From Escherichia phage vB_EcoM_4HA13: a DNA stretch of 52,401 nt. The stretch is taken from the sequence record NC_049466.2; one strand, written 5' to 3'. The notes under the pieces are model-generated. The model was not told the DNA's origin. It worked only from the letters and a program-made list of their open reading frames with translations, and did no database searches. Positions 1 through 52,401 of the stretch are shown here, one piece after another. The translations under genes were made by a program, and so were the position numbers. How positions within the stretch are numbered: the stretch's first letter is position 1; each line of letters begins with the position of its first letter.

Positions 1-117
1 TTAAATACGGTCCCTACTCCAACTTTTTCTAGCCTATCGGCTTAGAACTAACACCAAGTTAGGCGCTTCGCTTATGAGTCAACGTCAACACCACTCGCTG
101 TGAGATTAGCACTGTTC

Positions 118-143
118 TGCTACATTAGTTGGAAATGATTGTG
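118..143 (+). promoter_or_regulatory. Conserved motif copy P0 (ACATTAGTTGGAAATGATTG); candidate phage promoter
   Basis: Matches the motif repeated at 2705, 6090, 10502 and 12635; lies upstream of first genes in window. Confidence 0.45.
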
Positions 144-193
144 AGAAGGCTACGCCAACTTAATCCGTTTCATAAACTACTGGAGATACAATC

Positions 194-361
194 ATGACTT
201 ACTACGATGCAGACTTAGGCTTGGTAATGTGCGAAAGCGAACTGTCCTTAGAGATAGACGCACTTGATTGGGAACACGAGCTACCTAAAGGTGAGCCACA
301 GTGGGGCGACGACGATTACGTTTATGTAGCGCCTACTGACGAATTTGATATCCCATTCTGA
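194..361 (+). CDS. Hypothetical small acidic protein (55 aa)
   Basis: ATG at 194 preceded by GGAGA; open to TGA at 359-361; below the 60-aa cutoff of the supplied ORF track. Confidence 0.35.
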   Translation: MTYYDADLGLVMCESELSLEIDALDWEHELPKGEPQWGDDDYVYVAPTDEFDIPF

Positions 362-398
362 TACTTGTCCTACTACCTGATACACAATCTGTCCTAAC

Positions 399-2363
399 TT
401 GATAAAACTGGAGCTTACAATGACTACTATCACCACTCAAACTATGAAATCTGTTGTCCCATCAATCGCTGCATTGGTATATCGTGCCAAAGAGAAACAG
501 CAATACATGGAGCCGCATACTTGTGCACTGGCTGCACTGGCTATCTTCCACATGATGACAATGTTCACTCGTGACGATGTTATCCCTGCTGTGTCAATGG
601 TTGAACTGGCAAACGCTTCAATTAAGAAGGCGAACTCCAGCAACAACGATATGAAACAATACCACTACGTTGACCCATCAATCAATCTGATTGGTCTGGC
701 TAAGCACTTTGGCTTCCTCAACATGAATGAGGATAAGTCGTTCCAACAAACTGAAGCATGGGTTGAACTGGTTACTACCAAAGATACCAGCATCCCATTC
801 ACGACTCCAGTCACTGCTGAGAATCGTCGTAAGCCTTACGTCAAAGGTGGCAAAGTTAAGCCGTCCAAGTTGTTGCGTAATACCATCAACTTCCTGCAAT
901 CAACCGAGTACCACGTAGATGGGCAAATGGTTGCAGTCATCAAGAAGATGCTCAAAATGAAACAGTTTGCTGGTGAGGTTATGCCAGTTGCTGTGAAACA
1001 AGAGGAACATGTTTGGAATGCGGCATTGAACATGGTGATTCAAGATACTCTGTTCTCTGACTACTTTGCTGACAATCGTGGTCGTTTGTATCACGTAGCT
1101 TGTGCTGGTCCTAATCCACAATCTTCTGACTTTGCTCGTTGCTTGTATTCTCACAACATTGAGAACTTCGTAAACAAGCTGAATGAAGATGGCTCAACCA
1201 CCGAAGCATACAACATGTTCATGGCTGAGCTGGATGATATCTCTGGTGGTGAGTGGAATACTCCACGCTACTTAACTCGTGTTGCTCAGAATCCTGCTGG
1301 TGCATTGGCTCAGATTCTCAACATGAGCAAAGAACAGAATCCACCTAAGAAGCCATTCACTTATGTACGTCTGGCATTAGATTGGTTCCAGTTTGAAACA
1401 ACTGGCAAGTGTGATTCTCGTGTAGGCTTTGGCTTAGATGCTAAATGTTCAGGTACTCAATACTTGGCATTCATTGCTGGCAATATGGAAATGGCTCAAG
1501 CAACTGGCTTAGTTGACAATGAGTCCAAAGCTCGTGACCCGTACCAATTATCTTTGGTGCAACTGATGAAACTGTTGGAGAAATCTAGCATGAATCCAAC
1601 TCAGGAAATCAAGGACGCATTCTTGAATCCGAAAGCTGGACGTAATTTCATCAAGACTCCATACATGGCAGTACAGTATGGTGGTGGTAAAGCAGCACTC
1701 ACTGGTAACAAGGACTTCTGCGATTATGTAGTCAACAATCTTCAAATTGACATTACTAAACTGGAAAACTTCGCTGACCTTTGTGTTGATGCAGTTCATG
1801 CAGCATTAGGTGAAAAGATTAACCTGTTTATTAATAAAGTGCAGGAAGCTGTTCAAGCTAAATGTGCTGCATTAAACAAACCATATTTCACCTACAAGCA
1901 CACTGATGGTCAGGTTGTGCACAAACCTTGCTTCCCATCTCGTGACATTTGTGAGGCATTCAGCATTCGTGTTGACTCTCAAACTCGTGTCATCTTTGGT
2001 CAGCAAATGGAGAACAAGCCTTGGACTATCCGTGAATCAAATCCAACTTGGGAAGAATTTAAACGTACTTTCGTTGTAAACTACATTCAGGGTATTGATG
2101 CACTTGTTGCACGTACTGTTGCAAAGTATGCAGAACTTGAAGGACTTCGTGGGTTCACTTCCATTCACGACTGTTTCCGTTGCTGCTTAGCTGATGCACC
2201 ACGTATGATGGATGTGATTCGTAAGGCGTATATTGAAGTATTTGTTACCAACAATCAGTTTGAGTCTTTGAGCAAACAACTTGGTGGCATTGAGATGTAT
2301 CATGAGAATATCGTAACAGAAGAACTGCTCAACTCTGAGCATGCATATTACTTCTGTCAGTAA
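399..2363 (+). CDS. Single-subunit T7-type RNA polymerase, short form (654 aa)
   Basis: DAKCSGTQY (compare T7 motif A DGSCSGIQH), YMAVQYGG (motif B), VNYIQGIDAL (compare PNFVHSQDGSHL) and IHDCF near C-terminus (compare IHDSFGT). About 230 aa shorter than T7 RNAP, so the N-terminal domain appears absent. Confidence 0.8.
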   Translation: MIKLELTMTTITTQTMKSVVPSIAALVYRAKEKQQYMEPHTCALAALAIFHMMTMFTRDDVIPAVSMVELANASIKKANSSNNDMKQYHYVDPSINLIGLAKHFGFLNMNEDKSFQQTEAWVELVTTKDTSIPFTTPVTAENRRKPYVKGGKVKPSKLLRNTINFLQSTEYHVDGQMVAVIKKMLKMKQFAGEVMPVAVKQEEHVWNAALNMVIQDTLFSDYFADNRGRLYHVACAGPNPQSSDFARCLYSHNIENFVNKLNEDGSTTEAYNMFMAELDDISGGEWNTPRYLTRVAQNPAGALAQILNMSKEQNPPKKPFTYVRLALDWFQFETTGKCDSRVGFGLDAKCSGTQYLAFIAGNMEMAQATGLVDNESKARDPYQLSLVQLMKLLEKSSMNPTQEIKDAFLNPKAGRNFIKTPYMAVQYGGGKAALTGNKDFCDYVVNNLQIDITKLENFADLCVDAVHAALGEKINLFINKVQEAVQAKCAALNKPYFTYKHTDGQVVHKPCFPSRDICEAFSIRVDSQTRVIFGQQMENKPWTIRESNPTWEEFKRTFVVNYIQGIDALVARTVAKYAELEGLRGFTSIHDCFRCCLADAPRMMDVIRKAYIEVFVTNNQFESLSKQLGGIEMYHENIVTEELLNSEHAYYFCQ

Positions 2364-2417
2364 CAACTAGTGCCAAGGATGGCGCATCAGTTGGAATAAA
2401 CTTAATAACAAAATCAA

Positions 2418-2630
2418 TTGGAGCATATAATGAACATTCAGCAAATCAAACAAATCGAAAACTGTTTCAACCCTCACCACGTTTGTAGCATGGACGACTT
2501 GTCCCGACCTACAGTTGATGAGACAAAAGACTTCTTAGAGTTGTTGGCAGAATACAAACAAGATTCGCATGTACTATTGCACGCATTCTTACACAACTCA
2601 GGATATTTTGATACAGAAATACCATTCTAA
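2418..2630 (+). CDS. Hypothetical protein
   Basis: ATG with GGAG RBS; followed directly by a terminator hairpin. Confidence 0.5.
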   Translation: MEHIMNIQQIKQIENCFNPHHVCSMDDLSRPTVDETKDFLELLAEYKQDSHVLLHAFLHNSGYFDTEIPF

Positions 2631-2634
2631 TATT

Positions 2635-2660
2635 GGGAGCTTCGGCTCCCTATTCTTGTT
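2635..2660 (+). terminator. Intrinsic terminator candidate (GGGAGC-UUCG-GCUCCC hairpin then U-rich tract)
   Basis: Perfect 6-bp stem with UUCG tetraloop followed by tattcttgtt. Confidence 0.55.
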
Positions 2661-2700
2661 CCAATTAATCTCAGAGCTGTGTTCAATATTGGAACTCAAC

Positions 2701-2723
2701 TGTGACATTAGTTGAAATTGAAG
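2701..2723 (+). promoter_or_regulatory. Conserved motif copy P1 (GACATTAGTTGAAATTGAAG)
   Basis: Same core ACATTAGTTG as the other copies; about 45 nt after the terminator. Confidence 0.45.
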
Positions 2724-2740
2724 TAACAGAATACGGAGAA

Positions 2741-3624
2741 ATATTCTGCATGTCATTTTTTATTGGTGTACAACAATATTAGCATGACAACTTGAAGCAC
2801 AGTGTGATTATGTTTGGCAACATAGAACTCCCTGAGTTTGGCCGCTCAAAGTTCCCGTCACCATGTAGAGAGTAAGAATAAGATTCGAAACTGTTGTTTC
2901 AACTAAGCATGACTCATCCCTAAAGAAGCTGGGACAGCTCATGTAGTACCCTGCTGTTTCCGAGAGTTGCAACAGGTTAAGCATGTCCAATTGTTCCAAT
3001 ATTGTCACAGTCCTATTATAAAGGCCCACCCACAAGCCGGGACTATTTAGACATGATTGGAACTTTTGGTTCATGCGATTGTAGAGAAAGTAAATTCGGT
3101 AAGAGAGCGAATACCGGACATTGTTCCGATTACAGGTATCGCCTACGCCCCGAAATTGAGCAACAAATATTGTGACAGTATTGCCTCAACAATGGCATGT
3201 GTTGCGTAGCGACAATCGTACAATATCCGCATGTAAGAATGTGCCAAACTGTTAGGGGACTAATCACCTCGAAGATACGGTGAACGTGGCAATCTAGCAT
3301 GTGGATTCGTTACGAAGATTGTGACAATAATCAGCATGTAATATTGTAACAGTATTGTGCTAACCCGCATGAATACTGGCTCTCAGCCAAGCGAAGGCTT
3401 TATCATTGCATGTAATATTGTGACAATATTGGGATTTTTAAAAGATTTATTCTTTTTATTTATTCTTTATTGTCGGTTTACAGCACTTGCTCAGCGAACT
3501 TTGAATGTGCCAAATACGTTCGAAATTGCTGTGAGTGTGGAAACCAATTAGTTATAAATGTGCATGTGATATTGTGACAATATTCTCCATTTGGCGGGGA
3601 GTGAAGTTGCAATATTGCATGTCA
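2741..3624. repeat. Array of related about 25-bp repeats built around the palindrome AATATTGT-G-ACAATATT, often preceded by GCATGT
   Basis: Copies near 2998, 3166, 3318, 3334, 3406-3433, 3560-3587 and 3609; the 3414-3430 copy is a perfect 8-1-8 inverted repeat. No credible ORF in 2631-3837. Confidence 0.6.
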
Positions 3625-3837
3625 TTCTTAGTCTAATTGCATGAAAGATAGGGCTAATTCTGTATGAATATTGGATTCAACAGGTGTCAATGTTGATACA
3701 GAATAAGCTCCAATTTATTCAACTTGATAGTTTGGCACGTATTGTGTCACATACTCCCTGATGCTTTAAGGTGGATTAAGGAACGAAAAAGCCTCCACAA
3801 CCGTCTGACGGAGTTTAATTTAAATTAGGAGTTTAAA

Positions 3838-4092
3838 ATGGCTATTGTAAAACAATGCATGTTCCAAGACCTTCTCGATGGTCAAGTATTTAAGCACAAA
3901 GACAAACGCTGGATTAAAGTTGCAGAATCCGGCGATTACAATGCTGTAAGTTTCCACAATTCAAATCTAACTTGTGATTTTGGATTATCCTGTATTGTTG
4001 AACTTGAAGTTTCGCTTGAGCCATCTGAATGGGATTTAGTTGACGATGAAGAAGTGCAACGTTCAATCGAAGGTTACAAGGAGAATTTCTAA
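3838..4092 (+). CDS. Hypothetical protein
   Basis: ATG with AGGAG RBS; first gene after the repeat region. Confidence 0.55.
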   Translation: MAIVKQCMFQDLLDGQVFKHKDKRWIKVAESGDYNAVSFHNSNLTCDFGLSCIVELEVSLEPSEWDLVDDEEVQRSIEGYKENF

Positions 4093-4331
4093 TGCGCTAT
4101 CAACTTGTTCAACTACCTGTAACTGAGTCCTTATCATCATTTGTTCTTCTGGACAATGTAACAAAGGTTTGCAAACTACGTGACCAATCAATTTACCCAG
4201 AAGATGGTGGCAAATTGGTGTGGAAGAATGCTGCTCATAACGATGCAGTATTAAACCGTGTTATGACCTATGGTGTTGTAGTTGCAGAAGCACAAGACCC
4301 GAAATTCCTTGCTGCTCATGGATTTTCATAA
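4092..4331 (+). CDS. Hypothetical protein
   Basis: Start overlaps upstream stop (translational coupling pattern). Confidence 0.5.
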   Translation: MRYQLVQLPVTESLSSFVLLDNVTKVCKLRDQSIYPEDGGKLVWKNAAHNDAVLNRVMTYGVVVAEAQDPKFLAAHGFS

Positions 4332-4528
4332 TGAAGTGGATTGTGTATTACCGAATCATTGGCGGTATTGATGCAGTTATTCGATACCGCAATCTTGCCA
4401 TTATGCAACATGACATTGAAATGGAAAAGGATAAACAATTCGACTACATTAACGCATGTACAATCTGTGATGATGGTAGTGAAGAGATTGTGTACTCTAG
4501 TGTTGAAGAAATATTAAATGCGAAGTAA
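4331..4528 (+). CDS. Hypothetical protein
   Basis: ATGA overlap with upstream gene. Confidence 0.45.
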   Translation: MKWIVYYRIIGGIDAVIRYRNLAIMQHDIEMEKDKQFDYINACTICDDGSEEIVYSSVEEILNAK

Positions 4529-4574
4529 AGACAAAACTTTCGTGGCTGGGCGTAGTGCTCATTAAGGTAAAATC

Positions 4575-4730
4575 ATGAATGATGACAATCGTTTCACCAA
4601 TCTGTTATTAGGTCAATTAGTTAATCAAGGTGTGAAGCCGAACAAGTTCGACCGTTTCTTCAATAGTTTGGTGAAATGGTTGGTCCTTGGTTTCGTTGCA
4701 TTTATGGCATTTGGAGAATTTCTGAAATGA
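4575..4730 (+). CDS. Hypothetical small membrane protein (51 aa)
   Basis: ATG at 4575; hydrophobic C-terminal segment WLVLGFVAFMAF; below ORF-track cutoff. Confidence 0.3.
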   Translation: MNDDNRFTNLLLGQLVNQGVKPNKFDRFFNSLVKWLVLGFVAFMAFGEFLK

Positions 4731-4948
4731 GTAATCTAGCAGCATTTAAGAATCTGGTTCGTCGTGCTCAAGTTAAAGCTGATAACCAGATTTGCCTGAT
4801 TGAGAATATGCCAATTACAACAAATGTTGGAATAATTCTGTATGCAGATAAGCGCATTAAAGAATTGGAAGCTACAATTCAAGCAATGCTGGAAACAGCA
4901 GAAGGTGCTGGCATTCCACGTTGTCAATTTGACGAGGATTTAAAATGA
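4727..4948 (+). CDS. Hypothetical protein
   Basis: Internal ATG at 4727 preceded by GGAGAA; the track ORF from 4676 overlaps the upstream small gene. Confidence 0.45.
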   Translation: MSNLAAFKNLVRRAQVKADNQICLIENMPITTNVGIILYADKRIKELEATIQAMLETAEGAGIPRCQFDEDLK

Positions 4949-5115
4949 TACTCCTTCGTCATATATCTGGAACCCTTTATGTGTGCACCGATGATTATTA
5001 TTTCGCGCAATATTGGAATTCTACGCAGAAGAAATGGCGAATATCTCAAATATTGCGTTCATCTTTGCAGAATAATTGTGTAAGAATTGGAAACAATTTC
5101 CTACGCAGCAAATAA
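4945..5115 (+). CDS. Hypothetical small protein (56 aa)
   Basis: ATG at 4945 with GAGGA RBS; below ORF-track cutoff. Confidence 0.3.
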   Translation: MILLRHISGTLYVCTDDYYFAQYWNSTQKKWRISQILRSSLQNNCVRIGNNFLRSK

Positions 5116-5131
5116 CAACCGGAGAATTATC

Positions 5132-5389
5132 ATGACTCGTACAGGAATGATGCTTGTTCCGCGTAGTGGTAATTCTCTTGGGGATTTCACTCCGTATAAA
5201 GTGTATACAGTATTATCAGGAACTGGTGAAGCCAATTTGTCACCAGTTGCTTTGCGTTTAGGCCACGTTGTTCACTCAGAACGTTCATGCAATGTTCGTG
5301 ATGACAAAGGAAATATCCGTTTTGTAACTTTGGACTTCTTTCGTGAATTTAGAATGAAATCAGAGTTGGGAGATTTGTTCCATGAGTGA
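5132..5389 (+). CDS. Hypothetical protein, member of a three-gene paralog set
   Basis: Start at internal ATG with GGAGAA RBS; shares a YK-[IV]-[VY]-[AT] segment with the next two genes. Confidence 0.5.
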   Translation: MTRTGMMLVPRSGNSLGDFTPYKVYTVLSGTGEANLSPVALRLGHVVHSERSCNVRDDKGNIRFVTLDFFREFRMKSELGDLFHE

Positions 5390-5451
5390 TTTAAAGACGC
5401 CAAAGTATGTAAAGAAAGTTTGGTACGATTGTCAGACAACAGGAGAGTATT

Positions 5452-5751
5452 ATGTTATTGCGTGACAAGAAGACTGGTCGTTTAAAGAAACAGCCAGCTA
5501 AAATTGGTGACAAAGTTATTGTGTTTGGTAAATATATCCGTACAGGATTGACGGCATATAAACCATACAAAATAGTTGCAACTCAGAACTCAAAGACTGA
5601 GAACCGTAAATCGTTTGGTACGGTTTACCCACTAGAGAAGTCAAATCTTAATCGTGGATTTGGTGTATTCATCATTGATAATGATGGAGACAAAGCATTC
5701 CTGTATCTTGGCGAAGATGTATTCGGCATGACAGTGGAGAAGTTAAAATGA
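5452..5751 (+). CDS. Hypothetical protein, paralog set
   Basis: AGGAG RBS; KPYKIVATQ motif resembles KTYKIVAGR in the next gene. Confidence 0.5.
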   Translation: MLLRDKKTGRLKKQPAKIGDKVIVFGKYIRTGLTAYKPYKIVATQNSKTENRKSFGTVYPLEKSNLNRGFGVFIIDNDGDKAFLYLGEDVFGMTVEKLK

Positions 5752-6050
5752 ACAAAAATTCGGTATTGAAATATGTCGGACACGATTACGTTGCTGGGCG
5801 TCGTCAAGCATTCACCAACAACAAAACGTACAAAATTGTTGCTGGCCGTGGCGATGGTGTTCCTCGTAACAATGGAACACTTGGCGCTTATATTCAATCA
5901 GCCACCAGCTGTGTTGTTATCGATGATGATAAAAAATATCGTCAGATTGAATGCAACCACAATTGGGAACTGGTCTTCGAAAGTGACGATGTAAGTTGGT
6001 ACAAGGATGAAGGTAAATCACCAATCCCAGCGTCCCGCGAGATTTGCTAA
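5748..6050 (+). CDS. Hypothetical protein, paralog set
   Basis: ATGA overlap with upstream paralog. Confidence 0.5.
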   Translation: MNKNSVLKYVGHDYVAGRRQAFTNNKTYKIVAGRGDGVPRNNGTLGAYIQSATSCVVIDDDKKYRQIECNHNWELVFESDDVSWYKDEGKSPIPASREIC

Positions 6051-6085
6051 CATTGCAAGCTGGCAAGCGAGGCCATTAACCCAAC

Positions 6086-6110
6086 TTCAACATTAGTTGG
6101 AATTGATAGG
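6086..6110 (+). promoter_or_regulatory. Conserved motif copy P2 (CAACATTAGTTGGAATTGATAGG)
   Basis: Intergenic, upstream of the gene at 6175. Confidence 0.5.
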
Positions 6111-6174
6111 AACGAATAGTTTAGCAATGACGCTGAAACTTAAACCGTAAATTACTTAAATAAGAGAGCAAACT

Positions 6175-6525
6175 ATGTCAAACGTAAAACAGTACGACGA
6201 TACTAACACTGGTATCATTGGTAAGAATGACTACAAACAGAAAGATACACATCCTGACCAACGTGGTCGTGTGAATATTAAAGGTTTGTGGTTTTGGGTA
6301 AGTGGTTGGGACAAAATGGCAAATGGCCGTCAGTTCACTTCTCTGGCATTCACTGAAATGACTCAGGCAGAAGTTGACACTATGATGGAGAAACGTGCCG
6401 CTAAATCTGCTCCACAGCAGCCTCAACAGCAGCAACAAGCTCAGGCTCCAGCTCAGCAAACTCCACCAGCAGGTCATCCGTCTCAGGAACCGCCGATGGA
6501 CTTTGATGACGATATTCCGTTCTAA
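6175..6525 (+). CDS. Small protein with Q/P-rich linker and a C-terminus identical to the E. coli SSB tail (EPPMDFDDDIPF)
   Basis: C-terminal 12 residues match the SSB tail as I recall it; N-terminal about 75 aa is W/F-rich but not recognisably a full SSB OB domain. Confidence 0.6.
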   Translation: MSNVKQYDDTNTGIIGKNDYKQKDTHPDQRGRVNIKGLWFWVSGWDKMANGRQFTSLAFTEMTQAEVDTMMEKRAAKSAPQQPQQQQQAQAPAQQTPPAGHPSQEPPMDFDDDIPF

Positions 6526-6583
6526 TTGATTTATCGATGCCATTCCACTTCGAGTGGCATCTATTAAACAAACTGGAGGAAAT

Positions 6584-7117
6584 ATGAAAAATGCTATCGT
6601 TTGGCCAGCACTTTGGGCTGAAAACAATGTGGAAATTGGTGACAAAATATACTCTCCGGTGCATGGAAGATGTACTGTAGTCCAACTTGAAGGTGAGCAA
6701 AAGCCAGCCAAGGAGGAAGAAGTTCCAGCTTGGCAACTGAAAGTTGGTGATGAAATTTGGTATGACAATGAGTGGCGCACGGTTTTAAGTGTGTATTGCC
6801 ACATTAAGTCTTGCTACCAGGAACCAAACTTATCTCAATCAAACTCAACGATTCCACTGTCTGTAAGAATGGACAAGAATCTCAAAATCCGTCGAAAAAC
6901 TGAGAACTATATTATGTCAGTTAACCTGTTAACGTCTCACGATTTGGTCAAAGAGTTGCAAGTTAAGCTCATTGACTATTCAGCATTAAATGATGCGCCA
7001 GACCGTATCGAAGCTGTACAGTCAGTTTTCATTGACAAAGTGCCAGTAATGCACGCATTGAAGAAAGAAATTCAAGCGGTGTATGCCAAACTTGGCGAAA
7101 ATATTAAGAAGATTTAA
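6584..7117 (+). CDS. Hypothetical protein
   Basis: First ATG with GGAGG RBS inside the track ORF 6554-7117. Confidence 0.55.
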   Translation: MKNAIVWPALWAENNVEIGDKIYSPVHGRCTVVQLEGEQKPAKEEEVPAWQLKVGDEIWYDNEWRTVLSVYCHIKSCYQEPNLSQSNSTIPLSVRMDKNLKIRRKTENYIMSVNLLTSHDLVKELQVKLIDYSALNDAPDRIEAVQSVFIDKVPVMHALKKEIQAVYAKLGENIKKI

Positions 7118-7172
7118 TTAACAAAGCATCTTCCCACTTCGGAGGGTGCTTGATTAATTAACTGGAGGAGTT

Positions 7173-7385
7173 ATGGAAGTAAGTGTTCATTTACCCGGAG
7201 GCTGCTCCGGCTTAAAGATGCAAGGTGTTGTTTGTCCTGAATGTGGTCATGGTGGTGGTTCAAGCTACCCGTGTTGGTGTAGCCATTGCTACGACAAGGG
7301 TGAGAAAGTATTAATGCTTTCATCTGTGAACAAGTTCACATATATCTCCAACTGGTGTGAATCAGTTAAGAAGCAGCGAGGATAG
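7173..7385 (+). CDS. Cys-rich small protein, putative zinc binding
   Basis: GGAGG RBS; CPECGH...CWCSHC pattern. Confidence 0.5.
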   Translation: MEVSVHLPGGCSGLKMQGVVCPECGHGGGSSYPCWCSHCYDKGEKVLMLSSVNKFTYISNWCESVKKQRG

Positions 7386-7386
7386 C

Positions 7387-7719
7387 ATGTATGTTTACTA
7401 CGAAACTTACAAGTATCCAGGAGCATTCTACACTCACAGAATTACCGTGTATGAAAATGCTAATGGACGTCTACGTGCGGTACTCGAAGCTAAGTATGGA
7501 CATAAAGCTGTGTCTTGGAATAAAAGGACAGGGCGATTCTATGTTCGTGAAACTTTGCGAATTGCCAGAGTACATAAAAACAAGCCACGAAACAGTCGCA
7601 CGAGACACTTCGGTGAGTGGCACTTTGCGACGTCGAGAAACTTTGCCTTATCAATATTTGCATCAATCGACGGAGAATATGGCGAACAAACAATTTCTAG
7701 AACACCAGAGTCCTATTGA
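7387..7719 (+). CDS. Hypothetical basic protein
   Basis: ATG at 7387 after GAGGA; chosen over the overlapping alternative frame 7391-7909 because it fits the downstream gene start. Confidence 0.4.
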   Translation: MYVYYETYKYPGAFYTHRITVYENANGRLRAVLEAKYGHKAVSWNKRTGRFYVRETLRIARVHKNKPRNSRTRHFGEWHFATSRNFALSIFASIDGEYGEQTISRTPESY

Positions 7720-7784
7720 ACGGCACATGAATCAGTTTGGTTGCACACGCCAAGAGGCCAAAGATGCAACATTTGGAGAAAGAT

Positions 7785-8183
7785 ATGGCAGCATTAAAAT
7801 ACTCGAAGGGCGCGAAGCTCCTAATAGTGAGCATATTTATCAGTATTGTGGTCTTGATTTCGGCCATCTGGAACGTCGCCTCAGCGTCTTCTGGATTGAT
7901 GACGTATAAATGTGGCGGATGGACTGCTGTAATTGAGCAGCGAGAAGAAGGCCCACTTGTGGCCTCTTTCCTGCCAGAAGTTGGAACGTGGGTTGAAATT
8001 CCAGTGAACGACCGTAGTGGTGATGACATGAATTTGTACTTCATGAGTATCGAAACTCAGAAACTCGCTGTGATGGGAGTAAACGCAAAGAATCAGATAT
8101 TCTTGCAAACATTCCGCAATCATCAGGCATACAAACTCAACAAACTTGAGCACTCATTGCTCTGTAAGAGAACGCATGGCTAA
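7785..8183 (+). CDS. Hypothetical membrane protein
   Basis: ATG with GGAGAAAG RBS; hydrophobic helix LLIVSIFISIVVLISAIW. Confidence 0.45.
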   Translation: MAALKYSKGAKLLIVSIFISIVVLISAIWNVASASSGLMTYKCGGWTAVIEQREEGPLVASFLPEVGTWVEIPVNDRSGDDMNLYFMSIETQKLAVMGVNAKNQIFLQTFRNHQAYKLNKLEHSLLCKRTHG

Positions 8184-8418
8184 GCAAGCATCAAAAGAAT
8201 TCGCCATTAATGGTGTAAACTACCTGCTTTCGTCAGACTGTGAAAAACAAATCTGGCCAAAGCTGTGTGACCGTGTTGAAAAACACTTAATTTTAATTGG
8301 AAGCGAAGCAGCCAAGTACATGTATGGTCCAGCCTCTGCTACTGGAAAGACCAAAATGTGTAATTCGCTTGTTTCTTTTCAATTAACCATTAATCCAGAA
8401 GGAAATCCGTTCCGATGA
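8176..8418 (+). CDS. Hypothetical protein
   Basis: Internal ATG with AAGAG RBS. Confidence 0.4.
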   Translation: MAKQASKEFAINGVNYLLSSDCEKQIWPKLCDRVEKHLILIGSEAAKYMYGPASATGKTKMCNSLVSFQLTINPEGNPFR

Positions 8419-8705
8419 AATTGGAAGAATTACCGATTGAGCTTAAAGCTGCAACAAAAGCAGCAGAAGCGCAGCAAACTTATGTCAATCAATTGGTGGA
8501 CTTGTTTAACAAAGGCCAAACCACCATTGAGGTGTTCGATAAAAACCTCAATACTTGGACAGAAGTTCCGCTAAGCGAGTTTAATGCAATGCAGAATAAT
8601 CGTTTGACTGAACTGCTGAAACATAAAGACACTCTGCAAGGTTTATATGACCAGTTGCAAAGTCCGCTTGATGAAGCATTCAAAAATGTTCCGAAGACAG
8701 CATAA
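8415..8705 (+). CDS. Hypothetical protein
   Basis: ATGA overlap with upstream gene. Confidence 0.5.
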   Translation: MKLEELPIELKAATKAAEAQQTYVNQLVDLFNKGQTTIEVFDKNLNTWTEVPLSEFNAMQNNRLTELLKHKDTLQGLYDQLQSPLDEAFKNVPKTA

Positions 8706-9103
8706 TGTCTAACGTGAAACTTGGACAACGTTCCTTAGACAGACTCAGTGGAGTGAATAGTAGTCTAGTAGCAGTATTAAAGAAAGCGTGCGAATCCATG
8801 CCTTTTGATATTACTGTACTAGAGGGCGTTCGTTCTTATGAGCGTCAACAGGAACTATTAAAGCAGGGTGCAACAAAAGTAAGTGTTAGTCGGCACATGT
8901 CCGGCAATGCTATTGACATTGCACCATACCCAATCGACTGGAACGACACAGAACGGTTCAAAATTGTAGCGCATCATATGTTTGCTGCTGCAAAAGAGCT
9001 GGGCATTGTTATTCGTTGGGGAGGTAACTGGAGTCGTCAAGACGAAACAGTTAAGCCAACCTCCTCATTCGTTGATATGCCGCACTTCGAACTTCCGGCA
9101 TAA
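8705..9103 (+). CDS. Endolysin, peptidase M15 family (L-alanyl-D-glutamate peptidase type)
   Basis: Size and motifs (SRHMSGNAIDIAPYP, IDWND, GGNW, HFEL) resemble the T5 endolysin family. Confidence 0.6.
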   Translation: MSNVKLGQRSLDRLSGVNSSLVAVLKKACESMPFDITVLEGVRSYERQQELLKQGATKVSVSRHMSGNAIDIAPYPIDWNDTERFKIVAHHMFAAAKELGIVIRWGGNWSRQDETVKPTSSFVDMPHFELPA

Positions 9104-9121
9104 ATTCCAATAGGAGCATCT

Positions 9122-9403
9122 ATGGAATATCACAAACTACCCGAACATATTGAGCATCTAAAGGCAAAACTTGTCAAAGCTCGTGAACTTTATTCAGAAG
9201 TTGCGCACAAAGAAAATCTGCATACGGCTGGGAAGGTTGAAATCACACTCAACGCAGCTGGTTATTATGGTAAATGTTATATTTCTGGTGAAGCATTGCG
9301 TAAGCTTGTTCATGCTGAAATCGCAGAGCTGGAACAGAAACTGGGCAGCGCTGAAGAACAGCACAAAGTTTTGGAAAAGGTTGCTGTCGGGCTTATTAAA
9401 TAA
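9122..9403 (+). CDS. Hypothetical protein
   Basis: AGGAG RBS. Confidence 0.5.
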   Translation: MEYHKLPEHIEHLKAKLVKARELYSEVAHKENLHTAGKVEITLNAAGYYGKCYISGEALRKLVHAEIAELEQKLGSAEEQHKVLEKVAVGLIK

Positions 9404-9469
9404 GTATTAGTATGCCCCATACCTCAGCAAGTAACTCGATTCATGAATGTTTTAAATCTGGAGTAAATC

Positions 9470-10003
9470 ATGGATTCACAAGTAATAATTGACCAGCTTA
9501 ACCGCGAAGTCAAAGATAAAACTCTGCTTATCCGTTTACATAATTTGCAGAATGGGACTGATATTTGGATTGATGGACTGTGTTGGCGTCTGTATGACTT
9601 CGATTTAGTTGATTACTTCAAAGAAGAGTTCGGCATTGAGATTGATTTACCGTTATCTTTCGATGTTTTGAAATCAGACAATGATTTCATTAACGAAGTG
9701 TGTTTCGGCAAGGTGTTTAAGCAACAAGTTTACGATGATGTAAATGGTCTGCTGGTTAACTATTCTGAAGATGCAATCCGTGAAGGTTTAGACTTAGGAG
9801 TTTCGGCAGAAAACTTTGCAGAAGCGTACAAAGGCCATTACGCAAACTTTATTTCGTTTGCAACTGGCATCTTTGACGAACTCGAACGTCCTGAATTGCC
9901 TGAGCGCTATCGAGACTGGATTGATTACGAGAAATATGCTGAGTGTTTGGAACAACAATACTACTTCGCAAATGGACATGTATTCGATGCAACGTATCTT
10001 TAG
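9470..10003 (+). CDS. ArdA-like acidic anti-restriction protein (tentative)
   Basis: Acidic 177-aa protein; C-terminal WIDYEKYA...YYFANGHVF resembles the ArdA C-terminus as recalled from memory. Confidence 0.5.
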   Translation: MDSQVIIDQLNREVKDKTLLIRLHNLQNGTDIWIDGLCWRLYDFDLVDYFKEEFGIEIDLPLSFDVLKSDNDFINEVCFGKVFKQQVYDDVNGLLVNYSEDAIREGLDLGVSAENFAEAYKGHYANFISFATGIFDELERPELPERYRDWIDYEKYAECLEQQYYFANGHVFDATYL

Positions 10004-10253
10004 TGCGGACTGGTTACAGCCCGGTGAAGTAATTTTCCACGAACCCCGTGGGCATTATTATGAATTACTTCATCGAACTTTAATTAAGTCTGACGTAAAA
10101 GGTGGAAGCTGGTCGAAAGGCTGGTGCTACCAAGAAGTGAAATCGGTGGAAGTGTTGAAGAATTGTATTCGACATGAACCACCAGCGGGAGAAGTTTATT
10201 CCCGACCGAACGAATTGTTCGACGAAGATTGGCGACTTGTTACTCCAGTGTAG
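9972..10253 (+). CDS. Hypothetical protein
   Basis: In-frame ATGs overlapping the end of the upstream gene; start uncertain. Confidence 0.35.
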   Translation: MDMYSMQRIFSADWLQPGEVIFHEPRGHYYELLHRTLIKSDVKGGSWSKGWCYQEVKSVEVLKNCIRHEPPAGEVYSRPNELFDEDWRLVTPV

Positions 10254-10383
10254 TTCCAAGCTGGAACCTTGATGTTCCAAGCGGGTTTGTAACTCGTTTG
10301 GGACTTCTTCTGACCCTTCGGCATTAGTAGGAAGTGCATCGGAGAAGTTTCCAAATCAATTAAAGCCACAACTGCATTATACA

Positions 10384-10500
10384 GAATGTGTCAAAATTCT
10401 GTCAAGAAATATTCCAAATATTCCACGCCAAAGGAATAGCGGAATAATAAATAATTTATTCTAATTATTATTAAATTTTGGAATATTGGAATAATATTGA
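10384..10500. repeat. AT-rich iteron-like cluster (AATATTCCA / TGGAATA units)
   Basis: Tandem and inverted copies of AATATTCCA directly upstream of motif copy P3. Confidence 0.5.
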
Positions 10501-10520
10501 AACATTAGTTGGAAGAAAGA
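10498..10520 (+). promoter_or_regulatory. Conserved motif copy P3 (GAAACATTAGTTGGAAGAAAG)
   Basis: Intergenic; followed by a long hairpin. Confidence 0.5.
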
Positions 10521-10526
10521 AACAAC

Positions 10527-10614
10527 ATCTTGAAGCATTCTTGTAACTTGGTAGTCCGTCCGGCGCCGTGACGTGTGAGAATGTTCGAATCATTCTACAA
10601 GAGTGCTTCAAGAT
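10527..10614 (+). ncRNA. Long imperfect hairpin with tRNA T-arm-like apex (GAATG-TTCGAAT-CATTC); candidate RNase III site or tRNA-like element
   Basis: 19-bp inverted repeat 10527-10545 / 10596-10614 with one mismatch; apical 5-bp stem with 7-nt loop TTCGAAT. Confidence 0.4.
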
Positions 10615-11327
10615 GGAATGTTTCCATCAATGTCCCGAGTATCTTGGTATCCGTTAGCAAGAACTCACAACCTAAACTTACAGTATAATCTGGCAGGTTA
10701 TCCACATAGGTTTTACGACATGTAGGGTTATTGATTTAGTTTAGACGCTATATCAATCGAACTTAGTACGAATAAGCAAGCTGATAGGGCTGAATAATTA
10801 GAGGTAATGACCTCATGCTTATGATTGTCGGTTCACAAAATTTGTATGGCTCATGTTAATTGGTTTTGAAGGAAGTTCAACTCACAATTATAGACCTTGA
10901 GCCAACATCAAATTGCTCTTATAGAGATACAGGAGATACGTATCACCGCTATTTGTTTCGCCTGACTAACGAAACAGAGAATGTGACAAAGGCTAGTCAC
11001 TGGAGTGTCGGCCTGTATCACTATAAGGGTAATTCCTGCAAGCCAGCCAGCGCCAGCCAAGCGCTACGGCATAAAGAGTGTGATTATATGGGTGGTGGTT
11101 TGCGTGTCTCAGACGTTACGGTGTTGCGCACAATGGCGCATCCTCAGAGTTCCTGTATCGCTTGAGTTGGGGCGCAAGTCTTCACCCACATAATCATACA
11201 GAATTGGAACAAACGCTTGGCAGTGGCTTGAATTTCGGGCTATTTGTGCAAGTCTGTGGTCTACTTTCAGTGGGCTAAAAGATAGAGAAACGTCACATTA
11301 ATTGAATCGAAAATTGGAGACATTCCT

Positions 11328-11627
11328 ATGATTCGTAAACATTCAGCAAGGGTTATAAAAGCAAAGAATGTACACACCGGAGAGATTGAAGCTTACGCTT
11401 TAATTGGTGGTGTATATTTTCTTGCTGGCTGGGAGAAATCCTATAAAAATCCTGGATTCAGTTTTATCGGACTAAATGACGAAACTGCATCATTGTTCGA
11501 AGAACGTGTTAAGTATTCTGCAAGCTTCTTGGAGTATTCGTTTGGTAAATCCATCAAACAACTGCTTTCCAAATCTTTCATTCACGAGTGGACTACCAAA
11601 CAGGAAGTCTACGGAGTTCCATTTTGA
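11328..11627 (+). CDS. Hypothetical protein
   Basis: ATG with GGAG RBS after about 1 kb of non-coding DNA. Confidence 0.5.
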   Translation: MIRKHSARVIKAKNVHTGEIEAYALIGGVYFLAGWEKSYKNPGFSFIGLNDETASLFEERVKYSASFLEYSFGKSIKQLLSKSFIHEWTTKQEVYGVPF

Positions 11628-11932
11628 AACGCAAAACTTTGAAACAAAAGCTCCGTGCACAGGTTCGTAAAACAAACGAACTTCGTAAGCAGGAGCATGA
11701 ACAAGCCGGAATTACAATCAACTTTGAACTTGCAGCAATGCAGTCAGTTGGTATGGCTCACGGCATCATGGCTACAATGATTCATGCCAAGAATCTGTTG
11801 GGCGAAAATGATTCTAAATATCACGAAATTCGTGACACGGCGCAGGAACGTATTGCACAGTGCGTTGTAGCATTAGTTGGAATGGGTATTCCTGCTGATG
11901 TAGTTAATCAGCGTATTGTGCAAGGTCATTAA
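11588..11932 (+). CDS. Hypothetical protein (start uncertain, GTG)
   Basis: Open frame overlapping upstream gene end; contains an internal promoter-motif-like copy at 11871-11883. Confidence 0.35.
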   Translation: MDYQTGSLRSSILKRKTLKQKLRAQVRKTNELRKQEHEQAGITINFELAAMQSVGMAHGIMATMIHAKNLLGENDSKYHEIRDTAQERIAQCVVALVGMGIPADVVNQRIVQGH

Positions 11933-11934
11933 CT

Positions 11935-12606
11935 ATGGCATTCGAGCAAGATAAAGAAATTGCGCTCGAAACTTGTAAACAGTGGCTTGAAGATAACGAT
12001 GCAGCGTATCTTGCAAAGGAAGATGTTATCATTTTCTGGACGCATTTTAATCCTGAGTCTAAACGTGGCGAGTGGTCACGATATAAGATGAAGGAAGCCT
12101 GTCGAGTTATTAAAGCCACTCGTGCAGGTTTCGCTGCAATGCGATTCATTAAGCCAGAACTGATTATGATGGCGGCTCAGGAAACCGAACGCGCCTACAA
12201 ACAGTCAGTTAAGTCTCGTTCCACAGTTCCATCTGAGTTCTTTAACTTGGAGCGCAGCGGTCACTTCAACAATTTAGAAATGTTGACAATGTGCATGTTG
12301 CAGGAATTAGTTGGAAGGGGATGGAACGTAGAAGCAATTTGCCTTGGAAAGCTTATGAAAAAGCTATTCGAAACAAAAGGCTTTACGTCCCCAAGCCGAA
12401 TGCTACGCTGGAAGCTGCTAAGGGCAGTCGCTGAAGAAGCGGGTGTAGTTATTCGGGATAGAACGAATCGAATCACTGTAACAGGTGTTGGACGGTTTGT
12501 GGCTATTCAAATCGAAGGAGTAAATGACTCCATTAAGGTTGAGTTCACCGTTGAAGAAACGCAGGACTTAATCACCGAATCAGTCAAACGATTTAATTTG
12601 ATTTAA
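11935..12606 (+). CDS. Hypothetical protein (223 aa)
   Basis: ATG 2 nt after upstream stop. Confidence 0.55.
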   Translation: MAFEQDKEIALETCKQWLEDNDAAYLAKEDVIIFWTHFNPESKRGEWSRYKMKEACRVIKATRAGFAAMRFIKPELIMMAAQETERAYKQSVKSRSTVPSEFFNLERSGHFNNLEMLTMCMLQELVGRGWNVEAICLGKLMKKLFETKGFTSPSRMLRWKLLRAVAEEAGVVIRDRTNRITVTGVGRFVAIQIEGVNDSIKVEFTVEETQDLITESVKRFNLI

Positions 12607-12631
12607 TTCGTTTGTAAATAAGAGCAGTTCT

Positions 12632-12654
12632 GAAACATTAGTTGGAATTGATTC
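12632..12654 (+). promoter_or_regulatory. Conserved motif copy P4 (GAAACATTAGTTGGAATTGATTC)
   Basis: Best match to the consensus; intergenic, upstream of the acidic gene. Confidence 0.5.
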
Positions 12655-12729
12655 TTAGAGAAATTCTTCTCAAACTTTTATCGTAAATCGGCAAAAATCG
12701 CCGCCCAATTTATATAAGGTATTAAAGCA

Positions 12730-13089
12730 ATGGCTAAAGTAGTCACAGTAACTCAGTACGAAGCACAAGACGGTTCCCTGTTTCTGACCGAACACGAGTG
12801 TGATGCACACGATTTCAAACTGGAAAACGGTGCGAAAATCGATGTTATGGCTGAAGCGTTCCTGAACACCGTCGGTGCAATCGACCGTTCTCGTAACATG
12901 CAGAAAAATGTAATCGAAGCGTTCCTGGCCTTCACCCTGCCGCGTCTGGCTGCTGGTACTGAGCTGGAACCGGTTGAACGTACCAAGTTCGACACCCCGA
13001 AAGCAGAGAAAGAAGTGGTTGAAGGCGCAGCCGAAGTTGCAGCCGAAGCGGTTGACGGCGCAGTTGGCGACGAACCTTCAGTATTCTAA
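12730..13089 (+). CDS. Highly acidic small protein; candidate host-takeover or DNA-mimic protein
   Basis: Acidic C-terminal tail EVVEGAAEVAAEAVDGAVGDEPSVF; codon choice typical of highly expressed E. coli genes; sits between motif P4 and a hairpin. Confidence 0.6.
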   Translation: MAKVVTVTQYEAQDGSLFLTEHECDAHDFKLENGAKIDVMAEAFLNTVGAIDRSRNMQKNVIEAFLAFTLPRLAAGTELEPVERTKFDTPKAEKEVVEGAAEVAAEAVDGAVGDEPSVF

Positions 13090-13110
13090 ATCGATCTGGT
13101 CGGCGGCGCA

Positions 13111-13134
13111 AGTAGGGTAGATGCCCTACTTTAG
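13111..13134 (+). terminator. Weak terminator-like hairpin (AGTAGGG-loop-CCCTACT)
   Basis: 7-bp stem then a short TTT; U-tract is short. Confidence 0.3.
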
Positions 13135-13471
13135 CAAAGTCACTTTGAATCCCATTCCTAATTGGAGTGGGCTTCAATTTGTGCATAATCCAAACACCAT
13201 TACATGAGCTTTCGACGGTAAGCAATGTTGGGAAATTTGTTGTGTACAAATTGAAGTAGTTTTCTGAGTCTTACGACGGGCCTAAACTGCCTGAAGTTAT
13301 TGTGACTGTTTTATTCATTTAAAATAAATGCAAACGATTCTGAAATGCGTGTAGCAGCTTAATTAAATTTAAGAAGCTCTCCGTGGTCTTTCGATTCCAT
13401 GTAAACAAATTCGACGCATTGTGTCTCCGTGATGTGATTAATAAAACGGAGTTCAAATTAAAGAGGTATCC

Positions 13472-13903
13472 ATGAACAAGTTAACAGCCTATAACATTGC
13501 AAAGTTGAGGTCTGAAATAAATTGGACTGTAGACAAAGATGGCTACAGGTGTGCTACTGTAAATGGGTACACAGTCAGGAGGCATATATTAAACTTTTAC
13601 ATAAAGTTTGGTTGGCTGCCTGAATATGTAGACCATATTGACAATACTCCAGGAAATGATTGGCCTGAAAACTTAAGAGCAGCAACCGCATCACAAAATG
13701 CCTGCAACTCTAAAATAAGGTCAGATAACACTAGCGGTGTTAAAGGAGTATCTTGGGATTCCTCAAGAAACAGATGGAGAGCAAGAGTAAAGGTCAATGG
13801 CCAAACTCAATCAGTGGGAAGATTTGAGACAATCGAAGAAGCCACAGAAGCTATCCATTCTGCAAGAAAGGTTCTACACAAACATTTTGCCCGCTGTGAT
13901 TAA
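13472..13903 (+). CDS. Free-standing HNH homing endonuclease with AP2-like DNA-binding domain
   Basis: HNH core VDHIDNTPGNDWPENL...SQNACN; AP2-like GVKGVSWDSSRNRWRARVKVNG; codon usage is AT-rich compared with neighbours. Confidence 0.65.
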   Translation: MNKLTAYNIAKLRSEINWTVDKDGYRCATVNGYTVRRHILNFYIKFGWLPEYVDHIDNTPGNDWPENLRAATASQNACNSKIRSDNTSGVKGVSWDSSRNRWRARVKVNGQTQSVGRFETIEEATEAIHSARKVLHKHFARCD

Positions 13904-14015
13904 TAATGGGGCATACTTCAATGAGTGTCTTATTATTAGAGTTGGGAGGTAGGTCGATGCCCAAGCTCGTGGCCCAGATAGGGCACTCTTTGAAGTATTC
14001 TAATTTGGAGAAGTT

Positions 14016-14312
14016 ATGAAAGTTGTAGACGATAACAAAGTTGACAAGGTTGACGTTTTAAGCATTGCTTTGGGTGATTGTTTCGAAGCCAACGATATGG
14101 TATTTCTGCGTATTGTGGAAGTTGAAATGATGCATCTGACAGACGGTGTAACATTGCGCAATGTTGTTGGAACTCGAGTGGAAGATGGAACATATTTCTG
14201 CATTCCTGACTACACTCCAGAATCAGTAAATTCAAGAATGGTTAAACCAGTGTGCGCCAACGTGGTAATTACTGGTAATCCTAAACTTGTGGATTTGACA
14301 AAGGTCGAGTAA
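14016..14312 (+). CDS. Hypothetical protein
   Basis: GGAGAAG RBS. Confidence 0.5.
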   Translation: MKVVDDNKVDKVDVLSIALGDCFEANDMVFLRIVEVEMMHLTDGVTLRNVVGTRVEDGTYFCIPDYTPESVNSRMVKPVCANVVITGNPKLVDLTKVE

Positions 14313-14444
14313 GCAAGTTGCCTGAGAAATAGGATATTCTGGACCATCAATCCGCTGGCAATACAGGCACTTAATAAGTGTGTCTATCCTAATTCTACAA
14401 GCCTCGCAGTTTTCAGTCTGCGATATCAAAACTGTCCAAACAAC

Positions 14445-14545
14445 GTCTGCTGGACTCCGAATTGTAGCGGAGGTATTGGGTACGTCCATCTGCCTCGCAG
14501 ACAATACCAATATGTCACCGGGTTCAAGTCCCGGAGCAGGCACCA
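14445..14545 (+). ncRNA. tRNA-like element (acceptor stem, T-arm, encoded ACCA); not a canonical cloverleaf by eye
   Basis: GTCTGCT pairs with AGCAGGC; T-arm CCGGG-TTCAAGT-CCCGG; ends ...AGCAGGC-A-CCA. The region between D-arm and T-arm is about 45 nt, too long for a standard tRNA. Confidence 0.3.
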
Positions 14546-14748
14546 AACAATAGGGATTTCCATGTATGCTGTCAAATGTTGCAACGTTTCTGACAGTGGT
14601 AAGATGGCCTCAGAAAGAAAGTATAAGTATGCAGAACGGTTCGATTCCGTGAATCCCTCCAAATTAGGTGCAGTACCTGTTACGACGACAAGCTCAGATA
14701 ACGCAAAAGGTTCGTATCACACTGCACCATTCTATTACAGGAATTACA

Positions 14749-15003
14749 ATGAGCATTAAATCAATTTTAGTTGGTATTGGTGCATTCATTGCACTTCTGT
14801 TTGCAGCATTCTTCAAGGGACGTTCCAGCGGAAAGCAGGAAGTTCAACGAGAAGTTGTCAAAGAGCAAACGAAAGCTGTTGAGGAGGTTGCTCAAGAGCG
14901 AGTAGAAAATGTTAGGGTGGCTAACCGTGTTCTACAAGAAGTTGTTATATCTAGCGATACAAAAGTTGATAAGGAACTCAACGACGAGTGGACGAGAGGA
15001 TGA
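14749..15003 (+). CDS. i-spanin (Rz-like)
   Basis: N-terminal TM helix then a charged coiled-coil-like region; directly followed by a lipoprotein gene. Confidence 0.5.
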   Translation: MSIKSILVGIGAFIALLFAAFFKGRSSGKQEVQREVVKEQTKAVEEVAQERVENVRVANRVLQEVVISSDTKVDKELNDEWTRG

Positions 15004-15233
15004 AGAAATCTTACGCGCCTATTGTTGGTATTCTTGGTATCCTTTTGATTTCGTGTTCGACACCGAGCGTGCCTCCAAACAAGTTAGTAAATGGATATTG
15101 CGATATTGCAAGTCCAATCCTACTGCTGAAATCCGAAATTCCTTTGCTCTCATTGGGGAGCAAACAACAAGTTCTTGCCCACAATAAAATGTGGAAAGAA
15201 AAGTGTTCGACGGAACTTACCCGACAAAAGTAG
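15000..15233 (+). CDS. o-spanin (Rz1-like outer-membrane lipoprotein)
   Basis: Signal peptide with lipobox LISC, Pro-rich mature part; ATGA overlap with i-spanin. Start could alternatively be the GTG at 14988. Confidence 0.5.
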   Translation: MKKSYAPIVGILGILLISCSTPSVPPNKLVNGYCDIASPILLLKSEIPLLSLGSKQQVLAHNKMWKEKCSTELTRQK

Positions 15234-16117
15234 TGACGTCAACAAATGGTATCAGCTAGACGGTGGTGTAAAAGACTGACCGTGGCGACGACGCCATATT
15301 GCTCTGGGCATAACAGTTGAAATTGCTGCCTCCTAGGATTGGAACGTCCCGCTACACATCGTTAGGGTGAGAAGGTTAGTCCACCGATACAAAGGCTTGC
15401 GGCTTACACCGGCCAAAGAAGAAAACGGTGTGCTTGAGAACGAAGCTCCGATGACCCCGTAAAGTCAACGTAATGAACACGAGACGTTCAGGTGTCCTCT
15501 TCCTAAAACAGAACGACGAGAACAAACTCGTAATCAGTTGCGGCAACGTGGTCCGGTCAAAGAACAATGAGCCACAGGTTTCCAAGCATCCGTAAAAGCA
15601 TGGCGTAGTTGACGCGTTAAGCACGAATAGCCCACGTTACGGGCCACAGAATTTGGAACTTGGTATCTGTAATGCGTCGTATTACGAATCATGAAAGCCG
15701 CACATAAGAGTGTGTAGACACATGGACTTAATAGAGGCAGATAAAATAACCAAGTTCCATACCGAAAACCTCCTGCTGGTTATTCTTCCAGATTAATAAA
15801 AGAAATAAGAAGCGTCTGGCATAGTGTAGCGATACACCTTAGTTGCGCTGATTGTGAAGTGTCGAAAAGGTTTCGGCCTGTTTGGGTTTCTCCTCATCCC
15901 GAAGTTTGAGTAATCGACTACTCAATGTTCCTAATCACATGAAATATGCAAGGCAGGGTTCTTGATAAAGTTTACTAATTCTTTATCAGGCGGGTTTAGC
16001 GATTTTCCCGGAAGGTCTCCCATAATGCGGAATTGTATATTGACTAAGCCGAAATAAATATACTCAGTTTCCAGTCTGAACAAAACTGGAATCAAATTAA
16101 CTTTAACTGGAGTTGTT

Positions 16118-16387
16118 ATGAACAGAAATTACGAACTTGTTATCCCACCTGCACCACAGCCAGAAATGGTATTGCGTGATAAAATTGCTACAATTGTTTA
16201 CGAACAAATACTTGTAGACAATAAAATGCGGGATATTGTGTGTATTGATGAAGCATCTTTGAAACATATCTCAAAGGGTATCGCCAAGATTGCACATGAT
16301 TTTGCCGATGACTTTATGCGCGAACGTTATGAACGTATGTGTGTTAAAGCAACTGGTATTAACCTCGAAGATTTAGTAAAGAAATAA
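16118..16387 (+). CDS. Hypothetical protein
   Basis: GGAG RBS; first gene after the 884-bp non-coding island. Confidence 0.5.
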   Translation: MNRNYELVIPPAPQPEMVLRDKIATIVYEQILVDNKMRDIVCIDEASLKHISKGIAKIAHDFADDFMRERYERMCVKATGINLEDLVKK

Positions 16388-16422
16388 TGTAAAAACAAAT
16401 TTCAGTAGAACTCGTAGACCAT

Positions 16423-17040
16423 ATGGGTTCGGACTTAACAGCAGTTAATGCTGCACGAGTCTCTTATGGTGCGGAGTCTAAAACGCTAACAAAACGCGAC
16501 TCCCACCTTCTGTCGTTTCTGGCAGAACATGAGCACGTAACACCTTTCCGCCACGCAGCAGTAACATTACGCTGCAAAGCGCCAATCTTCTTGGCGCGAC
16601 AATTGGGCAAGCATCAGGTTGGCTTTAGTTGGAACGAGATTTCTCGCCGCTATAAAGATGGTGATGCAATCGAAGTTGAATGCTACGTTCCTGAGTATGT
16701 TATGGCACGTCCTGATAAACTTATGACTCAGTGTGCAAGACATATGCCAGCAGATATTGCCGACGAAATGCGCATGTATATAAACAATGCTGCTAAGTCA
16801 GCAGTTCGCGAATATCAGGCATTAATTGGATTTGGAGTTGCACCAGAGCAAGCTAGAATGGTGTTACCTCAATCAATGATGACTGAATGGATTTGGACTG
16901 GCTCTCTCTATGGTTGGGCATCCATGTACAATCAGCGTTCCACTGAACACGCTCAATATGAAGCTCGCCTGTTTGCAGAAGAAGTTTCAAAAGTCATGTC
17001 AGAACTTTTCCCAATTTGCTGGGCGGAGTTGATTAAATAA
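16423..17040 (+). CDS. thyX: ThyX-like flavin-dependent thymidylate synthase (tentative)
   Basis: N-terminal AARVSYG and an ...S-x-NE-x-S-RRY segment resemble ThyX motifs; the canonical RHR is not intact. Confidence 0.5.
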   Translation: MGSDLTAVNAARVSYGAESKTLTKRDSHLLSFLAEHEHVTPFRHAAVTLRCKAPIFLARQLGKHQVGFSWNEISRRYKDGDAIEVECYVPEYVMARPDKLMTQCARHMPADIADEMRMYINNAAKSAVREYQALIGFGVAPEQARMVLPQSMMTEWIWTGSLYGWASMYNQRSTEHAQYEARLFAEEVSKVMSELFPICWAELIK

Positions 17041-17054
17041 TTTAAGGAATAGAA

Positions 17055-18815
17055 ATGCTAATTAAACAGTGCGTTCTTAAAATGAAGCACGACCATCCCG
17101 ATTGCAAATCCACCAGCGGGAAGTCATTGCAGGTGTGGATTAACGAATCAGAAGATGGAAAGCGTTTCTATTCCGGCTTTTGTTTCGCATGTGGTGTTGC
17201 TGTTCCAAACCCTCTGGGAACTGACGAAACAAAGTTTCCTGAAATTAAAATTAAGACTCCAGAAGAAATTCAGGAAGAACTTAATGAAATTACTGGCTGT
17301 CCAGTATTTGATTTAGAACATCGTTCAATTGAACCGGAATATTGGGGCGCTGCTCGTGTTCGACTGTTATACTCTGAATATGACGGCAAGACTCCATACG
17401 CCCTTGCTCATGGTTTTACAAAAGCTGGCAAACTTGTTCGCTGGAAGATTAAGCTTCTGAACAAGAAAGTTATTTGGTCTGTTGGGGATACTCAGGATAA
17501 CGACCCATATAACTGGGAAGCTGCCAAAGCAATTGGCGGTAGAACATTGTATATCACAGAGGGTGAGGAAGATGCAATTGCACTTCGTCAAATTCTGAAA
17601 ACTGCAAGTGCAGGTGGAGCATATGCTGAGTTAGACTTCCCTATTATCTCATTAACAGATGGGAGTGATTCAGTTCATAAATCTTTGTCTGGCAAAATAG
17701 AGGAAATAAAGCAGCGTTGGGAACAAGTTGTCATTGTATTTGATGACGACGAACCTGGACGTAAGGCAGCAAAAGAAGCTTGCCGTTTAATTCCCGGAGC
17801 AATGATTGCAGCACTGCCAGCAAACGATGCTAACGACTGTCTTCGTCGTGGCATGATTAAGGCAGCACAAGCAGCAGTTGTGTTTCGTGCAGCTCGTCCA
17901 CTTCCTACAGCATTAGTTGATAAAGAACTACTGATGGATGAATTGGATGATGAAGTTGAAGAAGGTGTTGATTATCCGTGGAAGCGATTAACCGAACTCA
18001 TGTATGGCCAACGTCGTGGTGAAGTTATTACACTTGGTGGTTCTGAGGGTGGTGGTAAAACCACAATGGCTCGTCAGAATGCTGAGCATAATATTATTCA
18101 GCATGATTGGAGTGTATTCTCTGCATTTATGGAAGAAACGCCACAAGAAACTTTACGTCGAATGGCTGGATTGCACGACAACCTTCCGTATTGGGAACCA
18201 AACTTTAAATTTGACCCAAGATACGATGAAGAAAAGTTCAAACAAACTTCCCGTCGCATGTTGCAGAACATGGAAATTTGGGACCGTAAACTTGCTGGTG
18301 AAGACCCATATGAAACATGGGAAGGATTGAAGACAATTATTCGTCAGATTGGTCCAGATATTGATATGTTTATTTTGGATAACCTGACTTACTTGTCAGA
18401 AGGTATTTCATCAACTGAGAAGAACGATTTCTTAGGTAAGTTGTATGCGGATATCACCAAACTATCAGACCAATATCAATTCCATTGTCTAGTGTTGTCT
18501 CACTTAAACCCTGTTGCAAAAGGTCAGCGTCCACATGAGGATGGTGGTCGAATCAAGAAGGGTGACTTTACTGGTTCTCGTGCTGCTGCAAAATACTCTC
18601 ATGGTATGTTTGGCTTTGAACGAAACAGTCAGGCAGTTGACCCTAATTGCTCAATCATTCGTTCAATCAAAGCTCGTAAGAGTGGTAAGACCGAAGGTTT
18701 CAAAACGTACTACGATAGTGATTCAGGACGTATTATTCAGCGTAGCTGGGATGATAGCCTGTTCGAAACAAGAGAAATTGTCCAGTTAACCAAGAAGACT
18801 GGACCACATCAATAA
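17055..18815 (+). CDS. DNA primase-helicase (T7 gp4-like)
   Basis: N-terminal Cys cluster, TOPRIM-like TEGEEDAIAL, Walker A GGSEGGGKTT, Walker B-like DMFILDNL. Confidence 0.8.
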   Translation: MLIKQCVLKMKHDHPDCKSTSGKSLQVWINESEDGKRFYSGFCFACGVAVPNPLGTDETKFPEIKIKTPEEIQEELNEITGCPVFDLEHRSIEPEYWGAARVRLLYSEYDGKTPYALAHGFTKAGKLVRWKIKLLNKKVIWSVGDTQDNDPYNWEAAKAIGGRTLYITEGEEDAIALRQILKTASAGGAYAELDFPIISLTDGSDSVHKSLSGKIEEIKQRWEQVVIVFDDDEPGRKAAKEACRLIPGAMIAALPANDANDCLRRGMIKAAQAAVVFRAARPLPTALVDKELLMDELDDEVEEGVDYPWKRLTELMYGQRRGEVITLGGSEGGGKTTMARQNAEHNIIQHDWSVFSAFMEETPQETLRRMAGLHDNLPYWEPNFKFDPRYDEEKFKQTSRRMLQNMEIWDRKLAGEDPYETWEGLKTIIRQIGPDIDMFILDNLTYLSEGISSTEKNDFLGKLYADITKLSDQYQFHCLVLSHLNPVAKGQRPHEDGGRIKKGDFTGSRAAAKYSHGMFGFERNSQAVDPNCSIIRSIKARKSGKTEGFKTYYDSDSGRIIQRSWDDSLFETREIVQLTKKTGPHQ

Positions 18816-18924
18816 CAAAGAACTCCCACTGCATAGAGCTGGCTAACTTAGTAGTCGTCGGTAACTACCAGTGGGATTCTTCCTATTTAACCTGGAGCCT
18901 AAAGTGTTGTATCCGTGGGAAAAT

Positions 18925-20361
18925 ATGCAAGCCAGTGATATTGAAACTACTGGATTGCTGAAACAAATGAAAAAGCAAGCGAGTCCTCGTTTGCACAACT
19001 TTGGTTTCATCGATATGATGACCAAAGAAGAAACCGTTATGGAATGGACGGAACGGAAACGTATTCAAGATTATTTGAATACAGGACCAACACTTATCAT
19101 GCATAACGGCGCAACCTTTGACTTTGAAGCATTAAAGTTCTTAGGTTATGACGTATCTAAATGTACTCTGATTGATACTTTGTATCTAAGTTGGTACTTA
19201 GAACCTCGCAGACCTAAACACGGTTTGGAAAGTTACGGTGAAGAATTTGGTGTGCCTAAACCAGTCATTGAAGATTGGGAAAACCAAACTCAGGAAGAAT
19301 ACAACAATCGTGTACTGGAAGACTGTAAAATTCAGTCTCGCCTGTGGGAACAGCAGTACAGCCAACTGTTGCAAATTTATCGTTCACCACAAGAGGTAAG
19401 ACGTTTCGTAGAATACTTAATGACAAAAGCACGTCAACAAGTTATACAGCAACGCACCAAGTGGAAGTTGAATAAAGAAAAGGCTTACGCATTTAAGGCA
19501 ATGTTGGAACCAATGTTGCTTGAGAAAACTTCTGAACTTGAGAAGTCAATGCCGCGTATTGTTGAATATGCGCTCAAAAGCCAGCCAGCAAAAATGTACA
19601 AAATGGACAGAACTTTGTCTGCCGCTGGTATTAAATGGAAAGCTATTTGTGATGCAAATGGTTTAGATTTCCGTGACCCTGATGTTCAAATTAAGTACAT
19701 CAAAGGTTATAAAGAGCCGAATGCAAACTCTCACGTACAGCTTAAAGAGTGGCTGTTCAGTTTGGGTTGGGTTCCTCAAACATTTAAGTTTGACCGTAAT
19801 AAGGAAACTGGCGAAACTCGTCAGATTCCACAAATAACAATTAAGGATGAAGATGGTAATCCTGAGATTTGTCAAAGTCTTCATGACTTGGCTGAATCGA
19901 ATCCCGGAAAAGGTATTGAACATCTTATTGGCTTGGGCGTTTATAAACATCGTCTTAGTGTTGTCAACGGGTTTCTGCGCGATGTTGATGATGAAGGTTT
20001 CCTTACTGCACGTTGTGGTGGCCTTACTAACACTTTACGTCTCAAGCATCGTGAACTCGTTAACCTGCCTTCTATTCGTGTGTTTGGTGGTGCGGAACTC
20101 CGAGGAATGCTTGAAGCGCATTCAGAAGAATACGAACAACTAGGTTCGGATTTGTGTTCTCTGGAAGACCGTTGTAAGCACCATTATCAGTGGGCGTATG
20201 ACCCTGAATATGTTAAGAAGCAGTTAGCTGATGACTATGATGCACACTTAGCAATCGGTGTTATCGGTGGATTCATTACTGAGAAAGAATCTCAGGACCA
20301 CAAAGACGGGATTGCAAAATGTAAGCAACGTCCAATGTTCAAAACAACAAACTATGCGTAA
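18925..20361 (+). CDS. DNA polymerase, family A (T7 gp5-like), N-terminal part ending inside motif B
   Basis: Starts MQASDIETTGLL (compare T7 MIVSDIEANALL, Exo I); Exo II HNGATFDFEAL; ends ...KTTNYA at a stop inside motif B. Confidence 0.8.
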   Translation: MQASDIETTGLLKQMKKQASPRLHNFGFIDMMTKEETVMEWTERKRIQDYLNTGPTLIMHNGATFDFEALKFLGYDVSKCTLIDTLYLSWYLEPRRPKHGLESYGEEFGVPKPVIEDWENQTQEEYNNRVLEDCKIQSRLWEQQYSQLLQIYRSPQEVRRFVEYLMTKARQQVIQQRTKWKLNKEKAYAFKAMLEPMLLEKTSELEKSMPRIVEYALKSQPAKMYKMDRTLSAAGIKWKAICDANGLDFRDPDVQIKYIKGYKEPNANSHVQLKEWLFSLGWVPQTFKFDRNKETGETRQIPQITIKDEDGNPEICQSLHDLAESNPGKGIEHLIGLGVYKHRLSVVNGFLRDVDDEGFLTARCGGLTNTLRLKHRELVNLPSIRVFGGAELRGMLEAHSEEYEQLGSDLCSLEDRCKHHYQWAYDPEYVKKQLADDYDAHLAIGVIGGFITEKESQDHKDGIAKCKQRPMFKTTNYA

Positions 20362-21014
20362 ATTGATGCGCATATAAAATCCCTTTAATTCGGTGGAACT
20401 CTCTACCGCAGAGACAATACCGAGCGAAGCATGAAAAGAAATTACTCACCAAAGAAATGTCCTTGTGGAAATGTATTTATTCCGACAGGGCCAAGAAGTT
20501 CCAAGTGCAAACCGTGCTCTAAGATTGTTGAACAGGAATCGAGAGATAGGTCGTACATAAAACATTGCCTCAATACAGGTATTAACTGTGGTGCTGGCAC
20601 AGGAAACTTCGAACACGCAAAAGGTTCAGAAAGCAAGTGCTACTCTTCTGGCAAAGGAAATTATGTCCGTGCTAGAAAGGAAATGCTTGAAGACCTCAAG
20701 TGTTGTGAAAGGTGTGGAAAGAATCTAATAAACGTTCACTATACAAAGCGTGTGATTCATCATCGGGACCATGACAGAAGCAATAACGTAAGAAGTAACT
20801 TTGAGTTACTTTGCAAACGTTGTCACCAACTTCATCACGATTGTCACGATGCTTTCATGAACGTGTAACGACTAGCCGTAAGGCGTACATCCAAGTGGAT
20901 GGAAACGGGGGACCCGACGTTTGTCGGTGATGATATAGTCTGCTCTGCATGGTGACATGCAGCTGGATGAAATTCCGGCATAAGATTAACGAACTTATGT
21001 GAACAATGTAAATG
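20360..21014 (+). mobile_element. Probable group I intron carrying an HNH endonuclease ORF, inserted in DNA polymerase motif B
   Basis: Flanking ORFs split motif B (KTTNYA / QYGAG); GACTA at 20870-20874 can pair with TAGTC at 20936-20940 (P7-like); hairpins with GNRA loops (GCC-GTAA-GGC, TGCATG-GTGA-CATGCA). Exact splice sites are inferred. Confidence 0.55.
20431..20868 (+). CDS. HNH homing endonuclease (intron-encoded)
   Basis: Cys-rich zinc-finger segments plus HHRDHDRSNN...LLCKRCHQLHH. Confidence 0.7.
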   Translation: MKRNYSPKKCPCGNVFIPTGPRSSKCKPCSKIVEQESRDRSYIKHCLNTGINCGAGTGNFEHAKGSESKCYSSGKGNYVRARKEMLEDLKCCERCGKNLINVHYTKRVIHHRDHDRSNNVRSNFELLCKRCHQLHHDCHDAFMNV

Positions 21015-21493
21015 GTCAATATGGTGCTGGTGTTGCAACTGTAACTCGTTCTGCTAAATGCGATTTGGCAACTGGTGCACGACTGCATAAAGCATATTGG
21101 GACTTGAACTGGTCCATCAAAGAGATTGCAGCTAATACAGTTGTTAAGACAGTTGATGGTCAGATGTGGCAGCAGAATCCAGTAAATAAATTCTGGTATT
21201 CACTCCGCACTGAGAAAGACCGATTCTCTACTCTGTGTCAGGGCACTGGCGCATATGTGTTTGATATCTGGTGTAACAATATTATCGCAATCTGCAACGA
21301 ACGTTATGGATGCGACCCACTCCTTTCTGGTCAGTTCCACGATGAATTGATTTTGCAAGTGAAGAAAGGGTATCGTGAATTGTGGACGGCACTGTTGCAT
21401 GAAGCGATGGAACGTACCAACAAACAACTTAAACTCAACCGTGATTGTGCATGTGATGTTCAATTCGGTGATAATTATTCAGAGATTCACTAA
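20999..21493 (+). CDS. DNA polymerase, family A, C-terminal part (motif B second half and motif C)
   Basis: Begins ...NGQYGAGV and contains FHDELILQV. GTG start with no obvious RBS, consistent with being an exon that in a spliced model would begin near 21015. Confidence 0.75.
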   Translation: MNNVNGQYGAGVATVTRSAKCDLATGARLHKAYWDLNWSIKEIAANTVVKTVDGQMWQQNPVNKFWYSLRTEKDRFSTLCQGTGAYVFDIWCNNIIAICNERYGCDPLLSGQFHDELILQVKKGYRELWTALLHEAMERTNKQLKLNRDCACDVQFGDNYSEIH

Positions 21494-21747
21494 TGGCACA
21501 GAAAGTTTTTGCGTTTTATGACGTGCAAGAAAACCGCCTACATATGTTTGTAGCAAATGCTGAACAAGCTGAAAATGATGCTGTAAACCAATTTATCGCA
21601 GCAAATGTAGATGAATTCTTTACTACTTCAAATCTGGAACAGGCTGAGAAATTGCAGTCTGTTATTTCTGAAACAACCTCCACCGACGAGCTGAAATCAG
21701 CATTAGTTGGATGGGACTTCCAACTTGAAATGATTCAAGTGGATTAA
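21493..21747 (+). CDS. Hypothetical acidic protein
   Basis: ATGA overlap with polymerase end; contains a promoter-motif-like copy at 21701-21711. Confidence 0.45.
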   Translation: MAQKVFAFYDVQENRLHMFVANAEQAENDAVNQFIAANVDEFFTTSNLEQAEKLQSVISETTSTDELKSALVGWDFQLEMIQVD

Positions 21748-21773
21748 TTAACTGTAACTCAAAGGTAACTAAA

Positions 21774-22637
21774 ATGGCATTTGATGCTCCTACTCTGGCC
21801 TCCAACAAAGCCCCTTCTGCTGCGCCATTACTGGAAGCGGGTGGCTATCCTGCTCGCGTTTGTCGTATCATCGACTTAGGCTGGCAACCGGGTTCTGCAA
21901 AGTATCCACAACCTCAGCTTAAATTGCTGGTGACTTTCGAACTTCTGAATGAGTACATGAAAGAAGTTGATGGTGAAGGCAAAATCATCATGGTCCAAGA
22001 CCCGGACGAAGATGACGGTGTTCTGATGGGCAAGAACTTGGAAGACAAGCCACGTTGGTTTGACTTTGAGTTCAGTTACAACTCCGATGGCTACATGGGT
22101 GACAACTCTCACATCTACAAATTTGCGAAAGCAATTGATGCAATGGAAGTTGCGCCAAATCTGGAACAAGGTGTTCAAGGTCATCCGGCTAAGAAACTTA
22201 TTGAATGGCTTGGCGAACCACTGACCGTTGGTCTTGACCAGTACCAGAGAAAGTCTGGTAAGAATGCCGGACAAATGGCAAACAAAATTATTACGTTTGC
22301 ACCAATGAAGTCCAAAGAGAAGCGCGAAGCGAAAGAACTGGTTAACCCAACTGTGTTCTTCGACATGAGCAACCCTGACCTTGAAGTGTTCAACAAACTT
22401 CCAGGCGGTGAGTCTCCATTTGCAATCAAGAACCGTATCACCACTGGTCCGAAGTTTGCCGAATCAAAACTGTCTGCATTGATTGGCGGTAAGCCAGTTG
22501 ATACTGCAACGCCGAATCAGGCGTCAGAAGAACAGGTTGACGAAGCGATGCAAGCAGAGTTGGAAGCACAGAAGCAAGCTCGTGAAGCAAATGCTGCTGC
22601 AAATGCAGAAGGTGCCACAAGCAACATTCCGTTCTAA
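21774..22637 (+). CDS. Putative ssDNA-binding or replication accessory protein with acidic C-terminus ending IPF
   Basis: Sits in the replication module; acidic tail ending ...SNIPF like SSB-family tails. Confidence 0.4.
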   Translation: MAFDAPTLASNKAPSAAPLLEAGGYPARVCRIIDLGWQPGSAKYPQPQLKLLVTFELLNEYMKEVDGEGKIIMVQDPDEDDGVLMGKNLEDKPRWFDFEFSYNSDGYMGDNSHIYKFAKAIDAMEVAPNLEQGVQGHPAKKLIEWLGEPLTVGLDQYQRKSGKNAGQMANKIITFAPMKSKEKREAKELVNPTVFFDMSNPDLEVFNKLPGGESPFAIKNRITTGPKFAESKLSALIGGKPVDTATPNQASEEQVDEAMQAELEAQKQAREANAAANAEGATSNIPF

Positions 22638-22644
22638 TTAAGTT

Positions 22645-22670
22645 GGCTCCTTCGGGAGCCCATTTTGTAT
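22645..22670 (+). terminator. Intrinsic terminator candidate (GGCUCC-UUCG-GGAGCC then U-rich tract)
   Basis: Perfect 6-bp stem, UUCG tetraloop, followed by cattttgtat. Confidence 0.55.
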
Positions 22671-22757
22671 AAATAGGAACGAATATGAACAAATACACCC
22701 ATCATACAAACCAACACTTTTCACCGTTTCCAAAACTAGCTCATCCTTGAGGTAAAC

Positions 22758-23306
22758 ATGTCAGAACTTAAACAGTACCAAAGCCATAAACTGGTGTGGG
22801 CAGCACCGATGACTCTAGGTGAGTTCAAAGAACACGCCAATAAACCAGATCTAATTGGTGACCAAGGCAGTGAAGGCTATCTGGTGGTGTACTCCAAAGA
22901 CACCCCGGAAGAGTATCACTCCTGGTCACCGAAAGGTGTGTTCGATGCCGGTAATACCGAAGTCGAACCATATCTGGTAGAGCTTATCAGCCGTGCTGCA
23001 CACTCTGCTAATCGTGGTTACTGCCAGTCGCTGGGTGACTTCTCTCAAGTTTCCTGGGACGAAGCACCGGAATGGCAGAAAGAGTCTGCCCGTGCTGGCG
23101 TCCGTTTCCATCTGGCAAACGACGTTACCCCGGAGCAATCCCACGAAAGCTGGCTGGCTGCTAAAGAAGCCGATGGCTGGAAGTATGGCCCGGTCAAAGA
23201 CGCAGAGAAGAAAGAGCATCCTTGCTTCCTGCCTTATGCCGACCTACCAGCCTATCAGAAAGCGAAAGATTTTATCTTTAAGTCTGTCGTAGACGGCTTT
23301 AAGTAA
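22758..23306 (+). CDS. RyR-domain-like protein (tentative)
   Basis: C-terminal GWKYGPVKDAEKKEHPCFLPYADLPAYQKAKD resembles the RyR repeat consensus. Confidence 0.45.
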   Translation: MSELKQYQSHKLVWAAPMTLGEFKEHANKPDLIGDQGSEGYLVVYSKDTPEEYHSWSPKGVFDAGNTEVEPYLVELISRAAHSANRGYCQSLGDFSQVSWDEAPEWQKESARAGVRFHLANDVTPEQSHESWLAAKEADGWKYGPVKDAEKKEHPCFLPYADLPAYQKAKDFIFKSVVDGFK

Positions 23307-23346
23307 TAACGAGCGGAAGCTCGTTGGATAAATGGAGAAGCATTAA

Positions 23347-24375
23347 ATGGCAAGTAAGAAAAGAAAACTTCTGCTTATTGATGGTGACATGATTGCTTTT
23401 AGTCACTGCGCTGCAGAAGAATATGGAAAGGAGTCTGAGGATATCAGTTTCTCCAAAATACAAATGTCAATGGACTCCAAAATGAAGTTCTTGACAGAAC
23501 GACTTGGCGCAACTGATATAATCACATTTATTTCCGGTGATGAAAACATGCGCCACGTAATCTTCCCTGAATACAAGTCAAACCGTGATGGTGTTTGGCG
23601 TCCAGAGAACTTGAGAAATGCGAAAGCTCACCTTCTTGTTGCATGGAATGGTATGAAGGTTGAAGGTTTGGAAGCAGATGACTTACTTGCATGTTTCGCC
23701 CGTCATAAATACGAAATCGAAATGGGCAAACGTAATGTTGTCAAATCTTTAATTGATATTGGACCATGTGATTACGATGAAGTCATCATTGCCTCTCTGG
23801 ATAAAGACCTTCGTCAACTCAGCCAATTCGGGACAAACGGTCCGGTCATTAAGCACTACCAATGGGAACGTGAGTCTCAGGGTATTGGTGAGAAAATTGT
23901 AATTCCAAAAGATTACGGTGAACTCAAATGCATTATCAAAGATACTGGCAAAACGAAGAAGAAAGAAGTTAAGGGCGATGGTCCTAAATTCTTCCTGCAT
24001 CAACTCTTAATTGGTGACAGCACTGATGGAGTTTTGGGGTGCGGTATTCGTGAACTTAAGGTTTATAAATCTGGTGCCAAATGTGGTCAAGAGTATTATA
24101 AACGTGATGGTGTCGGTGCTGTTGAATCATTCGAACTTCTTGACAAAACAACTTCATATCCCGAAGGTTTGAAGAAAGTTATCGGCGCATACATTATACG
24201 ATTCGGTGACGCTTGGGAAGAAGAACTTCTCAAGAATGGACGACTTGTTTACATGCACCATCAAATTGATGAAGGTCGTTACGTTCGACTGTGGCATTAC
24301 AAAGGTGGAATCATTGACCGATTCGACCTGAAAGAGAAACGTGTTATTCCTCATGCAGAGTATCTCCAAAAGTAA
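23347..24375 (+). CDS. 5'-3' exonuclease, FEN family (T7 gp6-like)
   Basis: LLLIDGDMIAF, YKSNRDG, IASLDKDLRQL and IGDSTDGVLGCG align with T7 gp6 segments as recalled. Confidence 0.75.
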   Translation: MASKKRKLLLIDGDMIAFSHCAAEEYGKESEDISFSKIQMSMDSKMKFLTERLGATDIITFISGDENMRHVIFPEYKSNRDGVWRPENLRNAKAHLLVAWNGMKVEGLEADDLLACFARHKYEIEMGKRNVVKSLIDIGPCDYDEVIIASLDKDLRQLSQFGTNGPVIKHYQWERESQGIGEKIVIPKDYGELKCIIKDTGKTKKKEVKGDGPKFFLHQLLIGDSTDGVLGCGIRELKVYKSGAKCGQEYYKRDGVGAVESFELLDKTTSYPEGLKKVIGAYIIRFGDAWEEELLKNGRLVYMHHQIDEGRYVRLWHYKGGIIDRFDLKEKRVIPHAEYLQK

Positions 24376-24386
24376 TTGGAGCATCA

Positions 24387-24905
24387 ATGTACGGATATTG
24401 CGGAACGGAAGCCAAGTTTACAGCATGGCTTCAATCGGCATTGAGGGCTGTTTGGACTAAACATCCAAGCAAGCTCTCGTTAGTACAGAGCAGACGTGTT
24501 GCATTGAAAGTGGGACCAAAGGCCAAGCCAATCTTCCATATTCAATGCTTCCATTGCAAGAAATTGTATAAGTTGAAAGAGATTGAAGTTAACCACAAGA
24601 CGCAAGTTGGTGGTCTACTCAAGCTCGAAGACCGTTACAGATTTCTTGACAACCTGCTACTGGTTCAGCCGGAAGATTTGGAATTACTTTGTCATGAATG
24701 TCATGGTATTGTCACGTACATGGAACGTTATGGCGTATCCAGACGTGAAGCAATTATCGAGAAGAAGTGCATTGCCTTCTCGAAATTAACAGATGCTCAG
24801 CAGATTGCCAAGTGCAAAGAAGCAAAGTTTGCTGAGATTCCCAAAACCAAAATCGGACGCAAGAATATGGTTCGAGAATATTTAAGAAAGGTTCTACCAC
24901 AGTGA
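24387..24905 (+). CDS. HNH-family endonuclease-like protein
   Basis: CFHCKK...EVNHK...LLCHECH pattern. Confidence 0.45.
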   Translation: MYGYCGTEAKFTAWLQSALRAVWTKHPSKLSLVQSRRVALKVGPKAKPIFHIQCFHCKKLYKLKEIEVNHKTQVGGLLKLEDRYRFLDNLLLVQPEDLELLCHECHGIVTYMERYGVSRREAIIEKKCIAFSKLTDAQQIAKCKEAKFAEIPKTKIGRKNMVREYLRKVLPQ

Positions 24906-25663
24906 CAATTAAAACTTTGGCTGACGGAACTTCTTACACGAAGGCGCATGCCCATGATTGGGAAGACCCGGACTGTACAATTAAAGGCCGTGTCAAAATC
25001 TACCGAAAGATTGACGGCATTCGAGCTATTCGTAATAAAATTGGTGATGTATGGAGTCGCAATTCTAAACCTCTCCCGCACTGTGACCATCTCAACTTCC
25101 AAGATGCCGAAATCTTTCGCAATTCTTGGAACGAGACTTCATCTATCCTTGGACGTATTGACGCACCGACAGTTGCGTTAACCCAAGAAAACGTTTACGA
25201 ACTTCGTGACGGTTTTATAGACCCACGTCTGTACATCGGTTGGGCAGATAATCCAAGCAATGAAAACTTGGAGGCTCTTATGCACAAGTACATTGCGCAA
25301 GGTGATGAAGGTCTGATAGTAAGGGTGGAGCATAAAGGCAAAGTCCTCTGGTGGAAAATAGTTCCGTATAAATATGCCGATGTTATTATAACAGGTTTCA
25401 AAGAAGGGACCAATAAGAACAAAGGTAAATGCGGTTCAATTGCTTCCAATTGGGGCAGTGCTGGCTCTATGGTAGAAGATTGTTTGCAAGACCATAATAT
25501 TAAAGGTGATGCAAACATTCGTACATGGCTATGGCAAAACCGTAACTCATTGATTGGTAAAGTAATGCAGGTTCGCTACCGTGAAAAGACGGAAGCTGGC
25601 AAGTTACGTTTCCCGTCTTTAGTTCGATTGAGAACCGATAAGAATGAAGAGTCATTCGATTAA
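24902..25663 (+). CDS. ATP-dependent DNA ligase
   Basis: Motif I KIDGIR at a T7-ligase-like position; GTG start. Confidence 0.65.
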   Translation: MTIKTLADGTSYTKAHAHDWEDPDCTIKGRVKIYRKIDGIRAIRNKIGDVWSRNSKPLPHCDHLNFQDAEIFRNSWNETSSILGRIDAPTVALTQENVYELRDGFIDPRLYIGWADNPSNENLEALMHKYIAQGDEGLIVRVEHKGKVLWWKIVPYKYADVIITGFKEGTNKNKGKCGSIASNWGSAGSMVEDCLQDHNIKGDANIRTWLWQNRNSLIGKVMQVRYREKTEAGKLRFPSLVRLRTDKNEESFD

Positions 25664-26255
25664 CAATGTGGCCGTTATCCTTAACGGTCCTCCCGGTTGT
25701 GGCAAAGATACCATCGCAAACAAAATAGTTGAAGGTGGTGCTTTCGTTAAACATCAATTTAAGGATGCGCTCTATGAGCACACTGCTAAACATTTTGAAG
25801 TTGATTTGGATAAGTTTATCCATTTCGCCTCTGACCGCGAACTTAAAGATTCCAAATCTTTGGCGGGCCTCGGTAATCGCACTCCTCGCGAAGCACTCAT
25901 TCATGTCAGCGAAGAAGTTTACAAACCTCGCTACGGTACTGATTACTTTGGCAAAGCTGAGGCTGCTCGTGTCAGTGAACATAAGGGGCGTTTGGGTGGC
26001 ACTCTTAATGTCATTTACCCCGATGGTGGTTTCGAATCCGAAATTCCTCCAATTGAATCTGAGTTCGACCTTGTTATTATTGTCCGTCTGCATCGTGATG
26101 GTTTTGATTTCAAAGGCGATTCTCGAAATTACATCAACCTGCCAAACACTGAAACTCGCGTCACAGTTGACGAGTACCTTGTAGAAGGCAAAATCGAAGA
26201 TGCAGTCTGGAAAGTCCAGAACTGGATTGAACGTATTATCTGGAATTTAATCTAA
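25644..26255 (+). CDS. P-loop nucleotide kinase (dNMP kinase-like)
   Basis: Walker A GPPGCGKDT near the N-terminus; about 200 aa. Confidence 0.5.
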   Translation: MKSHSINNVAVILNGPPGCGKDTIANKIVEGGAFVKHQFKDALYEHTAKHFEVDLDKFIHFASDRELKDSKSLAGLGNRTPREALIHVSEEVYKPRYGTDYFGKAEAARVSEHKGRLGGTLNVIYPDGGFESEIPPIESEFDLVIIVRLHRDGFDFKGDSRNYINLPNTETRVTVDEYLVEGKIEDAVWKVQNWIERIIWNLI

Positions 26256-26770
26256 TGTCATGCAAAGATGAAAAACAAACTGTTAAAGTTTTACGAATCC
26301 GCCCCGATGCAAAACTTCCTGCGTATGCTTCTGTTGGTGCCGCTGCTGCTGACGTTTGCACAATTTCCGATTGTAGCGTTGCTATCAATCCTGGCTGCTC
26401 TCAGCTTTTCCGCACTGGACTCAAGTTCGAAATACCAGTGGGTTGGGAAATCAAAGTGCATAGCCGTAGCGGTCACGGTTTTAAGCATGGCATTCGCCTT
26501 AGTAATTGTACCGGAATACTGGACAGCGACTACACTGGTGAGCTTATGGTCAAACTCACTAATGATTCAGAAACCGTTTACAAGGTGCAGCCATTTGAGC
26601 GAATCTGCCAAATCCAAGTTTGTCGGGCTGTACAACATGATTTCGTTGAAACTTTGGGCGAACTCAAAGTAACTGAACGTGGTGAAGCTGGCTTCGGTTC
26701 AACTGGAACTACTGAACTTGGTTCGCACAATCACCCGTTGGGTGTGGACGCATTTATCAAAAACATGTAA
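26255..26770 (+). CDS. dut: dUTPase (trimeric dUTP pyrophosphatase)
   Basis: ILDSDYTGEL and ERGEAGFGSTG motifs. Confidence 0.8.
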   Translation: MSCKDEKQTVKVLRIRPDAKLPAYASVGAAAADVCTISDCSVAINPGCSQLFRTGLKFEIPVGWEIKVHSRSGHGFKHGIRLSNCTGILDSDYTGELMVKLTNDSETVYKVQPFERICQIQVCRAVQHDFVETLGELKVTERGEAGFGSTGTTELGSHNHPLGVDAFIKNM

Positions 26771-26778
26771 CAACATCA

Positions 26779-27009
26779 ATGGAGCAACCGATGTTAGAAT
26801 TATATAGTCAACTTCTCTCGCACCTTAATGCGGAAGAAAATGATATGGCCTTGGAGTTTGAGGCCAAGTTGATTGAGTTGTTAAGCCAACAAGACCAACT
26901 GAATGAAGATAGTCAATTCCTGCAATGTTTGAAGAATGCTGGTGTTGATGATTGGGATGGGTACAGTTTTGCCCAAGAAGAAATGTGGCCGGAGGATGAT
27001 GATGAATAA
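26779..27009 (+). CDS. Hypothetical acidic protein
   Basis: Ends in WPEDDDE. Confidence 0.45.
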   Translation: MEQPMLELYSQLLSHLNAEENDMALEFEAKLIELLSQQDQLNEDSQFLQCLKNAGVDDWDGYSFAQEEMWPEDDDE

Positions 27010-27406
27010 GATTTCAAAATACGGCAATGTCGTAACCCCCGTTCAGTTCGGTTCCCTTATCCGCAGTATCTTCGAAGACCCTTTTGAAATCTCAGAAGAC
27101 TTCATGAAGCATTCCGAATGTCGTTGTGAGTTTGGTCAAGAAATTGATTTGGAATTAGCCAAAGAGATTCTTGATTCTTACAAAGGAGTGAACATTGAGC
27201 CGAAAGACTTGGTGGGCACTTGGATGATGGAATGTTCTCGCGACTACAGTAATGGTATTTACTGGGATGAAGTTTCTGAGATTGTCAAAGTTGAAAAAGT
27301 AACTGAAACAATAACTGTCACCAAATGGAAACCAATTATCGATGAAAATGTCCCAGCCTGTCGTCCTCAACAACCGCAAAGTAAAGTTTGCTTACCTCAA
27401 CAGTAA
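27002..27406 (+). CDS. Hypothetical protein
   Basis: Third of three consecutive ATGs, 6 nt after GGAGG. Confidence 0.45.
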   Translation: MNKISKYGNVVTPVQFGSLIRSIFEDPFEISEDFMKHSECRCEFGQEIDLELAKEILDSYKGVNIEPKDLVGTWMMECSRDYSNGIYWDEVSEIVKVEKVTETITVTKWKPIIDENVPACRPQQPQSKVCLPQQ

Positions 27407-27671
27407 AGTAACTTCCACTGGCGGTGGTACATATCTCACTCGTGCTCTTGCTTGTCGCAATGAAACGAATGCGGATGTGATTGTGTTCATGCTTCCTCAT
27501 GGAGAGAACACTTTAAAGAACGTCGAACGTATTAAGCGTGGGCGCGAAGATTTAATGTCGGCTGTGAAGCCGTTAATTCTGCCATTTAAGATTGTGGTAG
27601 TGGTTGGCACTTGCCAAGCATATCTGGAAGATTTCTACAAAGATATGAATTGGAGTGATATTAAGTATTAA
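27342..27671 (+). CDS. Hypothetical protein
   Basis: Overlaps upstream gene by 65 nt; start uncertain. Confidence 0.35.
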   Translation: MKMSQPVVLNNRKVKFAYLNSKVTSTGGGTYLTRALACRNETNADVIVFMLPHGENTLKNVERIKRGREDLMSAVKPLILPFKIVVVVGTCQAYLEDFYKDMNWSDIKY

Positions 27672-27688
27672 GCGACACGCAATTGTTG

Positions 27689-27715
27689 GGAGGTCTTCTG
27701 GCCTCCTATCTTAAT
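27689..27715 (+). terminator. Terminator-like hairpin (GGAGGUC-UUCU-GGCCUCC)
   Basis: 7-bp stem including one G-U pair; weak U-tract. Confidence 0.4.
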
Positions 27716-27728
27716 TGGAGTTTCGCCT

Positions 27729-27908
27729 ATGCGTACTATCACTTGTAATCACTGTGGGCATGAAATTGCAGAAGATGATTTCATTGTTCAGCAATGCCCA
27801 ATCTGTGACTCTTACATGGAAGTCAATCGTTTAAATCTTAAAGTAGATTCCGAACTTGGCACCATCATTCGTGTCAATCCTGTGCACACCTCTACATTAG
27901 TAGAATAA
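27729..27908 (+). CDS. Small zinc-ribbon protein (59 aa)
   Basis: GGAG RBS; CNHC...CPIC; below ORF-track cutoff; its 3' end holds a degenerate promoter-motif copy. Confidence 0.4.
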   Translation: MRTITCNHCGHEIAEDDFIVQQCPICDSYMEVNRLNLKVDSELGTIIRVNPVHTSTLVE

Positions 27909-27933
27909 GATTTAAAACAAAGAGAACGAATCA

Positions 27934-29958
27934 ATGTCAAAGACAGACGATTTAGGTCCAGAGTTTAACAGTAGCGTAGCCGCCTATCTTGTTAAAAACT
28001 ATGGCGACGTATTGAAAGTCTCCAGAGAAAGATTCTGCATCATATCTTTGCCATTGCTCCGTAAATACATTGCCGATAACCAAGACATTGTAGACTCATA
28101 CGAAGAACAAATTAAGGCAGAGATTGAAGGCCAGGGACTTGAAGGTAACGCTGTATTGCGTTCCGTATTCAAAGCTCAACTGGAACGTCTCCGCTCTGGT
28201 GATAAGAAAGATTCAACTGCGTATGCCGACGAGCTGAAGAAGTCGATTCAAGCAGGTGTTACAGACCGTGTTGCGGGTTCAACTTTGGAAGAGCCAACTT
28301 CCGAGCACGACAATACGGCAGAGCTTATCGACAAGATTTTGCACGACCCTCATAATGTTGACCCAACGGTTATTCCGAAGAAGGTTGCAGACGGGGTTCG
28401 TAAAATACTGATGAAAAGTTTCAAGAAGTTTGGTAAGTGGGCATTCCATATTCAAATGGGATTTCCATTCCAGTCTCAGGATTTTCACGATGTTATATTC
28501 GATGTTGGGCAAAAGATTGTGGACGGTGAAATCGACCGTGTAATTATAACAATCCCTCCACGACATTCGAAAACTCAGTTAATGAGTATTGCACTCCCAC
28601 TGTATTCATTCTGCCACAATGAAAACAGCCACAACATTATTACCTCGTATGCTGAGGACGTTGTGTTGGAATCCTCTGGTTATATTCGAGCAGTAATGCT
28701 TGACCCATTATTCCAGCGCATATTCCCTAAAGTTCGAATCGACCCAAACAAACGTTCTCTTGAGCGTTGGGGTACGACGAAAGCAGGTGTAATGCACGCT
28801 GTTCCTACTGGTGGTAAACTTACTGGTAAGGGTGCAGGACTTCTTGTCGTAAACTATGCTGGATGTTTTGTTGTCGATGACGTTATCAAACCAAAAGATG
28901 CGTACTCAGACACAGTTCGAGCAGAAATTAACGACCGCTTTGATAACACATTCATGTCGCGTTTAGCCAACGATGGATGTGTAACAGATGCCAAAGGTAA
29001 TCAGGTTAAATGCCCTCGTACACCAATGGTTATCATCATGCAGCGAGTACACGACCAAGATTTGGTTGGGTATATTCTGCGTGGTGGTTCTTCTGATAAA
29101 TACCACTACCTAAACATTCCAGCAATTATTGAGCCGGGAGTTGGTGGCAAAGAATGGTATCAGAAGTTAATTAATAAACAAGGTTACTCTCATGCAATAC
29201 CAATCTACTACGATTTGAAACGTGGTGAAGGTAAATCTGCATTGTGGCCTTCTCGTAAGAGTTTGGAATCCTTAGAAGCAATGCAGGATGCAAACCCTTA
29301 TACATACAACTCTCAGTATGCTGGCGACCCGTCTGCACAAGGTCATGGCCTTATCCAAGAAGATTGGTGGCAGGAATATGACACTGAATCATTCGACCGT
29401 AGACGTATTGTTCGTTCGTTTATTACGGCAGATACGGCATCAACTGAGAAGACATACTCAGACTACTCTGTGTTGAAGCATTGGGGCGTCACGAAAGAAC
29501 GTGATGTTTACTGCCTTGATATCATGCTGGGTAAATTTGAAATCCCAAAACTCAAGGAAGAAGTAGTTGCGTTTTGGAAGAAGTGCACCAAACTAGATAT
29601 GCGTTGGCCCGCTTGTATTCCAATGGCTGTATTCATGGAAGATAAATCAGCAGGGCAATTCCTGAACCAACAATTCATTAAAGATGGAACCGTTCGTGTT
29701 CGTCCTGTCCCTCGTGATGGTACAAATGCGAATAACAAAGTAACACGATTCATGAACGCAGTGCCGTACTTTGCTCAAAGGAGAATATATTTCCCAGCAG
29801 ACCACGAGCATTTGCCTCATGTTAAGCGTGAGATACTTGGATTTACTTCAATGGGTAGTGGGACTGGTCACGACGATTGCGTCGATAACGTATCTGATAT
29901 GGTTGCAATTGAGTTCTCTGGCCCAAGTGCCAACTACGAAGCATGGGTAAATGAATAA
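27934..29958 (+). CDS. terL: Terminase large subunit
   Basis: Walker A-like TIPPRHSKTQ, Walker B-like FVVDDV, C-terminal nuclease-like acidic motifs. Confidence 0.8.
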   Translation: MSKTDDLGPEFNSSVAAYLVKNYGDVLKVSRERFCIISLPLLRKYIADNQDIVDSYEEQIKAEIEGQGLEGNAVLRSVFKAQLERLRSGDKKDSTAYADELKKSIQAGVTDRVAGSTLEEPTSEHDNTAELIDKILHDPHNVDPTVIPKKVADGVRKILMKSFKKFGKWAFHIQMGFPFQSQDFHDVIFDVGQKIVDGEIDRVIITIPPRHSKTQLMSIALPLYSFCHNENSHNIITSYAEDVVLESSGYIRAVMLDPLFQRIFPKVRIDPNKRSLERWGTTKAGVMHAVPTGGKLTGKGAGLLVVNYAGCFVVDDVIKPKDAYSDTVRAEINDRFDNTFMSRLANDGCVTDAKGNQVKCPRTPMVIIMQRVHDQDLVGYILRGGSSDKYHYLNIPAIIEPGVGGKEWYQKLINKQGYSHAIPIYYDLKRGEGKSALWPSRKSLESLEAMQDANPYTYNSQYAGDPSAQGHGLIQEDWWQEYDTESFDRRRIVRSFITADTASTEKTYSDYSVLKHWGVTKERDVYCLDIMLGKFEIPKLKEEVVAFWKKCTKLDMRWPACIPMAVFMEDKSAGQFLNQQFIKDGTVRVRPVPRDGTNANNKVTRFMNAVPYFAQRRIYFPADHEHLPHVKREILGFTSMGSGTGHDDCVDNVSDMVAIEFSGPSANYEAWVNE

Positions 29959-30170
29959 TGGCAGTAATAACCCGTATTGATGCCCGCTCGCGTAAGAACA
30001 ATTCCCTACAGATTCAAGATTTGGAGGGGAACATTCTGTGCACGATTGAGGCAGTTTCAAACACAGAAGTTGACAAGGGCAAGTTAGGCCACGAAGCAAC
30101 TTTGCGCCTACACACCTCAAGCAATGTTCAAATTGTTAAAGGTAATGGTGTTGTATTAAGGAAGAAATAA
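29958..30170 (+). CDS. Hypothetical small protein between terminase and portal
   Basis: ATGA overlaps at both ends. Confidence 0.4.
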   Translation: MAVITRIDARSRKNNSLQIQDLEGNILCTIEAVSNTEVDKGKLGHEATLRLHTSSNVQIVKGNGVVLRKK

Positions 30171-31510
30171 TGGCTTCCCATGATGCACATGTTTTAAAAC
30201 AAGCTGGCTTCCAAAAGAAGAAGCTGGCTGATGGTCTTGAGAATTTCGTATCGGGGTTAGGCGGTGCAAAGGATAAGTCCTCGCACAACATTTGGACATT
30301 TTCCAATAAGAATGCCAACTACCATGAACTCATGAATCGCTTTCGCGAAGATTGGGTATCACAAAAGATATGTTCTATTATCCCTCAAGACATGACACGT
30401 AAATGGCGACACATTGATACAGAAGAAGGACGCAAAGCTGATAAGAAGTTACGACTTCGTAAGCTGTTCCGTGAAGCGTATCAATGGGCTAGACTATATG
30501 GAACATCTTTTGTCCTCCTTGATATTAAAGGCACTGGCAAATTAGATACACCATTGCGTCTGGATAACTTGAAGAAGGGATGTATCAGGTCCATGAGAGT
30601 TATTGACCGTTCACGTATGTGGGCCGCTGGTGCAATAGTGCTGGATGCTTTGAGTCCCCATTATGGTATGCCGGAGTTTTATACTCTGTCAGGCTATTCT
30701 GGAATGATTCACCATTCCCGTTTTGTGCGTTTCGAAGGAACAGAACTTCCGTTGTTCGAATTCCAACGAAACATGTGGTATTCTGATTCAGTGTTGATAC
30801 CGCTGTTGAAAACCATAGACCAGTTCTACACGACTGCTGCCGCTGCCGCAAACTTGGCGCAGGAAGCAACCATCGATGTAGTTTCTGTTGCAGGATTCCA
30901 ATCACTTCTGACAAGTCCAGAAGGGGAAGCTGCTGTCCTCAAACGTTTCAAACTCATGAAACAAGCTAAGAGCATTTATAACGTTCTTATCCTTGATGAC
31001 ACTGAAAAGTATGACACCAAGTCCATCGCCTTGTCAGGCGTTAAAGATTTAATTTGGGAATACCTGAAAATTGTAGCTGCGGCTGTTGGTATTCCGGCAA
31101 CACGTTTCTTATCTGCATCACCTGATGGTATGAATGCTACGGGCGAATCTGACCTCGTAAACTATATCGACTTGCTGACAGGCTTGCAAACTAACATCTT
31201 CGAACCTCGTTTAGATGTGTTCGATGCTTTAGTTCAAGCGCACTTTGGTATTGAGGAATATACATACGAATGGTGTGATATATTCCCTGAATCAAATGTT
31301 GAGAGAGCGAAACGTGCAGTGGATGTTGCTACTGCATTGGACCTATTAATTGCTAATGGGACAATCACTACCAAAACTGCGAACTGCATTATTGCACACT
31401 CGAAAGTATTTGGTGAATGTGATGTAGGCGAAGCAAATCCCAATCCTCCAAACATGCAGAAAGGTAATGCAGACAATGCGAAACCATCCAGCACCAGTAA
31501 GTCTAAATGA
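30170..31510 (+). CDS. Portal protein (putative)
   Basis: Size and position directly after terminase. Confidence 0.6.
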   Translation: MASHDAHVLKQAGFQKKKLADGLENFVSGLGGAKDKSSHNIWTFSNKNANYHELMNRFREDWVSQKICSIIPQDMTRKWRHIDTEEGRKADKKLRLRKLFREAYQWARLYGTSFVLLDIKGTGKLDTPLRLDNLKKGCIRSMRVIDRSRMWAAGAIVLDALSPHYGMPEFYTLSGYSGMIHHSRFVRFEGTELPLFEFQRNMWYSDSVLIPLLKTIDQFYTTAAAAANLAQEATIDVVSVAGFQSLLTSPEGEAAVLKRFKLMKQAKSIYNVLILDDTEKYDTKSIALSGVKDLIWEYLKIVAAAVGIPATRFLSASPDGMNATGESDLVNYIDLLTGLQTNIFEPRLDVFDALVQAHFGIEEYTYEWCDIFPESNVERAKRAVDVATALDLLIANGTITTKTANCIIAHSKVFGECDVGEANPNPPNMQKGNADNAKPSSTSKSK

Positions 31511-32543
31511 CGAGGAAACTGTATCTGTCGTAATGTTCGCTGACCGACAAACGATTCAGTCTGCTCGTGTATTACGAGACTCTGGCGAAATGATTGCGCC
31601 TGTTACGATTGCTCGTACTGGCGACATGCTATACAAAGCCAAGGAGCTTGGTCCAGATTTTGCTGACCTTCCTCCTGACCAAGTTGTTCGAGTTAATACT
31701 CCAGCAGAAGTTTTATTTGATGAAGCAACCATTAACCTTTGCCGTTCAATGGCAGTTACTGTTGGTCATCCTGCAAAAGATATTGACCTGTCGAACAACA
31801 AAGAGTTGCAGAAAGGTTTCCTTGAAGGTGCTCCCTCTGCTGACGGCTCTCACCTCAGCGGCTACGTCGTCTTGAATGATGCAGCAACTATTAAATTAGT
31901 TGATTCTGGTGTTGACCAGACTTCATGGGGACATGATGCAGTTCTGAAACGTGTTGAAGAAAACGGTATTGTGTCTGCTGTTAAGACCAAAATCACTGCT
32001 GTCAACCATTTGGCTATCGTTCGTCGTGGCCGTGCTCAGACAACTCGTATCGGCGATTCCGGCGAAGAAATTGAAATTGTTGATAAAGCAACTTTCGATT
32101 CTGTTGAAGCTGAACGTGATGATGCTCTGGCAAAGATTGGCGTACTCACTCAGAAACTTTCTGATGCAGCATCTGCCAAACTTTCCGACGAAGAGATTCA
32201 GAATATTGTTGACGAGCGTGTAGTTGCTCGCACCGAACTTCTGATTGAAGTTGCCAAGCTTGGTGACGAATATGTCAAAATGGATTTCAAGGGCAAGTCT
32301 GAATCTGAAATTAAACGTGAAGTTGTTTCCAAACTGCATGACAAAGATTTCAGCGACAAGAGCGATGACTATATCGCTGCCCGATTCGATACCGCGCTGG
32401 AAGATTGTGAATCTGTTTCACTCAGTGATGCTTTGAATCAGTCTGTTGTTGATGCTGCTAATAAGGCTGCACAATCCCAGGAACGTAAACCAAATGCGCG
32501 TGATGAAGCATTAGCTCGTCGTGCTGCCCGTTATAATAAATAA
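31467..32543 (+). CDS. Head scaffold / prohead protease-like protein (putative)
   Basis: Position between portal and capsid; acidic coiled-coil-like C-terminal half. Confidence 0.45.
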   Translation: MQTMRNHPAPVSLNDEETVSVVMFADRQTIQSARVLRDSGEMIAPVTIARTGDMLYKAKELGPDFADLPPDQVVRVNTPAEVLFDEATINLCRSMAVTVGHPAKDIDLSNNKELQKGFLEGAPSADGSHLSGYVVLNDAATIKLVDSGVDQTSWGHDAVLKRVEENGIVSAVKTKITAVNHLAIVRRGRAQTTRIGDSGEEIEIVDKATFDSVEAERDDALAKIGVLTQKLSDAASAKLSDEEIQNIVDERVVARTELLIEVAKLGDEYVKMDFKGKSESEIKREVVSKLHDKDFSDKSDDYIAARFDTALEDCESVSLSDALNQSVVDAANKAAQSQERKPNARDEALARRAARYNK

Positions 32544-32552
32544 GGTCTGATA

Positions 32553-33026
32553 ATGCCAAAGCAAGATTGGAACATTAACACTGGTGAAGCATACGCTGGC
32601 GAACAGTATGGCTTGGCCACCACAAACTCTCAGCGTCTTACTTACAGCACCGAAGTAGCAATGGCTCACTTTGGTCTGGCTGTTCAGCCGGGCGCTAAGT
32701 ATAATACCTGTAAGCCGGGCCACGACGCTGGCAAAATTCTCGGCGTTGTCATGCGCCAGAACATTCTGGAATCTAAAACTCGTCCGGGCGATGGCACCAT
32801 TAACATTCCGGTTGGTCAGCCGTTGGGCATCATGCTCGAAGGTCCAGTCATGGTTAAGCTGATTACTGCAATCACTGATTCTAAAGTTGGCGTATCTGCT
32901 ACTGGTGAATTTGGTGGCGTAGCTGCTGGTGCTTATACTGAATGTACCAATGCTGTTGCACTGAAATACCCAGCTGCTGCTGGCGACGTTATCCCAATTA
33001 TGATTAACGTCATCCCAAAGCCGTAA
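32553..33026 (+). CDS. Head structural protein (decoration or minor capsid), frame-0 product
   Basis: Between scaffold and major capsid; carries slippery heptamer CCCAAAG two codons before its stop. Confidence 0.55.
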   Translation: MPKQDWNINTGEAYAGEQYGLATTNSQRLTYSTEVAMAHFGLAVQPGAKYNTCKPGHDAGKILGVVMRQNILESKTRPGDGTINIPVGQPLGIMLEGPVMVKLITAITDSKVGVSATGEFGGVAAGAYTECTNAVALKYPAAAGDVIPIMINVIPKP

Positions 33027-33322
33027 CGCCGCCGCCTACAGCCCCGACTGTAACTCCGGTTGCAGGTACAGTAACTGCTAATGCTTCAACTGCTAATGCA
33101 ACTGTAACTGTAGACAAGCTGTTTACGTTCGGTAACTCTGCGGCAACGGATTACAACTTCTCTGTTGACCCTGCTGTAACTGGCGTGTCTGTGGCGGCAA
33201 ATGGTACTGTGACTGTTGCAACTGCAACGATTGGTACTGCAACGACTGCAACAATCAAAGCTGTTAACAAAACGACTGCAAGTGTAACTGCTTCCAAAGC
33301 GATTACAATCACGCATCCGTAA
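33008..33322 (+). CDS. -1 frameshift extension of the 32553 gene: Pro/Thr linker plus Ig-like domain, no start codon of its own
   Basis: -1 frame is open from 33008 to TAA at 33320-33322 with no ATG; CCCAAAG at 33014-33020 fits X XXY YYZ in the upstream frame. Confidence 0.55.
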   Translation, partial: RHPKAVTPPPTAPTVTPVAGTVTANASTANATVTVDKLFTFGNSAATDYNFSVDPAVTGVSVAANGTVTVATATIGTATTATIKAVNKTTASVTASKAITITHP

Positions 33323-33367
33323 TTAATTTCAGGCGTAGCAATGGTGTTGCGCCTAAAGGAATAAGAA

Positions 33368-34381
33368 ATGCCAAAGATTATCAAACTGGCTGACGGTACT
33401 GATTTCGAACTGGACGAAGCACTTGTCCGTATTCAGGATTCCGGTACTGTAACTCTGTCCGATGACGATGCTGTATATTTCCAGCGTCAACTTGAGTTCA
33501 TTGAAGCTCAAACTTACGATACCCTGTATCCTGACTTGGAGGCTCGTGACGCTTTCGGTGTTGATACAACTGGTGGTCCGGGTGCTCAAACTCTGACGTA
33601 TCGTTCGTACAACCATGTTGGTAAAGCACAAGTAATCAACGCTCGTGCAACTGACCTGCCAAAGCCAAACATTTCCGGTAAGGAATATTCTGTTACCGTT
33701 AAATCTGTTGGTACTGCATACGACTATGATGTTGACGAGATTGCTGCTGCCTCTATGGTAACTGGCATGTCTCTGGAAACTCGTAAAGCGAATGCTGCTA
33801 TTCGTGGTTACGAACAGTACGTTAACGCGACCGCATGGTACGGCGATGCTGCAAACGGTTTCGTTGGTTTCTTCGAAGACCCGGATATCACTCGTGCTGA
33901 CGTTGCCCCGACTCAGGGTGGCTCTGATACTGAGTGGGCGAAGAAGAAGCCGTCAGAAGTTATCGCTGACCTGACTTCTGCTACGTCTGCAATGTATGCA
34001 ACCACGTTAAAGATTATGCGTCCTGAAGAAATTTGGATGCCTGTTGAACACGAACAGTATATCTTCAACACCCCACGTTCTGACCAGTCTGATATGTCAA
34101 TCGGTAACTGGTTCTTGGCTAACAACCAGTTCATTAAGTCCCGCGAGAAAATCAAAGGTCTGAACGCAATCAAAGGTCACGGTAAAGCTGGCGCTGATTG
34201 TTTCGTTGTTGTTTGCCGCACTGCACAAGGCAACAAGACTTTCCGTCTGCGTGAACCACTGGCACTGACTTGGATGCCAGTTCAGTTACATGGTCTGGTG
34301 TATGAAATTCCTGGCCGTGGTCGTTTCGCTGGTTTCCAAACCATGTATCCGGCAGCACTGTCCATTAACTCTGGTATTTAA
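33368..34381 (+). CDS. Major capsid protein (putative)
   Basis: 337 aa, strong RBS, E. coli-like high-expression codons, follows scaffold gene. Confidence 0.6.
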   Translation: MPKIIKLADGTDFELDEALVRIQDSGTVTLSDDDAVYFQRQLEFIEAQTYDTLYPDLEARDAFGVDTTGGPGAQTLTYRSYNHVGKAQVINARATDLPKPNISGKEYSVTVKSVGTAYDYDVDEIAAASMVTGMSLETRKANAAIRGYEQYVNATAWYGDAANGFVGFFEDPDITRADVAPTQGGSDTEWAKKKPSEVIADLTSATSAMYATTLKIMRPEEIWMPVEHEQYIFNTPRSDQSDMSIGNWFLANNQFIKSREKIKGLNAIKGHGKAGADCFVVVCRTAQGNKTFRLREPLALTWMPVQLHGLVYEIPGRGRFAGFQTMYPAALSINSGI

Positions 34382-34432
34382 TGGAACTTGGGCTGGAGCA
34401 ATCTGGCCCTCTTACTTTTAAAGAGAATAAAG

Positions 34433-34876
34433 ATGCAGCTCAAGAACAACCAAACACGTAATGCTCAATTCTACTTCTGGAAAGAAGGTAAGAACAAGAA
34501 AGTCTCTCTGGAGTACGTGCATATTCCCGGTGGCGCTACTGTTGAAATTGATGATGATGTGTTCAAAGCACTGTGTGCATCCCGTACCGAAGTTCGTGTC
34601 ATGAAGGAGGTCGAAACTAAACTCGACGAATCCAACATTGGCGCAGATATCAAAACGGGCAAAGAAGCCCTCACCATCAAAGAGTTTTACGAAACTGGTG
34701 AATCCCGTAGTGTTAACCTGCTGAAAGAGGCAATCAAAGATGGTGACTTCACTATCATTGAACGTGCCAAAGTTGGTATGGAAGTTGTTAACGAAGTTCT
34801 GGCTAAACATGGTATTCCGGGTATTAAAGATATGCCGGAAGATGCAAAACTGGCCCTCTACGATAAGTTGGCATAA
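34433..34876 (+). CDS. Head or neck protein (hypothetical)
   Basis: Internal ATG after GAGAATAAAG; structural-module position. Confidence 0.45.
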   Translation: MQLKNNQTRNAQFYFWKEGKNKKVSLEYVHIPGGATVEIDDDVFKALCASRTEVRVMKEVETKLDESNIGADIKTGKEALTIKEFYETGESRSVNLLKEAIKDGDFTIIERAKVGMEVVNEVLAKHGIPGIKDMPEDAKLALYDKLA

Positions 34877-35250
34877 TGCTTACACTAGCTGATTTGGTGA
34901 AACGTTATCCAGCAATGGCACTCATGAGTCAAGACTTGTTCGACGTTCACCAAAGCGATGCCAAGTTAATCATGGGAACGGATGAATCACGTTGGCTAGG
35001 TTGGTATAATCCAGCAATGGCGGCATTAATCGCGCATATGTCTGTCTTAACTGATAGCCTTGCGCCCGATGATGCCCCTATGCCTGCTCTACCTGTATCA
35101 CGAACTGATGTTGATGATGTTCAGGTGGAGTTCAGTGACCGAATTATTTCGGAAATTCCGTACATTGAAGCCTCGTGGTATTCGTCTGTCTACGGACAGC
35201 AATATGTCATGTGGCGACGTATGGCCTTTGCAGGACCGAGGGTGGCGTAA
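34876..35250 (+). CDS. Head-tail joining protein (hypothetical)
   Basis: Overlapping start and stop with neighbours. Confidence 0.45.
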   Translation: MLTLADLVKRYPAMALMSQDLFDVHQSDAKLIMGTDESRWLGWYNPAMAALIAHMSVLTDSLAPDDAPMPALPVSRTDVDDVQVEFSDRIISEIPYIEASWYSSVYGQQYVMWRRMAFAGPRVA

Positions 35251-35612
35251 TGATTAATCAAAGACGTGCCTTCAATCAGTACACAACTGCCCGTCATTTT
35301 ATCCAACTGTATCAAGATGGACATTACGACGATAAAAATAATTGGGTTGGTGAAGGATACTCCAACCCCATTCCTTTCCGTTGCACTCCAATTGCCTATG
35401 GCGATAGAGACAGTGGCGTATCTGGACAAACTTTAAAGGCAACGGAAGTTGGTGAACGTCAACCTGCATTCATGCAAGTTCATTCCACCAGAGAAATGCC
35501 GATGAAATCATTGCTGACCATTTATGGATTTAGATACAAGGTTGTGTCAATTTCTGACTACACGGATGCTGGCTTTTATAAAGTAATTGTTGCAAAGGAG
35601 TTGGAGACTTAA
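35250..35612 (+). CDS. Head-tail joining or tail completion protein (hypothetical)
   Basis: TAATG overlap; start taken at MINQRRAF. Confidence 0.45.
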   Translation: MINQRRAFNQYTTARHFIQLYQDGHYDDKNNWVGEGYSNPIPFRCTPIAYGDRDSGVSGQTLKATEVGERQPAFMQVHSTREMPMKSLLTIYGFRYKVVSISDYTDAGFYKVIVAKELET

Positions 35613-36128
35613 ATGGATATTCGACAAGAAGAAATTCAAGCAATGAAGGAAATTGTCGACGTATGTGTTGGCATTCCTCAATTCACATATGCAATGCAGT
35701 TGAATGCTGAAAGACCTAAAGGGGATTATGCAGCAATCAAATGTGTTTCATCTTTGAATCCAGGATTTGATGAAAACAGAATAATTGAAATTAATGGTGT
35801 TGACCATTATCGTACTCGCGGTATTCGCGTGTTAACTTTTTATATTCTGTTCTCTCGCGAGGGCGATGAGTTTATCAAGTTTGATAACTCATTCTATCGT
35901 CCAGATGTACAAGCTAAGTTGAAGCAAACTGGATTTGCTGCTCTTGGCAAAACGACTTTGGATTTATCATCCGTTACACTTGAAACAAATTGGGAAATCC
36001 GTCAGGGTGTTAAGATGCAATTTAATATTCTGCGCGAAGATATCTCACCAATCGATGTAATGACTGGTGCAAGTGTAGGTGGTAAGTTTATCGATGGCGA
36101 CCAAGTCATCACTATTAAGGGAATCTAA
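35613..36128 (+). CDS. Neck or tail completion protein (hypothetical)
   Basis: Position before sheath gene. Confidence 0.45.
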   Translation: MDIRQEEIQAMKEIVDVCVGIPQFTYAMQLNAERPKGDYAAIKCVSSLNPGFDENRIIEINGVDHYRTRGIRVLTFYILFSREGDEFIKFDNSFYRPDVQAKLKQTGFAALGKTTLDLSSVTLETNWEIRQGVKMQFNILREDISPIDVMTGASVGGKFIDGDQVITIKGI

Positions 36129-37576
36129 TGTCTATTTCCATTTCCGATATCATTCAAGTTAGCATCGCCGTTGCTCCCAACGCTGTTGCAACTGATGGGT
36201 TCGGCCCACTGCTCTTTATGAGCAAAGAGTTTGTACCGACTGTTGATGTGTATCCTGTTCGTTCATACTCAAGTCTGAAAGAAGTGTCGGCAGATTTCCC
36301 TTCTGGTGAAATCAACAAAGCTGCAACCGCATGGTACAGCCAGAAGCCAACTCCGAAGACTTTTCTCGTTGGTGCATTGCAGCACGATACTCTGGTTCCT
36401 GCAACCTCTGGTACTTACACTGCAACTGTAGCTGGCGTACTTGCAACAATCAAAGCAGAAACTGCCGCTGACCTTACTCTGTCTGTAGATGGTGTGATGA
36501 AAACTGTCAATGGTTTAGACTTCTCTGCTGCTGCTGACTTGGCCGCTTGTGCTGCTGTAGTTGATGCTGCATTGTCTGCTGCAAACATCGGTGCACATTG
36601 TACTCAAACGGCTGGCAAGTTCAAACTGGAAACTATCTCTACTGGCTCCAAAGCAACTGTACAAAACATATCTGGTAAAGCTGCGGAAGTTATGAAGTGG
36701 CTTCCTGCCGATAATCCACAAGTCTTTGCTGGCGCTGATGAACAATCAATCGCTCTAGATTTGGCAAAGATTGCCGAAGCTCCATTCAACTTCTTCTATG
36801 TTGGCCTTGACCGTCAATATCGTGGTAAAGTTGCCCCTACCGATAACCAAATGACCGTTGCAGAATGGTGCGAAGGCATGAGCAAAGTGTTTGGTTGGGC
36901 TGACACCGACCCGAACATTCTGGTCAACGGTATGGACTCCAGCTTCAAACGTGCGAAGAATCAAAACCTTCGTAACACTCTTTGTGTATTTGATGCGTCC
37001 GCAAACGGCGATGAATATCCAGAAGTGTCTATCTTAGGTCGTGCAGCAACTGTAAACTTCAACGTTGCAAACTCTGCTTTGATTCTTGCATATAAGAAAG
37101 GTCCGGGCGTTGCAACTGCTGACCTGTCCTCCGGTCAAGTTACTGCTCTGCAATCTGTAAATGGTAACGCATTCATTTCAGTTGATGGAAACGTCATGTT
37201 CTGGAATGGTAAAATGGCTGACGGTACTTGGTTCGATACGGTTCAGGGTGTTGAATGGTTGACTCAGAAAGTACGTAACAACGTATTCAATCTATTCTAT
37301 CAATCCACCACCAAGATTCCGTGGACTGAAACTGGCGTTGCACTTGTAAACCAGCAAATTACTTTAGCTCTGGAACTGGCTGTTACAAACGGTCTGATTG
37401 CCCCTGGCTACGATAATGAAGGTGTGTTCTACCCTGATGGTTACAAAGTAATGTCTACCGATTTGTCGCTTCTGCAATCTCAGAAGGGTGAGCGTATTTG
37501 GGAAGGCTCTTCCTTCATCGCCATTGGTTCTGGTGCCCTGCAAGGTGCACAGATTTCCGGCAACTTCGTACAGTAA
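36128..37576 (+). CDS. Tail sheath protein (putative)
   Basis: 482 aa, directly upstream of tube and chaperone genes. Confidence 0.5.
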   Translation: MSISISDIIQVSIAVAPNAVATDGFGPLLFMSKEFVPTVDVYPVRSYSSLKEVSADFPSGEINKAATAWYSQKPTPKTFLVGALQHDTLVPATSGTYTATVAGVLATIKAETAADLTLSVDGVMKTVNGLDFSAAADLAACAAVVDAALSAANIGAHCTQTAGKFKLETISTGSKATVQNISGKAAEVMKWLPADNPQVFAGADEQSIALDLAKIAEAPFNFFYVGLDRQYRGKVAPTDNQMTVAEWCEGMSKVFGWADTDPNILVNGMDSSFKRAKNQNLRNTLCVFDASANGDEYPEVSILGRAATVNFNVANSALILAYKKGPGVATADLSSGQVTALQSVNGNAFISVDGNVMFWNGKMADGTWFDTVQGVEWLTQKVRNNVFNLFYQSTTKIPWTETGVALVNQQITLALELAVTNGLIAPGYDNEGVFYPDGYKVMSTDLSLLQSQKGERIWEGSSFIAIGSGALQGAQISGNFVQ

Positions 37577-37587
37577 GGATGCGCTAA

Positions 37588-38043
37588 GTGAAGCAATATT
37601 CGTTTTATAATACTGACCTGATTATCGACGGCGCTCGCGTCGAAGGTTTTACGGCAGGTCAGGCAATCATTACCGCGCGTCGTAACGTTCCTCAACATCT
37701 TCCTGTGGTTGATGCTTATGGTAAGTTGGCAGTTGCTACAACTGCTGACTTGTCAGGTACAATTACTTTCCCTCTGCTGCAAACAGCAGACTGGAACGAA
37801 ATTCTGTACTCCAAAGCTCAACTAACTCAAGCAACTGGTCTGTCTGGCAACAAGTCTCTTTGGCCGCCAATTCAGATTCAGATTGTTGACAAGATGGGTG
37901 ACGTTCTGGTCAACGGTGTCAATGGTTGTATTCTGCAGCAGCCTGCAATTCAGCGTGGTGTTTCTTTCACGTCGAACCTGTGGGCTATTTATGTAGAACG
38001 TCTGCAAATCAAGACGGGTTCATACCCTGAGATTGGCGTTTAA
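37588..38043 (+). CDS. Tail tube protein (putative)
   Basis: 151 aa between sheath and chaperone; GTG start with AAGGA RBS. Confidence 0.5.
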   Translation: MKQYSFYNTDLIIDGARVEGFTAGQAIITARRNVPQHLPVVDAYGKLAVATTADLSGTITFPLLQTADWNEILYSKAQLTQATGLSGNKSLWPPIQIQIVDKMGDVLVNGVNGCILQQPAIQRGVSFTSNLWAIYVERLQIKTGSYPEIGV

Positions 38044-38055
38044 TTGGAGTAAGCA

Positions 38056-38514
38056 ATGGCTTGTGAATTACTACAACGTGAATTCACAAACTCCAAAGGT
38101 GAGAAAGTGCTGGTGGTTGTTCGTCAAATGGCGGCAGCCTCAGCACTTGACTTACACGTGGAGTTAGTCGGAAAGCTAGGCACAAGGATTTTCCCTTTCA
38201 TCGAAGATAAGTATACCTTTGGTGATATCATCTTCCTAATGCAGCAACAAGAGCATCCGGTATTCACAGAATTATTCAAACGCGTAATCAGCATTAATGT
38301 GCAGCTAGAGGGTCAGGAAGTTAAACCGGCCCTATTTAACATGCAGTTCAATGGTGAACTGATGCTGGCCTGTAAAGTCTTTGGTTTGGTATTGGAAGCA
38401 AACTTCTTGAGTTTTTTCAAGCAAGGGCTCGAAATCAACGAACAGAGACGGTTGGAGGCGGTCGAAGCATCCAAGCTGGCAGAGCAGAAGAATTCGAGTC
38501 CGGAGACGATTTAA
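38056..38514 (+). CDS. Tail assembly chaperone G
   Basis: Directly upstream of the tape-measure gene; contains slippery TTTTTTC with a -1 frame open to the tape-measure start. Confidence 0.55.
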   Translation: MACELLQREFTNSKGEKVLVVVRQMAAASALDLHVELVGKLGTRIFPFIEDKYTFGDIIFLMQQQEHPVFTELFKRVISINVQLEGQEVKPALFNMQFNGELMLACKVFGLVLEANFLSFFKQGLEINEQRRLEAVEASKLAEQKNSSPETI

Positions 38515-38690
38515 GTTCCCTGTTCCCGGATATAAGATACTTCCTGCATCGTCCATTAATCGAGGACAGTTCTCTTTGTCGTTTATGTGAACTTCAAGAT
38601 GGAACTTACTCGGTTATGGACCTTTTAACATTCCATGATATCCTCGACCTTCGTGAGAAACTCAAACCAGTAGAAGAAGATAATGGCTAA
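38412..38690 (+). CDS. -1 frameshift extension of tail chaperone (GT product)
   Basis: -1 frame is open from 38376 to TAA at 38688-38690; slippery TTTTTTC at 38412-38418; stop overlaps the tape-measure ATG. Confidence 0.5.
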   Translation, partial: FFQARARNQRTETVGGGRSIQAGRAEEFESGDDLSSLFPDIRYFLHRPLIEDSSLCRLCELQDGTYSVMDLLTFHDILDLREKLKPVEEDNG

Positions 38691-41600
38691 TCAAAAAGAA
38701 TTAATGCGCCTTACAGCTCAAGAATTAATTGGGATGGGAGCGCAATACGGTCTCACCTTCCATGCTGGAATGAAGAAGTCGCACATGGTTCAGCAACTTA
38801 GTGCAAGCGCTGCTTCTGGATGGATGGATGTTAATGCAGGATTGACGTCTGGAGTTCCAGAGGATGATGGTATTACTTCATCCTTTGGTGGCTCTTCAAT
38901 GATTTCAGATGCTGCTCACGTAGCACAAATGTTGTCAGGTGCTGGATTCACCGAAACTTTCCATGCTGCAATGAATGGCCCTTCACATCATGTTGAAGCT
39001 ATTCACAACTATATGCAGCAACTTGGCGTAAGCTCTGACGATGTTTGGATGCATATGCCGCACGCTAATCCAAATGTACCTGCTGGTCATTTCGGTATGT
39101 TGAATAACTACATGCGAGATACTTTGCAAGGTCATCAAGATATTATGCCTGAGATTGCTGGTCATTATTCTGGCGATATCATGGGCGAGTACGCTACAGA
39201 CAAAGGTGGCATTTCTGCGTCGTATGAACATTTAGCTCATATGTATGTTGATAAGTCCCAATACAGTAGCGAACATTTATATGGTGCAGACGTATCTCGT
39301 GTTGCATCAAGACTTGCAATTGGTATGGGAAGCAAATTCTCTGAGGTGGCATTCTCTGCTGCACAGGGAGCACATGTTTCTTACATGTCAGCACTTCCTA
39401 ATCTCGGAGACCCATCAATAGTTGGTGGTGTATCTCACCCTCGCGCTGCTTTAAATGCCTCTGGTCTTCCAATGGGTGCGATTGGTTCTGGTATTAATCC
39501 AGAATATTCTTTAGCTGCTTCTCTCACTGGAACTCCTGGATGGAGTCCTTCAAGTAAAGAAGTATATTCCAACGTATCAGATACTGTAAAGTCTTTGGCT
39601 GGAGTATATCGTGGCGAAACTGGAATGGAAGGTCGTCGTCATATTACTTCTGAACGTGATATGATTATGGATTCTGCTTCTCGTTATGCAGATATCTCTG
39701 ATGTACGTTCTGGCTATGCAAACTTGACCAGAGAGTTGACAGATGACCCACACTATTCTGCAACAAACATTCGTGCAATAATTGATAATAATTATGACCG
39801 CATGGATGCAGAGTCAATGGCAGCCCCGAGTGGAGTTGCTAATCCAGATTTGCGACTACCAACGATAGCAGAAACTGGAACTGCTTTCACCACAGATATT
39901 AGCGAGCCAACAAGTTGGAACTCCGCTCGTGCTCGTCGTGAAAGTATCGCTATATCTAACATGGATTCTATTCCGTGGTCTGATATAGAAAATAATTCTG
40001 GCCCAGTTAAGTTCCATAATCTTGAACAAGGTAGTCAAGAGTGGCTGGACTTCCGAAAGAACTACGACATAACAGGTTCTACTGTTGGCGGGTTCCTCGG
40101 TAATAATGCCTACACTCGTCCGTGGGCGGAAATGGTTGACAAGATTGGCTTATCAAGAAGTAAAGAGCCGAGTGCATTTCAACAAAGAATGTTTGATGCT
40201 GGTCATAAAACAGAGGACGAAGCACGTATCAGAGTTGCTAAACAACTCGGTACTGATATCCAGCAAACTGGTGCAATAACCAATGACAATTATCCATCAT
40301 TCATGTATTCGCCGGATGGTCTCATTGGTGATGATGCGATTTGGGAACATAAGAATCCTGAACGTGCTGGCAAATTTGCTAACTTATCTGCTGGCGACCA
40401 TCCAGACTATATGGACCAAGTGCAATTTGGTATGCTTGTATCTGGTCGTTCTCGTGCACTGTTCTCACAAACCATCGGTAGTGAAACCAAATCTCAATGG
40501 ATTGAGAAAGATGAAGGTTGGTACGAAAGAAACAGAAACCGACTAGATTCTACTCTTGGTCGTCTTGATGCTGGTCGAGCATTTGTTCGCGAGAATAATG
40601 ATTTACCTCCAGATGAATTAATTAAAGGCGCTCGTGCAGCAATGATGGGAGAGGGCATCTGGAAAGATGTTTCTCAGAAATCAAATCGTGGATACTCCGC
40701 ATCTGCGGGTACTTCTGCTGACCCATTTATTGCAACCGACACTTCCGCAATAACTCCAGAGTCTATGGCAATGTCTGTCAAGACTGGTATCTTGGCTGCA
40801 CAAGAAGACAATCGTCAGAAAGCTGGAGCTGGACTGCCTTCTGGAAATACCGACCCGTTCGAAATGCAACGTGAAAGTGCTGATGAAGCATTTGATACAA
40901 TGATGCGTCGTGCTGGATATAATAATTTCGGTGGAGGTGGTGGCGGTGGTGGAAGACCACCCAGCAATGGTGGAAGTTTCTACGATGACTTTGGTCGTGC
41001 TGGTGGTGCTCTTGCTGCTGGTGTTGCTGGTGGAAGCATATCGTCTTTAAGTAGTGGTGCAATGCAAGCACTTATGGCTACACCAATGGGCCGTATGATT
41101 GGAATGGGAATTGGTGCAATTCAAATTGGTAACGAAGCTGCGGAAGGGTTGAACGACTTTGTCGGTAATGCTCTTGATGCTGGTTTAGTTAATCCAAATG
41201 AATACTCGTCAATGTCTCAGGGCATGGAAATGTTGGGACTCAATTCTCAACAAGCCGGAAGATTAAATCAAACGACACATAGTGCCTACAACACCCTGCT
41301 AAATGGCGACCCAAGCGGCGCTATCCGCATCGTTCAGGGAACCCGTGGTCTTATCAACATAGGCGACATTCGTGCAACTGAGGGCGACCCAGTGGCCCTA
41401 GCTCGCATTATGCGTGAACGTGGACAGGAGCGGGGATGGAGTCAGGCGCGGATAGCTGGCGCAACTCAAATGGCAGGACTCGACGGCATGGCAAGAGCCT
41501 TTGACCGTGGAGAATACAGCCAGAGCCAAGCGGAGCAGGTCGTTCAGGCTGGACGTGACTCAGACTATGCACAAGGAACAAGTGAGCTAGAAATGTTGCA

Positions 41601-42297
41601 GGGAGAGCGAGCGAGGGCATTGCCCGGCTACAACCTTCCGCAAGCTGCTGTCACATATGGTGGTCCGATTTTCGGTGCTGCTAGTGATGCTGTACTTCAA
41701 GCTCGTGTTGCTGGTGGTCAGGTTGCTTCTGGTGCTCGCTCAGTTTATGACTTTATCATGGGTGAAGAATCTGGTGGTCGTGATTACAATGCTGATGGTA
41801 GTGTTGTAACAAGCAGGACTGGTGCACAAGGAAGAATGCAAGTTCTAAACTCCACCAACCGTGACCCAGGGTTTGATGTGCGTCCTGCCCAAAATGACTC
41901 TCTTGATGAACGTGCTCGTGTAGGTCGCGATTACTTTGATGCGATGTTGAAGCGTTATGGTGATTACGATAAAGCAATGGCTGCGTACACTGATGGACCG
42001 GGAACTGTAGACAGAGCAGTCCAAGAGCATGGCACTGACTGGCTTAATGCCGTCCCAGCACAAGCACAAAACAGAGTTAAAGCGTTCCACGATTGGCAAC
42101 AAAATGGTGGACAGCTTACTGATGGTGCTGGTGGATTTACTCGTAATGGTGTTTCATATGGACAGACTACAGTCGTTCAAGTGAACATTAATGCTAAAGT
42201 AAATGGACAAAGTGCATCAGCAACTGTATCAACTCCAAATGGTGCTTCTGCCTCTCAGCAGATTAACGTTGGAAATGGTGCAATGCAGAAAAGATAA
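38683..42297 (+). CDS. Tail tape measure protein with embedded YqaJ-like PD-(D/E)XK nuclease domain and C-terminal lytic transglycosylase domain
   Basis: 1204 aa after the chaperone; Gly-rich hydrophobic segments; QGSQEWLDFRK...ITGSTV...SPDGL...WEHKNP is a YqaJ-like pattern; C-terminal GEESGGRDYN...AQGRMQV is SLT-like. Confidence 0.7.
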   Translation: MANQKELMRLTAQELIGMGAQYGLTFHAGMKKSHMVQQLSASAASGWMDVNAGLTSGVPEDDGITSSFGGSSMISDAAHVAQMLSGAGFTETFHAAMNGPSHHVEAIHNYMQQLGVSSDDVWMHMPHANPNVPAGHFGMLNNYMRDTLQGHQDIMPEIAGHYSGDIMGEYATDKGGISASYEHLAHMYVDKSQYSSEHLYGADVSRVASRLAIGMGSKFSEVAFSAAQGAHVSYMSALPNLGDPSIVGGVSHPRAALNASGLPMGAIGSGINPEYSLAASLTGTPGWSPSSKEVYSNVSDTVKSLAGVYRGETGMEGRRHITSERDMIMDSASRYADISDVRSGYANLTRELTDDPHYSATNIRAIIDNNYDRMDAESMAAPSGVANPDLRLPTIAETGTAFTTDISEPTSWNSARARRESIAISNMDSIPWSDIENNSGPVKFHNLEQGSQEWLDFRKNYDITGSTVGGFLGNNAYTRPWAEMVDKIGLSRSKEPSAFQQRMFDAGHKTEDEARIRVAKQLGTDIQQTGAITNDNYPSFMYSPDGLIGDDAIWEHKNPERAGKFANLSAGDHPDYMDQVQFGMLVSGRSRALFSQTIGSETKSQWIEKDEGWYERNRNRLDSTLGRLDAGRAFVRENNDLPPDELIKGARAAMMGEGIWKDVSQKSNRGYSASAGTSADPFIATDTSAITPESMAMSVKTGILAAQEDNRQKAGAGLPSGNTDPFEMQRESADEAFDTMMRRAGYNNFGGGGGGGGRPPSNGGSFYDDFGRAGGALAAGVAGGSISSLSSGAMQALMATPMGRMIGMGIGAIQIGNEAAEGLNDFVGNALDAGLVNPNEYSSMSQGMEMLGLNSQQAGRLNQTTHSAYNTLLNGDPSGAIRIVQGTRGLINIGDIRATEGDPVALARIMRERGQERGWSQARIAGATQMAGLDGMARAFDRGEYSQSQAEQVVQAGRDSDYAQGTSELEMLQGERARALPGYNLPQAAVTYGGPIFGAASDAVLQARVAGGQVASGARSVYDFIMGEESGGRDYNADGSVVTSRTGAQGRMQVLNSTNRDPGFDVRPAQNDSLDERARVGRDYFDAMLKRYGDYDKAMAAYTDGPGTVDRAVQEHGTDWLNAVPAQAQNRVKAFHDWQQNGGQLTDGAGGFTRNGVSYGQTTVVQVNINAKVNGQSASATVSTPNGASASQQINVGNGAMQKR

Positions 42298-42302
42298 TGG
42301 AG

Positions 42303-42328
42303 CCGGGATTCGTCCCGGTCTTCGTTTT
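42303..42328 (+). terminator. Intrinsic terminator candidate (CCGGGA-UUCG-UCCCGG then UCUUCGUUUU)
   Basis: Perfect 6-bp stem, UUCG loop, U-rich tail; followed by a degenerate promoter-motif copy at 42332-42342. Confidence 0.5.
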
Positions 42329-42370
42329 AATATTAGTTGAACGTGTATTAATTTCAATAGGTATATCGCA

Positions 42371-43510
42371 ATGCCGTGGATACGCAAGGTTGAGATAATT
42401 GCCTCCCGAAAGGATGACCCAAGCAGGCAAACTGTTTTCACAAAACATAGAATCGACTTTGAAGTTCGTTCGCTTGTTGGGTGGCCCGCCGATACAGCCA
42501 ACATATCGCTATTCAACCTTTCAATTGATGAAGTCAAGTTCTTGCAAAGCAAGGCTTATGGCGATATGTATATCGAAATTCGTGCAGGGTATGTAGAAGA
42601 TGAACGTGGAGTTTCGAGTGGTGGTGTTAATCAACATGCTGTAGACAAGCCAAGTCAGGCAAGGATAGAAGTAAATGGTACACTGCCGACAATCTTCTCT
42701 GGAATAATTACTAATGCCATTGGATTCAGAAGACCACCTGAGCACGTAACTCAGTTGTTTTGTATTTCTAGGGCATATGGTGCATCAACTGATTTCAAAC
42801 AAATGAAATCAATCCCAGCCAAAACTAAACTCATTGACGCAATTCGCTCAATGTGTTCTGACTATGGCTTCGGAACTATTGCAACTTACGGTGTCGAAGA
42901 TGCTGTAATGCAATCTGTATTATCTCGCCCAAGAACTTTCCAAGATACATTCTTGGTTGAATTTAAAAAACTTCTTGGTGAATATAATTTATTATTCACG
43001 ATGACGACTGCTGAAATACAAGTTTTCCCTGATACATTTGGGGATAAAGATGCAGTTAATAGAATGTCAAAGAGCAGGGAACCAATCAAACTTGATGTAA
43101 ACCAAGTGATAGGAAATCCGGTTGCAGGTATATGTACTTACCAACTTTCAACATTCTTAAATCCATCCTTCCAGCCCGGAATGATTCTTGATGTTTCACC
43201 ATTAATAAAAAGCAGCCACAGAAATCCAGATAACACTGTATCCTATGTTGATGATGGTTCTATAATGGTTAACGGTGCTACTTCTGTAACTGGTCAAGGT
43301 CTTGTTTTAAATACCGACCAATCTGTTTTCAGATGGTTAATGGAAGATAAATATTTCATTACAGAAATTGTGCATCATGGTTCCACACACGCACAAGACT
43401 TCCAAACCTCTGCAACAGCACTTCTCGGTGGTAACACCATGATGGGTGCACGTGAAGCAGTTTGGCAAGAAATGTATGCCAATAGTGGAATGGCAATGGA
43501 GTCTTTCTAA
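42371..43510 (+). CDS. Tail/baseplate protein (Mu-like module, putative)
   Basis: Position after tape measure. Confidence 0.45.
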   Translation: MPWIRKVEIIASRKDDPSRQTVFTKHRIDFEVRSLVGWPADTANISLFNLSIDEVKFLQSKAYGDMYIEIRAGYVEDERGVSSGGVNQHAVDKPSQARIEVNGTLPTIFSGIITNAIGFRRPPEHVTQLFCISRAYGASTDFKQMKSIPAKTKLIDAIRSMCSDYGFGTIATYGVEDAVMQSVLSRPRTFQDTFLVEFKKLLGEYNLLFTMTTAEIQVFPDTFGDKDAVNRMSKSREPIKLDVNQVIGNPVAGICTYQLSTFLNPSFQPGMILDVSPLIKSSHRNPDNTVSYVDDGSIMVNGATSVTGQGLVLNTDQSVFRWLMEDKYFITEIVHHGSTHAQDFQTSATALLGGNTMMGAREAVWQEMYANSGMAMESF

Positions 43511-44388
43511 TGTCAATGTTTGATACAGACTTGTTGGGTGAAGGACTTAATAAGTTAAACAAGTTCCATTACGGACACCATCCATCTGTTGTTATGTGGT
43601 CCAATGGTCCAGCACCAGAAAAGAAGGAACAAGGTTTCTTTGGTGGAACTGCACAAGCTCTTGAGTCTCTTGTAACGTCAGAAATTCCAGAAAGTTTTAG
43701 CTCTTTTAAATTTGATGCTATGGTTAGTGAGGAGCATGAAGCTCAATCTATCGTAACCAAATTTCCTGTAAGTTCTGGCTTCTTAGTCAGCGACCATGTA
43801 ATTAATCAAAACCGTGTATTGAAGTTAACTGCTGTGGCAACAAACATGCAGAACTCCTCAATCTGGTCTGCATCTGTTCAGGGCTTGTCTGTAGCAACTG
43901 GTGCAATTTTCAATAGCCCAATCATACCAATCATTGGTGGCATTGCTGGCGGTATTGCATCTGCGTTTGAAACAAGTGACCGAGTGCAATCTACCTACAA
44001 TCTGTTTAACAGTTTCAGGGTTACTGGAAAGAGACTTTATATTTCCACAATACTGGGACCATACTTAAACTGTGTTGTAACTTCTATTAAAACTAAGCAT
44101 GATAAAATGACTTCTGCCATTTTGTCTGTGGAAATCTTATTGGAAGAATTGCAAGTAATTGGGCAGAATGCTCTGGCCGATGAAGCACGTAAGGCAATGG
44201 AATCAATGTATGATTATTCTGAGTTTGCAAAAATGGCTCAGAGTATTGGAATTGGTGTTCTCGGTGGTGCTACACTTCCGGGACTTGGTGCTCTTGGAGA
44301 TTCTCCAACTAAGCAGCTCTCAACACTGAAAGGTAAGTTGGCTGACTTGGCTTCACCAATTTCTTCTGTCAAAGGACGTTTGGTATGA
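43510..44388 (+). CDS. Baseplate protein (putative)
   Basis: ATGA-coupled gene in the baseplate block. Confidence 0.45.
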   Translation: MSMFDTDLLGEGLNKLNKFHYGHHPSVVMWSNGPAPEKKEQGFFGGTAQALESLVTSEIPESFSSFKFDAMVSEEHEAQSIVTKFPVSSGFLVSDHVINQNRVLKLTAVATNMQNSSIWSASVQGLSVATGAIFNSPIIPIIGGIAGGIASAFETSDRVQSTYNLFNSFRVTGKRLYISTILGPYLNCVVTSIKTKHDKMTSAILSVEILLEELQVIGQNALADEARKAMESMYDYSEFAKMAQSIGIGVLGGATLPGLGALGDSPTKQLSTLKGKLADLASPISSVKGRLV

Positions 44389-44747
44389 TTCAAGAAGAAC
44401 AACAAGCGTTAAAAGAAATATGCAATCTGTTGCCTACAGGTTATGTAAAAAGCATCCCTTACGATATTTCAAGGGATGTTTCGTTTGAGTTCAATGGCGT
44501 GACTGTAAAAATGTCTGCATTGTATTTAAATGAATACTTAAACTGCTACATGTTTGATTTAGCTTGGGGTGCCACAGACAAGATTTATGGTATCCCGATT
44601 AAAGGTGGAATAGATATTCTTAAACAATATTCCACACCACTACCAAACATGTATGCAGCTAACACTGTATTCTCGGAACAAGATGTTTCGAGTTGGCGGC
44701 AACTTTATTTATTCACTATAGATGCGAGTGTACTAGAACGTGGCTAG
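44385..44747 (+). CDS. Baseplate assembly protein (hypothetical)
   Basis: ATGA overlap with upstream gene. Confidence 0.45.
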   Translation: MIQEEQQALKEICNLLPTGYVKSIPYDISRDVSFEFNGVTVKMSALYLNEYLNCYMFDLAWGATDKIYGIPIKGGIDILKQYSTPLPNMYAANTVFSEQDVSSWRQLYLFTIDASVLERG

Positions 44748-45534
44748 CCATAACAACAATCAAGAAGCTCCAGATATAAACACTAGTTATCCGGGGCATA
44801 TTTATAATTTTGATGCAGAGTCCCAAACTTGTGAAGTAAAGCTGGCTATTGAGCATTTGTTTGTTGGCTATAAAGAGGCTTACACACTTGAGCCTAATCA
44901 ACGTTTGGAAGGAGTTCCAGTTCAATTCATACAGGGTGGTGGTTGGAGTTTAACACATCCTGTACCAGACGGAACTCCTTGTTACGTCCACTTCTCACAA
45001 CGTGGTATCGACCATTGGATTGCTGAGAATAAAGAAGAAGCAGGGATGCTTAATGGTAGGCCCGCCCCAGCATTTAGCCAGCTGTTTTCACATAACGCTG
45101 CTGTATGCACAATTGGGACTCAACCAATACCTAAAGCGATTGGTGGATTTGCTGGTGATGTATTTGAACTTCGCAATGCAGACAGAAGTCAGAGGCATAC
45201 ATTCCATGGTGATGGTACTGTTGAGATAATTACAGGCGAAGCCAAAATTGTCATCCAAAAGGATTCGGAGATTTCAATTGAAGTTACATCGAAGGCAACA
45301 ATTAAAGCGCCGCAAATCCTTTTGGATGGTGACACGACTGTTACCAAATCCTTAACAGTGATGGGCGGTATGGCAGTGTCTGGTGGCTCTGGTGAATCAA
45401 TGTCTGTTACTGGTAATATTAAATATACTGGTGATATGGTTCAGAATGGTACATTCACATTGAATGGTATTGCTGTCAATACTCACAAACACTCTAACCC
45501 AGAAGGCGGCGATGTTGGGCCGATGAAAGCATAA
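44740..45534 (+). CDS. Baseplate central spike protein (gpV-like, putative)
   Basis: C-terminal NTHKHSNPEGG (HxH tip-like); GTG start. Confidence 0.5.
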   Translation: MASHNNNQEAPDINTSYPGHIYNFDAESQTCEVKLAIEHLFVGYKEAYTLEPNQRLEGVPVQFIQGGGWSLTHPVPDGTPCYVHFSQRGIDHWIAENKEEAGMLNGRPAPAFSQLFSHNAAVCTIGTQPIPKAIGGFAGDVFELRNADRSQRHTFHGDGTVEIITGEAKIVIQKDSEISIEVTSKATIKAPQILLDGDTTVTKSLTVMGGMAVSGGSGESMSVTGNIKYTGDMVQNGTFTLNGIAVNTHKHSNPEGGDVGPMKA

Positions 45535-45905
45535 TGGCTGGAAACTTAGCACTTGATTCCAACCACGACATTATAATTGGGCGTGGCGCTACTCGAATAG
45601 AGGGTGCAGCCCAAGTTGCGCAGTTGGTTAAATGCCGACTGCTAACATTGCTTGGGGAGTGGAAGTTAGATACTTCTCTTGGCTTGCCGTGGTTTGATGC
45701 AATCTTTACAAAGCAAGTTCGTCCTGCCGATATTGAGGCAGCGCTTGCAAATATTATTCGTGGGACTGCCGGAGTTCAGCAGTTGATATCAATTGATATT
45801 AGCCCAGACTTCCGTGAAAGAACCCTCAGTATTTCATTCATTGCCATATCTGATTATGGTGACATTTCGGAATATTTGACATGGCAACAATCCAGTACGG
45901 CGTAA
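45534..45905 (+). CDS. Baseplate wedge small protein (Mu gp46-like, putative)
   Basis: About 120 aa, follows the spike gene. Confidence 0.45.
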   Translation: MAGNLALDSNHDIIIGRGATRIEGAAQVAQLVKCRLLTLLGEWKLDTSLGLPWFDAIFTKQVRPADIEAALANIIRGTAGVQQLISIDISPDFRERTLSISFIAISDYGDISEYLTWQQSSTA

Positions 45906-47041
45906 CTACAAACGGTTTTGTCCGTAAACCTATCAATGCAATACTTACCAGTTTAAATAACAAGTTTATTGCAGCGTTTGGTACAAACTTTGATGTAAGT
46001 CCCGAATCCCCAGATGGTCAGGTTATCGGTATCATAACTGATGAAGTTGACCAATGCTGGAATCAATCTCAGCAAGTATTCAATGCGTATAGGCCAGGTG
46101 CAATGAGTGGTGTCGGTTTGGACAACATTTGTGAATTAACTGGTGTAGTGCGATACGTAAATACCAAAACCCGAGTTACAGTTTACTGCGATGGTACTAG
46201 TGGAAGTATTGTTCCTGCTGGTTCTGTAGTTGGCGATGGTACGATGACGTTCACTTTGGATACTGATGTTGTACTTCCGGGCGATGTGACTGCTGTTGCA
46301 GATGTTGCTGGTGCATACTATGTTGCTCCGGGAACAATAAACAAAATCATTACCGAAGGTATTTCTGGTTGGACTTCCGTAACAAATGCCGATAGTGGTA
46401 CTACTGGTGTAACCTACGAAACCGACCCAGAGTTCAGGGCACGTCGTGACAAAACAACGGCAATCTTGAGTTCAGCAACAGTCGAATCAATCTATGCTGC
46501 ATTGTCTGACCTCAATCTTACTTACATTCGTATTCGTGATAATGATTCCGGCGCTGCTATTGGTGCTCAGCCAGCAGGTACTGTCTTTGTTGTAGTTGAT
46601 GGTGGTTCTAAGAATGATATTGCCAGACGCATTTATAGTGTTAAAACTGGTGGTGTCCCGACTTTCGGAACGGAGTCAATAACAATAATGGATAGTAAAG
46701 GTTATCCGCATCCGATTAATTTTAGCCGCTCAAGCAATACTGAAATATTTGTAACTGGTACATTCAAACGTCGTGCTAGTGCAAACATAAGTTCGAACGA
46801 TGCTGCCAAAACTTTGCAAGAAGTAATGATTAATTATCTAAACTCCTTGCAGCCGGGCGAAGATGTTATTTGGTCTGAGTTGTTTAAACCACTCATGGAT
46901 GCCACATCTTATATCGAAATCGATTCTTTGTTTATCGGTACTACTGCCAACCCAACTGGTATTGCATCTATCGAACTTGATATCGATAAGCGTGCTCATG
47001 GCATTGAAGCCAATATCAAATTTACTGATGTAACAACGTGA
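45881..47041 (+). CDS. Baseplate J-like protein (putative)
   Basis: 386 aa in the conserved baseplate position. Confidence 0.5.
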   Translation: MATIQYGVTTNGFVRKPINAILTSLNNKFIAAFGTNFDVSPESPDGQVIGIITDEVDQCWNQSQQVFNAYRPGAMSGVGLDNICELTGVVRYVNTKTRVTVYCDGTSGSIVPAGSVVGDGTMTFTLDTDVVLPGDVTAVADVAGAYYVAPGTINKIITEGISGWTSVTNADSGTTGVTYETDPEFRARRDKTTAILSSATVESIYAALSDLNLTYIRIRDNDSGAAIGAQPAGTVFVVVDGGSKNDIARRIYSVKTGGVPTFGTESITIMDSKGYPHPINFSRSSNTEIFVTGTFKRRASANISSNDAAKTLQEVMINYLNSLQPGEDVIWSELFKPLMDATSYIEIDSLFIGTTANPTGIASIELDIDKRAHGIEANIKFTDVTT

Positions 47042-47049
47042 GATAAATA

Positions 47050-47691
47050 ATGGCTGGAAAGCATGGTGTTAACATGCTTCTTTCTCAGTATAAGAATTCT
47101 GAGAATTTAAAGAAGTATGTTTCTATTATTGTTTCTGAGTTTGAAGAAGTTCGTAAAGCTCAAGAAGATTCTATCAAGTATCGCTATCTGGCCGATTCCT
47201 TTGGTGTCATGGTTGACGATATAGCATACTTGGTTGGAGCAAGTCGAGTTATCTATGGTGCTGTTGCACTTGGATATTTTGGCTTCTACAGTAACCCAGG
47301 CGCACACCCTGCTGGTGATGACAACAACCCTAATATTGGTGGTATTCTTAAATCAGATTCTGACAAAGATTCTGGTGACTTTGTTCGTACAGATACTCAG
47401 CTTAAGCAAGCTATACGTGCTCGTATAATCAAAATTATGGGCAACTGTAATGTTGAGCAATTGATTACATACACTGAGTTAGTCCTTGGACGAACTATTG
47501 ACCTCGAAGTAAGAGAGGGACACCAAACAATCGATTACATTGTTCACGGAACTTTGTCAGTTGATGACAAAGTATTGTTGTCATACATGTTGCCAGACTT
47601 CAAGCCAGCTGGTATTGCAATAACTCTTGCAGATAATTCTGGTGACATTGCTTTGGTATATGTTTCCAAAATATATCCACCGGAGAAATAA
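47050..47691 (+). CDS. Baseplate/tail protein (Mu gp48-like, putative)
   Basis: 213 aa before the tail fibre genes. Confidence 0.45.
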   Translation: MAGKHGVNMLLSQYKNSENLKKYVSIIVSEFEEVRKAQEDSIKYRYLADSFGVMVDDIAYLVGASRVIYGAVALGYFGFYSNPGAHPAGDDNNPNIGGILKSDSDKDSGDFVRTDTQLKQAIRARIIKIMGNCNVEQLITYTELVLGRTIDLEVREGHQTIDYIVHGTLSVDDKVLLSYMLPDFKPAGIAITLADNSGDIALVYVSKIYPPEK

Positions 47692-48857
47692 TGACTAAGC
47701 GCTTACAATACCCAACTTATTGGGCATCTGGCGGCACAGCAACTGACCCTGACTTGGACACAACTGCACCAAGTTATGAAGCAAACCGCTACAAACAACA
47801 TGGCTGGCACGCTGAAAAGCCTCCAAATTTTTGGCAAAACTTCTTGTCTCAGATAACTGACGAGAAGATTATTGCTCGCATGGTTGATGGGTTTCAGTTG
47901 TTTGACTCAAGTGTTACTTATTCAGAAGGTGCAGTTTACCGAAAGGGTGACAAGTTTTACAAAATTGAGTCTGGTGTTGAGCAGGAAATTCTGGAAGTTA
48001 AGTTGGCTGTGTACCAGTCCCTTATTGATGGAATGGATAGACTCCTTAGTGACCACCTATCGGCAGACAACCCACACCAAATCACTGTTGATAAATTAGT
48101 TGGTGGTGGATACATCAAGACGGATGTGGATAAGTTCTTTGGCGACCCAAACGACCCACAAACCATTGTGTTCCACAAAGCACAGAAGGGTGCTGGTGTT
48201 CATGGTGAAACTGCTACATCAACTGGTACACTTCCTGCTGCAACTGGCGGGACTTTCACTGGTGATGTTATATTCTTGGATGGTGTGATTATCCAAGTAA
48301 CACCGTCGAAATCTATTCATATGAATAAGGCAACAGCTTTATTTGAAATTGTGAATGGGACATATTCCATTGGTGTTGATGCCAACGGGAATGGGTACAT
48401 TGTAGGTACGTCTGGCACTGCGTTAATTATCTCAGAGTTAAATCTGGATACATTGACGATGAAGTATAACAACTCATATGCCCTTCCTCCCCCATTTATT
48501 AGAGCAAATATGTGCTCAGGTTTGAGTGATGGCAGTGGCATTGGTGTGTGGACTTTGGACACTCCAGCAGACCCAGTATTTGCTGACGGATTGCAAGTTG
48601 ACAATAACGCCGCAGTTCTCACGTTTGAGAGTATCGCCGGAATTCCGGTAACAGTTCATTTGTTAGTAACATTGGCAGATGGAACAAAGCAGTCTATTGT
48701 AAAAGACTTTGCTGACTGGAACTCACACCCACAAACTGGGAGCTTACAGACAGTTGTCGGCAAAGCGTTTGGTGGAACTGACCCTAAATACTTCCGTGAA
48801 TATACGGTGTATCCAACTCTGACAGCTCGACAGAAAACAATGTTGGTGAATAAATAA
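47691..48857 (+). CDS. Tail fibre protein (paralog 1)
   Basis: Shares an HG-x-TAT-x-TG...TGGT-x-GDVIF block with the next gene. Confidence 0.55.
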   Translation: MTKRLQYPTYWASGGTATDPDLDTTAPSYEANRYKQHGWHAEKPPNFWQNFLSQITDEKIIARMVDGFQLFDSSVTYSEGAVYRKGDKFYKIESGVEQEILEVKLAVYQSLIDGMDRLLSDHLSADNPHQITVDKLVGGGYIKTDVDKFFGDPNDPQTIVFHKAQKGAGVHGETATSTGTLPAATGGTFTGDVIFLDGVIIQVTPSKSIHMNKATALFEIVNGTYSIGVDANGNGYIVGTSGTALIISELNLDTLTMKYNNSYALPPPFIRANMCSGLSDGSGIGVWTLDTPADPVFADGLQVDNNAAVLTFESIAGIPVTVHLLVTLADGTKQSIVKDFADWNSHPQTGSLQTVVGKAFGGTDPKYFREYTVYPTLTARQKTMLVNK

Positions 48858-50233
48858 TGCTAAGACCAAAGCTCAACCGTATTTGGACTTCTACAAATGC
48901 GAACTTGCGTCGTGACCCAGGCGATGCCAAATACATTCAAGGTTGGATTTCAGAGATTCCAACTTACCAAGTATTGAACTATCTGCAATACAAGGTGGAT
49001 ACCACACTGTTGGCTTTGGCTGAACGTGGTATCTTTGAATGGGGCAGCGATGTAACATATGGCCTTGCTTCTGTTGTTTGGGATGAAACCGATAAACGAA
49101 TTTACGTTTCGACTGTTGGTGCTCCAGATAAAACAAAAGCTCCGTCAGCAAACTCTGCACATTGGACTCCAAGTTCAATCCAAGTTTCTCGTGCTTCGTA
49201 TGACTCCATTGTAGCAGCAATTAATGCGCACATTGCAGACGTGACAGGCAACCCACATAAGCTAACTGCTGGTCGGTTGAATGCATACAACAAGAACGAG
49301 ACAGATGCAATTGTTGCACAATATCGTGCACTTGTTCTTGCCCACAGTTCTGATAAGAATAATCCGCATGGTGTTACTGCAACTCAAACTGGTGCTGTCC
49401 CTTCCACTGGTGGTACATATTCTGGTGACGTAATCTTCAATGCTGGAGTCTTCTTTGATTCTGGCAAGGTCAACAAGATTAATAAGTCTGGTGGACTGTT
49501 CTTGCAGAATGGTGCAGGACAAATTGGTATCAACGATTCTGGCGTAGGGATGGTTGGTCCAACTAACTCTATGTCCAAGATTGTTACTGAGGCTTCATAT
49601 CCGGGGCTTAAGTCTGCACAAGAACCAGATTATGCAGTGCCGATGCCAAACTTCCAGATGAACTGTGTTCGTGATATTAGTATCCAAACAGGTAGTGGGT
49701 ATGTGGATTCTAACTTCAATCCAATATTCTCTGCTGCCAATGGTTCTTTGGAAATTACCAATACCACGCAGGCAGTTAAATACTCAATTACAGGTTCTGA
49801 GACACTTGGCTCTAGCCAAGAGTGGACTATCAGTTTTGATATTCTTGAAGTAACTCCAAGGATTCCGACAGATGATAATGTAACGATATTAATTGGGATG
49901 GTTAACACCTTCATATATCTTACTGGTTCGAGCTTAATTAGAGCTTGGCGTAGTAATGGTTCTATAAGTGACCTAGTTCAATACCGGTTAACTGGACCAA
50001 TCAATACTTGGTATAAGGTTTCTGCAACATTCAAAGGTAATAACATTACCTTGTTCGTTAATGGTGTTCAAGTGGCACAAGTTACCAATGCGTCTGAAAC
50101 TTCTACTGTGGGTGGTGGACCATTTAGGTTCGACAGCTACACTAAGAGTGCCGATAGTATTCGTACTCTTGATGTTCGCAACATCCGTTTGTGGTCCCAG
50201 ACCCTCACCAACAAACAAGTATCAAATCTGTAA
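48857..50233 (+). CDS. Tail fibre protein with C-terminal LamG/ConA-like lectin domain (paralog 2)
   Basis: N-terminal similarity to upstream fibre; C-terminal ...ITLFVNGVQVA... pattern. Confidence 0.55.
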   Translation: MLRPKLNRIWTSTNANLRRDPGDAKYIQGWISEIPTYQVLNYLQYKVDTTLLALAERGIFEWGSDVTYGLASVVWDETDKRIYVSTVGAPDKTKAPSANSAHWTPSSIQVSRASYDSIVAAINAHIADVTGNPHKLTAGRLNAYNKNETDAIVAQYRALVLAHSSDKNNPHGVTATQTGAVPSTGGTYSGDVIFNAGVFFDSGKVNKINKSGGLFLQNGAGQIGINDSGVGMVGPTNSMSKIVTEASYPGLKSAQEPDYAVPMPNFQMNCVRDISIQTGSGYVDSNFNPIFSAANGSLEITNTTQAVKYSITGSETLGSSQEWTISFDILEVTPRIPTDDNVTILIGMVNTFIYLTGSSLIRAWRSNGSISDLVQYRLTGPINTWYKVSATFKGNNITLFVNGVQVAQVTNASETSTVGGGPFRFDSYTKSADSIRTLDVRNIRLWSQTLTNKQVSNL

Positions 50234-50242
50234 GGAATAACA

Positions 50243-50881
50243 ATGGCTCGTGGATATTCACTTGGTGGACTAATTAATGATTTGTATAAGTTAGTCTACC
50301 CTGTTGGAATTTGCATCGATTTCGATAATGCAACAAATCCAAACACAACTTTCCCAGGAACTACTTGGGTACAGATAACTGATAACAGGGTTGTGCGAAC
50401 TTCAACAAGCGCTACAGTTGGAACCAGTCCGGGGCAGATTGGTGCTATAGCTGGTAATGACACCATAACCTTAGTTGAAGCCAACCTACCTAAGCACGTC
50501 CATTGGATTGACCATTCACACGGAATATATTTTAACTCCGGTGGTGGTGGTGTTCACCAACATACAGTATCAGGAACTACCTCCGATAATGGGTGGCATG
50601 CACACGGCATTGCAATGAAGGGGCAGAACTATGGTGGCTCCAACGGTATTACCGCTTCCAACTCTGCCGCAGCGAAAGGATACATGGATACAAATGGTGC
50701 AGGTACACACAACCACTGGTGGAGTGGTGATAGTTCGTGGAGTGGTGACCACGTACATCTAATTTCAGGCAATACTGGTGGTGCATCTATGGCAAACTCT
50801 GGTGACGGCAATGGTTCAAGTGCTTCAATCAATGCTGCCAACTCCTGTCACTACTATGCAAGATGGAAACGCACTGCATAA
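50243..50881 (+). CDS. Gly/His-rich tail fibre or collar-domain protein
   Basis: Gly-rich repeats with repeated His pairs. Confidence 0.45.
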   Translation: MARGYSLGGLINDLYKLVYPVGICIDFDNATNPNTTFPGTTWVQITDNRVVRTSTSATVGTSPGQIGAIAGNDTITLVEANLPKHVHWIDHSHGIYFNSGGGGVHQHTVSGTTSDNGWHAHGIAMKGQNYGGSNGITASNSAAAKGYMDTNGAGTHNHWWSGDSSWSGDHVHLISGNTGGASMANSGDGNGSSASINAANSCHYYARWKRTA

Positions 50882-50893
50882 CATGGAAACAAA

Positions 50894-51235
50894 ATGGAAA
50901 GAATTTCGTTCCAAATGCTGTGGGATTTAATGCACCAATATGGAGTTCTTCATGGACTCCTTGCTGGAGTTACTGCACTAATTCGTGGTGCATATGAAAG
51001 TGAAGGGCTTGCGAAAGCTCTTCTTGATGCCATGCTTTGTTGCGTTATTGGTGTATTTGCTTTTCAAGTTGCTGGAACGTTTGATACTTTCCAAAGCAAT
51101 ATTACTATGCAGTTGATTCTTGCAATGGTGATTGGGGTTGTCGGAGCTAATCTGATTATAACTTCTGTTCGCGATTGCTTTACATCTGCATTGAAACAGC
51201 TTAATCCGCTTACATGGTTTAAGAAGGCCAAATGA
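50894..51235 (+). CDS. Holin-like membrane protein
   Basis: Three hydrophobic segments and a basic C-terminus; directly upstream of a cell-wall hydrolase gene. Confidence 0.45.
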   Translation: MERISFQMLWDLMHQYGVLHGLLAGVTALIRGAYESEGLAKALLDAMLCCVIGVFAFQVAGTFDTFQSNITMQLILAMVIGVVGANLIITSVRDCFTSALKQLNPLTWFKKAK

Positions 51236-51247
51236 ATAAAGGTGCCC

Positions 51248-51802
51248 ATGATTTCAATCAAAGCACTTGTAATCCTGTTGGCATCTTTCAGTACTCAAGT
51301 CCCAGCTTCGGTTGGGACTCTGAACGATTCGCTTACAGATTTTGCAAGTCATTCCTATTTAAATGGAAGTCTCAAACTATCTTCTTCACAACGGAAAGAG
51401 CTAGATTGTTTAACTAAAGTTATCTGGTTTGAAGCTCGTGGTGAGAGCAAACACGGAAAGATTCTTGTAGCTAATGTCGTTCAAAATCGAATGAACTTCG
51501 GAAAGCCATTCGCTACAACCGTTTGTGGTGTTGTCTATCAACGCAGCCAATTCTCTTGGACACTTGAGTCTAAGAAGAAGCATGCTCGCTTCAAAGATGT
51601 TGCTAAGAAGCATTGGAAAACCGAGCAGAAGCAAATAGAAGATACGATTAGTGTTGCAATGAATGTAATATTGTTCGACGCAAAACCAATCACAGAGGCT
51701 ACTCACTTCTGTACCGCTACGGAACGTTGCAGTTTCAAAAATGTAACTAAACTTGGTCGGTATGGAAATCATAAACTGTACAAGTATAAGGGCAATTCAT
51801 GA
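51248..51802 (+). CDS. SleB-type cell wall hydrolase with N-terminal signal sequence
   Basis: WFEARGE...ANVVQNR...VCGVVYQRSQFS pattern; hydrophobic N-terminus; ATG at 51248 with AAAGG RBS. Confidence 0.55.
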   Translation: MISIKALVILLASFSTQVPASVGTLNDSLTDFASHSYLNGSLKLSSSQRKELDCLTKVIWFEARGESKHGKILVANVVQNRMNFGKPFATTVCGVVYQRSQFSWTLESKKKHARFKDVAKKHWKTEQKQIEDTISVAMNVILFDAKPITEATHFCTATERCSFKNVTKLGRYGNHKLYKYKGNS

Positions 51803-52210
51803 ACGGGTTGACAAAGAATATGTGGAAGGAAGTTGGCTTCTTTACCACTGTAATAGGCCTACTGATTGCCCTAACTTATCTGTAATTTTCGCCAATAAGT
51901 TGCGAGAAATGAGTGGATTTCGTTAGAAATACATCCATTTTGAAGCAGAAATTTATAGAATTCCCTATAAAATAAGTCAAAATATTCTCAATATTGTAGC
52001 AATATTAGGAGTATAAATGGCTTATTCTAGAGGAAATTTAAGCCGAAAAGCTTACTCACTACGTTCGTTTAATCGCTTCTCGCCGTCTTTAAGGTCAAGG
52101 GCATGCTGTAAACTTCTTAATATTTAGCTAATATCGGTTGACTGTTGCTACAATATTTATCTACATAGTCGGTCAACTGTACCAAATTTATTTCAATTTG
52201 AGGGTGGAAT

Positions 52211-52315
52211 ATGAAACCAAATTATGTGGCCATTCGAAAAAGCAAGGAAGCAATGTTTCACAGATTTATAGAAGCAAAGAGGAAGGCGGAATTGGAAGGC
52301 AAGGTTGTAATTTAA
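52211..52315 (+). CDS. Hypothetical small basic protein (34 aa)
   Basis: ATG with GAGGGTGG RBS in the terminal non-coding region; too short to be confident. Confidence 0.25.
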   Translation: MKPNYVAIRKSKEAMFHRFIEAKRKAELEGKVVI

Positions 52316-52401
52316 GTCGGTAAGCGATTCGATTGTTGTGCCAATATTTAAATTTATTTTTTCGGGCAAGCGAGGAGGGAGTGTCCAACGTCCTATCGGA
52401 C

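What the first reader, a model, noticed from the sequence alone, without database searches (positions are those of the whole stretch)
118..12654. Conserved 18-20 nt intergenic motif in at least five + strand copies
ACATTAGTTGGAATTGAT-like sequences occur at 122, 2705, 6090, 10502 and 12635, all intergenic and upstream of gene blocks. Degenerate copies sit at 11871, 21701, 27894 and 42332. Two copies closely follow UUCG-hairpin terminators. They are most simply read as promoters for the phage RNA polymerase or a phage-directed host polymerase, though the motif has no obvious -35/-10 spacing.
Basis: seen in the sequence. Interest (0 to 1): 0.55.

Follow-up and report, generated by a model that had tools for sequence, protein, structure and literature searches.

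The report
Predicted phage RNA polymerase promoters
The repeated ~24-base motif is real and is best read as the promoter for this phage's own small T7-like RNA polymerase, a prediction already published for sister phages but never tested by experiment.

Summary
The window matches Escherichia phage vB_EcoM-4HA13 (Chaseviridae) in length, GC content and gene layout. It carries a one-strand motif, (C/A)TKnRR-CATTAGTTG-N4-TGR.

A weight matrix trained only on relatives finds 15, 8 and 7 sites at 12, 16 and 20 bits or more on the + strand. Shuffles give 0.71, 0.085 and 0.01. No site reaches 12 bits on the - strand. Six of the seven strongest sites lie in the 13% of the genome outside genes, and four follow terminator-like hairpins.

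The sites match, position for position, the nine "putative phage promoters" annotated in phiEcoM-GJ1 in 2008. So both the motif and its interpretation are already known for the family.

New support found here:
- The motif is present in every relative locus examined whose polymerase is 42% or more identical.
- Its variable parts change by lineage, together with the polymerase's specificity loop.
- One copy inside a gene is held by selection on the DNA itself.
- A copy always precedes the polymerase gene.

No transcript 5' ends have been mapped, so promoter function and the start site remain inferred. The finding is real, sensible and ordinary.

The parts
117..140 (+). Motif copy P0 (CTGCTACATTAGTTGGAAATGATT), upstream of a 55-aa ORF and the RNA polymerase gene
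   Evidence: 24.6 bits. Lies outside genes. Equivalent copies sit upstream of the polymerase gene in GJ1 (574), Y2 (190), L006 (9952), L015 (9917), L031 (9916) and Myduc (167).
420..2363 (+). Single-subunit RNA polymerase gene (647 aa from ATG 420; the longest ORF starts at TTG 399)
   Evidence: Pfam PF00940, E 2e-13. Catalytic motifs are invariant. AlphaFold2 model pLDDT 91.7. Best Foldseek match is T7 RNA polymerase, E 2e-19. hhalign aligns residues 153-642 to T7 317-881, probability 98%.
2635..2650 (+). Terminator-like hairpin GGGAGC-UUCG-GCUCCC followed by a T-rich tail, 55 nt upstream of P1
   Evidence: z-score -3.0.
2700..2723 (+). Motif copy P1 (CTGTGACATTAGTTGAAATTGAAG); leads into a 1.1-kb stretch without genes
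   Evidence: 26.4 bits. Syntenic with GJ1 'putative phage promoter 1'.
6085..6108 (+). Motif copy P3 (CTTCAACATTAGTTGGAATTGATA), 90 nt upstream of the gene at 6175, which sits where GJ1 has its single-strand DNA-binding protein gene
   Evidence: 27.0 bits. Syntenic with GJ1 promoter 3.
10274..10304 (+). Strong 14-bp terminator-like hairpin, 15 nt upstream of P4
   Evidence: z-score -4.2.
10316..10339 (+).
   Evidence: 21.6 bits. Syntenic with GJ1 promoter 4.
10497..10520 (+). Motif copy P5 with a degenerate 3' half (TTGAAACATTAGTTGGAAGAAAGA); forms a tandem pair with P4 ahead of a 340-nt stretch without genes
   Evidence: 13.7 bits. The GJ1 equivalent, promoter 5, is a full copy.
11865..11888 (+). 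In-gene copy (TTGTAGCATTAGTTGGAATGGGTA) near the 3' end of ORF 11588-11932
   Evidence: 16.0 bits. Kept in some relatives and lost in PM1 and Faunus.
12299..12322 (+). In-gene copy P6 (core GAATTAGTTGGA) inside ORF 11935-12606, held by selection on the DNA sequence
   Evidence: Syntenic with GJ1 promoter 6. Of 29 invariant columns of amino acids with at least four codons, in 8 genomes, only the three codons TTA GTT GGA under the motif never vary.
12585..12614 (+). A/U-rich hairpin upstream of P7
   Evidence: z-score -2.2.
12630..12653 (+). Motif copy P7 (CTGAAACATTAGTTGGAATTGATT), 100 nt upstream of the gene at 12730
   Evidence: 27.5 bits, the best site. Syntenic with GJ1 promoter 7.
16814..16837 (+). 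In-gene copy (ATCAGGCATTAATTGGATTTGGAG), about 240 nt upstream of the primase/helicase gene
   Evidence: 17.4 bits. Not examined in relatives.
21695..21718 (+). Motif copy P8 (AATCAGCATTAGTTGGATGGGACT) at the 3' end of ORF 21493-21747, 79 nt upstream of the gene at 21774
   Evidence: 22.8 bits. Syntenic with GJ1 promoter 8. Kept in L011 and GJ1, not in the Y2 type.
27889..27912 (+). Weak copy (CCTCTACATTAGTAGAATAAGATT), 45 nt upstream of the large terminase gene
   Evidence: 10.6 bits. A syntenic weak copy sits at GJ1 26986.
42296..42326 (+). Terminator-like hairpin with a UUCG loop, immediately upstream of P9
   Evidence: z-score -3.7.
42325..42348 (+). Motif copy P9 (TTTTAATATTAGTTGAACGTGTAT), 46 nt upstream of the gene at 42371
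   Evidence: 20.0 bits. Syntenic with GJ1 promoter 9.

Best explanation
The motif is the promoter recognised by the phage's own 647-aa T7-family RNA polymerase.

Proposed mechanism (inferred). Host polymerase first makes a little phage polymerase. That enzyme then binds the roughly 24-bp element directly, without a sigma factor, and reads the 9-bp core CATTAGTTG through its specificity-loop beta-hairpin. It starts transcription at or just after the conserved TG(A/G). The invariant G, 14 nt after the C of the core, is the best candidate for +1.

Consequences (inferred):
- Strong copies restart transcription after terminator-like hairpins at the head of each early and middle gene block: P1, P3, P4/P5 and P7.
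- Weaker variants (P8, 27889, P9), together with read-through, serve the late genes.
- The copy upstream of the polymerase gene (P0) gives positive feedback on the polymerase's own synthesis.

What is shown: the motif's statistics, its orientation, its conservation under selection, its co-variation with the polymerase, and the polymerase's T7-like fold and catalytic motifs.

What is inferred: that this polymerase binds the motif, where transcription starts, and the temporal roles of the copies.
For: 1. Statistics and orientation. 15, 8 and 7 sites at 12, 16 and 20 bits or more on the + strand, against 0.71, 0.085 and 0.01 in shuffles; none on the - strand at 12 bits or more.
2. Position. Six of the seven strongest sites lie in the 13% of the genome outside genes, 45-100 nt upstream of gene starts. 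Four follow stable hairpins.
3. Shape. Across 104 non-redundant sites the conserved span is one continuous block of about 24 nt. Information drops to background on both sides, and there is no -35/-10 pair. The sigma-70 scan finds fewer sites than in shuffles.
4. The enzyme. The polymerase has invariant motifs A, B and C, a confident T7-like model and a specificity loop that aligns with that of T7.
5. Co-variation.
   - Every relative locus examined with a polymerase at least 42% identical carries the motif on the + strand (nearly all above 16 bits), except one (L009), which has a diverged form.
   - Nearly all loci at 40% or less lack it.
   - The N4 spacer and the flanks are specific to each lineage.
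   - A lineage with an altered loop tip has TTAGTAGG in all its copies.
   - L037 is only 37% identical overall but keeps an RVIFG-type loop, and it keeps CATTAGTTG: 4 copies against 0.01 expected.
6. Selection on the DNA. The in-gene copy P6 shows it directly.
7. Prior annotation. The sites are syntenic with the nine putative phage promoters of phiEcoM-GJ1.
Against: - No transcript 5' ends, in vitro transcription or binding data exist for any member of the family. The ICTV 2022 profile states that the promoter sequences have not been identified.
- The motif has no significant similarity to T7, T3, SP6, K11, KP34 or Syn5 promoters.
- The first 152 residues of the polymerase have no detectable counterpart in T7's promoter-binding N-terminal domain. 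Recognition may therefore work differently.
- Only three moderate or weak copies serve about 30 kb of late genes.
- Because every gene is on the + strand, strand bias alone cannot separate a DNA signal from an RNA signal.
Confidence: 0.8

Rival explanations
1. The motif is a promoter element read by host RNA polymerase redirected by a phage-encoded factor, such as a sigma-like or MotA/AsiA-like protein, rather than by the phage polymerase.
For: The motif has no similarity to known single-subunit polymerase promoters. Copies lie upstream of the polymerase gene itself, which must first be expressed by the host enzyme. Most early ORFs have no known function.
Against: No conserved -10-like element sits at any fixed distance on either side of the motif; information is below 0.3 bits outside the 24-nt span. 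No sigma or helix-turn-helix regulator family was detected among 39 early and middle ORFs. Motif variants track the specificity loop of the phage polymerase.
Confidence: 0.07
2. The motif is a DNA binding site for some other protein, such as a regulator, a replication or packaging factor, or a recombination or homing site at module boundaries, and is not a promoter.
For: Copies sit at the boundaries of gene modules. P1 and the P4/P5 pair lead into long stretches without genes. Palindromic repeats lie next to some copies.
Against: The motif is asymmetric and always co-oriented with the genes (15 against 0). Sites for dimeric regulators are usually palindromic and work in either orientation. Copies lie 45-100 nt upstream of start codons and just after terminator-like hairpins. 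The co-variation is with the polymerase loop.
Confidence: 0.07
3. The motif acts in the RNA, for example as an RNase processing site or a stability or translation element, which would also explain why it is confined to the transcribed strand.
For: All copies are on the coding strand. The selection on the in-gene copy P6 could act on the mRNA as well as on the DNA.
Against: Several copies lie directly downstream of strong terminator-like hairpins, where little RNA should arrive. P0 starts only 117 nt from the start of the window; this is the physical left end only if, as I assume but have not shown, the window begins at the terminal repeat. The motif has no self-complementarity or conserved structure, and no Rfam family matches.
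Confidence: 0.04

Closest known systems
Putative phage promoters 1-9 of Escherichia phage phiEcoM-GJ1 (GenBank EF460875; Jamalludeen et al. 2008, Appl Environ Microbiol 74:516), re-annotated in vB_EcoM_SA91KD (OL960574)
   Same: Same consensus (AAACATTAGTTGGAWKTGA), same strand and the same syntenic positions: P1, P3-P9 (P2 has only a degenerate counterpart in the window). The cognate polymerase is orthologous at 75% identity.
   Different: - The window's equivalent of P2 is degenerate, and P5 has lost its 3' half.
- The window and GJ1 share a further copy upstream of the polymerase gene, which GenBank does not annotate in GJ1.
- These promoters are predictions only.
Eight predicted RNA-polymerase-specific promoters of Pectobacterium phage PP101 (PMC6989608), and the statement in the review PMC8472413
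   Same: Same family and same hypothesis: a consensus promoter for the phage's single-subunit polymerase, spread along a genome transcribed in one direction.
   Different: The consensus appears only in a figure that is not held here. No experiments were done. The ICTV profile still lists the promoters as not identified.
T7, T3 and SP6-type promoters of Autographiviridae (about 23 bp, -17 to +6, read by the specificity loop of the single-subunit polymerase)
   Same: Similar length. One continuous block of conservation, one orientation, positions between genes and after terminators, a cognate T7-fold polymerase, and lineage-specific variation that tracks the specificity loop.
   Different: - No sequence similarity: at least 6 mismatches of 23 to any of these consensus sequences, which I quoted from memory.
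- The polymerase is 647 aa against 883, and its N-terminal 152 residues do not align with T7's promoter-binding domain.
- A copy precedes the polymerase gene itself, unlike T7 gene 1 (from my own knowledge of T7).
- Late genes have few copies.

Membership tests
Chaseviridae (phiEcoM-GJ1-type) putative phage promoter | Matches the consensus AAACATTAGTTGGAWKTGA | tested here: met
   A matrix trained on GJ1, Y2 and L006 sites scores seven window sites at 20 bits or more. Direct alignment.
Chaseviridae (phiEcoM-GJ1-type) putative phage promoter | Syntenic positions relative to conserved genes | tested here: met
   Window sites 2703, 6088, 10319, 10500, 12302, 12633, 21698 and 42328 correspond to GJ1 P1, P3, P4, P5, P6, P7, P8 and P9.
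Chaseviridae (phiEcoM-GJ1-type) putative phage promoter | The genome encodes the orthologous single-subunit RNA polymerase | tested here: met
   75-78% identity to the polymerases of the subfamily Cleopatravirinae.
Chaseviridae (phiEcoM-GJ1-type) putative phage promoter | Directs transcription initiation | not testable with these tools
   No start-site mapping for any chasevirus was found in the paper library.
T7-type single-subunit RNA polymerase promoter | One continuous conserved block of about 20-23 bp, in one orientation, co-directional with the genes | tested here: met
   The conserved span runs from -6 to +17 relative to the C of CATTAGTTG in 104 non-redundant sites. Strand counts are 15 against 0.
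T7-type single-subunit RNA polymerase promoter | A cognate T7-fold polymerase with catalytic motifs A, B and C and a specificity loop | tested here: met
   The loop aligns to the T7 segment PIQTRLNLMFLGQFR; that this segment is T7's specificity loop is from my own knowledge.
T7-type single-subunit RNA polymerase promoter | Promoter sequence co-varies with the polymerase's specificity loop across relatives | tested here: met
   This is a correlation across lineages, not a proof of contact.
T7-type single-subunit RNA polymerase promoter | Sequence resembles the T7, T3, SP6 or K11 consensus (for example the CACTATAG initiation region) | tested here: not met
   The best match in the window has 6-8 mismatches of 23. 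The motif shares at most 10 of 18 positions in any ungapped alignment.
T7-type single-subunit RNA polymerase promoter | The polymerase has the N-terminal AT-rich recognition loop and the intercalating hairpin | tested here: inconclusive
   hhalign covers only residues 153-642. The first 152 residues have no T7 counterpart by sequence. A residue-level structural alignment was not available.
T7-type single-subunit RNA polymerase promoter | Defined +1 (usually G) at a fixed distance, with rifampicin-resistant initiation | not testable with these tools
   Only a candidate can be named: the G at +14 is kept in 103 of 104 sites.
Bacterial sigma-70 promoter | -35 and -10 hexamers separated by 16-18 bp | tested here: not met
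   No hexamer pair overlaps any copy. There is no conserved element at -10 or -35 distance from the motif.

The most novel reading that the evidence does not exclude
The motif and the 647-aa enzyme form a compact, natural polymerase-promoter pair. It lacks a detectable T7-type N-terminal promoter-binding domain and relies on a 9-bp core plus a TG element. The pair is wired as a natural self-activating gene, with a promoter upstream of the polymerase gene inside the long terminal repeat. It uses promoters embedded in coding sequence that are kept by selection on the DNA. If so, the family-wide rule CATTAGTTG-N4-TGR, with N4 tracking the specificity loop, would supply the promoter definition that the ICTV profile says is missing, and a set of ready-made orthogonal pairs.
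Probability: 0.45. Interest if true: 0.5.

Novelty: already known. Interest (0 to 1): 0.3.

Why it matters
Chaseviruses are being developed against E. coli, Erwinia, Pectobacterium and Aeromonas, yet their transcription programme has never been mapped. A verified promoter rule would allow proper annotation of about a hundred genomes. It would explain how a myovirus uses a T7-like polymerase, and it could yield small orthogonal polymerase-promoter pairs for synthetic biology.

Tried and rejected
- **Sigma-70 promoters.** The scans found fewer sites than in shuffles, and none coincided with the motif.
- **Rfam and tRNA searches.** They found nothing at the motif.
- **Sequence search of the polymerase against PDB.** The single sequence gave no hit. 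Only a profile reached T7.
- **De novo 10-mer counting on whole genomes.** Codon periodicity swamped it, so I switched to repeat families and a weight matrix.
- **Searching for the Nefertitivirinae counterpart motif.** pAh6-C, L041 and L044 gave only weak two- or three-copy candidates and were not pursued.
- **Literature search for the motif sequence.** It returned only unrelated primers.
- **Papers and records not held.** The 2008 GJ1 paper and the Y2 paper are not held. The 4HA13 GenBank record is not in the collections.
- **Codon tests on P8 and 11868.** There were too few orthologs, and the copies are not kept in all lineages.
- **Chance or codon-usage artefact.** Rejected, because in-gene sites also exceed codon-shuffled expectation: 8 against 0.48.


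Full report
**What the window is.** All long ORFs are on the + strand. The first large gene (ATG 420-2363) matches Pfam RNA_pol PF00940. Nucleotide searches hit only Chaseviridae myophages, at about 75-81% identity over partial coverage: phiEcoM-GJ1, ST32, Mangalitsa, Faunus and others.

The window is 52,401 bp with 42.8% GC and no tRNA genes. This matches the published description of Escherichia phage vB_EcoM-4HA13, genus Sabourvirus: 52,401 bp, 42.8% GC, no tRNA, all genes on one strand, and a 3,120-bp direct terminal repeat (PMC9699118). That paper does not mention promoters.

- CATTAGTTG occurs 8 times on + and 0 times on -.
- To avoid circularity I built a 24-column weight matrix from 18 sites in relatives only (GJ1, Y2 and a metagenomic contig). 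In the window it finds 15, 8 and 7 sites at 12, 16 and 20 bits or more on the + strand, and none at 12 bits or more on the - strand.
- Dinucleotide shuffles give 0.71, 0.085 and 0.01.
- The seven sites at 20 bits or more start at 117, 2700, 6085, 10316, 12630, 21695 and 42325. Six of them lie in the 13% of the genome outside genes.
- In-gene sites are also more frequent than codon-shuffled genes predict: 8 against 0.48.

- 10502 keeps only the 5' half of the motif.
- A better copy at 10319 and in-gene copies at 12302 and 16814 were missed.
- 11871 lies inside a gene.

Stable hairpins precede P1 (2635-2650, UUCG loop), P4 (10274-10304), P7 (12585-12614) and P9 (42296-42326, UUCG loop).

**It is already annotated in sister phages.** GenBank EF460875 (phiEcoM-GJ1) carries nine "putative phage promoter" features. 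OL960574 (SA91KD) annotates the same sequences and cites Jamalludeen et al. 2008.

Side by side, the window copies are the positional equivalents of GJ1 P1 and P3-P9; P2 has only a degenerate counterpart in the window.

Both genomes, and Y2, L006, L015, L031 and Myduc, also have a copy just upstream of the polymerase gene. It is not annotated in GJ1.

The PP101 paper hypothesises eight polymerase-specific promoters (PMC6989608). A review repeats this (PMC8472413). The ICTV profile says the promoters "have not yet been identified" (PMC12842549). I found no transcript mapping for any chasevirus.

**The polymerase.**
- An alignment of 42 homologs keeps the catalytic motifs invariant: DAKCSGTQ (motif A), K412, Y415 and Y420-GG (motif B), and H583-D584 (motif C).
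- The AlphaFold2 model is confident (pLDDT 91.7). Its best structural matches are T7 RNA polymerase complexes (E 2e-19, TM-score 0.6, 13% identity).
- Profile comparison aligns residues 153-642 to T7 317-881 at 98% probability. This includes a beta-hairpin (about residues 507-538) opposite the T7 segment PIQTRLNLMFLGQFR, which from my own knowledge is T7's specificity loop.
- The first 152 residues have no T7 counterpart by sequence.

The enzyme is therefore very likely active. Its promoter-binding N-terminal part is either much reduced or different.

**Comparative evidence.**

Thirty-one IMG/VR loci and four contigs around polymerase homologs were scanned.
- Every locus with a polymerase at least 42% identical carries the motif on the + strand, nearly always above 16 bits. 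The exception is L009 (41-42%), which has the diverged form described below.
- Only isolated - strand hits occur. The most recurrent one, in the E. coli phages, is a conserved coding segment inside the polymerase gene.
- Nearly all loci at 40% or less, including the Nefertitivirinae phage pAh6-C, lack the motif.

Across 104 non-redundant sites the conserved span runs from -6 to +17 relative to the C of CATTAGTTG. The G at +8 is invariant, and the G at +14 is kept in 103 of 104 sites. Information is at background outside the span. The rule is (C/A)TKnRR-CATTAGTTG-N4-TGR.

The N4 spacer and the flanks are specific to each lineage:

| Lineage | Motif variant |
|---|---|
| E. coli and Erwinia phages | GGAWKTGA |
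| Myduc | GAGWGTGAAG |
| L036 | GGAGGTGGAG |
| L037 | ATAATGGAG |
| L007 (altered loop tip) | TTAGTAGG in all copies |
| L009 (different loop) | GTTGGAAATGG kept, 5' half replaced |

L037 is only 37% identical overall, yet it has an RVIFG-type loop and keeps CATTAGTTG: 4 copies against 0.01 expected. Lineages at 35-40% identity with other loops have no copies. Motif presence therefore follows the loop sequence better than it follows overall identity.

**Selection on the DNA itself.** The in-gene copy P6 overlaps the codons for Leu-Val-Gly. In 8 non-redundant genomes, 29 alignment columns hold an invariant amino acid that has at least four codons. Twenty-six of these columns use two to six different codons. 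The only three that use a single codon are TTA GTT GGA, under the motif core. The residue before them varies (E, T or A), but the DNA stays (A/C)A, which matches the motif. In lineages with a divergent motif this in-gene copy is lost. The element is therefore functional as nucleic acid and is not a by-product of the protein sequence.

**Alternatives.**
- *Sigma-70 promoters.* No hexamer pairs coincide with the motif, and sigma-70-like sites are fewer than in shuffles.
- *A phage factor redirecting host polymerase.* No -10-like element lies at a fixed distance. No sigma or helix-turn-helix family was detected in 39 early and middle ORFs.
- *An operator or another protein-binding site.* The motif is asymmetric and always co-oriented with the genes.
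- *An RNA element.* Copies sit just after strong hairpins and within 117 nt of the window start, and no structure or Rfam match exists.

None of these is formally excluded without transcript data.

**Mechanism proposed.** The phage polymerase binds the 24-bp element through its specificity loop and starts at or near the invariant G at +14. An ungapped alignment to SP6 would instead place +1 about 3 nt further on (10 of 18 identities, not significant).
- Terminator-promoter modules define the early and middle transcription units.
- Weak variants plus read-through serve the late genes.
- P0 creates positive feedback on polymerase synthesis.
- P1 and the tandem pair P4/P5 fire into long stretches without genes. 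By analogy with T7's transcription-activated origin (from my own knowledge of T7) these could relate to replication or to formation of the terminal repeat. That is speculation.

**Verdict.** It has been predicted for this phage family since 2008 and is ordinary in kind. The family-wide rule, the co-variation with the loop, the selection on an in-gene copy and the conserved copy upstream of the polymerase gene are modest additions. They strengthen the published hypothesis, which remains untested.

Noticed in passing
window 2980-3585; also 10482-10498, 51990-52006, 52332-52348: A second repeat family. The 17-bp palindrome AATATTGTGACAATATT is usually preceded by GCATGT. Matches fall at about 9 places, against 0.46 matches expected by chance. 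Six lie in the gene-free stretch after the polymerase gene. Others abut P5 and the right end of the window. If the window starts at the terminal repeat, which I have not shown, they bracket both reported boundaries of the 3,120-bp repeat. Related elements sit just upstream of P1 in GJ1, SA91KD and Y2. Function unknown: an operator, a host promoter, or a signal for replication or for forming the terminal repeat.
   Followed up: partly
window 2725-3837; L006 11917-13369; L007 8033-10523; L008 4650-5988; pAh6-C (L005) 23532-24657: A stretch of more than 1 kb without called genes directly downstream of the RNA polymerase gene is kept across the whole family, including Nefertitivirinae. In Myduc the predicted terminal repeat (1-3202) ends inside it.
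   Followed up: partly
window 20350-20962: The family-A DNA polymerase gene is split (18871-20361 and 20999-21493) by about 640 bp. The insert gives a full-length but below-threshold match to Rfam group I intron RF00028 (27.3 bits, E 8e-4) and holds an HNH endonuclease ORF (20431-20868). In GJ1 the polymerase gene is uninterrupted.
   Followed up: partly
window 15234-16117 and 13090-13471: Two further long stretches without ORFs of 40 aa or more on the + strand, apart from one 40-aa ORF at 15473-15595. The 880-nt one is GC-rich and looks structured. No Rfam family reaches threshold; only chance-level tmRNA-like hits occur at 13255-13418. GJ1 has a tRNA-Arg with a putative intron in the matching area; the window has no tRNA.
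   Followed up: partly
L007 4947-5190 and 8188-8440 (Symbiopectobacterium-labelled contig ML240327.1): The motif variant GCATTAGTAGGMTTTGR occurs as tandem arrays of 3-4 copies, 70-86 bp apart, on both sides of the polymerase gene. This arrangement was not seen in the isolated phages.
   Followed up: no
window 13001-38000: Megablast found 84 phage records, including Tequatrovirus and Salmonella phages, with a short segment at 90-99% identity. This is far above the roughly 75% of true relatives. It is probably a mobile endonuclease or intron segment, but it was not located.
   Followed up: no
window 399-420: The longest polymerase ORF starts at TTG 399 (654 aa). The homologs, and a GGAG ribosome-binding site, point to ATG 420 (647 aa).
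   Followed up: yes
GJ1 (L002) 2296, ST32 and Mangalitsa equivalents; window 2058 (- strand): One recurrent - strand match to the matrix (ATTCTTCTTTAGTTGGATTGGACT, 17-20 bits) lies antisense inside the polymerase gene of E. coli, Pectobacterium and Erwinia relatives (GJ1, Mangalitsa, ST32, PM1, Faunus). It looks like a conserved coding segment rather than a site. The window's version scores 11.9 bits.
   Followed up: partly

What the first reader, a model, noticed from the sequence alone, without database searches (positions are those of the whole stretch)
399..2363. RNA polymerase is a short T7-type enzyme lacking the N-terminal domain
Catalytic motifs are clear, but the protein is 654 aa compared with about 880 for T7 RNAP, so the N-terminal promoter-binding domain seems absent. 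Short T7-type polymerases such as N4 RNAP II need accessory factors, and in N4 host SSB is an activator of the virion polymerase. The SSB-tail protein at 6175 may be relevant here.
Basis: partly seen in the sequence, partly recalled or inferred. Interest (0 to 1): 0.55.

Follow-up and report, generated by a model that had tools for sequence, protein, structure and literature searches.

The report
Compact T7-family phage RNA polymerase
This gene is the already annotated single-subunit RNA polymerase of the coliphage vB_EcoM-4HA13 (family Chaseviridae); it really is about 235 residues shorter than T7's enzyme, because its N-terminal domain and thumb are cut down rather than missing, and nobody has yet tested whether it needs helper proteins.

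Summary
The ORF is real. The true start is almost certainly ATG 420 (GGAG at 409-412), giving 647 aa, not TTG 399 (654 aa). That 647-aa sequence is exactly QEM42972.1, 'RNA polymerase [Escherichia phage vB_EcoM_4HA13]', so the window is that published 52,401-bp genome.

The protein is 236 aa shorter than T7 RNAP:
- about 164 aa are lost from the N-terminal domain;
- about 39 aa from the thumb;
- about 30 aa from the fingers.

The N-terminal domain is halved, not absent. About 118 aa fold as a winged-helix-like module, followed by a conserved basic linker. It shows no detectable sequence similarity to T7's domain. The layout is colinear with the two-subunit N4 RNAP II, but in sequence the core is closer to T7.

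No upstream exon, frameshift partner or separate N-terminal subunit exists, and there is no N4 gp1/gp2 homologue.

A strand-specific motif, CATTAGTTG (8 copies on + and 0 on -), is conserved across relatives. It is the likely promoter, already predicted for phiEcoM-GJ1.

Cofactor dependence and a role for the SSB-tail protein remain untested; the evidence is only circumstantial.

The parts
420..2363 (+).
409..412 (+). Shine-Dalgarno GGAG for the ATG at 420
   Evidence: same TGGAG..ATG arrangement reported for ST32 ORF1 (PMC6266442)
420..773 (+). Residues 1-118: reduced N-terminal module, helices plus one beta-hairpin (100-110), winged-helix-like; the least conserved part of the protein
774..875 (+). 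Residues 119-152: conserved basic linker (ENRRKPYVKGGKVKPSK, R136 invariant, pI 10.4), placed opposite T7 ~286-316 by a forced global alignment
   Evidence: (low-confidence alignment to T7 ANGRRPLALVRTHSKK)
876..1070 (+). Residues 153-217: end of the N-terminal domain plus a shortened thumb (T7 326-411 = 86 aa aligns to 162-208 = 47 aa)
1071..1091 (+). T/DxxGR motif DNRGRLY (218-224)
1425..1475 (+). Motif A (GFGLDAKCSGTQY; catalytic D340)
1635..1694 (+). Motif B / O-helix (R408, K412, Y420, G421)
1929..2054 (+). Residues 504-545: counterpart of the T7 specificity loop (T7 739-770); conserved FSIR...FG...W; T7 R746 -> R517
   Evidence: beta strands 507-538 in the model
2160..2189 (+). Motif C (SIHDCFR; H583, D584)
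122..138 (+). Promoter-like motif ACATTAGTTGGAAATGA upstream of the RNAP operon
   Evidence: homologous position in GJ1, SA91KD and Mangalitsa
194..361 (+). Small acidic ORF (55 aa, ends DEFDIPF) inserted between the leader and the RNAP gene; QEM42971.1
   Evidence: no homologue in the 16 non-Sabourvirus relatives checked; duplicated RBS/start
2418..2630 (+). Small ORF (70 aa, ends YFDTEIPF), last gene of the RNAP operon; phrog_20790
2635..2650 (+). Terminator-like GC hairpin followed by a T-rich tail, closing the RNAP operon
2705..2721 (+). Promoter-like motif; syntenic with 'putative phage promoter 1' of GJ1
6090..6106 (+). Promoter-like motif 69 nt upstream of the SSB-like gene; syntenic with GJ1 'putative phage promoter 3'
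6175..6525 (+). SSB-tail protein (116 aa; last 12 residues identical to E. coli SSB); annotated phage SSB QEM42984.1; candidate cofactor only by circumstance
10502..10518 (+). Promoter-like motif
12635..12651 (+). Promoter-like motif (best PWM score), 79 nt upstream of gene 12730
21700..21716 (+). Promoter-like motif in the intergenic gap before gene 21774. Further copies of the core lie at 11871 and 17911, inside ORFs.

Best explanation
Gene 420-2363 encodes the phage's own transcriptase: a complete, single-chain, catalytically competent member of the T7 single-subunit RNA polymerase family in a cut-down format.

**Shown**
- Thumb, palm, fingers and all catalytic residues are present.
- The thumb is about half length.
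- The N-terminal region is 161 aa instead of 325 aa. It consists of a roughly 118-aa winged-helix-like module and a conserved basic linker.
- A specificity-loop counterpart is retained.
- Nothing elsewhere in the genome supplies the missing parts.

**Inferred**
- It initiates at the strand-specific, mostly intergenic motif aCATTAGTTGGAAtTGA, which precedes the RNAP operon itself, the SSB-like gene and other gene blocks (about 65% likely).
- The invariant part of that motif is only a 9-mer, and T7's AT-rich recognition loop has no detectable counterpart. Recognition therefore probably rests on the specificity loop and the basic linker.
- Like N4 RNAP II, the small N-terminal module probably does not undergo the large T7-type refolding.

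**Open**
- I put about 50% on the enzyme needing at least one helper for promoter opening or recruitment.
- I put about 20% on that helper being the SSB-like protein at 6175.
For: - **Identity:** exact match to QEM42972.1 'RNA polymerase' of vB_EcoM_4HA13. The window is that genome: same length, same GC, and both published peptides are encoded.
- **Family and fold:**
- **Reduced N-terminal region and thumb:**
- **Nothing supplied in trans:** the frame opens at 381. ORF 194-361 ends before that, in another frame. No other ORF in six frames resembles T7's N-terminal domain or N4 gp15/gp16. The right end of the window encodes baseplate, holin and endolysin proteins.
- **Promoter motif in the window:** the 17-mer occurs 7 times against 0.33 expected. 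CATTAGTTG occurs 8 times on + and 0 on -. PWM hits are 18 on + versus 1 on -.
- **Promoter motif in relatives:** the core is the top strand-biased 9-mer in relatives whose RNAP identity falls to 37-50%. The downstream half changes in concert by genus (GGAATTGA here, GGATGTGA in Carltongylesvirus), as expected for a phage-polymerase promoter.
- **Prior annotation:** the motif is already annotated as 'putative phage promoter' in GJ1 and SA91KD.
- **Loop conservation:** the specificity-loop strands (FSIR..FG..W) are conserved, consistent with the invariant core.
Against: - No biochemistry exists for any Chaseviridae RNAP. ICTV states that the promoters are not yet identified.
- The motif also precedes the RNAP gene itself, and I found no sigma-70-like promoter in the 193 nt upstream. 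First-round expression is therefore unexplained.
- The winged-helix-like module is near neutral (pI 6.4), and its putative recognition helix is hydrophobic and poorly conserved. That argues against it reading DNA.
- The specificity-loop region is slightly acidic (pI 5.2), as reported for the factor-dependent N4 RNAP II (PMC7145618).
- The structural statements rest on a predicted model, and the tools gave no residue-level superposition.
Confidence: 0.72

Rival explanations
1. One reading: the enzyme works like N4 RNAP II. It cannot use duplex promoters alone, and the SSB-tail protein at 6175 (or host SSB) binds melted promoter DNA and recruits or activates it.
For: - The layout is colinear with gp15+gp16, with a truncated N-terminal domain and thumb.
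- The invariant promoter core is compact, at 9 nt.
- The N-terminal module is neutral and the specificity-loop region is acidic.
- N4 RNAP II and LUZ7 RNAP II both depend on small ssDNA-binding cofactors.
- The SSB-like gene is the only early-region gene present beside the RNAP in all 16 relatives checked, and its tail is conserved.
- It has a promoter-like motif upstream.
- Its N-terminal ~75 aa is not a recognisable OB fold.
Against: - There is no homologue of N4 gp1 or gp2.
- In sequence the core is far closer to autonomous T7-like RNAPs than to N4 gp16. The gp15 family shows no significant similarity.
- Universal conservation of an SSB is expected from replication alone.
- The E. coli-type tail points to recruitment of host SSB partners, not of an RNAP.
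- The motif as a whole carries about 27 bits over 20 nt, more like a duplex T7-type promoter than N4's AT-rich -7..+2 element.
Confidence: 0.2
2. It is a fully autonomous T7-like enzyme. The small N-terminal module is a divergent but functionally equivalent promoter-binding and melting domain, so no cofactor is needed.
For: - A forced global profile alignment places query 51-152 opposite T7 206-316. This puts the invariant N75 region opposite the intercalating hairpin and W114 opposite the T7 PPKPW tryptophan.
- The genome has a T7-like logic: one strand, an early RNAP gene and repeated consensus promoters.
- The core has strong sequence affinity to phrog_414.
Against: - The alignment over the N-terminus has near-zero confidence.
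- The similarity to T7 is no better than to generic winged-helix proteins.
- No counterpart of the AT-rich recognition loop was found.
- The hairpin tip (NEDKS) is acidic and variable in length across the family.
- The smallest autonomous ssRNAPs I know of are about 780 aa (own knowledge).
Confidence: 0.4
3. The missing N-terminal domain is supplied by an upstream exon, a frameshift fusion with ORF 194-361, or a separate subunit encoded elsewhere.
For: Some relatives are annotated with longer products, such as Mangalitsa at 704 aa and P0025. N4 RNAP II shows that split enzymes exist.
Against: - The RNAP frame is closed upstream of 381. ORF 194-361 stops at 361 in another frame and is only 55 aa.
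- That ORF is absent from all 16 non-Sabourvirus relatives checked.
- No ORF in six frames resembles T7's N-terminal domain or gp15.
- The extensions in longer relatives are unrelated, low-complexity or upstream-ORF read-ins.
- The internal RBS and ATG are conserved.
Confidence: 0.02

Closest known systems
RNA polymerases of Chaseviridae (e.g. phiEcoM-GJ1 gp01, ST32 ORF1, Erwinia phage vB_EamM-Y2)
   Same: It belongs to the same family. Amino-acid identity is 65-83% and the length is the same (630-648 aa). The position is the same: first large gene, inside the ~3 kb terminal repeat. The CATTAGTTG promoter-like motif is also shared. The protein itself is the GenBank entry QEM42972.1.
   Different: Nothing essential differs. 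This phage (genus Sabourvirus) has a 55-aa ORF inserted just before the RNAP start, and the downstream half of its motif is GGAATTGA rather than GGATGTGA. The papers I could read call the enzyme 'large' and 'very similar to T7' and do not mention the reduced N-terminal domain.
Bacteriophage T7 RNA polymerase (883 aa; PDB 1CEZ, 1QLN, 3E2E)
   Different: It is 236 aa shorter. The N-terminal region is 161 versus 325 aa with no sequence similarity. No AT-rich recognition loop was found, and an intercalating hairpin is not established. The thumb is 47 versus 86 aa. T7 H784 is an invariant Gln here. The promoter is unrelated.
Bacteriophage N4 RNA polymerase II (gp15 269 aa + gp16 404 aa; PDB 6DT7)
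   Different: This enzyme is one chain, not two. Similarity to the gp15 family is not significant. In sequence the core is closer to T7. There are no gp1/gp2 cofactor homologues. The candidate promoter is longer and not simply AT-rich. Cofactor dependence here is unknown.
Mitochondrial RNA polymerases (yeast Rpo41, human POLRMT)
   Different: The mitochondrial enzymes are much larger, with N-terminal extensions, and require Mtf1 or TFB2M/TFAM (Table 1 of PMC4496689). No homologues of those factors were looked for or expected here.

Membership tests
T7-like single-subunit RNA polymerase family (Pfam PF00940) | Conserved T/DxxGR motif and motifs A, B and C with catalytic Asp/Asp, Lys and Tyr | tested here: met
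   DNRGRLY 218-224; D340; R408/K412/Y420/G421; H583/D584. All are invariant in 44 homologues. PF00940 matches at E 2e-13, above the gathering score.
T7-like single-subunit RNA polymerase family (Pfam PF00940) | Right-hand palm/fingers/thumb fold shared with T7, N4 vRNAP and mitochondrial RNAPs | tested here: met
T7-like single-subunit RNA polymerase family (Pfam PF00940) | Specificity loop (beta-hairpin in the fingers that reads promoter bases) | tested here: inconclusive
   A 40-aa segment (504-543) aligns to T7 739-770, with R517 opposite R746, and is predicted as beta strands. Whether it contacts DNA cannot be tested here. Its net charge is slightly negative.
T7 RNAP proper (Autographiviridae-type, autonomous enzyme) | N-terminal domain of about 325 aa with an AT-rich recognition loop, an intercalating hairpin and a refolding subdomain | tested here: not met
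   Only 161 residues occupy this position. phrog_414 profile positions 1-372 are unmatched. Profile comparisons to T7's N-terminal domain and to the PDB are not significant. The fold is winged-helix-like.
T7 RNAP proper (Autographiviridae-type, autonomous enzyme) | Promoter-specific initiation on duplex DNA without any cofactor | not testable with these tools
   This needs in vitro transcription with purified protein.
N4 RNAP II-type minimal polymerase | Truncated N-terminal domain and truncated thumb, total about 670 aa | tested here: met
   647 aa in total. The thumb is 47 aa and the N-terminal region 161 aa. The colinear placement with gp15 comes from a non-significant alignment. The description of N4 RNAP II is in PMC4496689.
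N4 RNAP II-type minimal polymerase | Heterodimer of two gene products split between DxxGR and motif A | tested here: not met
   There is a single uninterrupted ORF, and all 103 homologues are single chains.
N4 RNAP II-type minimal polymerase | Sequence kinship with gp15 and gp16 | tested here: inconclusive
   gp16: hhalign 94%, E 1e-7; PDB 6dt7_B E 0.0015. gp15 family: 1.9% probability. T7-like profiles score far better.
N4 RNAP II-type minimal polymerase | Dependence on the ssDNA-binding cofactor gp2 (and gp1), or an analogue such as Drc | tested here: inconclusive
   tblastn finds no gp1/gp2 homologue. An analogue cannot be excluded, with the SSB-like protein at 6175 as a candidate. Functional dependence is not testable here.
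Chaseviridae RNA polymerase (family hallmark gene) | Orthology with phiEcoM-GJ1 gp01 and position as the first major gene in the long terminal repeat of a 52-56 kb one-strand myovirus genome | tested here: met
   75-83% identity to annotated Chaseviridae RNAPs and shared synteny. All genes lie on the + strand. The published DTR is 3120 bp. The sequence exactly matches the GenBank entry.

The most novel reading that the evidence does not exclude
Chaseviridae polymerases are the smallest single-chain members of the T7 family. They have swapped T7's promoter-binding domain for a small winged-helix-like module that recruits a helper rather than reading DNA. That helper would be the universally co-conserved 13-kDa 'SSB', whose DNA-binding part is not a recognisable OB fold, which carries the exact E. 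coli SSB tail, and which was detected in the phage preparation. It would open the compact CATTAGTTG promoter, so one protein would couple replication, host-factor capture and transcription, as N4 does with three separate SSBs.
Probability: 0.12. Interest if true: 0.6.

Novelty: already known. Interest (0 to 1): 0.3.

Why it matters
The gene and its family have been known since phiEcoM-GJ1 (2008), and the gene serves as a taxonomic marker for Chaseviridae, so there is no discovery of a new entity. The under-described point is the format. [quoted passage not shown] The papers I could read instead call it 'large' and 'very similar to T7'.

If it proves autonomous on a roughly 17-20-bp promoter, it would be a very compact orthogonal polymerase for synthetic biology and in vitro transcription. 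If it proves factor-dependent, it would be a single-chain model for how minimal polymerases outsource promoter melting. Either outcome would also settle ICTV's open point that Chaseviridae promoters are not yet identified.

Tried and rejected
- **Upstream exon, frameshift or longer start.** Rejected. The frame is closed before 381, ORF 194-361 is in another frame and ends at 361, and the 654-aa form is not in the databases.
- **Separate N-terminal subunit elsewhere in the genome.** Rejected. phmmer with T7's N-terminal domain, full T7, N4 gp15 and gp16 against all six-frame ORFs hits only the RNAP ORF. The right end of the window encodes baseplate, holin and endolysin proteins.
- **N4 gp1/gp2 homologues.** None found.
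- **Sequence homology of the N-terminal 170 aa.** Not significant to T7's N-terminal domain, to any PDB chain, or to the N4 gp15 family. A search of 1.84 billion representatives found the domain only in this narrow RNAP family: 26 hits and no ~270-aa split versions.
- **Reading the CATTAGTTG motif as a sigma-70 promoter.** Rejected. No acceptable -35/-10 pair is in register at the copies I inspected by eye, and the sigma-70 scan reports no + strand site at the copies within 1-13500. Its strand bias, its conservation and its concerted genus-level change fit a phage-polymerase promoter.
- **A sigma-70 promoter upstream of the RNAP operon.** Not found. GJ1's annotated promoter maps to the window's right end and is not conserved there.
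- **Rfam families in 1-14000.** None.
- **Retrieving the GJ1 paper (PMC2223254) and the N4 RNAP II structure paper (PMC6120196).** Neither is held. Their content is cited only through other papers or from my own memory.
- **Residue-level structural superposition.** Not possible. The tools return scores only, and no model coordinates reach the Python sandbox.
Full report
**1. What the window is.** Megablast of the first 6.6 kb finds only Chaseviridae myoviruses (Carltongylesvirus, Erwinia Y2-like and others) at about 76% identity. The matched gene is annotated as RNA polymerase in most of them.

The window is 52,401 bp with 42.8% G+C. These are exactly the figures published for Escherichia phage vB_EcoM-4HA13 (genus Sabourvirus; PMC9699118). 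Both tryptic peptides quoted in that paper are encoded at the stated residues of the capsid and tail-completion genes.

The 647-aa product of 420-2363 is identical to QEM42972.1/YP_009884058.1, 'RNA polymerase [Escherichia phage vB_EcoM_4HA13]', carried on a 52,401-bp contig. The finding therefore concerns an already annotated gene of a published phage. That gene is one of the two markers used to define the family.

**2. Check of the observation.**
- The ORF 399..2363 (TTG, 654 aa) exists.
- The reading frame opens only at 381.
- The ATG at 420 has a GGAG eight bases upstream. Homologues are 630-647 aa. GenBank uses this start, and the 654-aa form is not in the protein collection. The protein is therefore 647 aa and 73.1 kDa.
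- Pfam PF00940 matches at E 2e-13 over the C-terminal two thirds.
- A 44-sequence family profile aligns to T7 RNAP 317-882 with 98% probability.
- The residue mapping is: T7 D421/R425 -> D218/R222, D537 -> D340, R627/K631/Y639/G640 -> R408/K412/Y420/G421, H811/D812 -> H583/D584. All of these are invariant in the family.

**3. Where the missing residues are.** I use the T7 domain boundaries from established knowledge: N-terminal domain 1-325, thumb 326-411, fingers 554-784.

| Region | T7 | This protein | Difference |
|---|---|---|---|
| N-terminal domain | 1-325 | 1-161 | -164 aa |
| Thumb | 326-411 | 162-208 | -39 aa |
| Motif A Asp to the T7 H784 position (mostly fingers) | 537-784 | 340-557 | about -30 aa |
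| C-terminal part | — | — | -8 aa |

Even so, 161 residues remain there.

**4. Structure.** AlphaFold2 on the 44-sequence alignment gives a confident model (pLDDT 91.9, pTM 0.86).
- Foldseek's best PDB hits are T7 RNAP complexes (E 7e-19).
- The N-terminal 170 residues, modelled alone, also fold (pLDDT 84). The elements are helices 6-27, 32-46, 57-73 and 87-96, a beta-hairpin at 100-110, helix 112-118, then a basic stretch and helix 150-161.

So the N-terminal region is a real, folded, winged-helix-like module. It resembles the N-terminal parts of T7 RNAP and N4 RNAP II about as well as it resembles generic winged-helix domains. The tools return no residue-level superposition, so I could not decide which T7 sub-elements it corresponds to.

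**5. Sequence tests of the N-terminal region.**
- A profile of residues 1-170 finds nothing significant in the PDB.
- It is not significantly similar to T7 1-343 or to a 24-member N4 gp15 family profile.
- Against 1.84 billion representative proteins it hits only 26. Leaving aside truncated or short entries, the hits are RNAPs of 609-901 aa from this same family, and none is an N4-type ~270-aa subunit.
- A forced global alignment places query 51-152 opposite T7 206-316. This puts the invariant N75 region opposite the intercalating hairpin, W114 opposite the tryptophan of T7's PPKPW, and ENRRKP opposite ANGRRP. The confidence is near zero.
- The linker 119-152 (RRKPYVKGGKVKPSK; pI 10.4; R136 invariant) is better conserved than the winged-helix-like module. 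That module is the least conserved part of the protein (mean 0.40), is near neutral (pI 6.4), and has a hydrophobic, poorly conserved 'recognition' helix.

Verdict on this point: T7's promoter-binding domain as such is not detectable, but the region is reduced or remodelled rather than absent.

**6. Comparison with N4 RNAP II.**
- gp15 (269 aa) plus gp16 (404 aa) total 673 aa.
- DxxGR is at 236 in gp15 and at 218 here.
- A non-significant hhalign alignment pairs query 134-224 with gp15 135-242, which leaves 133 and 134 residues in front of it.
- gp16 aligns at 94% probability.
- The review PMC4496689 describes N4 RNAP II as a minimal enzyme with a truncated thumb and N-terminal domain. It needs gp1 and the ssDNA-binding gp2, while host SSB serves the virion polymerase.
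- PMC7145618 relays the proposal from the N4 RNAP II structure paper that its N-terminal domain recruits cofactors and that its specificity loop is too acidic to bind DNA.

The architectural analogy is therefore sound. It does not amount to membership:
- This enzyme is a single chain.
- It scores far better against T7-like phage RNAPs (phrog_414, E 4e-88) than against the family phrog_2051, which I take to be gp16-like (E 3e-12).
- The phage has no gp1 or gp2 homologue.

**7. No missing piece elsewhere.**
- ORF 194-361 is 55 aa, lies in another frame and stops 20 nt before the RNAP frame opens.
- It is absent from all 16 non-Sabourvirus relatives examined, although near-identical copies occur in other 4HA13-like contigs.
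- It appears to have been inserted at the RNAP start together with a duplicated RBS/start.
- No six-frame ORF resembles T7's N-terminal domain or gp15.
- The window's right end encodes baseplate, holin and endolysin proteins.
- The longer products in some relatives (704-901 aa) carry unrelated N-terminal read-ins.

**8. Likely promoter.**
- A 17-mer, ACATTAGTTGGAATTGA, occurs 7 times at up to 3 mismatches against 0.33 expected.
- The 9-mer CATTAGTTG occurs 8 times on the + strand and never on the - strand.
- A PWM gives 18 + strand hits against 1 - strand hit.
- The five ACATTAGTTG copies are intergenic. Those before annotated genes lie 56-80 nt upstream of the start codon: before the RNAP operon, before the SSB-like gene and before gene 12730.
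- The same core is the top strand-biased 9-mer in relatives whose RNAP is only 37-50% identical.
- The downstream half differs in concert between genera (GGAATTGA here, GGATGTGA in Carltongylesvirus).
- It is the 'putative phage promoter' already annotated in GJ1 and SA91KD and discussed for PP101.
- ICTV notes that Chaseviridae promoters have not been identified experimentally.
- The specificity-loop counterpart keeps conserved FSIR...FG...W residues, which fits an invariant core.
- I found no sigma-70-like promoter ahead of the RNAP operon, so how the gene is first expressed is unexplained.

**9. The SSB-tail protein.**
- The product of 6175-6525 is the annotated phage SSB (QEM42984.1; phrog_7364 E 2e-38).
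- Its similarity to E. coli SSB is confined to the linker and the tip: the last 12 residues, EPPMDFDDDIPF, are identical.
- The N-terminal ~75 aa matches no Pfam family or PDB chain.
- The tail is conserved in nearly all relatives.
- The gene is the only early-region gene found near the RNAP in all 16 loci checked.
- The 4HA13 paper lists it among 15 proteins detected in the phage preparation.

These facts make it a reasonable cofactor candidate, but each is also what a core replication SSB would show. I found no direct link to the polymerase.

**10. Verdict.** This is the known Chaseviridae RNA polymerase. 'Lacking the N-terminal domain' should read 'N-terminal domain halved and remodelled, thumb halved'. 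The analogy to N4 RNAP II is architectural only. Cofactor dependence and the SSB link are open and experimentally testable.

- Novelty: already known.
- Interest: modest (0.3).

Noticed in passing
window 2750-3830: About 1.1 kb of non-coding DNA follows the RNAP operon and spans the published terminal-repeat boundary (~3120). It holds at least 6 copies of a palindromic 17-mer, AATATTGTGACAATATT, often preceded by GCATGT (2998, 3166, 3340, 3414, 3569, and a weaker one at 3314). The same element sits just upstream of the promoter-like motif in GJ1, SA91KD and Mangalitsa. It could be an operator array or an origin. There is no Rfam hit.
   Followed up: partly
window 194-361, 2418-2630, 6175-6525 (also 21774-22637): Three acidic proteins end in the E. 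coli SSB tip motif (DEFDIPF, YFDTEIPF, MDFDDDIPF), and two of them flank the RNAP gene. A fourth protein ends in TSNIPF. The 2418 tail is conserved in Mangalitsa and flopper, and the SSB tail in nearly all relatives. These may be mimics that capture or block host SSB-interacting proteins.
   Followed up: partly
window 179-429: ORF 194-361 looks like an insertion at the RNAP start. The leader 2-193 aligns to the leader of GJ1's RNAP, and the RBS/start CTGGAG..TACAA..ATGACT occurs twice (179-199 and 406-425). Among the 16 non-Sabourvirus loci compared, the ORF has no homologue, although near-identical copies occur in other 4HA13-like contigs.
   Followed up: yes
window 1-193 and 52335-52401: There is no sigma-70-like promoter ahead of the RNAP operon at the physical left end. 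The sigma-70 promoter annotated in GJ1 maps to the window's right end and is not conserved there. How the polymerase gene is first transcribed is unclear.
   Followed up: partly
window 6175-6525: The annotated SSB matches E. coli SSB only in the linker and tip. Its N-terminal ~75 aa has no recognisable OB-fold signature. The 4HA13 paper's Table S2 lists it (13,146 Da, 62% coverage) among the proteins detected in the phage preparation, so it may be virion-associated or a sticky contaminant.
   Followed up: partly
window 2088-2090 (residue Q557): T7 H784 aligns to a Gln that is invariant in all 44 family members. From my own knowledge, H784 is implicated in substrate selection in T7.
   Followed up: no
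L024, L026, L028 and other loci (relatives): The CATTAGTTG core stays invariant in phages whose RNAP has diverged to 37-50% identity. This conservation seems unusual to me for a phage-polymerase promoter. L027 and L035/L036 instead carry other highly repeated + strand motifs (GCTACGCAGACCTGC; GGTATACAAGG, TAAAGGTGAT).
   Followed up: partly
L001 (Mangalitsa) 211-2325; P0025: Some records annotate the RNAP as 704 aa by starting at an upstream in-frame ATG. The 57-aa extension is unrelated to anything in this window, and the internal RBS and ATG are conserved, so this is probably an annotation artefact.
   Followed up: partly
window 9470-10003 and 13472-13903: An ArdA-like antirestriction protein and an HNH-AP2 homing-endonuclease-like ORF lie in the early/middle region (Pfam).
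   Followed up: no

What the first reader, a model, noticed from the sequence alone, without database searches (positions are those of the whole stretch)
2741..3624. Array of palindromic operator-like repeats in a 1.2-kb non-coding region
Between the gene ending at 2630 and the gene at 3838 there is no credible ORF, but there are at least seven related repeats built on the 8-1-8 palindrome AATATTGT-G-ACAATATT, often preceded by GCATGT. This looks like a multi-site operator for a dimeric DNA-binding protein, or an origin-like iteron field. The two track ORFs inside it (2808-3074 minus, 3357-3551 plus) are probably spurious.
Basis: seen in the sequence. Interest (0 to 1): 0.6.

Follow-up and report, generated by a model that had tools for sequence, protein, structure and literature searches.

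The report
Directional repeat array at terminal-repeat junction
The palindromes are real, but they belong to a one-directional repeat (GCATGT plus TTGTGACA) in a 1.2-kb non-coding, apparently transcribed region that every phage of this family carries at the inner edge of its long terminal repeat; its function has not been described.

Summary
Window 2631-3837 has no conserved ORF. It holds six copies of AATATTGTGACAATATT (16 strand-hits against 0.46 expected) and 13 GCATG on the + strand against 1 on the minus strand.

The window is a complete Chaseviridae genome. The same gap, with the same boxes in the same order, is present in all ten Cleopatravirinae genomes counted, from six host genera.

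The selected element is directional: GCATGT-N4/5-TTGTGACA. The AATATT arms that make the palindrome decay freely in relatives (Myduc has 2 AATATT but 14 GCATG). Two chaseviruses from other lineages carry GTATGA instead.

The gap contains the end of the roughly 3.1-kb direct terminal repeat (about 3110-3116 by homology). It opens with a terminator and a candidate phage-RNAP promoter, contains + strand hairpins with compensatory changes, and ends in a hairpin just before the first early gene.

Best reading (0.35): promoter-like loading sites for the phage transcription and replication machinery. A symmetric dimer operator is not favoured. Packaging or injection signals, an iteron origin and an RNA-level motif remain open.

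The parts
2635..2650 (+). Intrinsic terminator after gp2 (GGGAGC-TTCG-GCTCCC followed by a T-rich tail). It marks the left border of the module.
   Evidence: terminator scan.: -12 kcal/mol, z = -3.0. Conserved in relatives.
2701..2722 (+). Candidate phage-RNAP promoter ('class A', TGTGACATTAGTTGAAATTGAA) that opens the module.
   Evidence: It is one of 10 strong + strand sites of TGnnRCATTAGTTGGAA. ATTAGTTG occurs 12 times on + and 0 on minus, against about 1.1 expected. Conserved at this position in 14 of 15 genomes.
2748..2787 (+). GCATG boxes 1 and 2 (2748 GCATGT, 2782 GCATGA), each preceded by AATATT. They enclose the hairpin-prone TATTGGTGTACAACAATA.
   Evidence: Both boxes are conserved in the alignments.
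2814..2855 (+). Twin hairpins H0 and H1, kept by compensatory changes.
   Evidence: independent folds of 10 genomes give the same two hairpins with different stem sequences. H0 stems: UAUGUU/AACAUA, UACGUU/AACGUA, AAUGAU/AUCAUU, UACAG/CUGUA. H1 inner stems: CUGAG/CUCAA, UGUCU/AGACA, UAGGU/ACCUA, CUCAG/CUGAA. In the window alone the energy is not exceptional (z = -0.9).
2907..2911 (+). GCATG box 3, in a segment present in only some relatives.
2981..3014 (+). GCATG box 4 with a degenerate palindrome (2998-3014) whose centre base is C, so the core is inverted.
3011..3042 (.). Near-invariant block TCCTATTATAAAGGCCCACCCACAAGCCGGG, the best conserved stretch of the module.
   Evidence: invariant columns. 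It lies 62-76 bp upstream of the terminal-repeat end in Y2, Mangalitsa and Myduc.
3110..3116 (.). Inferred right end of the direct terminal repeat (..GAATACC|GGACATT).
   Evidence: By homology only. The Y2 record carries both copies (2608 bp). PhageTerm annotation gives 3202 for Myduc and 3234 for Mangalitsa. All three map to window 3110-3116 in alignments A1/A2. PYps23T (2339 bp, PMC8762354) would instead map to about 2716.
3166..3182 (+). Palindrome copy AATATTGTGACAGTATT, about 50 bp outside the inferred repeat end. It has no GCATGT in front.
   Evidence: The left arm and centre are conserved in all genomes; the right arm decays.
3195..3200 (+). GCATG box 5.
3229..3296 (+). GCATG box 6 (GCATGTAAGAATGTGCCA) followed by the conserved stem-loop H2 (3242-3291), whose apical part is GAGG-ACUAAUCA-CCUC.
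   Evidence: 23 pairs, 94.8% of cells paired against 30-49% when partners are slid; 10 pairs with changes on both sides against 0-3 when slid; 0-1 of 500 shuffles reach the observed values on four of five measures. Wobbles are G-U on the + strand.
3297..3302 (+). GCATG box 7.
   Evidence: Invariant CAATCTGGCATGT in relatives.
3315..3356 (+). Palindrome 3315-3331, GCATG box 8 (3334) and palindrome 3340-3356.
3367..3400 (+). GCATG box 9 plus a small stem (AGCC..GGCU) that changes in a compensatory way in relatives.
   Evidence: (alignment rows): AGCC/GGCT, AGAGC/GCTCT, TGCTG/CAGCA, TGCTA/TAGCA, read directly from the sequences. RNAalifold did not call this stem.
3408..3433 (+). Best box: GCATGT + perfect palindrome AATATTGTGACAATATT + GGG. 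It is the most conserved copy across the family.
   Evidence: TTGTGAC invariant; GCATGT and GGG nearly so.
3434..3480 (.). AT-rich tract directly downstream of the best box.
   Evidence: the 50-mer starting at 3413 has 16% GC, the second lowest in the genome. AT-rich in all relatives, but its sequence is not conserved.
3562..3584 (+). GCATG box 11 + palindrome GATATTGTGACAATATT.
3617..3643 (+). GCATG boxes 12 and 13 (3617 GCATGT, 3639 GCATGA), the last boxes before the early genes. In Carltongylesvirus relatives the second is fused to a class A core (CATTAGTTGCATGTGAA).
3731..3752 (+). Conserved TTTGGCAC-N7-GTGTCACAT element.
   Evidence: G.CAC and GTCACA invariant.
3753..3822 (+). Long hairpin followed by a T/A-rich run immediately before the gp3 ribosome-binding site: a terminator, attenuator or processing site.
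   Evidence: consensus structure in close relatives, 4 pairs with more than one pair type. phiA050 and PP101 have a simple CTCCC..GGGAG hairpin plus T-run at the same place. In the window it is weak (z = -0.3).
3838..4092 (+). gp3, the first gene of the early cluster; right border of the module.
   Evidence: (41% protein identity to relatives).

Best explanation
The repeats are the window's copy of a non-coding module that chaseviruses carry between the RNA-polymerase gene block and the first early-gene cluster, across the inner end of the long direct terminal repeat.

The recurring element is a directional composite box, (AT-rich)-GCATGT-N4/5-TTGTGACA, always on the coding strand. The 8-1-8 palindrome appears only where the self-complementary hexamer AATATT lies on both sides of the GTGAC core.

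I propose that the boxes are DNA recognition sites for an asymmetric, phage-encoded sequence reader. The most likely candidate is the phage's own T7-like RNA polymerase or a factor acting with it. On this reading they are auxiliary promoter-like loading sites that all point into the genome.

On this model the module is transcribed rightwards into structured, non-coding RNA. The best box (3408-3433: GCATGT, palindrome, GGG) with the AT-rich tract behind it would work like a T7-type 'promoter plus unwinding element', priming replication and feeding transcription into the early genes.

Shown: existence, directionality, family-wide synteny, lineage-specific motif, absence of coding, hairpin covariation, position relative to the terminal repeat in relatives.

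Inferred: that a protein reads the boxes, that it is the polymerase, that transcripts start at the boxes, and any replication role.
For: (1) Strict strand bias and enrichment. GCATG occurs 9-14 times on + and 0-1 on minus in the gap of ten Cleopatravirinae genomes; 13 against about 1.7 expected in the window.

(2) Fixed composite geometry. GCATGT and (T)TGTGACA are 4-5 nt apart, with AT-rich positions upstream and a G at position +12 in 44 of 71 units. A ~20-bp asymmetric site with AT-rich flanks and a G after the AT block is the layout of T7-type promoters (own knowledge of T7 and SP6 promoters).

(3) The motif follows phage lineage, not host. Cleopatravirinae from Escherichia, Yersinia, Erwinia, Pectobacterium, Proteus and Aeromonas share GCATGT. 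ZPAH14 (also Aeromonas hydrophila) and VPs20 have 0-1 GCATG but 7 GTATGA on + and 0 on minus in the equivalent gap. Their polymerases are only about 33% identical to the window's.

(4) Transcription context. There is a terminator and a class A promoter at the left border and a hairpin with a T-run at the right border. The + strand hairpins show compensatory changes and G-U wobbles. H2 begins 13 nt after the G of GCATGT at 3229, and the 2761 hairpin begins 13 nt after box 2748.

(5) In the window no class A site lies between 2707 and 6092, so genes 3838-6050 need a start signal in the gap. At the last box before gp3, GCATG is conserved even where the class A core is not (window, L015, PP101).

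(6) The best box is followed by GGG and the second most AT-rich 50-mer of the genome.

(7) No sigma-70-type promoter enrichment (12 found against 16.3 expected), and no HTH regulator found.
Against: The boxes score poorly with a weight matrix built from the dispersed class A sites, which are the far better promoter candidates. One single-subunit polymerase recognising two such different sequences would be unusual.

The boxes occur nowhere else in the genome in front of genes.

There are no transcript-end data. Single-sequence folding energies of the hairpins are not better than shuffles, so RNA structure rests on covariation among 10-15 related genomes.

Clusters of AATATT also mark two other non-coding, AT-rich places (10.4 kb and the right end). 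This could mean a separate AATATT-binding factor.

The position across the terminal-repeat end fits packaging or injection roles equally well.

The resemblance of the 17-mer plus G to the SP6 promoter (12 of 18) is recalled from memory and may be chance in AT-rich sequence.
Confidence: 0.35

Rival explanations
1. Terminal-repeat junction element. The boxes and AATATT palindromes are recognition sites for the packaging machinery (small or large terminase) that define where the repeat ends and is duplicated. Alternatively they form a T5-like injection-stop or entry-control region that holds the DNA after the repeat, which carries the polymerase gene, has entered.
For: The repeat end lies inside the gap in every case with data: Y2 2608 bp, Myduc 3202, Mangalitsa 3234, ZPAH14 about 3373 and PYps23T 2339. 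The boxes occur only here in the genome.

AATATT palindromes and AT-rich tracts also lie just outside the other repeat boundary at the right end of the unique region, in the window, Mangalitsa and Y2. In a concatemer the repeat is therefore flanked on both sides.

An invariant block sits at a fixed 62-76 bp from the cut, while the cut site itself is not conserved.

Anatomy matches T5 Repeat Region 3: 1.2 kb, untranslated, mostly in the repeat and overrunning into unique DNA, with the order of repeats conserved among relatives (bioRxiv 10.1101/866236).
Against: GCATGT boxes are absent from the right-end cluster, so only the AATATT part is shared. The + strand hairpins with G-U-type covariation and the bracketing promoter and terminators point to transcription, which packaging does not require. 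There are no DnaA boxes, unlike the T5 region. Two-step injection is unknown for this family. The published repeat ends disagree (2339 bp against about 2600-3200 bp).
Confidence: 0.2
2. One reading: an array of operators for a dimeric phage-encoded regulator that binds the AATATT-N5-AATATT dyad and controls transcription across the gap and at a few other promoters.
For: There is one perfect and four near-perfect 17-bp dyads. AATATT pairs are spaced 11 bp apart at 3414/3425, 10482/10493 and 51990/52001. A dyad ends 2-3 nt upstream of a class A promoter at 10482-10498 in the window, and at the gap start in Mangalitsa, ST32, SKA49, Y2, PP101 and phiA050. As an RNA hairpin the dyad is very weak (-1.5 kcal/mol), which favours a DNA-level role.
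Against: Arms are not maintained in orthologous sites: Myduc, PP101 and Y2 at the 3414 site, and most genomes at the 3166 site. Myduc has only 2 AATATT in its gap. The conserved parts (GCATGT, TTGTGAC) are asymmetric and strand-specific. No HTH or other DNA-binding regulator was detected by Pfam or PHROGs in about 30 early and middle ORFs.
Confidence: 0.15
3. RNA-level element. The gap is a long structured leader or non-coding RNA made from the class A promoter at 2701-2722. GCAUGU is an RNA motif: a protein-binding or processing site, or a self-complementary closing helix between neighbouring copies.
For: Promoter at the start and hairpin with T-run at the end. Covarying + strand hairpins H0, H1 and H2. 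GCAUGU pairs with GCAUGU in the consensus fold of 3229-3302, though these pairs are invariant and therefore uninformative. Deviations from symmetry in the dyads are G-T type more often than A-C type (16 against 7).
Against: An invariant hexamer is not what pairing alone would select. There is no Rfam match. Dyad hairpins are too weak to matter as RNA. 23 of 46 non-Watson-Crick positions in the dyads are plain mismatches. No RNA data exist.
Confidence: 0.15
4. Iteron-type replication origin. The boxes are iterons for a phage initiator protein, and the AT-rich tract at 3434-3480 is the unwinding element.
For: Multiple same-orientation repeats lie next to one of the most AT-rich segments of the genome. 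The phage has a T7-like primase-helicase and DNA polymerase, going by the annotation of relatives.
Against: Spacing is irregular (22-214 bp) with no helical phasing, and there are no DnaA boxes. No initiator-like gene was recognised nearby. T7-type replisomes (own knowledge) use a polymerase promoter rather than an initiator. An even more AT-rich candidate with inverted repeats exists at 10.4 kb.
Confidence: 0.1

Closest known systems
[quoted passage not shown]
   Same: [quoted passage not shown] It lies at the inner end of a long terminal repeat and overruns into unique DNA. The order of elements is conserved among relatives that otherwise diverge. It lies downstream of the first-expressed genes (bioRxiv 10.1101/866236).
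   Different: There is no sequence similarity. There are no DnaA boxes here. The repeat unit is a single directional box rather than many unrelated repeat families. The repeat is 3 kb rather than 10 kb and carries an RNA-polymerase gene. Two-step injection has not been shown for chaseviruses.
Phage T7 left-end control region and T7 replication origins (own knowledge: Dunn and Studier genome description; Molineux's entry work). This covers the short-repeat array next to the terminal repeat, the tandem promoters phiOL and A1-A3, an RNase III site before the first gene, and promoter plus AT-rich origins.
   Same: The phage has a single-subunit RNA polymerase. A non-coding region sits next to the terminal repeat, with same-direction repeated signals pointing into the genome. 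A structured RNA site precedes the first early gene. A promoter-like box is followed by an AT-rich tract.
   Different: In T7 the polymerase gene lies downstream of the promoters; here it lies upstream, inside the repeat. T7's tandem promoters are host sigma-70 promoters, which are not detectable here. The boxes do not match the phage's own dispersed promoter candidate.
Operator arrays of dimeric phage repressors (lambda OR/OL, 434, P22)
   Same: Several 17-bp dyad-symmetric sites lie within a few hundred base pairs, some next to promoters.
   Different: Symmetry is not conserved in orthologues. The element is strand-specific. No repressor gene was found. The phage family is strictly lytic.
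SP6-type single-subunit RNA polymerase promoter (ATTTAGGTGACACTATAG; own knowledge)
   Same: The 17-mer plus the following G shares 12 of 18 positions with the SP6 promoter. These include GTGACA at the same distance from a TAT-G start, in the same orientation as the genes.
   Different: The match is recalled, not tested. The window's polymerase is only about 22% identical to podovirus polymerases. The dispersed motif TGnnRCATTAGTTGGAA is the more convincing promoter in this genome.

Membership tests
Dimeric-repressor operator array | Dyad symmetry maintained by selection in orthologous sites | tested here: not met
   One arm decays without compensation at the 3166 and 3414 sites in GJ1, EcpYSF, phiA050, Myduc, PP101 and Y2, while TTGTGAC stays invariant. 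Myduc has 2 AATATT against 14 GCATG.
Dimeric-repressor operator array | Cognate DNA-binding regulator gene in the genome, usually adjacent | tested here: not met
   Pfam and PHROGs scans of about 30 early and middle ORFs found no HTH-type or other regulator. The only DNA-binding hit is an HNH-AP2 homing-endonuclease-like ORF at 13472-13900. A novel fold cannot be excluded.
Dimeric-repressor operator array | Sites overlap or abut promoters | tested here: inconclusive
   Dyads end 2-3 nt upstream of class A sites at 10502 in the window and at the gap start in several relatives. Most dyads in the gap are not next to a class A site.
Iteron-type replication origin (lambda ori, P1 oriR, plasmid iterons) | Three or more iterons at regular, helically phased spacing | tested here: not met
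   Spacings are 34, 125, 74, 214, 34, 68, 37, 33, 41, 154, 55 and 22 bp, with no common phase.
Iteron-type replication origin | Adjacent AT-rich unwinding element | tested here: met
   The 50-mer at 3413 has 16% GC, the second lowest in the genome.
Iteron-type replication origin | Initiator gene and/or DnaA boxes | tested here: not met
   There is no TTWTNCACA in the gap on either strand. No initiator-like domain was found.
T7-type single-subunit RNA polymerase promoter | Asymmetric conserved sequence of about 20 bp, on the same strand as the genes | tested here: met
   GCATGT-N4/5-TTGTGACA with AT-rich flanks; 9-14 on + against 0-1 on minus.
T7-type single-subunit RNA polymerase promoter | Copies distributed upstream of genes or operons across the genome | tested here: not met
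   GCATG sites outside the gap lack the downstream box and look random. The dispersed motif is a different one, TGnnRCATTAGTTGGAA.
T7-type single-subunit RNA polymerase promoter | Transcript 5' ends at a fixed position; recognition by the cognate polymerase | not testable with these tools
   No transcript data for any chasevirus were found in the searchable literature.
T5-like terminal-repeat junction repeat region (injection stop signal) | Untranslated region of 1 kb or more straddling the inner end of the long terminal repeat, conserved in order among relatives | tested here: met
   for repeat ends in relatives; for synteny. For the window itself the end is inferred by homology.
T5-like terminal-repeat junction repeat region (injection stop signal) | Paired DnaA boxes | tested here: not met
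T5-like terminal-repeat junction repeat region (injection stop signal) | Two-step DNA transfer that stops at the region | not testable with these tools
   Needs infection experiments.
Described RNA families (Rfam 15) | Covariance-model match | tested here: not met
   No match at E <= 1 in window 1-6000. No tRNA or tmRNA in the window.

The most novel reading that the evidence does not exclude
Chaseviruses may carry, at the junction of terminal repeat and unique DNA, a dedicated array of a second class of polymerase-loading sites. These would fire a burst of short structured non-coding RNAs. Alternatively, the array could act as a T7/T5-style entry device: the repeat carrying the polymerase gene enters first, and the newly made polymerase then engages the array to pull in and switch on the rest of the genome. 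Either would be a genome-entry and early-control mechanism not described for a contractile-tailed phage.
Probability: 0.2. Interest if true: 0.75.

Novelty: new variant of a known kind. Interest (0 to 1): 0.55.

Why it matters
According to its 2022 ICTV profile, Chaseviridae is a phage family with a T7-like RNA polymerase but no identified promoters. I found no description of its transcription, replication-origin or packaging signals.

This work gives three things that can be tested directly:
- a family-wide 1.2-kb cis-acting module with a defined directional box, whose sequence switches with phage lineage (GCATGT against GTATGA);
- a strong candidate for the dispersed polymerase promoter (TGnnRCATTAGTTGGAA);
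- the mapping of the terminal-repeat end into the module.

If the boxes are loading sites for the polymerase or the terminase, they are the handle for working out how these phages start infection and form their 3-kb repeats. These phages are used in E. coli, Erwinia and Pectobacterium biocontrol. The boxes are also natural parts for orthogonal expression systems.

If the boxes turn out to be ordinary regulator sites, the finding is a routine annotation improvement.

Tried and rejected
- Host sigma-70 promoters. The consensus scan found 12 sites in 1-6000 against 16.3 expected, and none at the boxes. Manual checks of -35/-10 and extended -10 registers around GCATGT and TGTGACA gave no consistent spacing.
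- Known RNA families and tRNAs: none.
- Coding potential of the two internal ORFs: rejected, because relatives have stops and frameshifts.
- A regulator gene. Pfam and PHROGs on about 30 ORFs, including gp2 and gp3, found nothing. gp2 is also absent from several relatives that keep the boxes.
- Boxes as variants of the class A promoter. The weight-matrix scores are only mildly above background, so this was rejected as a firm claim.
- Dyads as RNA hairpins. They fold at -1.5 kcal/mol with no compensatory maintenance. The wobble bias of 16 against 7 is weak and not independent.
- DnaA boxes and helical phasing: absent.
- Known host-factor sites (CRP, LexA, Fur, IHF, sigma-54, sigma-E), compared from memory: no convincing fit. 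The same motif across six host genera, against a different motif in another Aeromonas phage, argues against a host factor.
- IMG/VR scan for GCATGTNNNNTTGTGACA. Only chasevirus contigs, plus one 5-kb fragment, have two hits; single hits elsewhere look like chance.
- Literature. No paper in the searchable library describes this region or chasevirus transcripts. The phiEcoM-GJ1 and Y2 genome papers could not be read, so an earlier mention there cannot be excluded.
- Dispersed promoter in ZPAH14: the k-mer search was inconclusive.
Full report
**What the window is.** The 52,401-bp window is a complete genome (IMG/VR UViG_2974699376_000001) of a Chaseviridae (Cleopatravirinae) myophage.
- Its single-subunit RNA polymerase (420-2363) is at most 78-83% identical to any relative held.
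- All long ORFs but two overlapping ones lie on the + strand.
- The sequence starts at the same base as Escherichia phage Mangalitsa, whose record begins at the left end of a PhageTerm-predicted 3,234-bp direct terminal repeat.
- The window holds only one copy of the repeat.
- The ICTV profile states that chaseviruses have terminal repeats of about 3 kb and a T7-like polymerase whose promoters 'have not yet been identified'.

**Check of the observation.**
- Between gp2 (2430-2630, followed by a strong terminator at 2635-2650) and gp3 (3838) there is a 1,207-bp gap.
- AATATTGTGACAATATT with up to 3 mismatches gives 16 strand-hits in the window against 0.46 expected.
- At that threshold five sites lie in the gap: 3166, 3315, 3340, 3414 (perfect) and 3568. 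A sixth, degenerate copy at 2998 matches on the minus strand only (4 mismatches on +).
- GCATG occurs 13 times on the + strand of the gap and once on the minus strand. GCATGT occurs 9 times on + and 0 on minus. About 1.7 GCATG are expected, scaling the Markov count.
- The two ORFs inside the gap are not conserved as reading frames, whereas gp2 is.

**The element is family-wide and syntenic.**
- All relatives examined have a gap of about 1.0-1.4 kb after the polymerase block.
- In ten Cleopatravirinae genomes from phages of Escherichia, Yersinia, Erwinia, Pectobacterium, Proteus and Aeromonas, the gap holds 9-14 GCATG on + and 0-1 on minus.
- In the alignments of 6 and 15 genomes the individual boxes sit at corresponding positions, embedded in other conserved blocks.

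**What is actually conserved.**
- Aligning 71 units on GCATG gives an AT-rich stretch upstream, then GCATGT, then nAAnTTG, then nnACAA. This amounts to GCATGT-N4/5-(T)TGTGACA.
- In orthologous copies of the dyads the outer arm decays without compensation: right arm in GJ1, EcpYSF, phiA050, Myduc and PP101; left arm in Y2. TTGTGAC is invariant.
- Myduc keeps 14 GCATG and 5 TGTGACA but only 2 AATATT.
- Five of the six window dyads have a purine at the centre on the + strand.
- As RNA the dyads fold at only -1.5 kcal/mol.
- The palindrome is thus a local by-product. AATATT is its own reverse complement, and where it lies on both sides of GTGAC a 17-bp dyad results. The selected feature is a directional composite box.

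**Lineage rather than host.**
- Aeromonas phage ZPAH14 (Shantouvirus) and Vibrio phage VPs20 (Nefertitivirinae) have polymerases only about 33% identical to the window's.
- Both also have a gap of about 1 kb, but with 0-1 GCATG and 0-1 AATATT.
- Instead they carry 7 GTATGA on + and 0 on minus. In ZPAH14 all five GTATGAGAC copies lie in the gap and nowhere else in the genome.
- phiA050, from the same host species as ZPAH14, has the GCATGT type.

**Relation to the terminal repeat.**
- The Y2 record contains both repeat copies, giving 2,608 bp. PhageTerm annotations give 3,202 bp for Myduc and 3,234 bp for Mangalitsa.
- In the alignments all three ends fall at window 3110-3116 (..GAATACC|GGACATT).
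- This point lies 62-76 bp downstream of the most conserved block of the gap, TCCTATTATAAAGGCCCACCCACAAGCCGGG (window 3011-3042).
- ZPAH14's repeat, about 3,373 bp inferred from its record, also ends inside its gap.
- For PYps23T an experimentally determined 2,339-bp repeat ends at the gap start instead.
- For the window the end is an inference by homology.
- If it is right, boxes 2748-2981 are inside the repeat, and the five good dyads (3166-3584) lie just outside it.
- AATATT hexamers (49 in the genome against about 21.5 expected) cluster in only three places: the gap (12, counting 2629), 10.4 kb (4) and the right-end non-coding region (6). These three places hold the three most AT-rich 50-mers of the genome.
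- The right-end cluster is also present in Mangalitsa and Y2.

**Transcription context.**
- A second motif, TGnnRCATTAGTTGGAA, has 10 strong sites, all on the + strand. They often follow a terminator and lie 40-100 nt before a start codon.
- ATTAGTTG occurs 12 times on + and 0 on minus, against about 1.1 expected.
- This is the better candidate for the dispersed phage-polymerase promoter.
- One copy (2701-2722) opens the gap and is conserved there in 14 of 15 genomes.
- The gap ends with a long hairpin plus a T/A-rich run directly before the gp3 ribosome-binding site. The hairpin is clear in relatives and weak in the window.

**Hairpin covariation inside the gap.**
- Twin hairpins at 2814-2855 are predicted independently in 10 genomes with four to five different stem sequences.
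- A 50-nt stem-loop lies at 3242-3291. On 11 genomes, 94.8% of cells are paired against 30-49% with slid partners, and 10 pairs show changes on both sides against 0-3 with slid partners.
- For that stem-loop, 0-1 of 500 shuffles reach the observed values on four of five measures.
- Wobbles are G-U on the + strand.
- Single-sequence energies are not exceptional, so this evidence is comparative.
- It indicates that at least part of the gap functions as + strand RNA, or less probably as + strand single-stranded DNA.

**Mechanism.** I rank five readings.

Best (0.35): the boxes are promoter-like loading sites for the phage transcription and replication machinery.
- For: directionality; the ~20-bp asymmetric layout with AT-rich flanks and a following G; co-variation with phage lineage; hairpins that start 13 nt after two boxes; the lack of any other start signal for genes 3838-6050 in the window; and the best box being followed by GGG and an AT-rich tract, as in T7-type origins.
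- Against: the boxes do not fit the class A matrix, occur nowhere else, and no transcript ends are known.

Second (0.2): a terminal-repeat junction element for terminase recognition or T5-like injection control. Position and the anatomical match to T5 Repeat Region 3 support it. It does not explain the RNA-type covariation, and the region lacks DnaA boxes.

Third (0.15 each):
It is weakened by non-conserved symmetry, strand specificity and the absence of a regulator gene, but some dyads do abut class A promoters.
- An RNA-level motif in a long structured leader.

Fifth (0.1): an iteron origin, which irregular spacing and the absence of an initiator make less likely.

**Comparison with the known.** The closest described analogues are:
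- the T5 injection-stop and repeat region, with the same anatomy but different content;
- the T7 left end, with a short-repeat array beside the terminal repeat, tandem promoters, an RNase III site, and promoter plus AT-rich origins;
- classical operator arrays.

None passes a membership test completely (see table). I found no description of this region in the searchable literature. Two key genome papers could not be read.

**Verdict.**
- It is a real, strongly non-random, family-wide cis element.
- Function is unproven, and the element is best filed as a new variant of terminal-repeat-junction control regions.
- Interest is moderate to good, because it makes the unknown transcription, replication and packaging signals of Chaseviridae directly testable.

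Noticed in passing
window 122-134, 2705-2717, 6090-6102, 10321-10333, 10502-10514, 11870-11882, 12635-12647, 21700-21712, 27894-27906, 42330-42342: TGnnRCATTAGTTGGAA has ten strong sites, all on the + strand. ATTAGTTG occurs 12 times on + and 0 on minus, against about 1.1 expected. Sites typically follow a terminator and lie 40-100 nt before a start codon. This is a candidate for the chasevirus RNA-polymerase promoter, which the ICTV profile says is unidentified.
   Followed up: partly
window 10004-10602: A second non-coding region of about 600 bp holds the most AT-rich 50-mer of the genome (10% GC at 10443). AATATTCC (twice) and GGAATATT lie in inverted orientation, and a dyad AATATTGGAATAATATT ends 3 nt before a class A promoter site. 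It is a candidate replication origin. Its counterpart in Mangalitsa lacks the AATATT cluster.
   Followed up: partly
window 51927-52401 and 1-60: The right-end non-coding region has six AATATT, and the dyad AATATTGTAGCAATATT lies directly before a ribosome-binding site. It holds the third most AT-rich 50-mer of the genome. The genome left end is flanked by a direct repeat of CCTATCGG (52389 and 32), conserved as CCTRTCGG in Y2 and Mangalitsa.
   Followed up: partly
window 3011-3042: TCCTATTATAAAGGCCCACCCACAAGCCGGG is almost invariant in 15 genomes and duplicated in Myduc. It lies 62-76 bp upstream of the terminal-repeat end in relatives, while the cut site itself is not conserved. It may be the packaging recognition site.
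   Followed up: partly
L011/L012 (Yersinia phage PYps23T) against L008/L010 (Y2), L006 (Myduc), L001 (Mangalitsa): Published and annotated terminal-repeat lengths disagree. The PYps23T repeat (2,339 bp) ends inside the class A promoter at the gap start. The Y2, Myduc and Mangalitsa ends map about 400 bp further right, at a common point.
   Followed up: partly
L006 (Proteus phage Myduc) 2785-3220: A tandem duplication of about 218 bp inside the gap copies a GCATGT box and the invariant block.
   Followed up: no
L025 2617-3657 (Aeromonas phage ZPAH14) and L026 2158-3201 (Vibrio phage VPs20): The equivalent gaps carry a different directional repeat (CATAGGTATGAGACA and GTATGA; 7 on + and 0 on minus). 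ZPAH14 also has CGAGCCAAAAG four times in the gap, and the related GCCAAAAGA in three other intergenic regions.
   Followed up: partly
window 13472-13900: An ORF with HNH endonuclease and AP2 DNA-binding domains, resembling a homing endonuclease, lies in the early/middle region.
   Followed up: no
window 22638-22700: A terminator hairpin is followed by TATAAATA, the sequence of T4 late promoters, upstream of the gene at 22758. It occurs only twice on the + strand, so it may be chance.
   Followed up: no
window 1-420: No recognisable sigma-70 promoter precedes the polymerase gene; only a class A site at 122 does. How the polymerase is first expressed is unexplained.
   Followed up: partly

What the first reader, a model, noticed from the sequence alone, without database searches (positions are those of the whole stretch)
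8705..51802. Lysis functions are dispersed over three loci
An M15-type endolysin lies in the early region (8705-9103), an i-spanin/o-spanin pair at 14749-15233, and a holin-like gene plus a signal-peptide SleB-type hydrolase at the end (50894-51802). The tape measure also has a transglycosylase domain. Two different muralytic enzymes outside a single cassette is unusual and may reflect separate entry and exit roles.
Basis: partly seen in the sequence, partly recalled or inferred. Interest (0 to 1): 0.4.

Follow-up and report, generated by a model that had tools for sequence, protein, structure and literature searches.

The report
Scattered lysis genes of a Chaseviridae phage
The window is a phiEcoM-GJ1-like (Chaseviridae) phage genome whose cell-bursting genes really do sit at three separate places, but this layout is the normal, already published arrangement for that phage group, and nothing found here supports a split between entry and exit roles.

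Summary
Observation confirmed. The 1204-aa tape measure also carries an SLT domain.

The window is a new Chaseviridae (Cleopatravirinae) myophage, about 74% nucleotide identity to Mangalitsa and phiEcoM-GJ1. The same three-locus layout is annotated in Mangalitsa, Myduc, phiEcoM-GJ1 and ST32, and is described in print for SKA49. It is therefore not unusual.

The entry-versus-exit idea is not supported. Entry is covered by the virion tape measure's SLT domain. The M15 gene sits among non-structural early genes. The Hydrolase_2 enzyme carries a Sec signal peptide. In the sister subfamily (pAh6-C, Spp001) the two enzymes are adjacent in one late cassette.

- The pair "signal-less peptidase plus exported Hydrolase_2" is present in all six Chaseviridae genomes examined.
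- The early slot is filled by M15_4, M15_3 or CHAP in different genera.
- Phage T5 has the same pair at separate loci.

Which enzyme is the main endolysin is still untested. Low interest; new member of a known kind.

The parts
8705..9103 (+). Signal-less T5-type M15 (M15C / Peptidase_M15_4) L-Ala-D-Glu endopeptidase, in the early/middle gene block. Its start overlaps the upstream stop codon (TAATG).
   Evidence: Pfam PF13539 E=6.5e-09; PHROG 465 E=2.7e-52. PDB hits 23ri, 8q2g, 2mxz (T5) and 5opz (ChiX). The SRH63xxGxAxD70 zinc motif, W105/W109 and D124-x-x-H127 are read from the sequence. No hydrophobic segment. dN/dS 0.11-0.13 against Mangalitsa and phiA050.
14749..15003 (+). i-spanin: 84 aa, with an N-terminal TMD and a charged, probably helical periplasmic part. 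It has no Cys.
   Evidence: PHROG 1026 E=8.5e-19. TMD at residues 5-23 (Kyte-Doolittle 19-residue window 2.3). Orthologues are annotated as spanins in Mangalitsa and Myduc.
15000..15233 (+). o-spanin: 77 aa outer-membrane lipoprotein precursor with lipobox LLIS|C19 and periplasmic Cys34 and Cys69. Only a 4-nt overlap with the i-spanin gene.
   Evidence: PHROG 1275 E=1.6e-12. Sequence features. Orthologues found in phiA050, Mangalitsa, Okapia and Myduc.
38683..42297 (+). 1204-aa tape-measure-position virion protein. It has a C-terminal SLT lytic-transglycosylase domain (aa 1025-1117, nt about 41755-42033), the likely entry enzyme. It also has an internal YqaJ-like nuclease domain (aa 453-589).
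   Evidence: Pfam SLT E=1.8e-07 and YqaJ E=7.4e-10; PHROG 19855 E=0. Motifs IMGEES, GRMQ, AYTDG and PDG..WEHK. A tail assembly chaperone gene (PF21822) lies directly upstream at 38056-38514. The 4HA13 homologue is found in purified virions at 64-67% coverage.
50894..51235 (+). Lambda-S-family (class I type) holin, 12 nt after the last tail-fibre gene.
   Evidence: Pfam PF05106 E=1.3e-07; PHROG 126 E=5.8e-17. Two strong hydrophobic segments and one weaker one, with a basic C-terminus KKAK. The Myduc orthologue is annotated 'Class I holin - three TMDs'.
51248..51802 (+). SleB-type Hydrolase_2 cell-wall hydrolase with an N-terminal Sec signal peptide (predicted cleavage VPA|SV). The mature enzyme is very basic (net charge +14).
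   Evidence: Pfam PF07486 E=4.1e-17; PHROG 938 E=4.1e-21. SleB PDB hits 4f55 and 4fet align over the FEARGE motif. A short h-region plus an AxA site is conserved in 7 of 7 orthologues. Kyte-Doolittle 19-residue maximum 1.55. dN/dS 0.22-0.25.
6090..6107 (+). Copy of the repeated intergenic 18-mer ACATTAGTTGGAATTGAT, a candidate phage promoter, heading the gene block that contains the M15 gene.
   Evidence: The 18-mer search finds 5 matches against 0.14 expected, at 122, 2705, 6090, 11870 and 12635; the 11870 copy lies inside a gene. A sixth, more degenerate copy of the core at 10503 comes from a separate core search. A terminator-like hairpin at 10274-10304 closes the block. Promoter function is inferred, not shown.
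12635..12652 (+). Copy of the same 18-mer, heading the block that ends with the spanin pair.
   Evidence: Function is inferred, not shown.

Best explanation
The window is a virulent Chaseviridae (Cleopatravirinae) myophage, and its lysis genes have the arrangement that is standard for that subfamily. All five genes serve exit.

Steps shown or read from sequence:
- The M15 L-Ala-D-Glu endopeptidase has no export signal and is encoded in the early/middle block.
- The spanin pair is encoded about 6 kb further on.
- The lambda-S-type holin and the Hydrolase_2 enzyme are the last two genes of the late structural operon.
- The Hydrolase_2 enzyme has a short Sec signal peptide with a conserved AxA cleavage site.

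Steps inferred:
1. The peptidase accumulates, harmless, in the cytoplasm.
2. The Hydrolase_2 enzyme is exported by Sec into the periplasm.
3. When the holin triggers, it opens the inner membrane. This releases the peptidase and collapses the membrane potential.
4. Peptide cross-links (peptidase) and glycan strands (Hydrolase_2, SleB-like lytic transglycosylase chemistry) are cut together.
5. The i-/o-spanin complex then disrupts the outer membrane.

Cell-wall penetration at entry is a separate job, done by the SLT domain at the C-terminus of the virion tape-measure protein.
For: - Identity of the phage: 73-74% nucleotide identity to Carltongylesvirus phages over up to 67% of the late half, a T7-like RNA polymerase, and 107 family records found by terminase.
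- Gene identities.
- Same order and spacing in Mangalitsa (endolysin 8917-9315, spanins 14819-15188, holin 49867-50208, endolysin 50226-50780), Myduc and phiA050; Okapia keeps the spanins and the holin-Hydrolase_2 pair but has a CHAP peptidase in the early slot.
- Both enzymes are kept under purifying selection, dN/dS 0.11-0.25.
- All six Chaseviridae genomes examined carry one signal-less peptidase plus one signal-bearing Hydrolase_2. The peptidase is M15_4, M15_3 or CHAP.
- In pAh6-C and Spp001 the peptidase gene is immediately upstream of the Hydrolase_2 gene in the late cassette.
- Members of all three peptidase types have measured lytic activity: EndoT5, LysPM1 and Spp64 of Spp001, and LysPM2.
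- Entry role of the tape measure: SLT motifs intact, present in 4HA13 virions, and no other muralytic domain in the tail genes.
Against: - There are no expression, zymogram or knockout data for any Cleopatravirinae lysis gene in the papers I could read. Timing is inferred from gene position and a candidate promoter motif only.
- An exported, soluble and active muralytic enzyme should cause early lysis. The model does not explain how the Hydrolase_2 enzyme is kept quiet.
- Curators disagree on its topology: 'SAR endolysin' for Mangalitsa and PP101, but 'No TMD - not SAR' for Myduc.
- No signal-peptide or topology predictor was available, so my call rests on hydropathy and the -3/-1 rule.
- In Pakpunavirus C11 a Hydrolase_2 enzyme with an N-terminal anchor is the gene annotated as endolysin in the 5.5-kb stretch I fetched. 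I did not scan the rest of that genome for a second enzyme. If it is the only one there, a partner peptidase is not always needed.
- The 4HA13 virion list shows only proteins at >=50% coverage, so absence from it is weak evidence.
Confidence: 0.7

Rival explanations
1. One reading: one of the two soluble enzymes serves entry, as a virion-associated or early-acting wall-opening enzyme, and the other serves exit.
For: - The two genes lie in blocks likely to be expressed at different times: 8705 in the early/middle block and 51248 at the end of the late operon.
- PHROG 1259, which matches the CHAP peptidase in the same slot of Okapia, is labelled 'baseplate hub subunit and tail lysozyme'.
Against: - An entry enzyme must be in the virion. 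The M15 gene lies among non-structural early genes, and the protein is a bare 132-aa catalytic domain.
- The Hydrolase_2 enzyme has a Sec signal peptide and so leaves the compartment where virions assemble.
- Neither is in the 4HA13 virion list, whereas the SLT-bearing tape measure is.
- In pAh6-C and Spp001 the two genes are adjacent in the late cassette.
Confidence: 0.04
2. The Hydrolase_2 enzyme next to the holin is the only true endolysin, of the SAR or signal-anchored type and activated by membrane depolarisation. The early peptidase then has a non-lytic job, for example wall remodelling early in infection, exclusion of superinfecting phage, or control of the phage RNA polymerase in the way T7 lysozyme gp3.5 does.
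For: - Holin adjacency, and the published 'holin-SAR endolysin' reading.
- A Hydrolase_2 enzyme with an N-terminal anchor is the annotated endolysin in Pakpunavirus C11.
- The genome has a T7-like RNA polymerase and T7-like order, and the peptidase gene sits where T7 has gene 3.5 (plus my own knowledge of T7).
Against: - The early slot is refilled by three unrelated peptidoglycan peptidases: M15_4, M15_3 and CHAP. This points to selection for wall-cleaving chemistry, not for a protein-specific regulatory contact.
- In Nefertitivirinae the peptidase sits inside the late lysis cassette.
- Spp64 of Spp001 and relatives of each peptidase type lyse cells in vitro.
- The M15 active-site residues are intact.
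- The Hydrolase_2 N-terminus looks cleavable rather than SAR-like.
Confidence: 0.13
3. The M15 peptidase is the main endolysin, released by the large-hole lambda-S-type holin as in T5. The exported Hydrolase_2 enzyme is an accessory that helps only under some conditions, such as slow-growing or stationary hosts or altered peptidoglycan.
For: - In T5, the M15 enzyme beside the holin is annotated as the endolysin, and its lytic activity has been measured. T5 also carries an uncharacterised signal-peptide Hydrolase_2, T5.083, at another locus.
- The holin belongs to the lambda S family, whose members let cytoplasmic endolysins out (plus my own knowledge).
- dN/dS is lower for M15 (0.11-0.13) than for the Hydrolase_2 enzyme (0.22-0.25).
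Against: - The Hydrolase_2 enzyme is present in every Chaseviridae genome examined. It is always next to the holin in Cleopatravirinae.
- Its gene is conserved in sequence, whereas the peptidase has been swapped repeatedly.
Confidence: 0.13

Closest known systems
Cleopatravirinae phages phiEcoM-GJ1, ST32, Mangalitsa, SKA49 (Carltongylesvirus), Myduc and phiA050
   Same: Same gene order and spacing: early M15-type peptidase, spanin pair about 6 kb downstream, and holin plus Hydrolase_2 directly after the tail fibres. Protein identities to the window are 79-92% (M15), 78-79% (holin) and 60-67% (Hydrolase_2).
   Different: - Only about 74% nucleotide identity.
- The spanin genes overlap by 4 nt here, against 77-80 nt in Mangalitsa and Myduc.
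- The nrdB gene that follows the Hydrolase_2 gene in Mangalitsa, ST32 and GJ1 is missing here.
- Myduc has an M15_3 peptidase and Okapia/PP101 a CHAP peptidase in the early slot instead of M15_4.
Nefertitivirinae phages pAh6-C (Aeromonas) and Spp001 (Shewanella)
   Same: The same pair of enzyme types, a signal-less M15 peptidase plus a signal-peptide Hydrolase_2. The Spp001 M15A protein Spp64 is reported as experimentally lytic.
   Different: The two enzyme genes are adjacent in one late cassette: TMD/coiled-coil protein, unknown protein, small TMD protein, M15, Hydrolase_2. The holin and spanins are of other families; no phmmer hit to the window's.
Phage T5 and T5-like Demerecviridae
   Same: A T5-type M15 L-Ala-D-Glu endolysin and a signal-peptide Hydrolase_2 (T5.083, MKAALLLVAALTFSFSSQA|S..., PF07486 E=1.4e-26) encoded at separate loci. 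This has been noted in print.
   Different: In T5 the holin lies beside the M15 gene and the Hydrolase_2 gene is the orphan. Here the holin lies beside the Hydrolase_2 gene and the M15 gene is the orphan. The virion type and genome size are unrelated.
Phage T4 and phage T7 lysis gene layouts
   Same: Virulent phages whose holin, endolysin and spanin genes are not in one cassette, and which carry a separate virion-borne wall-degrading domain for entry. [quoted passage not shown]
   Different: T4 and T7 each have one soluble endolysin (a lysozyme and an amidase). This phage has two, of different chemistry, and one of them is exported.
Lambda-type single lysis cassette (S-R-Rz/Rz1)
   Same: The same functional parts: an S-family holin, a muralytic enzyme directly downstream of it, and a two-component spanin.
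   Different: The spanins lie about 36 kb away from the holin. There is a second muralytic enzyme about 42 kb away. The enzyme next to the holin is of the Hydrolase_2 family and has a signal peptide.

Membership tests
M15C / Peptidase_M15_4 L-Ala-D-Glu endopeptidase (EndoT5 type) | Sequence match to the family profile above the curated cutoff | tested here: met
   PF13539, 36.7 bits against a cutoff of 25, E=6.5e-09. PHROG 465 E=2.7e-52. T5 EndoT5 (2mxz) 5e-18.
M15C / Peptidase_M15_4 L-Ala-D-Glu endopeptidase (EndoT5 type) | Zinc ligands in the S-x-H-x-x-G-x-A-x-D motif plus the C-terminal D-x-x-H, and the conserved Trp near the active site | tested here: met
   SRH63MSGNAID70 aligns with SKH..GDAID of T5. 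RWGGNW109 aligns with RFGADW of T5. D124MPH127 is at the C-terminus. The T5 residue numbers are from my memory.
M15C / Peptidase_M15_4 L-Ala-D-Glu endopeptidase (EndoT5 type) | Hydrolysis of the L-Ala-D-Glu bond of peptidoglycan | not testable with these tools
   Needs purified enzyme and muropeptide analysis.
Hydrolase_2 / SleB-type cell wall hydrolase | Profile match above the cutoff, and the conserved E-x-R-G-E motif that holds the catalytic Glu in SleB | tested here: met
   PF07486, 63.1 bits against a cutoff of 27. FEARGE aligns with GESRGE of B. cereus SleB, 4f55. That this Glu is catalytic is from my memory of the SleB structure paper listed.
Hydrolase_2 / SleB-type cell wall hydrolase | Glycan-strand cleavage (lytic transglycosylase chemistry) | not testable with these tools
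   No phage Hydrolase_2 enzyme with a determined cleavage site was found in the papers read.
SAR (signal-arrest-release) endolysin | An N-terminal, weakly hydrophobic, Gly/Ala/Ser-rich membrane-spanning segment of about 20 residues that is not cleaved by signal peptidase | tested here: not met
   The hydrophobic core is about 10 residues (ALVILLASF). The Kyte-Doolittle 19-residue maximum is 1.55, below the usual 1.6. A -3/-1 AxA-type site follows in all 7 orthologues and in T5.083: VPA|S, APA|S, PASA|G, APASV|G, VHA|E, AMA|S, AQA|A, SQA|S. This is a heuristic only; no SignalP or TMHMM was available.
Sec signal-peptide exported enzyme | A positively charged n-region, a 7-15-residue h-region and a c-region with small residues at -3 and -1 | tested here: met
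   MISIK / ALVILLASF / STQVPA|SV. Cleavage itself was not tested.
Lambda S-type (class I) holin, Pfam Phage_holin_3_1 | Profile match, three transmembrane segments and a short charged C-terminus | tested here: met
   PF05106, 32.4 bits against a cutoff of 23.8. Hydrophobic segments at about 12-34 (weak, 1.28), 42-60 (2.15) and 74-92 (2.42). The C-terminus is WFKKAK. The first segment falls below the strict threshold, so a three-TMD topology is likely but not certain.
Lambda S-type (class I) holin, Pfam Phage_holin_3_1 | Dual-start holin/antiholin motif | tested here: inconclusive
   Met1, Met8 and Met13 are present, but there is no Lys/Arg-Met pattern like that of S107/S105.
Two-component spanin (Rz/Rz1 type) | An i-spanin with an N-terminal TMD and a periplasmic helical domain, an adjacent o-spanin with a lipobox Cys, and at least one periplasmic Cys for homotypic disulfide links | tested here: met
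   PHROG 1026 and 1275. TMD at 5-23. Lipobox LLISC19. The o-spanin has Cys34 and Cys69; the i-spanin has none. The disulfide rule is quoted.
Tape measure protein with a lytic transglycosylase domain | Gene position between the tail assembly chaperone and the baseplate hub, presence in virions, and the SLT catalytic motifs | tested here: met
   The chaperone gene (PF21822) is directly upstream. The orthologous position is annotated in Mangalitsa. The 4HA13 homologue is in virions. E-S, GRMQ and AYTDG motifs are present. Virion presence was not tested for this phage itself.
Single contiguous lysis cassette (lambda type) | Holin, endolysin and spanin genes adjacent in one transcription unit | tested here: not met
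   The spanins at 14749-15233 lie about 36 kb from the holin at 50894. The M15 gene at 8705 lies about 42 kb from it. No holin-like membrane protein lies next to the M15 gene.

The most novel reading that the evidence does not exclude
The signal-less peptidase and the Sec-exported Hydrolase_2 enzyme form an obligate two-step endolysin.

The Hydrolase_2 enzyme would be placed in the periplasm in advance but stay latent on intact peptidoglycan. A possible reason is that a SleB-like enzyme prefers glycan strands whose stem peptides are removed or shortened. The enzyme would become active only when the holin releases the peptidase, which trims stems at L-Ala-D-Glu. The peptidase would then act as the timing key for a pre-positioned glycan-cutting enzyme.

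This would explain three things:
- why an exported soluble muralytic enzyme does not cause early lysis;
- why the pair is kept across Chaseviridae and recurs in T5-like phages;
- why any peptidase family (M15_4, M15_3 or CHAP) can fill the partner slot.
Probability: 0.1. Interest if true: 0.55.

Novelty: new member of a known kind. Interest (0 to 1): 0.2.

Why it matters
For this window alone it matters little. The layout is the expected one for a phiEcoM-GJ1-like phage, and it has been annotated and described before.

The wider pattern seen here is a modest, testable lead. All six Chaseviridae genomes examined keep one cytoplasmic peptidoglycan peptidase and one exported SleB-type enzyme. The peptidase has been replaced at least twice by unrelated families. 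Phage T5 has the same pair.

No paper I could read says which enzyme is the working endolysin or how the exported one is held in check. Answering that would refine the holin-endolysin model for a group of phages now being isolated often for E. coli, Erwinia, Yersinia and Aeromonas biocontrol. It would also show which of the two enzymes is the better candidate as an antibacterial protein.

Tried and rejected
- **A second holin next to the M15 gene, as in T5.** Hydropathy of all early ORFs and PHROG scans of the neighbours found only an unrelated single-TMD protein (7737-8183, PHROGs of unknown function) two genes upstream. Rejected.
- **Further muralytic domains in baseplate, hub or fibre proteins.** None found.
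- **M15 as a universal Chaseviridae core gene.** Rejected. phmmer with four different M15 queries finds nothing in Okapia. A CHAP peptidase sits in the syntenic slot instead.
- **Pantoea phage PA1 'Chaseviridae endolysin' paper.** That genome has 105 ORFs and a lysozyme-like endolysin, so it is not comparable. Set aside.
- **tRNA or a known RNA family in the 884-nt gap after the spanins** (Myduc has tRNA-Arg there). ARAGORN and Rfam gave no hits.
- **Late-region copies of the 18-mer candidate promoter.** No intergenic copy lies beyond 12.7 kb. Timing of the late genes could therefore not be tied to that motif.
- **The phiEcoM-GJ1 genome paper** is not held in the library.
- **Structure prediction and the large protein searches** were not used, because profile matches and motifs already settled the family assignments.

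Full report
**What the window is.** All long ORFs lie on the + strand. The late half matches phiEcoM-GJ1-like myophages (Mangalitsa, Bp7, ST32, phiEcoM-GJ1, Yersinia PYps, Erwinia phages) at about 73-74% nucleotide identity over at most 67% of 22.4 kb. The early region matches the same group at about 75%. The first large gene is a single-subunit RNA polymerase (PF00940). The terminase finds 107 records of the family Chaseviridae. The window is therefore a whole or nearly whole genome of a new species-level member of Chaseviridae, subfamily Cleopatravirinae. The exact Hydrolase_2 protein also occurs on 18 public assembly contigs, one of them 53,675 bp long.

**Checking the observation.**
- 8705-9103 encodes a 132-aa Peptidase_M15_4 protein (E=6.5e-09; PHROG 465, E=2.7e-52). 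It matches solved L-Ala-D-Glu peptidases, including T5 EndoT5 and Serratia ChiX. It keeps the S-x-H-x-x-G-x-A-x-D zinc motif, the conserved Trp and a C-terminal D-x-x-H. It has no hydrophobic segment.
- 14749-15003 encodes an 84-aa protein with an N-terminal TMD, PHROG 'Rz-like spanin' (E=8.5e-19).
- 15000-15233 encodes a 77-aa lipoprotein precursor with lipobox LLIS|C, PHROG 1275 (E=1.6e-12). Its ATG overlaps the i-spanin stop codon.
- 50894-51235 encodes a 113-aa lambda-S-family holin (PF05106, above cutoff; PHROG 126). It lies 12 nt after the last tail-fibre gene.
- 51248-51802 encodes a 184-aa Hydrolase_2 (SleB-type) enzyme (E=4.1e-17). It carries the E-x-R-G-E motif, aligned to B. cereus SleB.
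- The 1204-aa protein at 38683-42297 follows a tail assembly chaperone gene. It carries an SLT domain with E-S, G-x-M-Q and A-Y-x-x-G motifs.
- No other muralytic domain was found in the tail and baseplate genes.

**The layout is the family norm and is already described.**
- In Mangalitsa the annotated genes are endolysin (L-Ala-D-Glu peptidase) at 8917-9315, two spanins at 14819-15188, holin at 49867-50208 and a second endolysin at 50226-50780.
- Myduc has a 'putative peptidase' at 8689-9054, i- and o-spanins at 15548-15971, a 'Class I holin' and a 'cell wall hydrolase' endolysin at 52076-52963.
- The ST32 paper lists ORF24 endolysin, ORF77 holin and ORF78 endolysin, with their phiEcoM-GJ1 counterparts gp21, gp73 and gp74.
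- The PP101 paper states that all phages of the group have the two-gene holin-endolysin module.
- The spanins of phiEcoM-GJ1 are catalogued in the spanin survey. That survey also notes that T4's spanin genes are not near its holin and endolysin genes.

Dispersal as such is therefore neither new nor unusual.

**What the comparison across the family adds.** I fetched six relatives and searched them locally.
- In Cleopatravirinae the slot between the ssb-like gene and the anti-restriction gene always holds a small, signal-less peptidoglycan peptidase, but not always the same one.
  - M15_4 in the window, Mangalitsa and phiA050. M15_4 matches also occur in 22 Erwinia phage records, the same number as the Erwinia records found with the terminase; I did not check that they are the same records.
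  - M15_3 in Myduc (PF08291, E=2e-30).
  - A 158-aa CHAP peptidase in the PP101-like phage Okapia (PF05257; PHROG 1259, E=1e-46).
- In Nefertitivirinae (pAh6-C, Spp001) an M15 peptidase gene lies directly upstream of the Hydrolase_2 gene, at the end of the late operon.
- So the pair 'signal-less peptidase plus Hydrolase_2' is present in all six relatives as well as the window. The dispersal is a Cleopatravirinae trait, and the peptidase partner has been exchanged between unrelated families.
- Both enzymes are under purifying selection, dN/dS 0.11-0.25, with dS near saturation.
- Relatives of each peptidase type have measured lytic activity. One of them is Spp64, from the Chaseviridae phage Spp001.
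- Phage T5 and T5-like phages show the same pair at separate loci. The M15 endolysin lies beside the holin. T5.083 is a 149-aa Hydrolase_2 protein with an obvious signal peptide, annotated only as a conserved hypothetical protein. This was remarked on for T5-like Salmonella and E. coli phages, with the comment that the main enzyme is unknown.

**Signal peptide or SAR.**
- The N-terminus of the window's Hydrolase_2 enzyme has a hydrophobic core of about 10 residues (Kyte-Doolittle 19-residue maximum 1.55) followed by VPA|SV.
- All seven Chaseviridae orthologues, and T5.083, have a short core followed by a -3/-1 small-residue site, although this region is poorly conserved in sequence.
- That pattern fits a cleavable Sec signal peptide better than a SAR domain.
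- Curators disagree: 'SAR endolysin' for Mangalitsa and PP101, 'No TMD - not SAR' for Myduc.
- The Pakpunavirus C11 homologue, by contrast, has a longer anchor without such a site.
- I had no dedicated predictor, so this is a reasoned call, not a proof.

**Most likely mechanism.**
- Read from sequence: gene identities, intact catalytic motifs, presence or absence of export signals, and gene positions.
- Inferred:
  1. The peptidase and the spanins are made from the early/middle blocks. Each block is headed by a repeated 18-mer: the 18-mer search finds 5 matches against 0.14 expected, and a core search adds a sixth copy at 10503.
  2. The holin and the Hydrolase_2 enzyme are made with the tail fibres.
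  3. The Hydrolase_2 enzyme is exported by Sec, while the peptidase waits in the cytoplasm.
  4. Holin triggering releases the peptidase and de-energises the membrane. Peptide and glycan bonds are then cut.
  5. The spanins finish the job.
  6. Entry is served by the SLT domain of the tape measure, a virion protein in 4HA13.
- Not explained: how an exported muralytic enzyme is kept from acting early.

The entry/exit split is not supported.
- The entry enzyme is accounted for by the tape measure.
- The M15 protein is a bare catalytic domain encoded among non-structural genes.
- The Hydrolase_2 enzyme leaves the cytoplasm.
- Neither is in the 4HA13 virion list. This is weak evidence, because only proteins at >=50% coverage are listed.
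- The two genes are neighbours in the late cassette of the sister subfamily.

**Rivals.** Three other readings remain possible, and only experiments can separate them.
- The Hydrolase_2 enzyme is the sole endolysin and the peptidase has another role. This is weakened by the repeated replacement of the peptidase with unrelated wall peptidases.
- The M15 peptidase is the main endolysin and the Hydrolase_2 enzyme is an accessory, as may be the case in T5.
- The two form an obligate two-step pair. This is the novel case.

**Verdict.** This is a new member of a known kind and of low interest (0.2). The small gain is the family-wide pairing and the exchangeable peptidase slot, which frame a clear experiment.

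Noticed in passing
window 38683-42297 (nuclease domain aa 453-589, nt about 40039-40449): The tape-measure-position virion protein contains a YqaJ-like PD-(D/E)XK exonuclease domain (PF09588 E=7.4e-10; PHROG 434 'RecE-like exonuclease' E=4e-20). An apparently intact PDG...WEHK motif is present. The full-length protein is conserved in Mangalitsa, phiA050 and Okapia (48-63% identity), and its 4HA13 homologue is in virions. A nuclease domain inside a tape measure is odd and unexplained.
   Followed up: partly
L003:9739-10215 (Okapia), L007:1690-2055 (Myduc), window 8705-9103: The same early-region slot holds three unrelated signal-less peptidoglycan peptidases in different Cleopatravirinae genera: CHAP, M15_3 and M15_4. 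This is non-orthologous displacement.
   Followed up: yes
L013:1447-1896 (phage T5 gene T5.083, record 42290-42739): T5 encodes a signal-peptide Hydrolase_2 protein (PF07486 E=1.4e-26), annotated only as a conserved hypothetical protein. It lies far from the T5 holin and M15 endolysin genes. This is the same enzyme pair as in Chaseviridae, with the holin adjacency swapped.
   Followed up: partly
window 122-139, 2705-2722, 6090-6107, 10503-10516, 11870-11887, 12635-12652: The 18-mer ACATTAGTTGGAATTGAT is repeated on the + strand only. All copies are intergenic except the one at 11870. The 18-mer search gives 5 matches against 0.14 expected by chance, and the 10503 copy comes from a looser core search. 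All copies lie in the first 13 kb. It is a candidate phage promoter or other regulatory site.
   Followed up: partly
window 2980-3584: Five copies of a 24-nt repeat, about TGCATGTAATATTGTGACAATATT, spaced 74-179 nt apart in a largely non-coding stretch downstream of the RNA polymerase gene.
   Followed up: no
window 18871-21493: The family A DNA polymerase gene is split. The N-terminal part (18871-20361) matches PHROG 17 positions 667-1071. The C-terminal part (20999-21493) matches positions 1073-1232. An HNH endonuclease ORF (20431-20868, PHROG 25862 E=3.7e-24) lies between them. Mangalitsa has one 644-aa gene. No Rfam intron hit.
   Followed up: partly
window 13472-13903: A second HNH endonuclease gene (PHROG 99 E=3e-45) lies between the M15 and spanin loci.
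   Followed up: no
window 15234-16117: An 884-nt stretch with no convincing ORF lies directly after the spanin pair. Myduc has tRNA-Arg at the matching place, but here ARAGORN and Rfam find nothing.
   Followed up: partly
window 51799-51885; L008 (Myduc record 52966-53037): A tiny ORF overlaps the Hydrolase_2 stop codon and encodes a 28-aa peptide with a hydrophobic tail (MNGLTKNMWKEVGFFTTVIGLLIALTYL). Myduc has an unrelated 23-aa hydrophobic ORF at the same place. This could be chance.
   Followed up: no
window 51803-52401: The nrdB gene that follows the Hydrolase_2 gene in Mangalitsa, ST32 and phiEcoM-GJ1 is absent. Only short ORFs with no PHROG match follow.
   Followed up: no
window 7173-9403 compared with L005 (phiA050) 26570-28961: The M15 gene and two neighbours are 90-92% identical in protein to phiA050, a phage recorded with an Aeromonas host (M15 dS 0.56). 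Other genes have dS above 1.1 and 50-84% identity. This suggests a recently exchanged block.
   Followed up: no
window 14997-15003: The i- and o-spanin genes overlap by only 4 nt (ATGA), which counts as the 'separated' architecture. The orthologous pairs in Mangalitsa and Myduc overlap by 77-80 nt ('overlapped'). So there is an architecture switch within one spanin family.
   Followed up: partly
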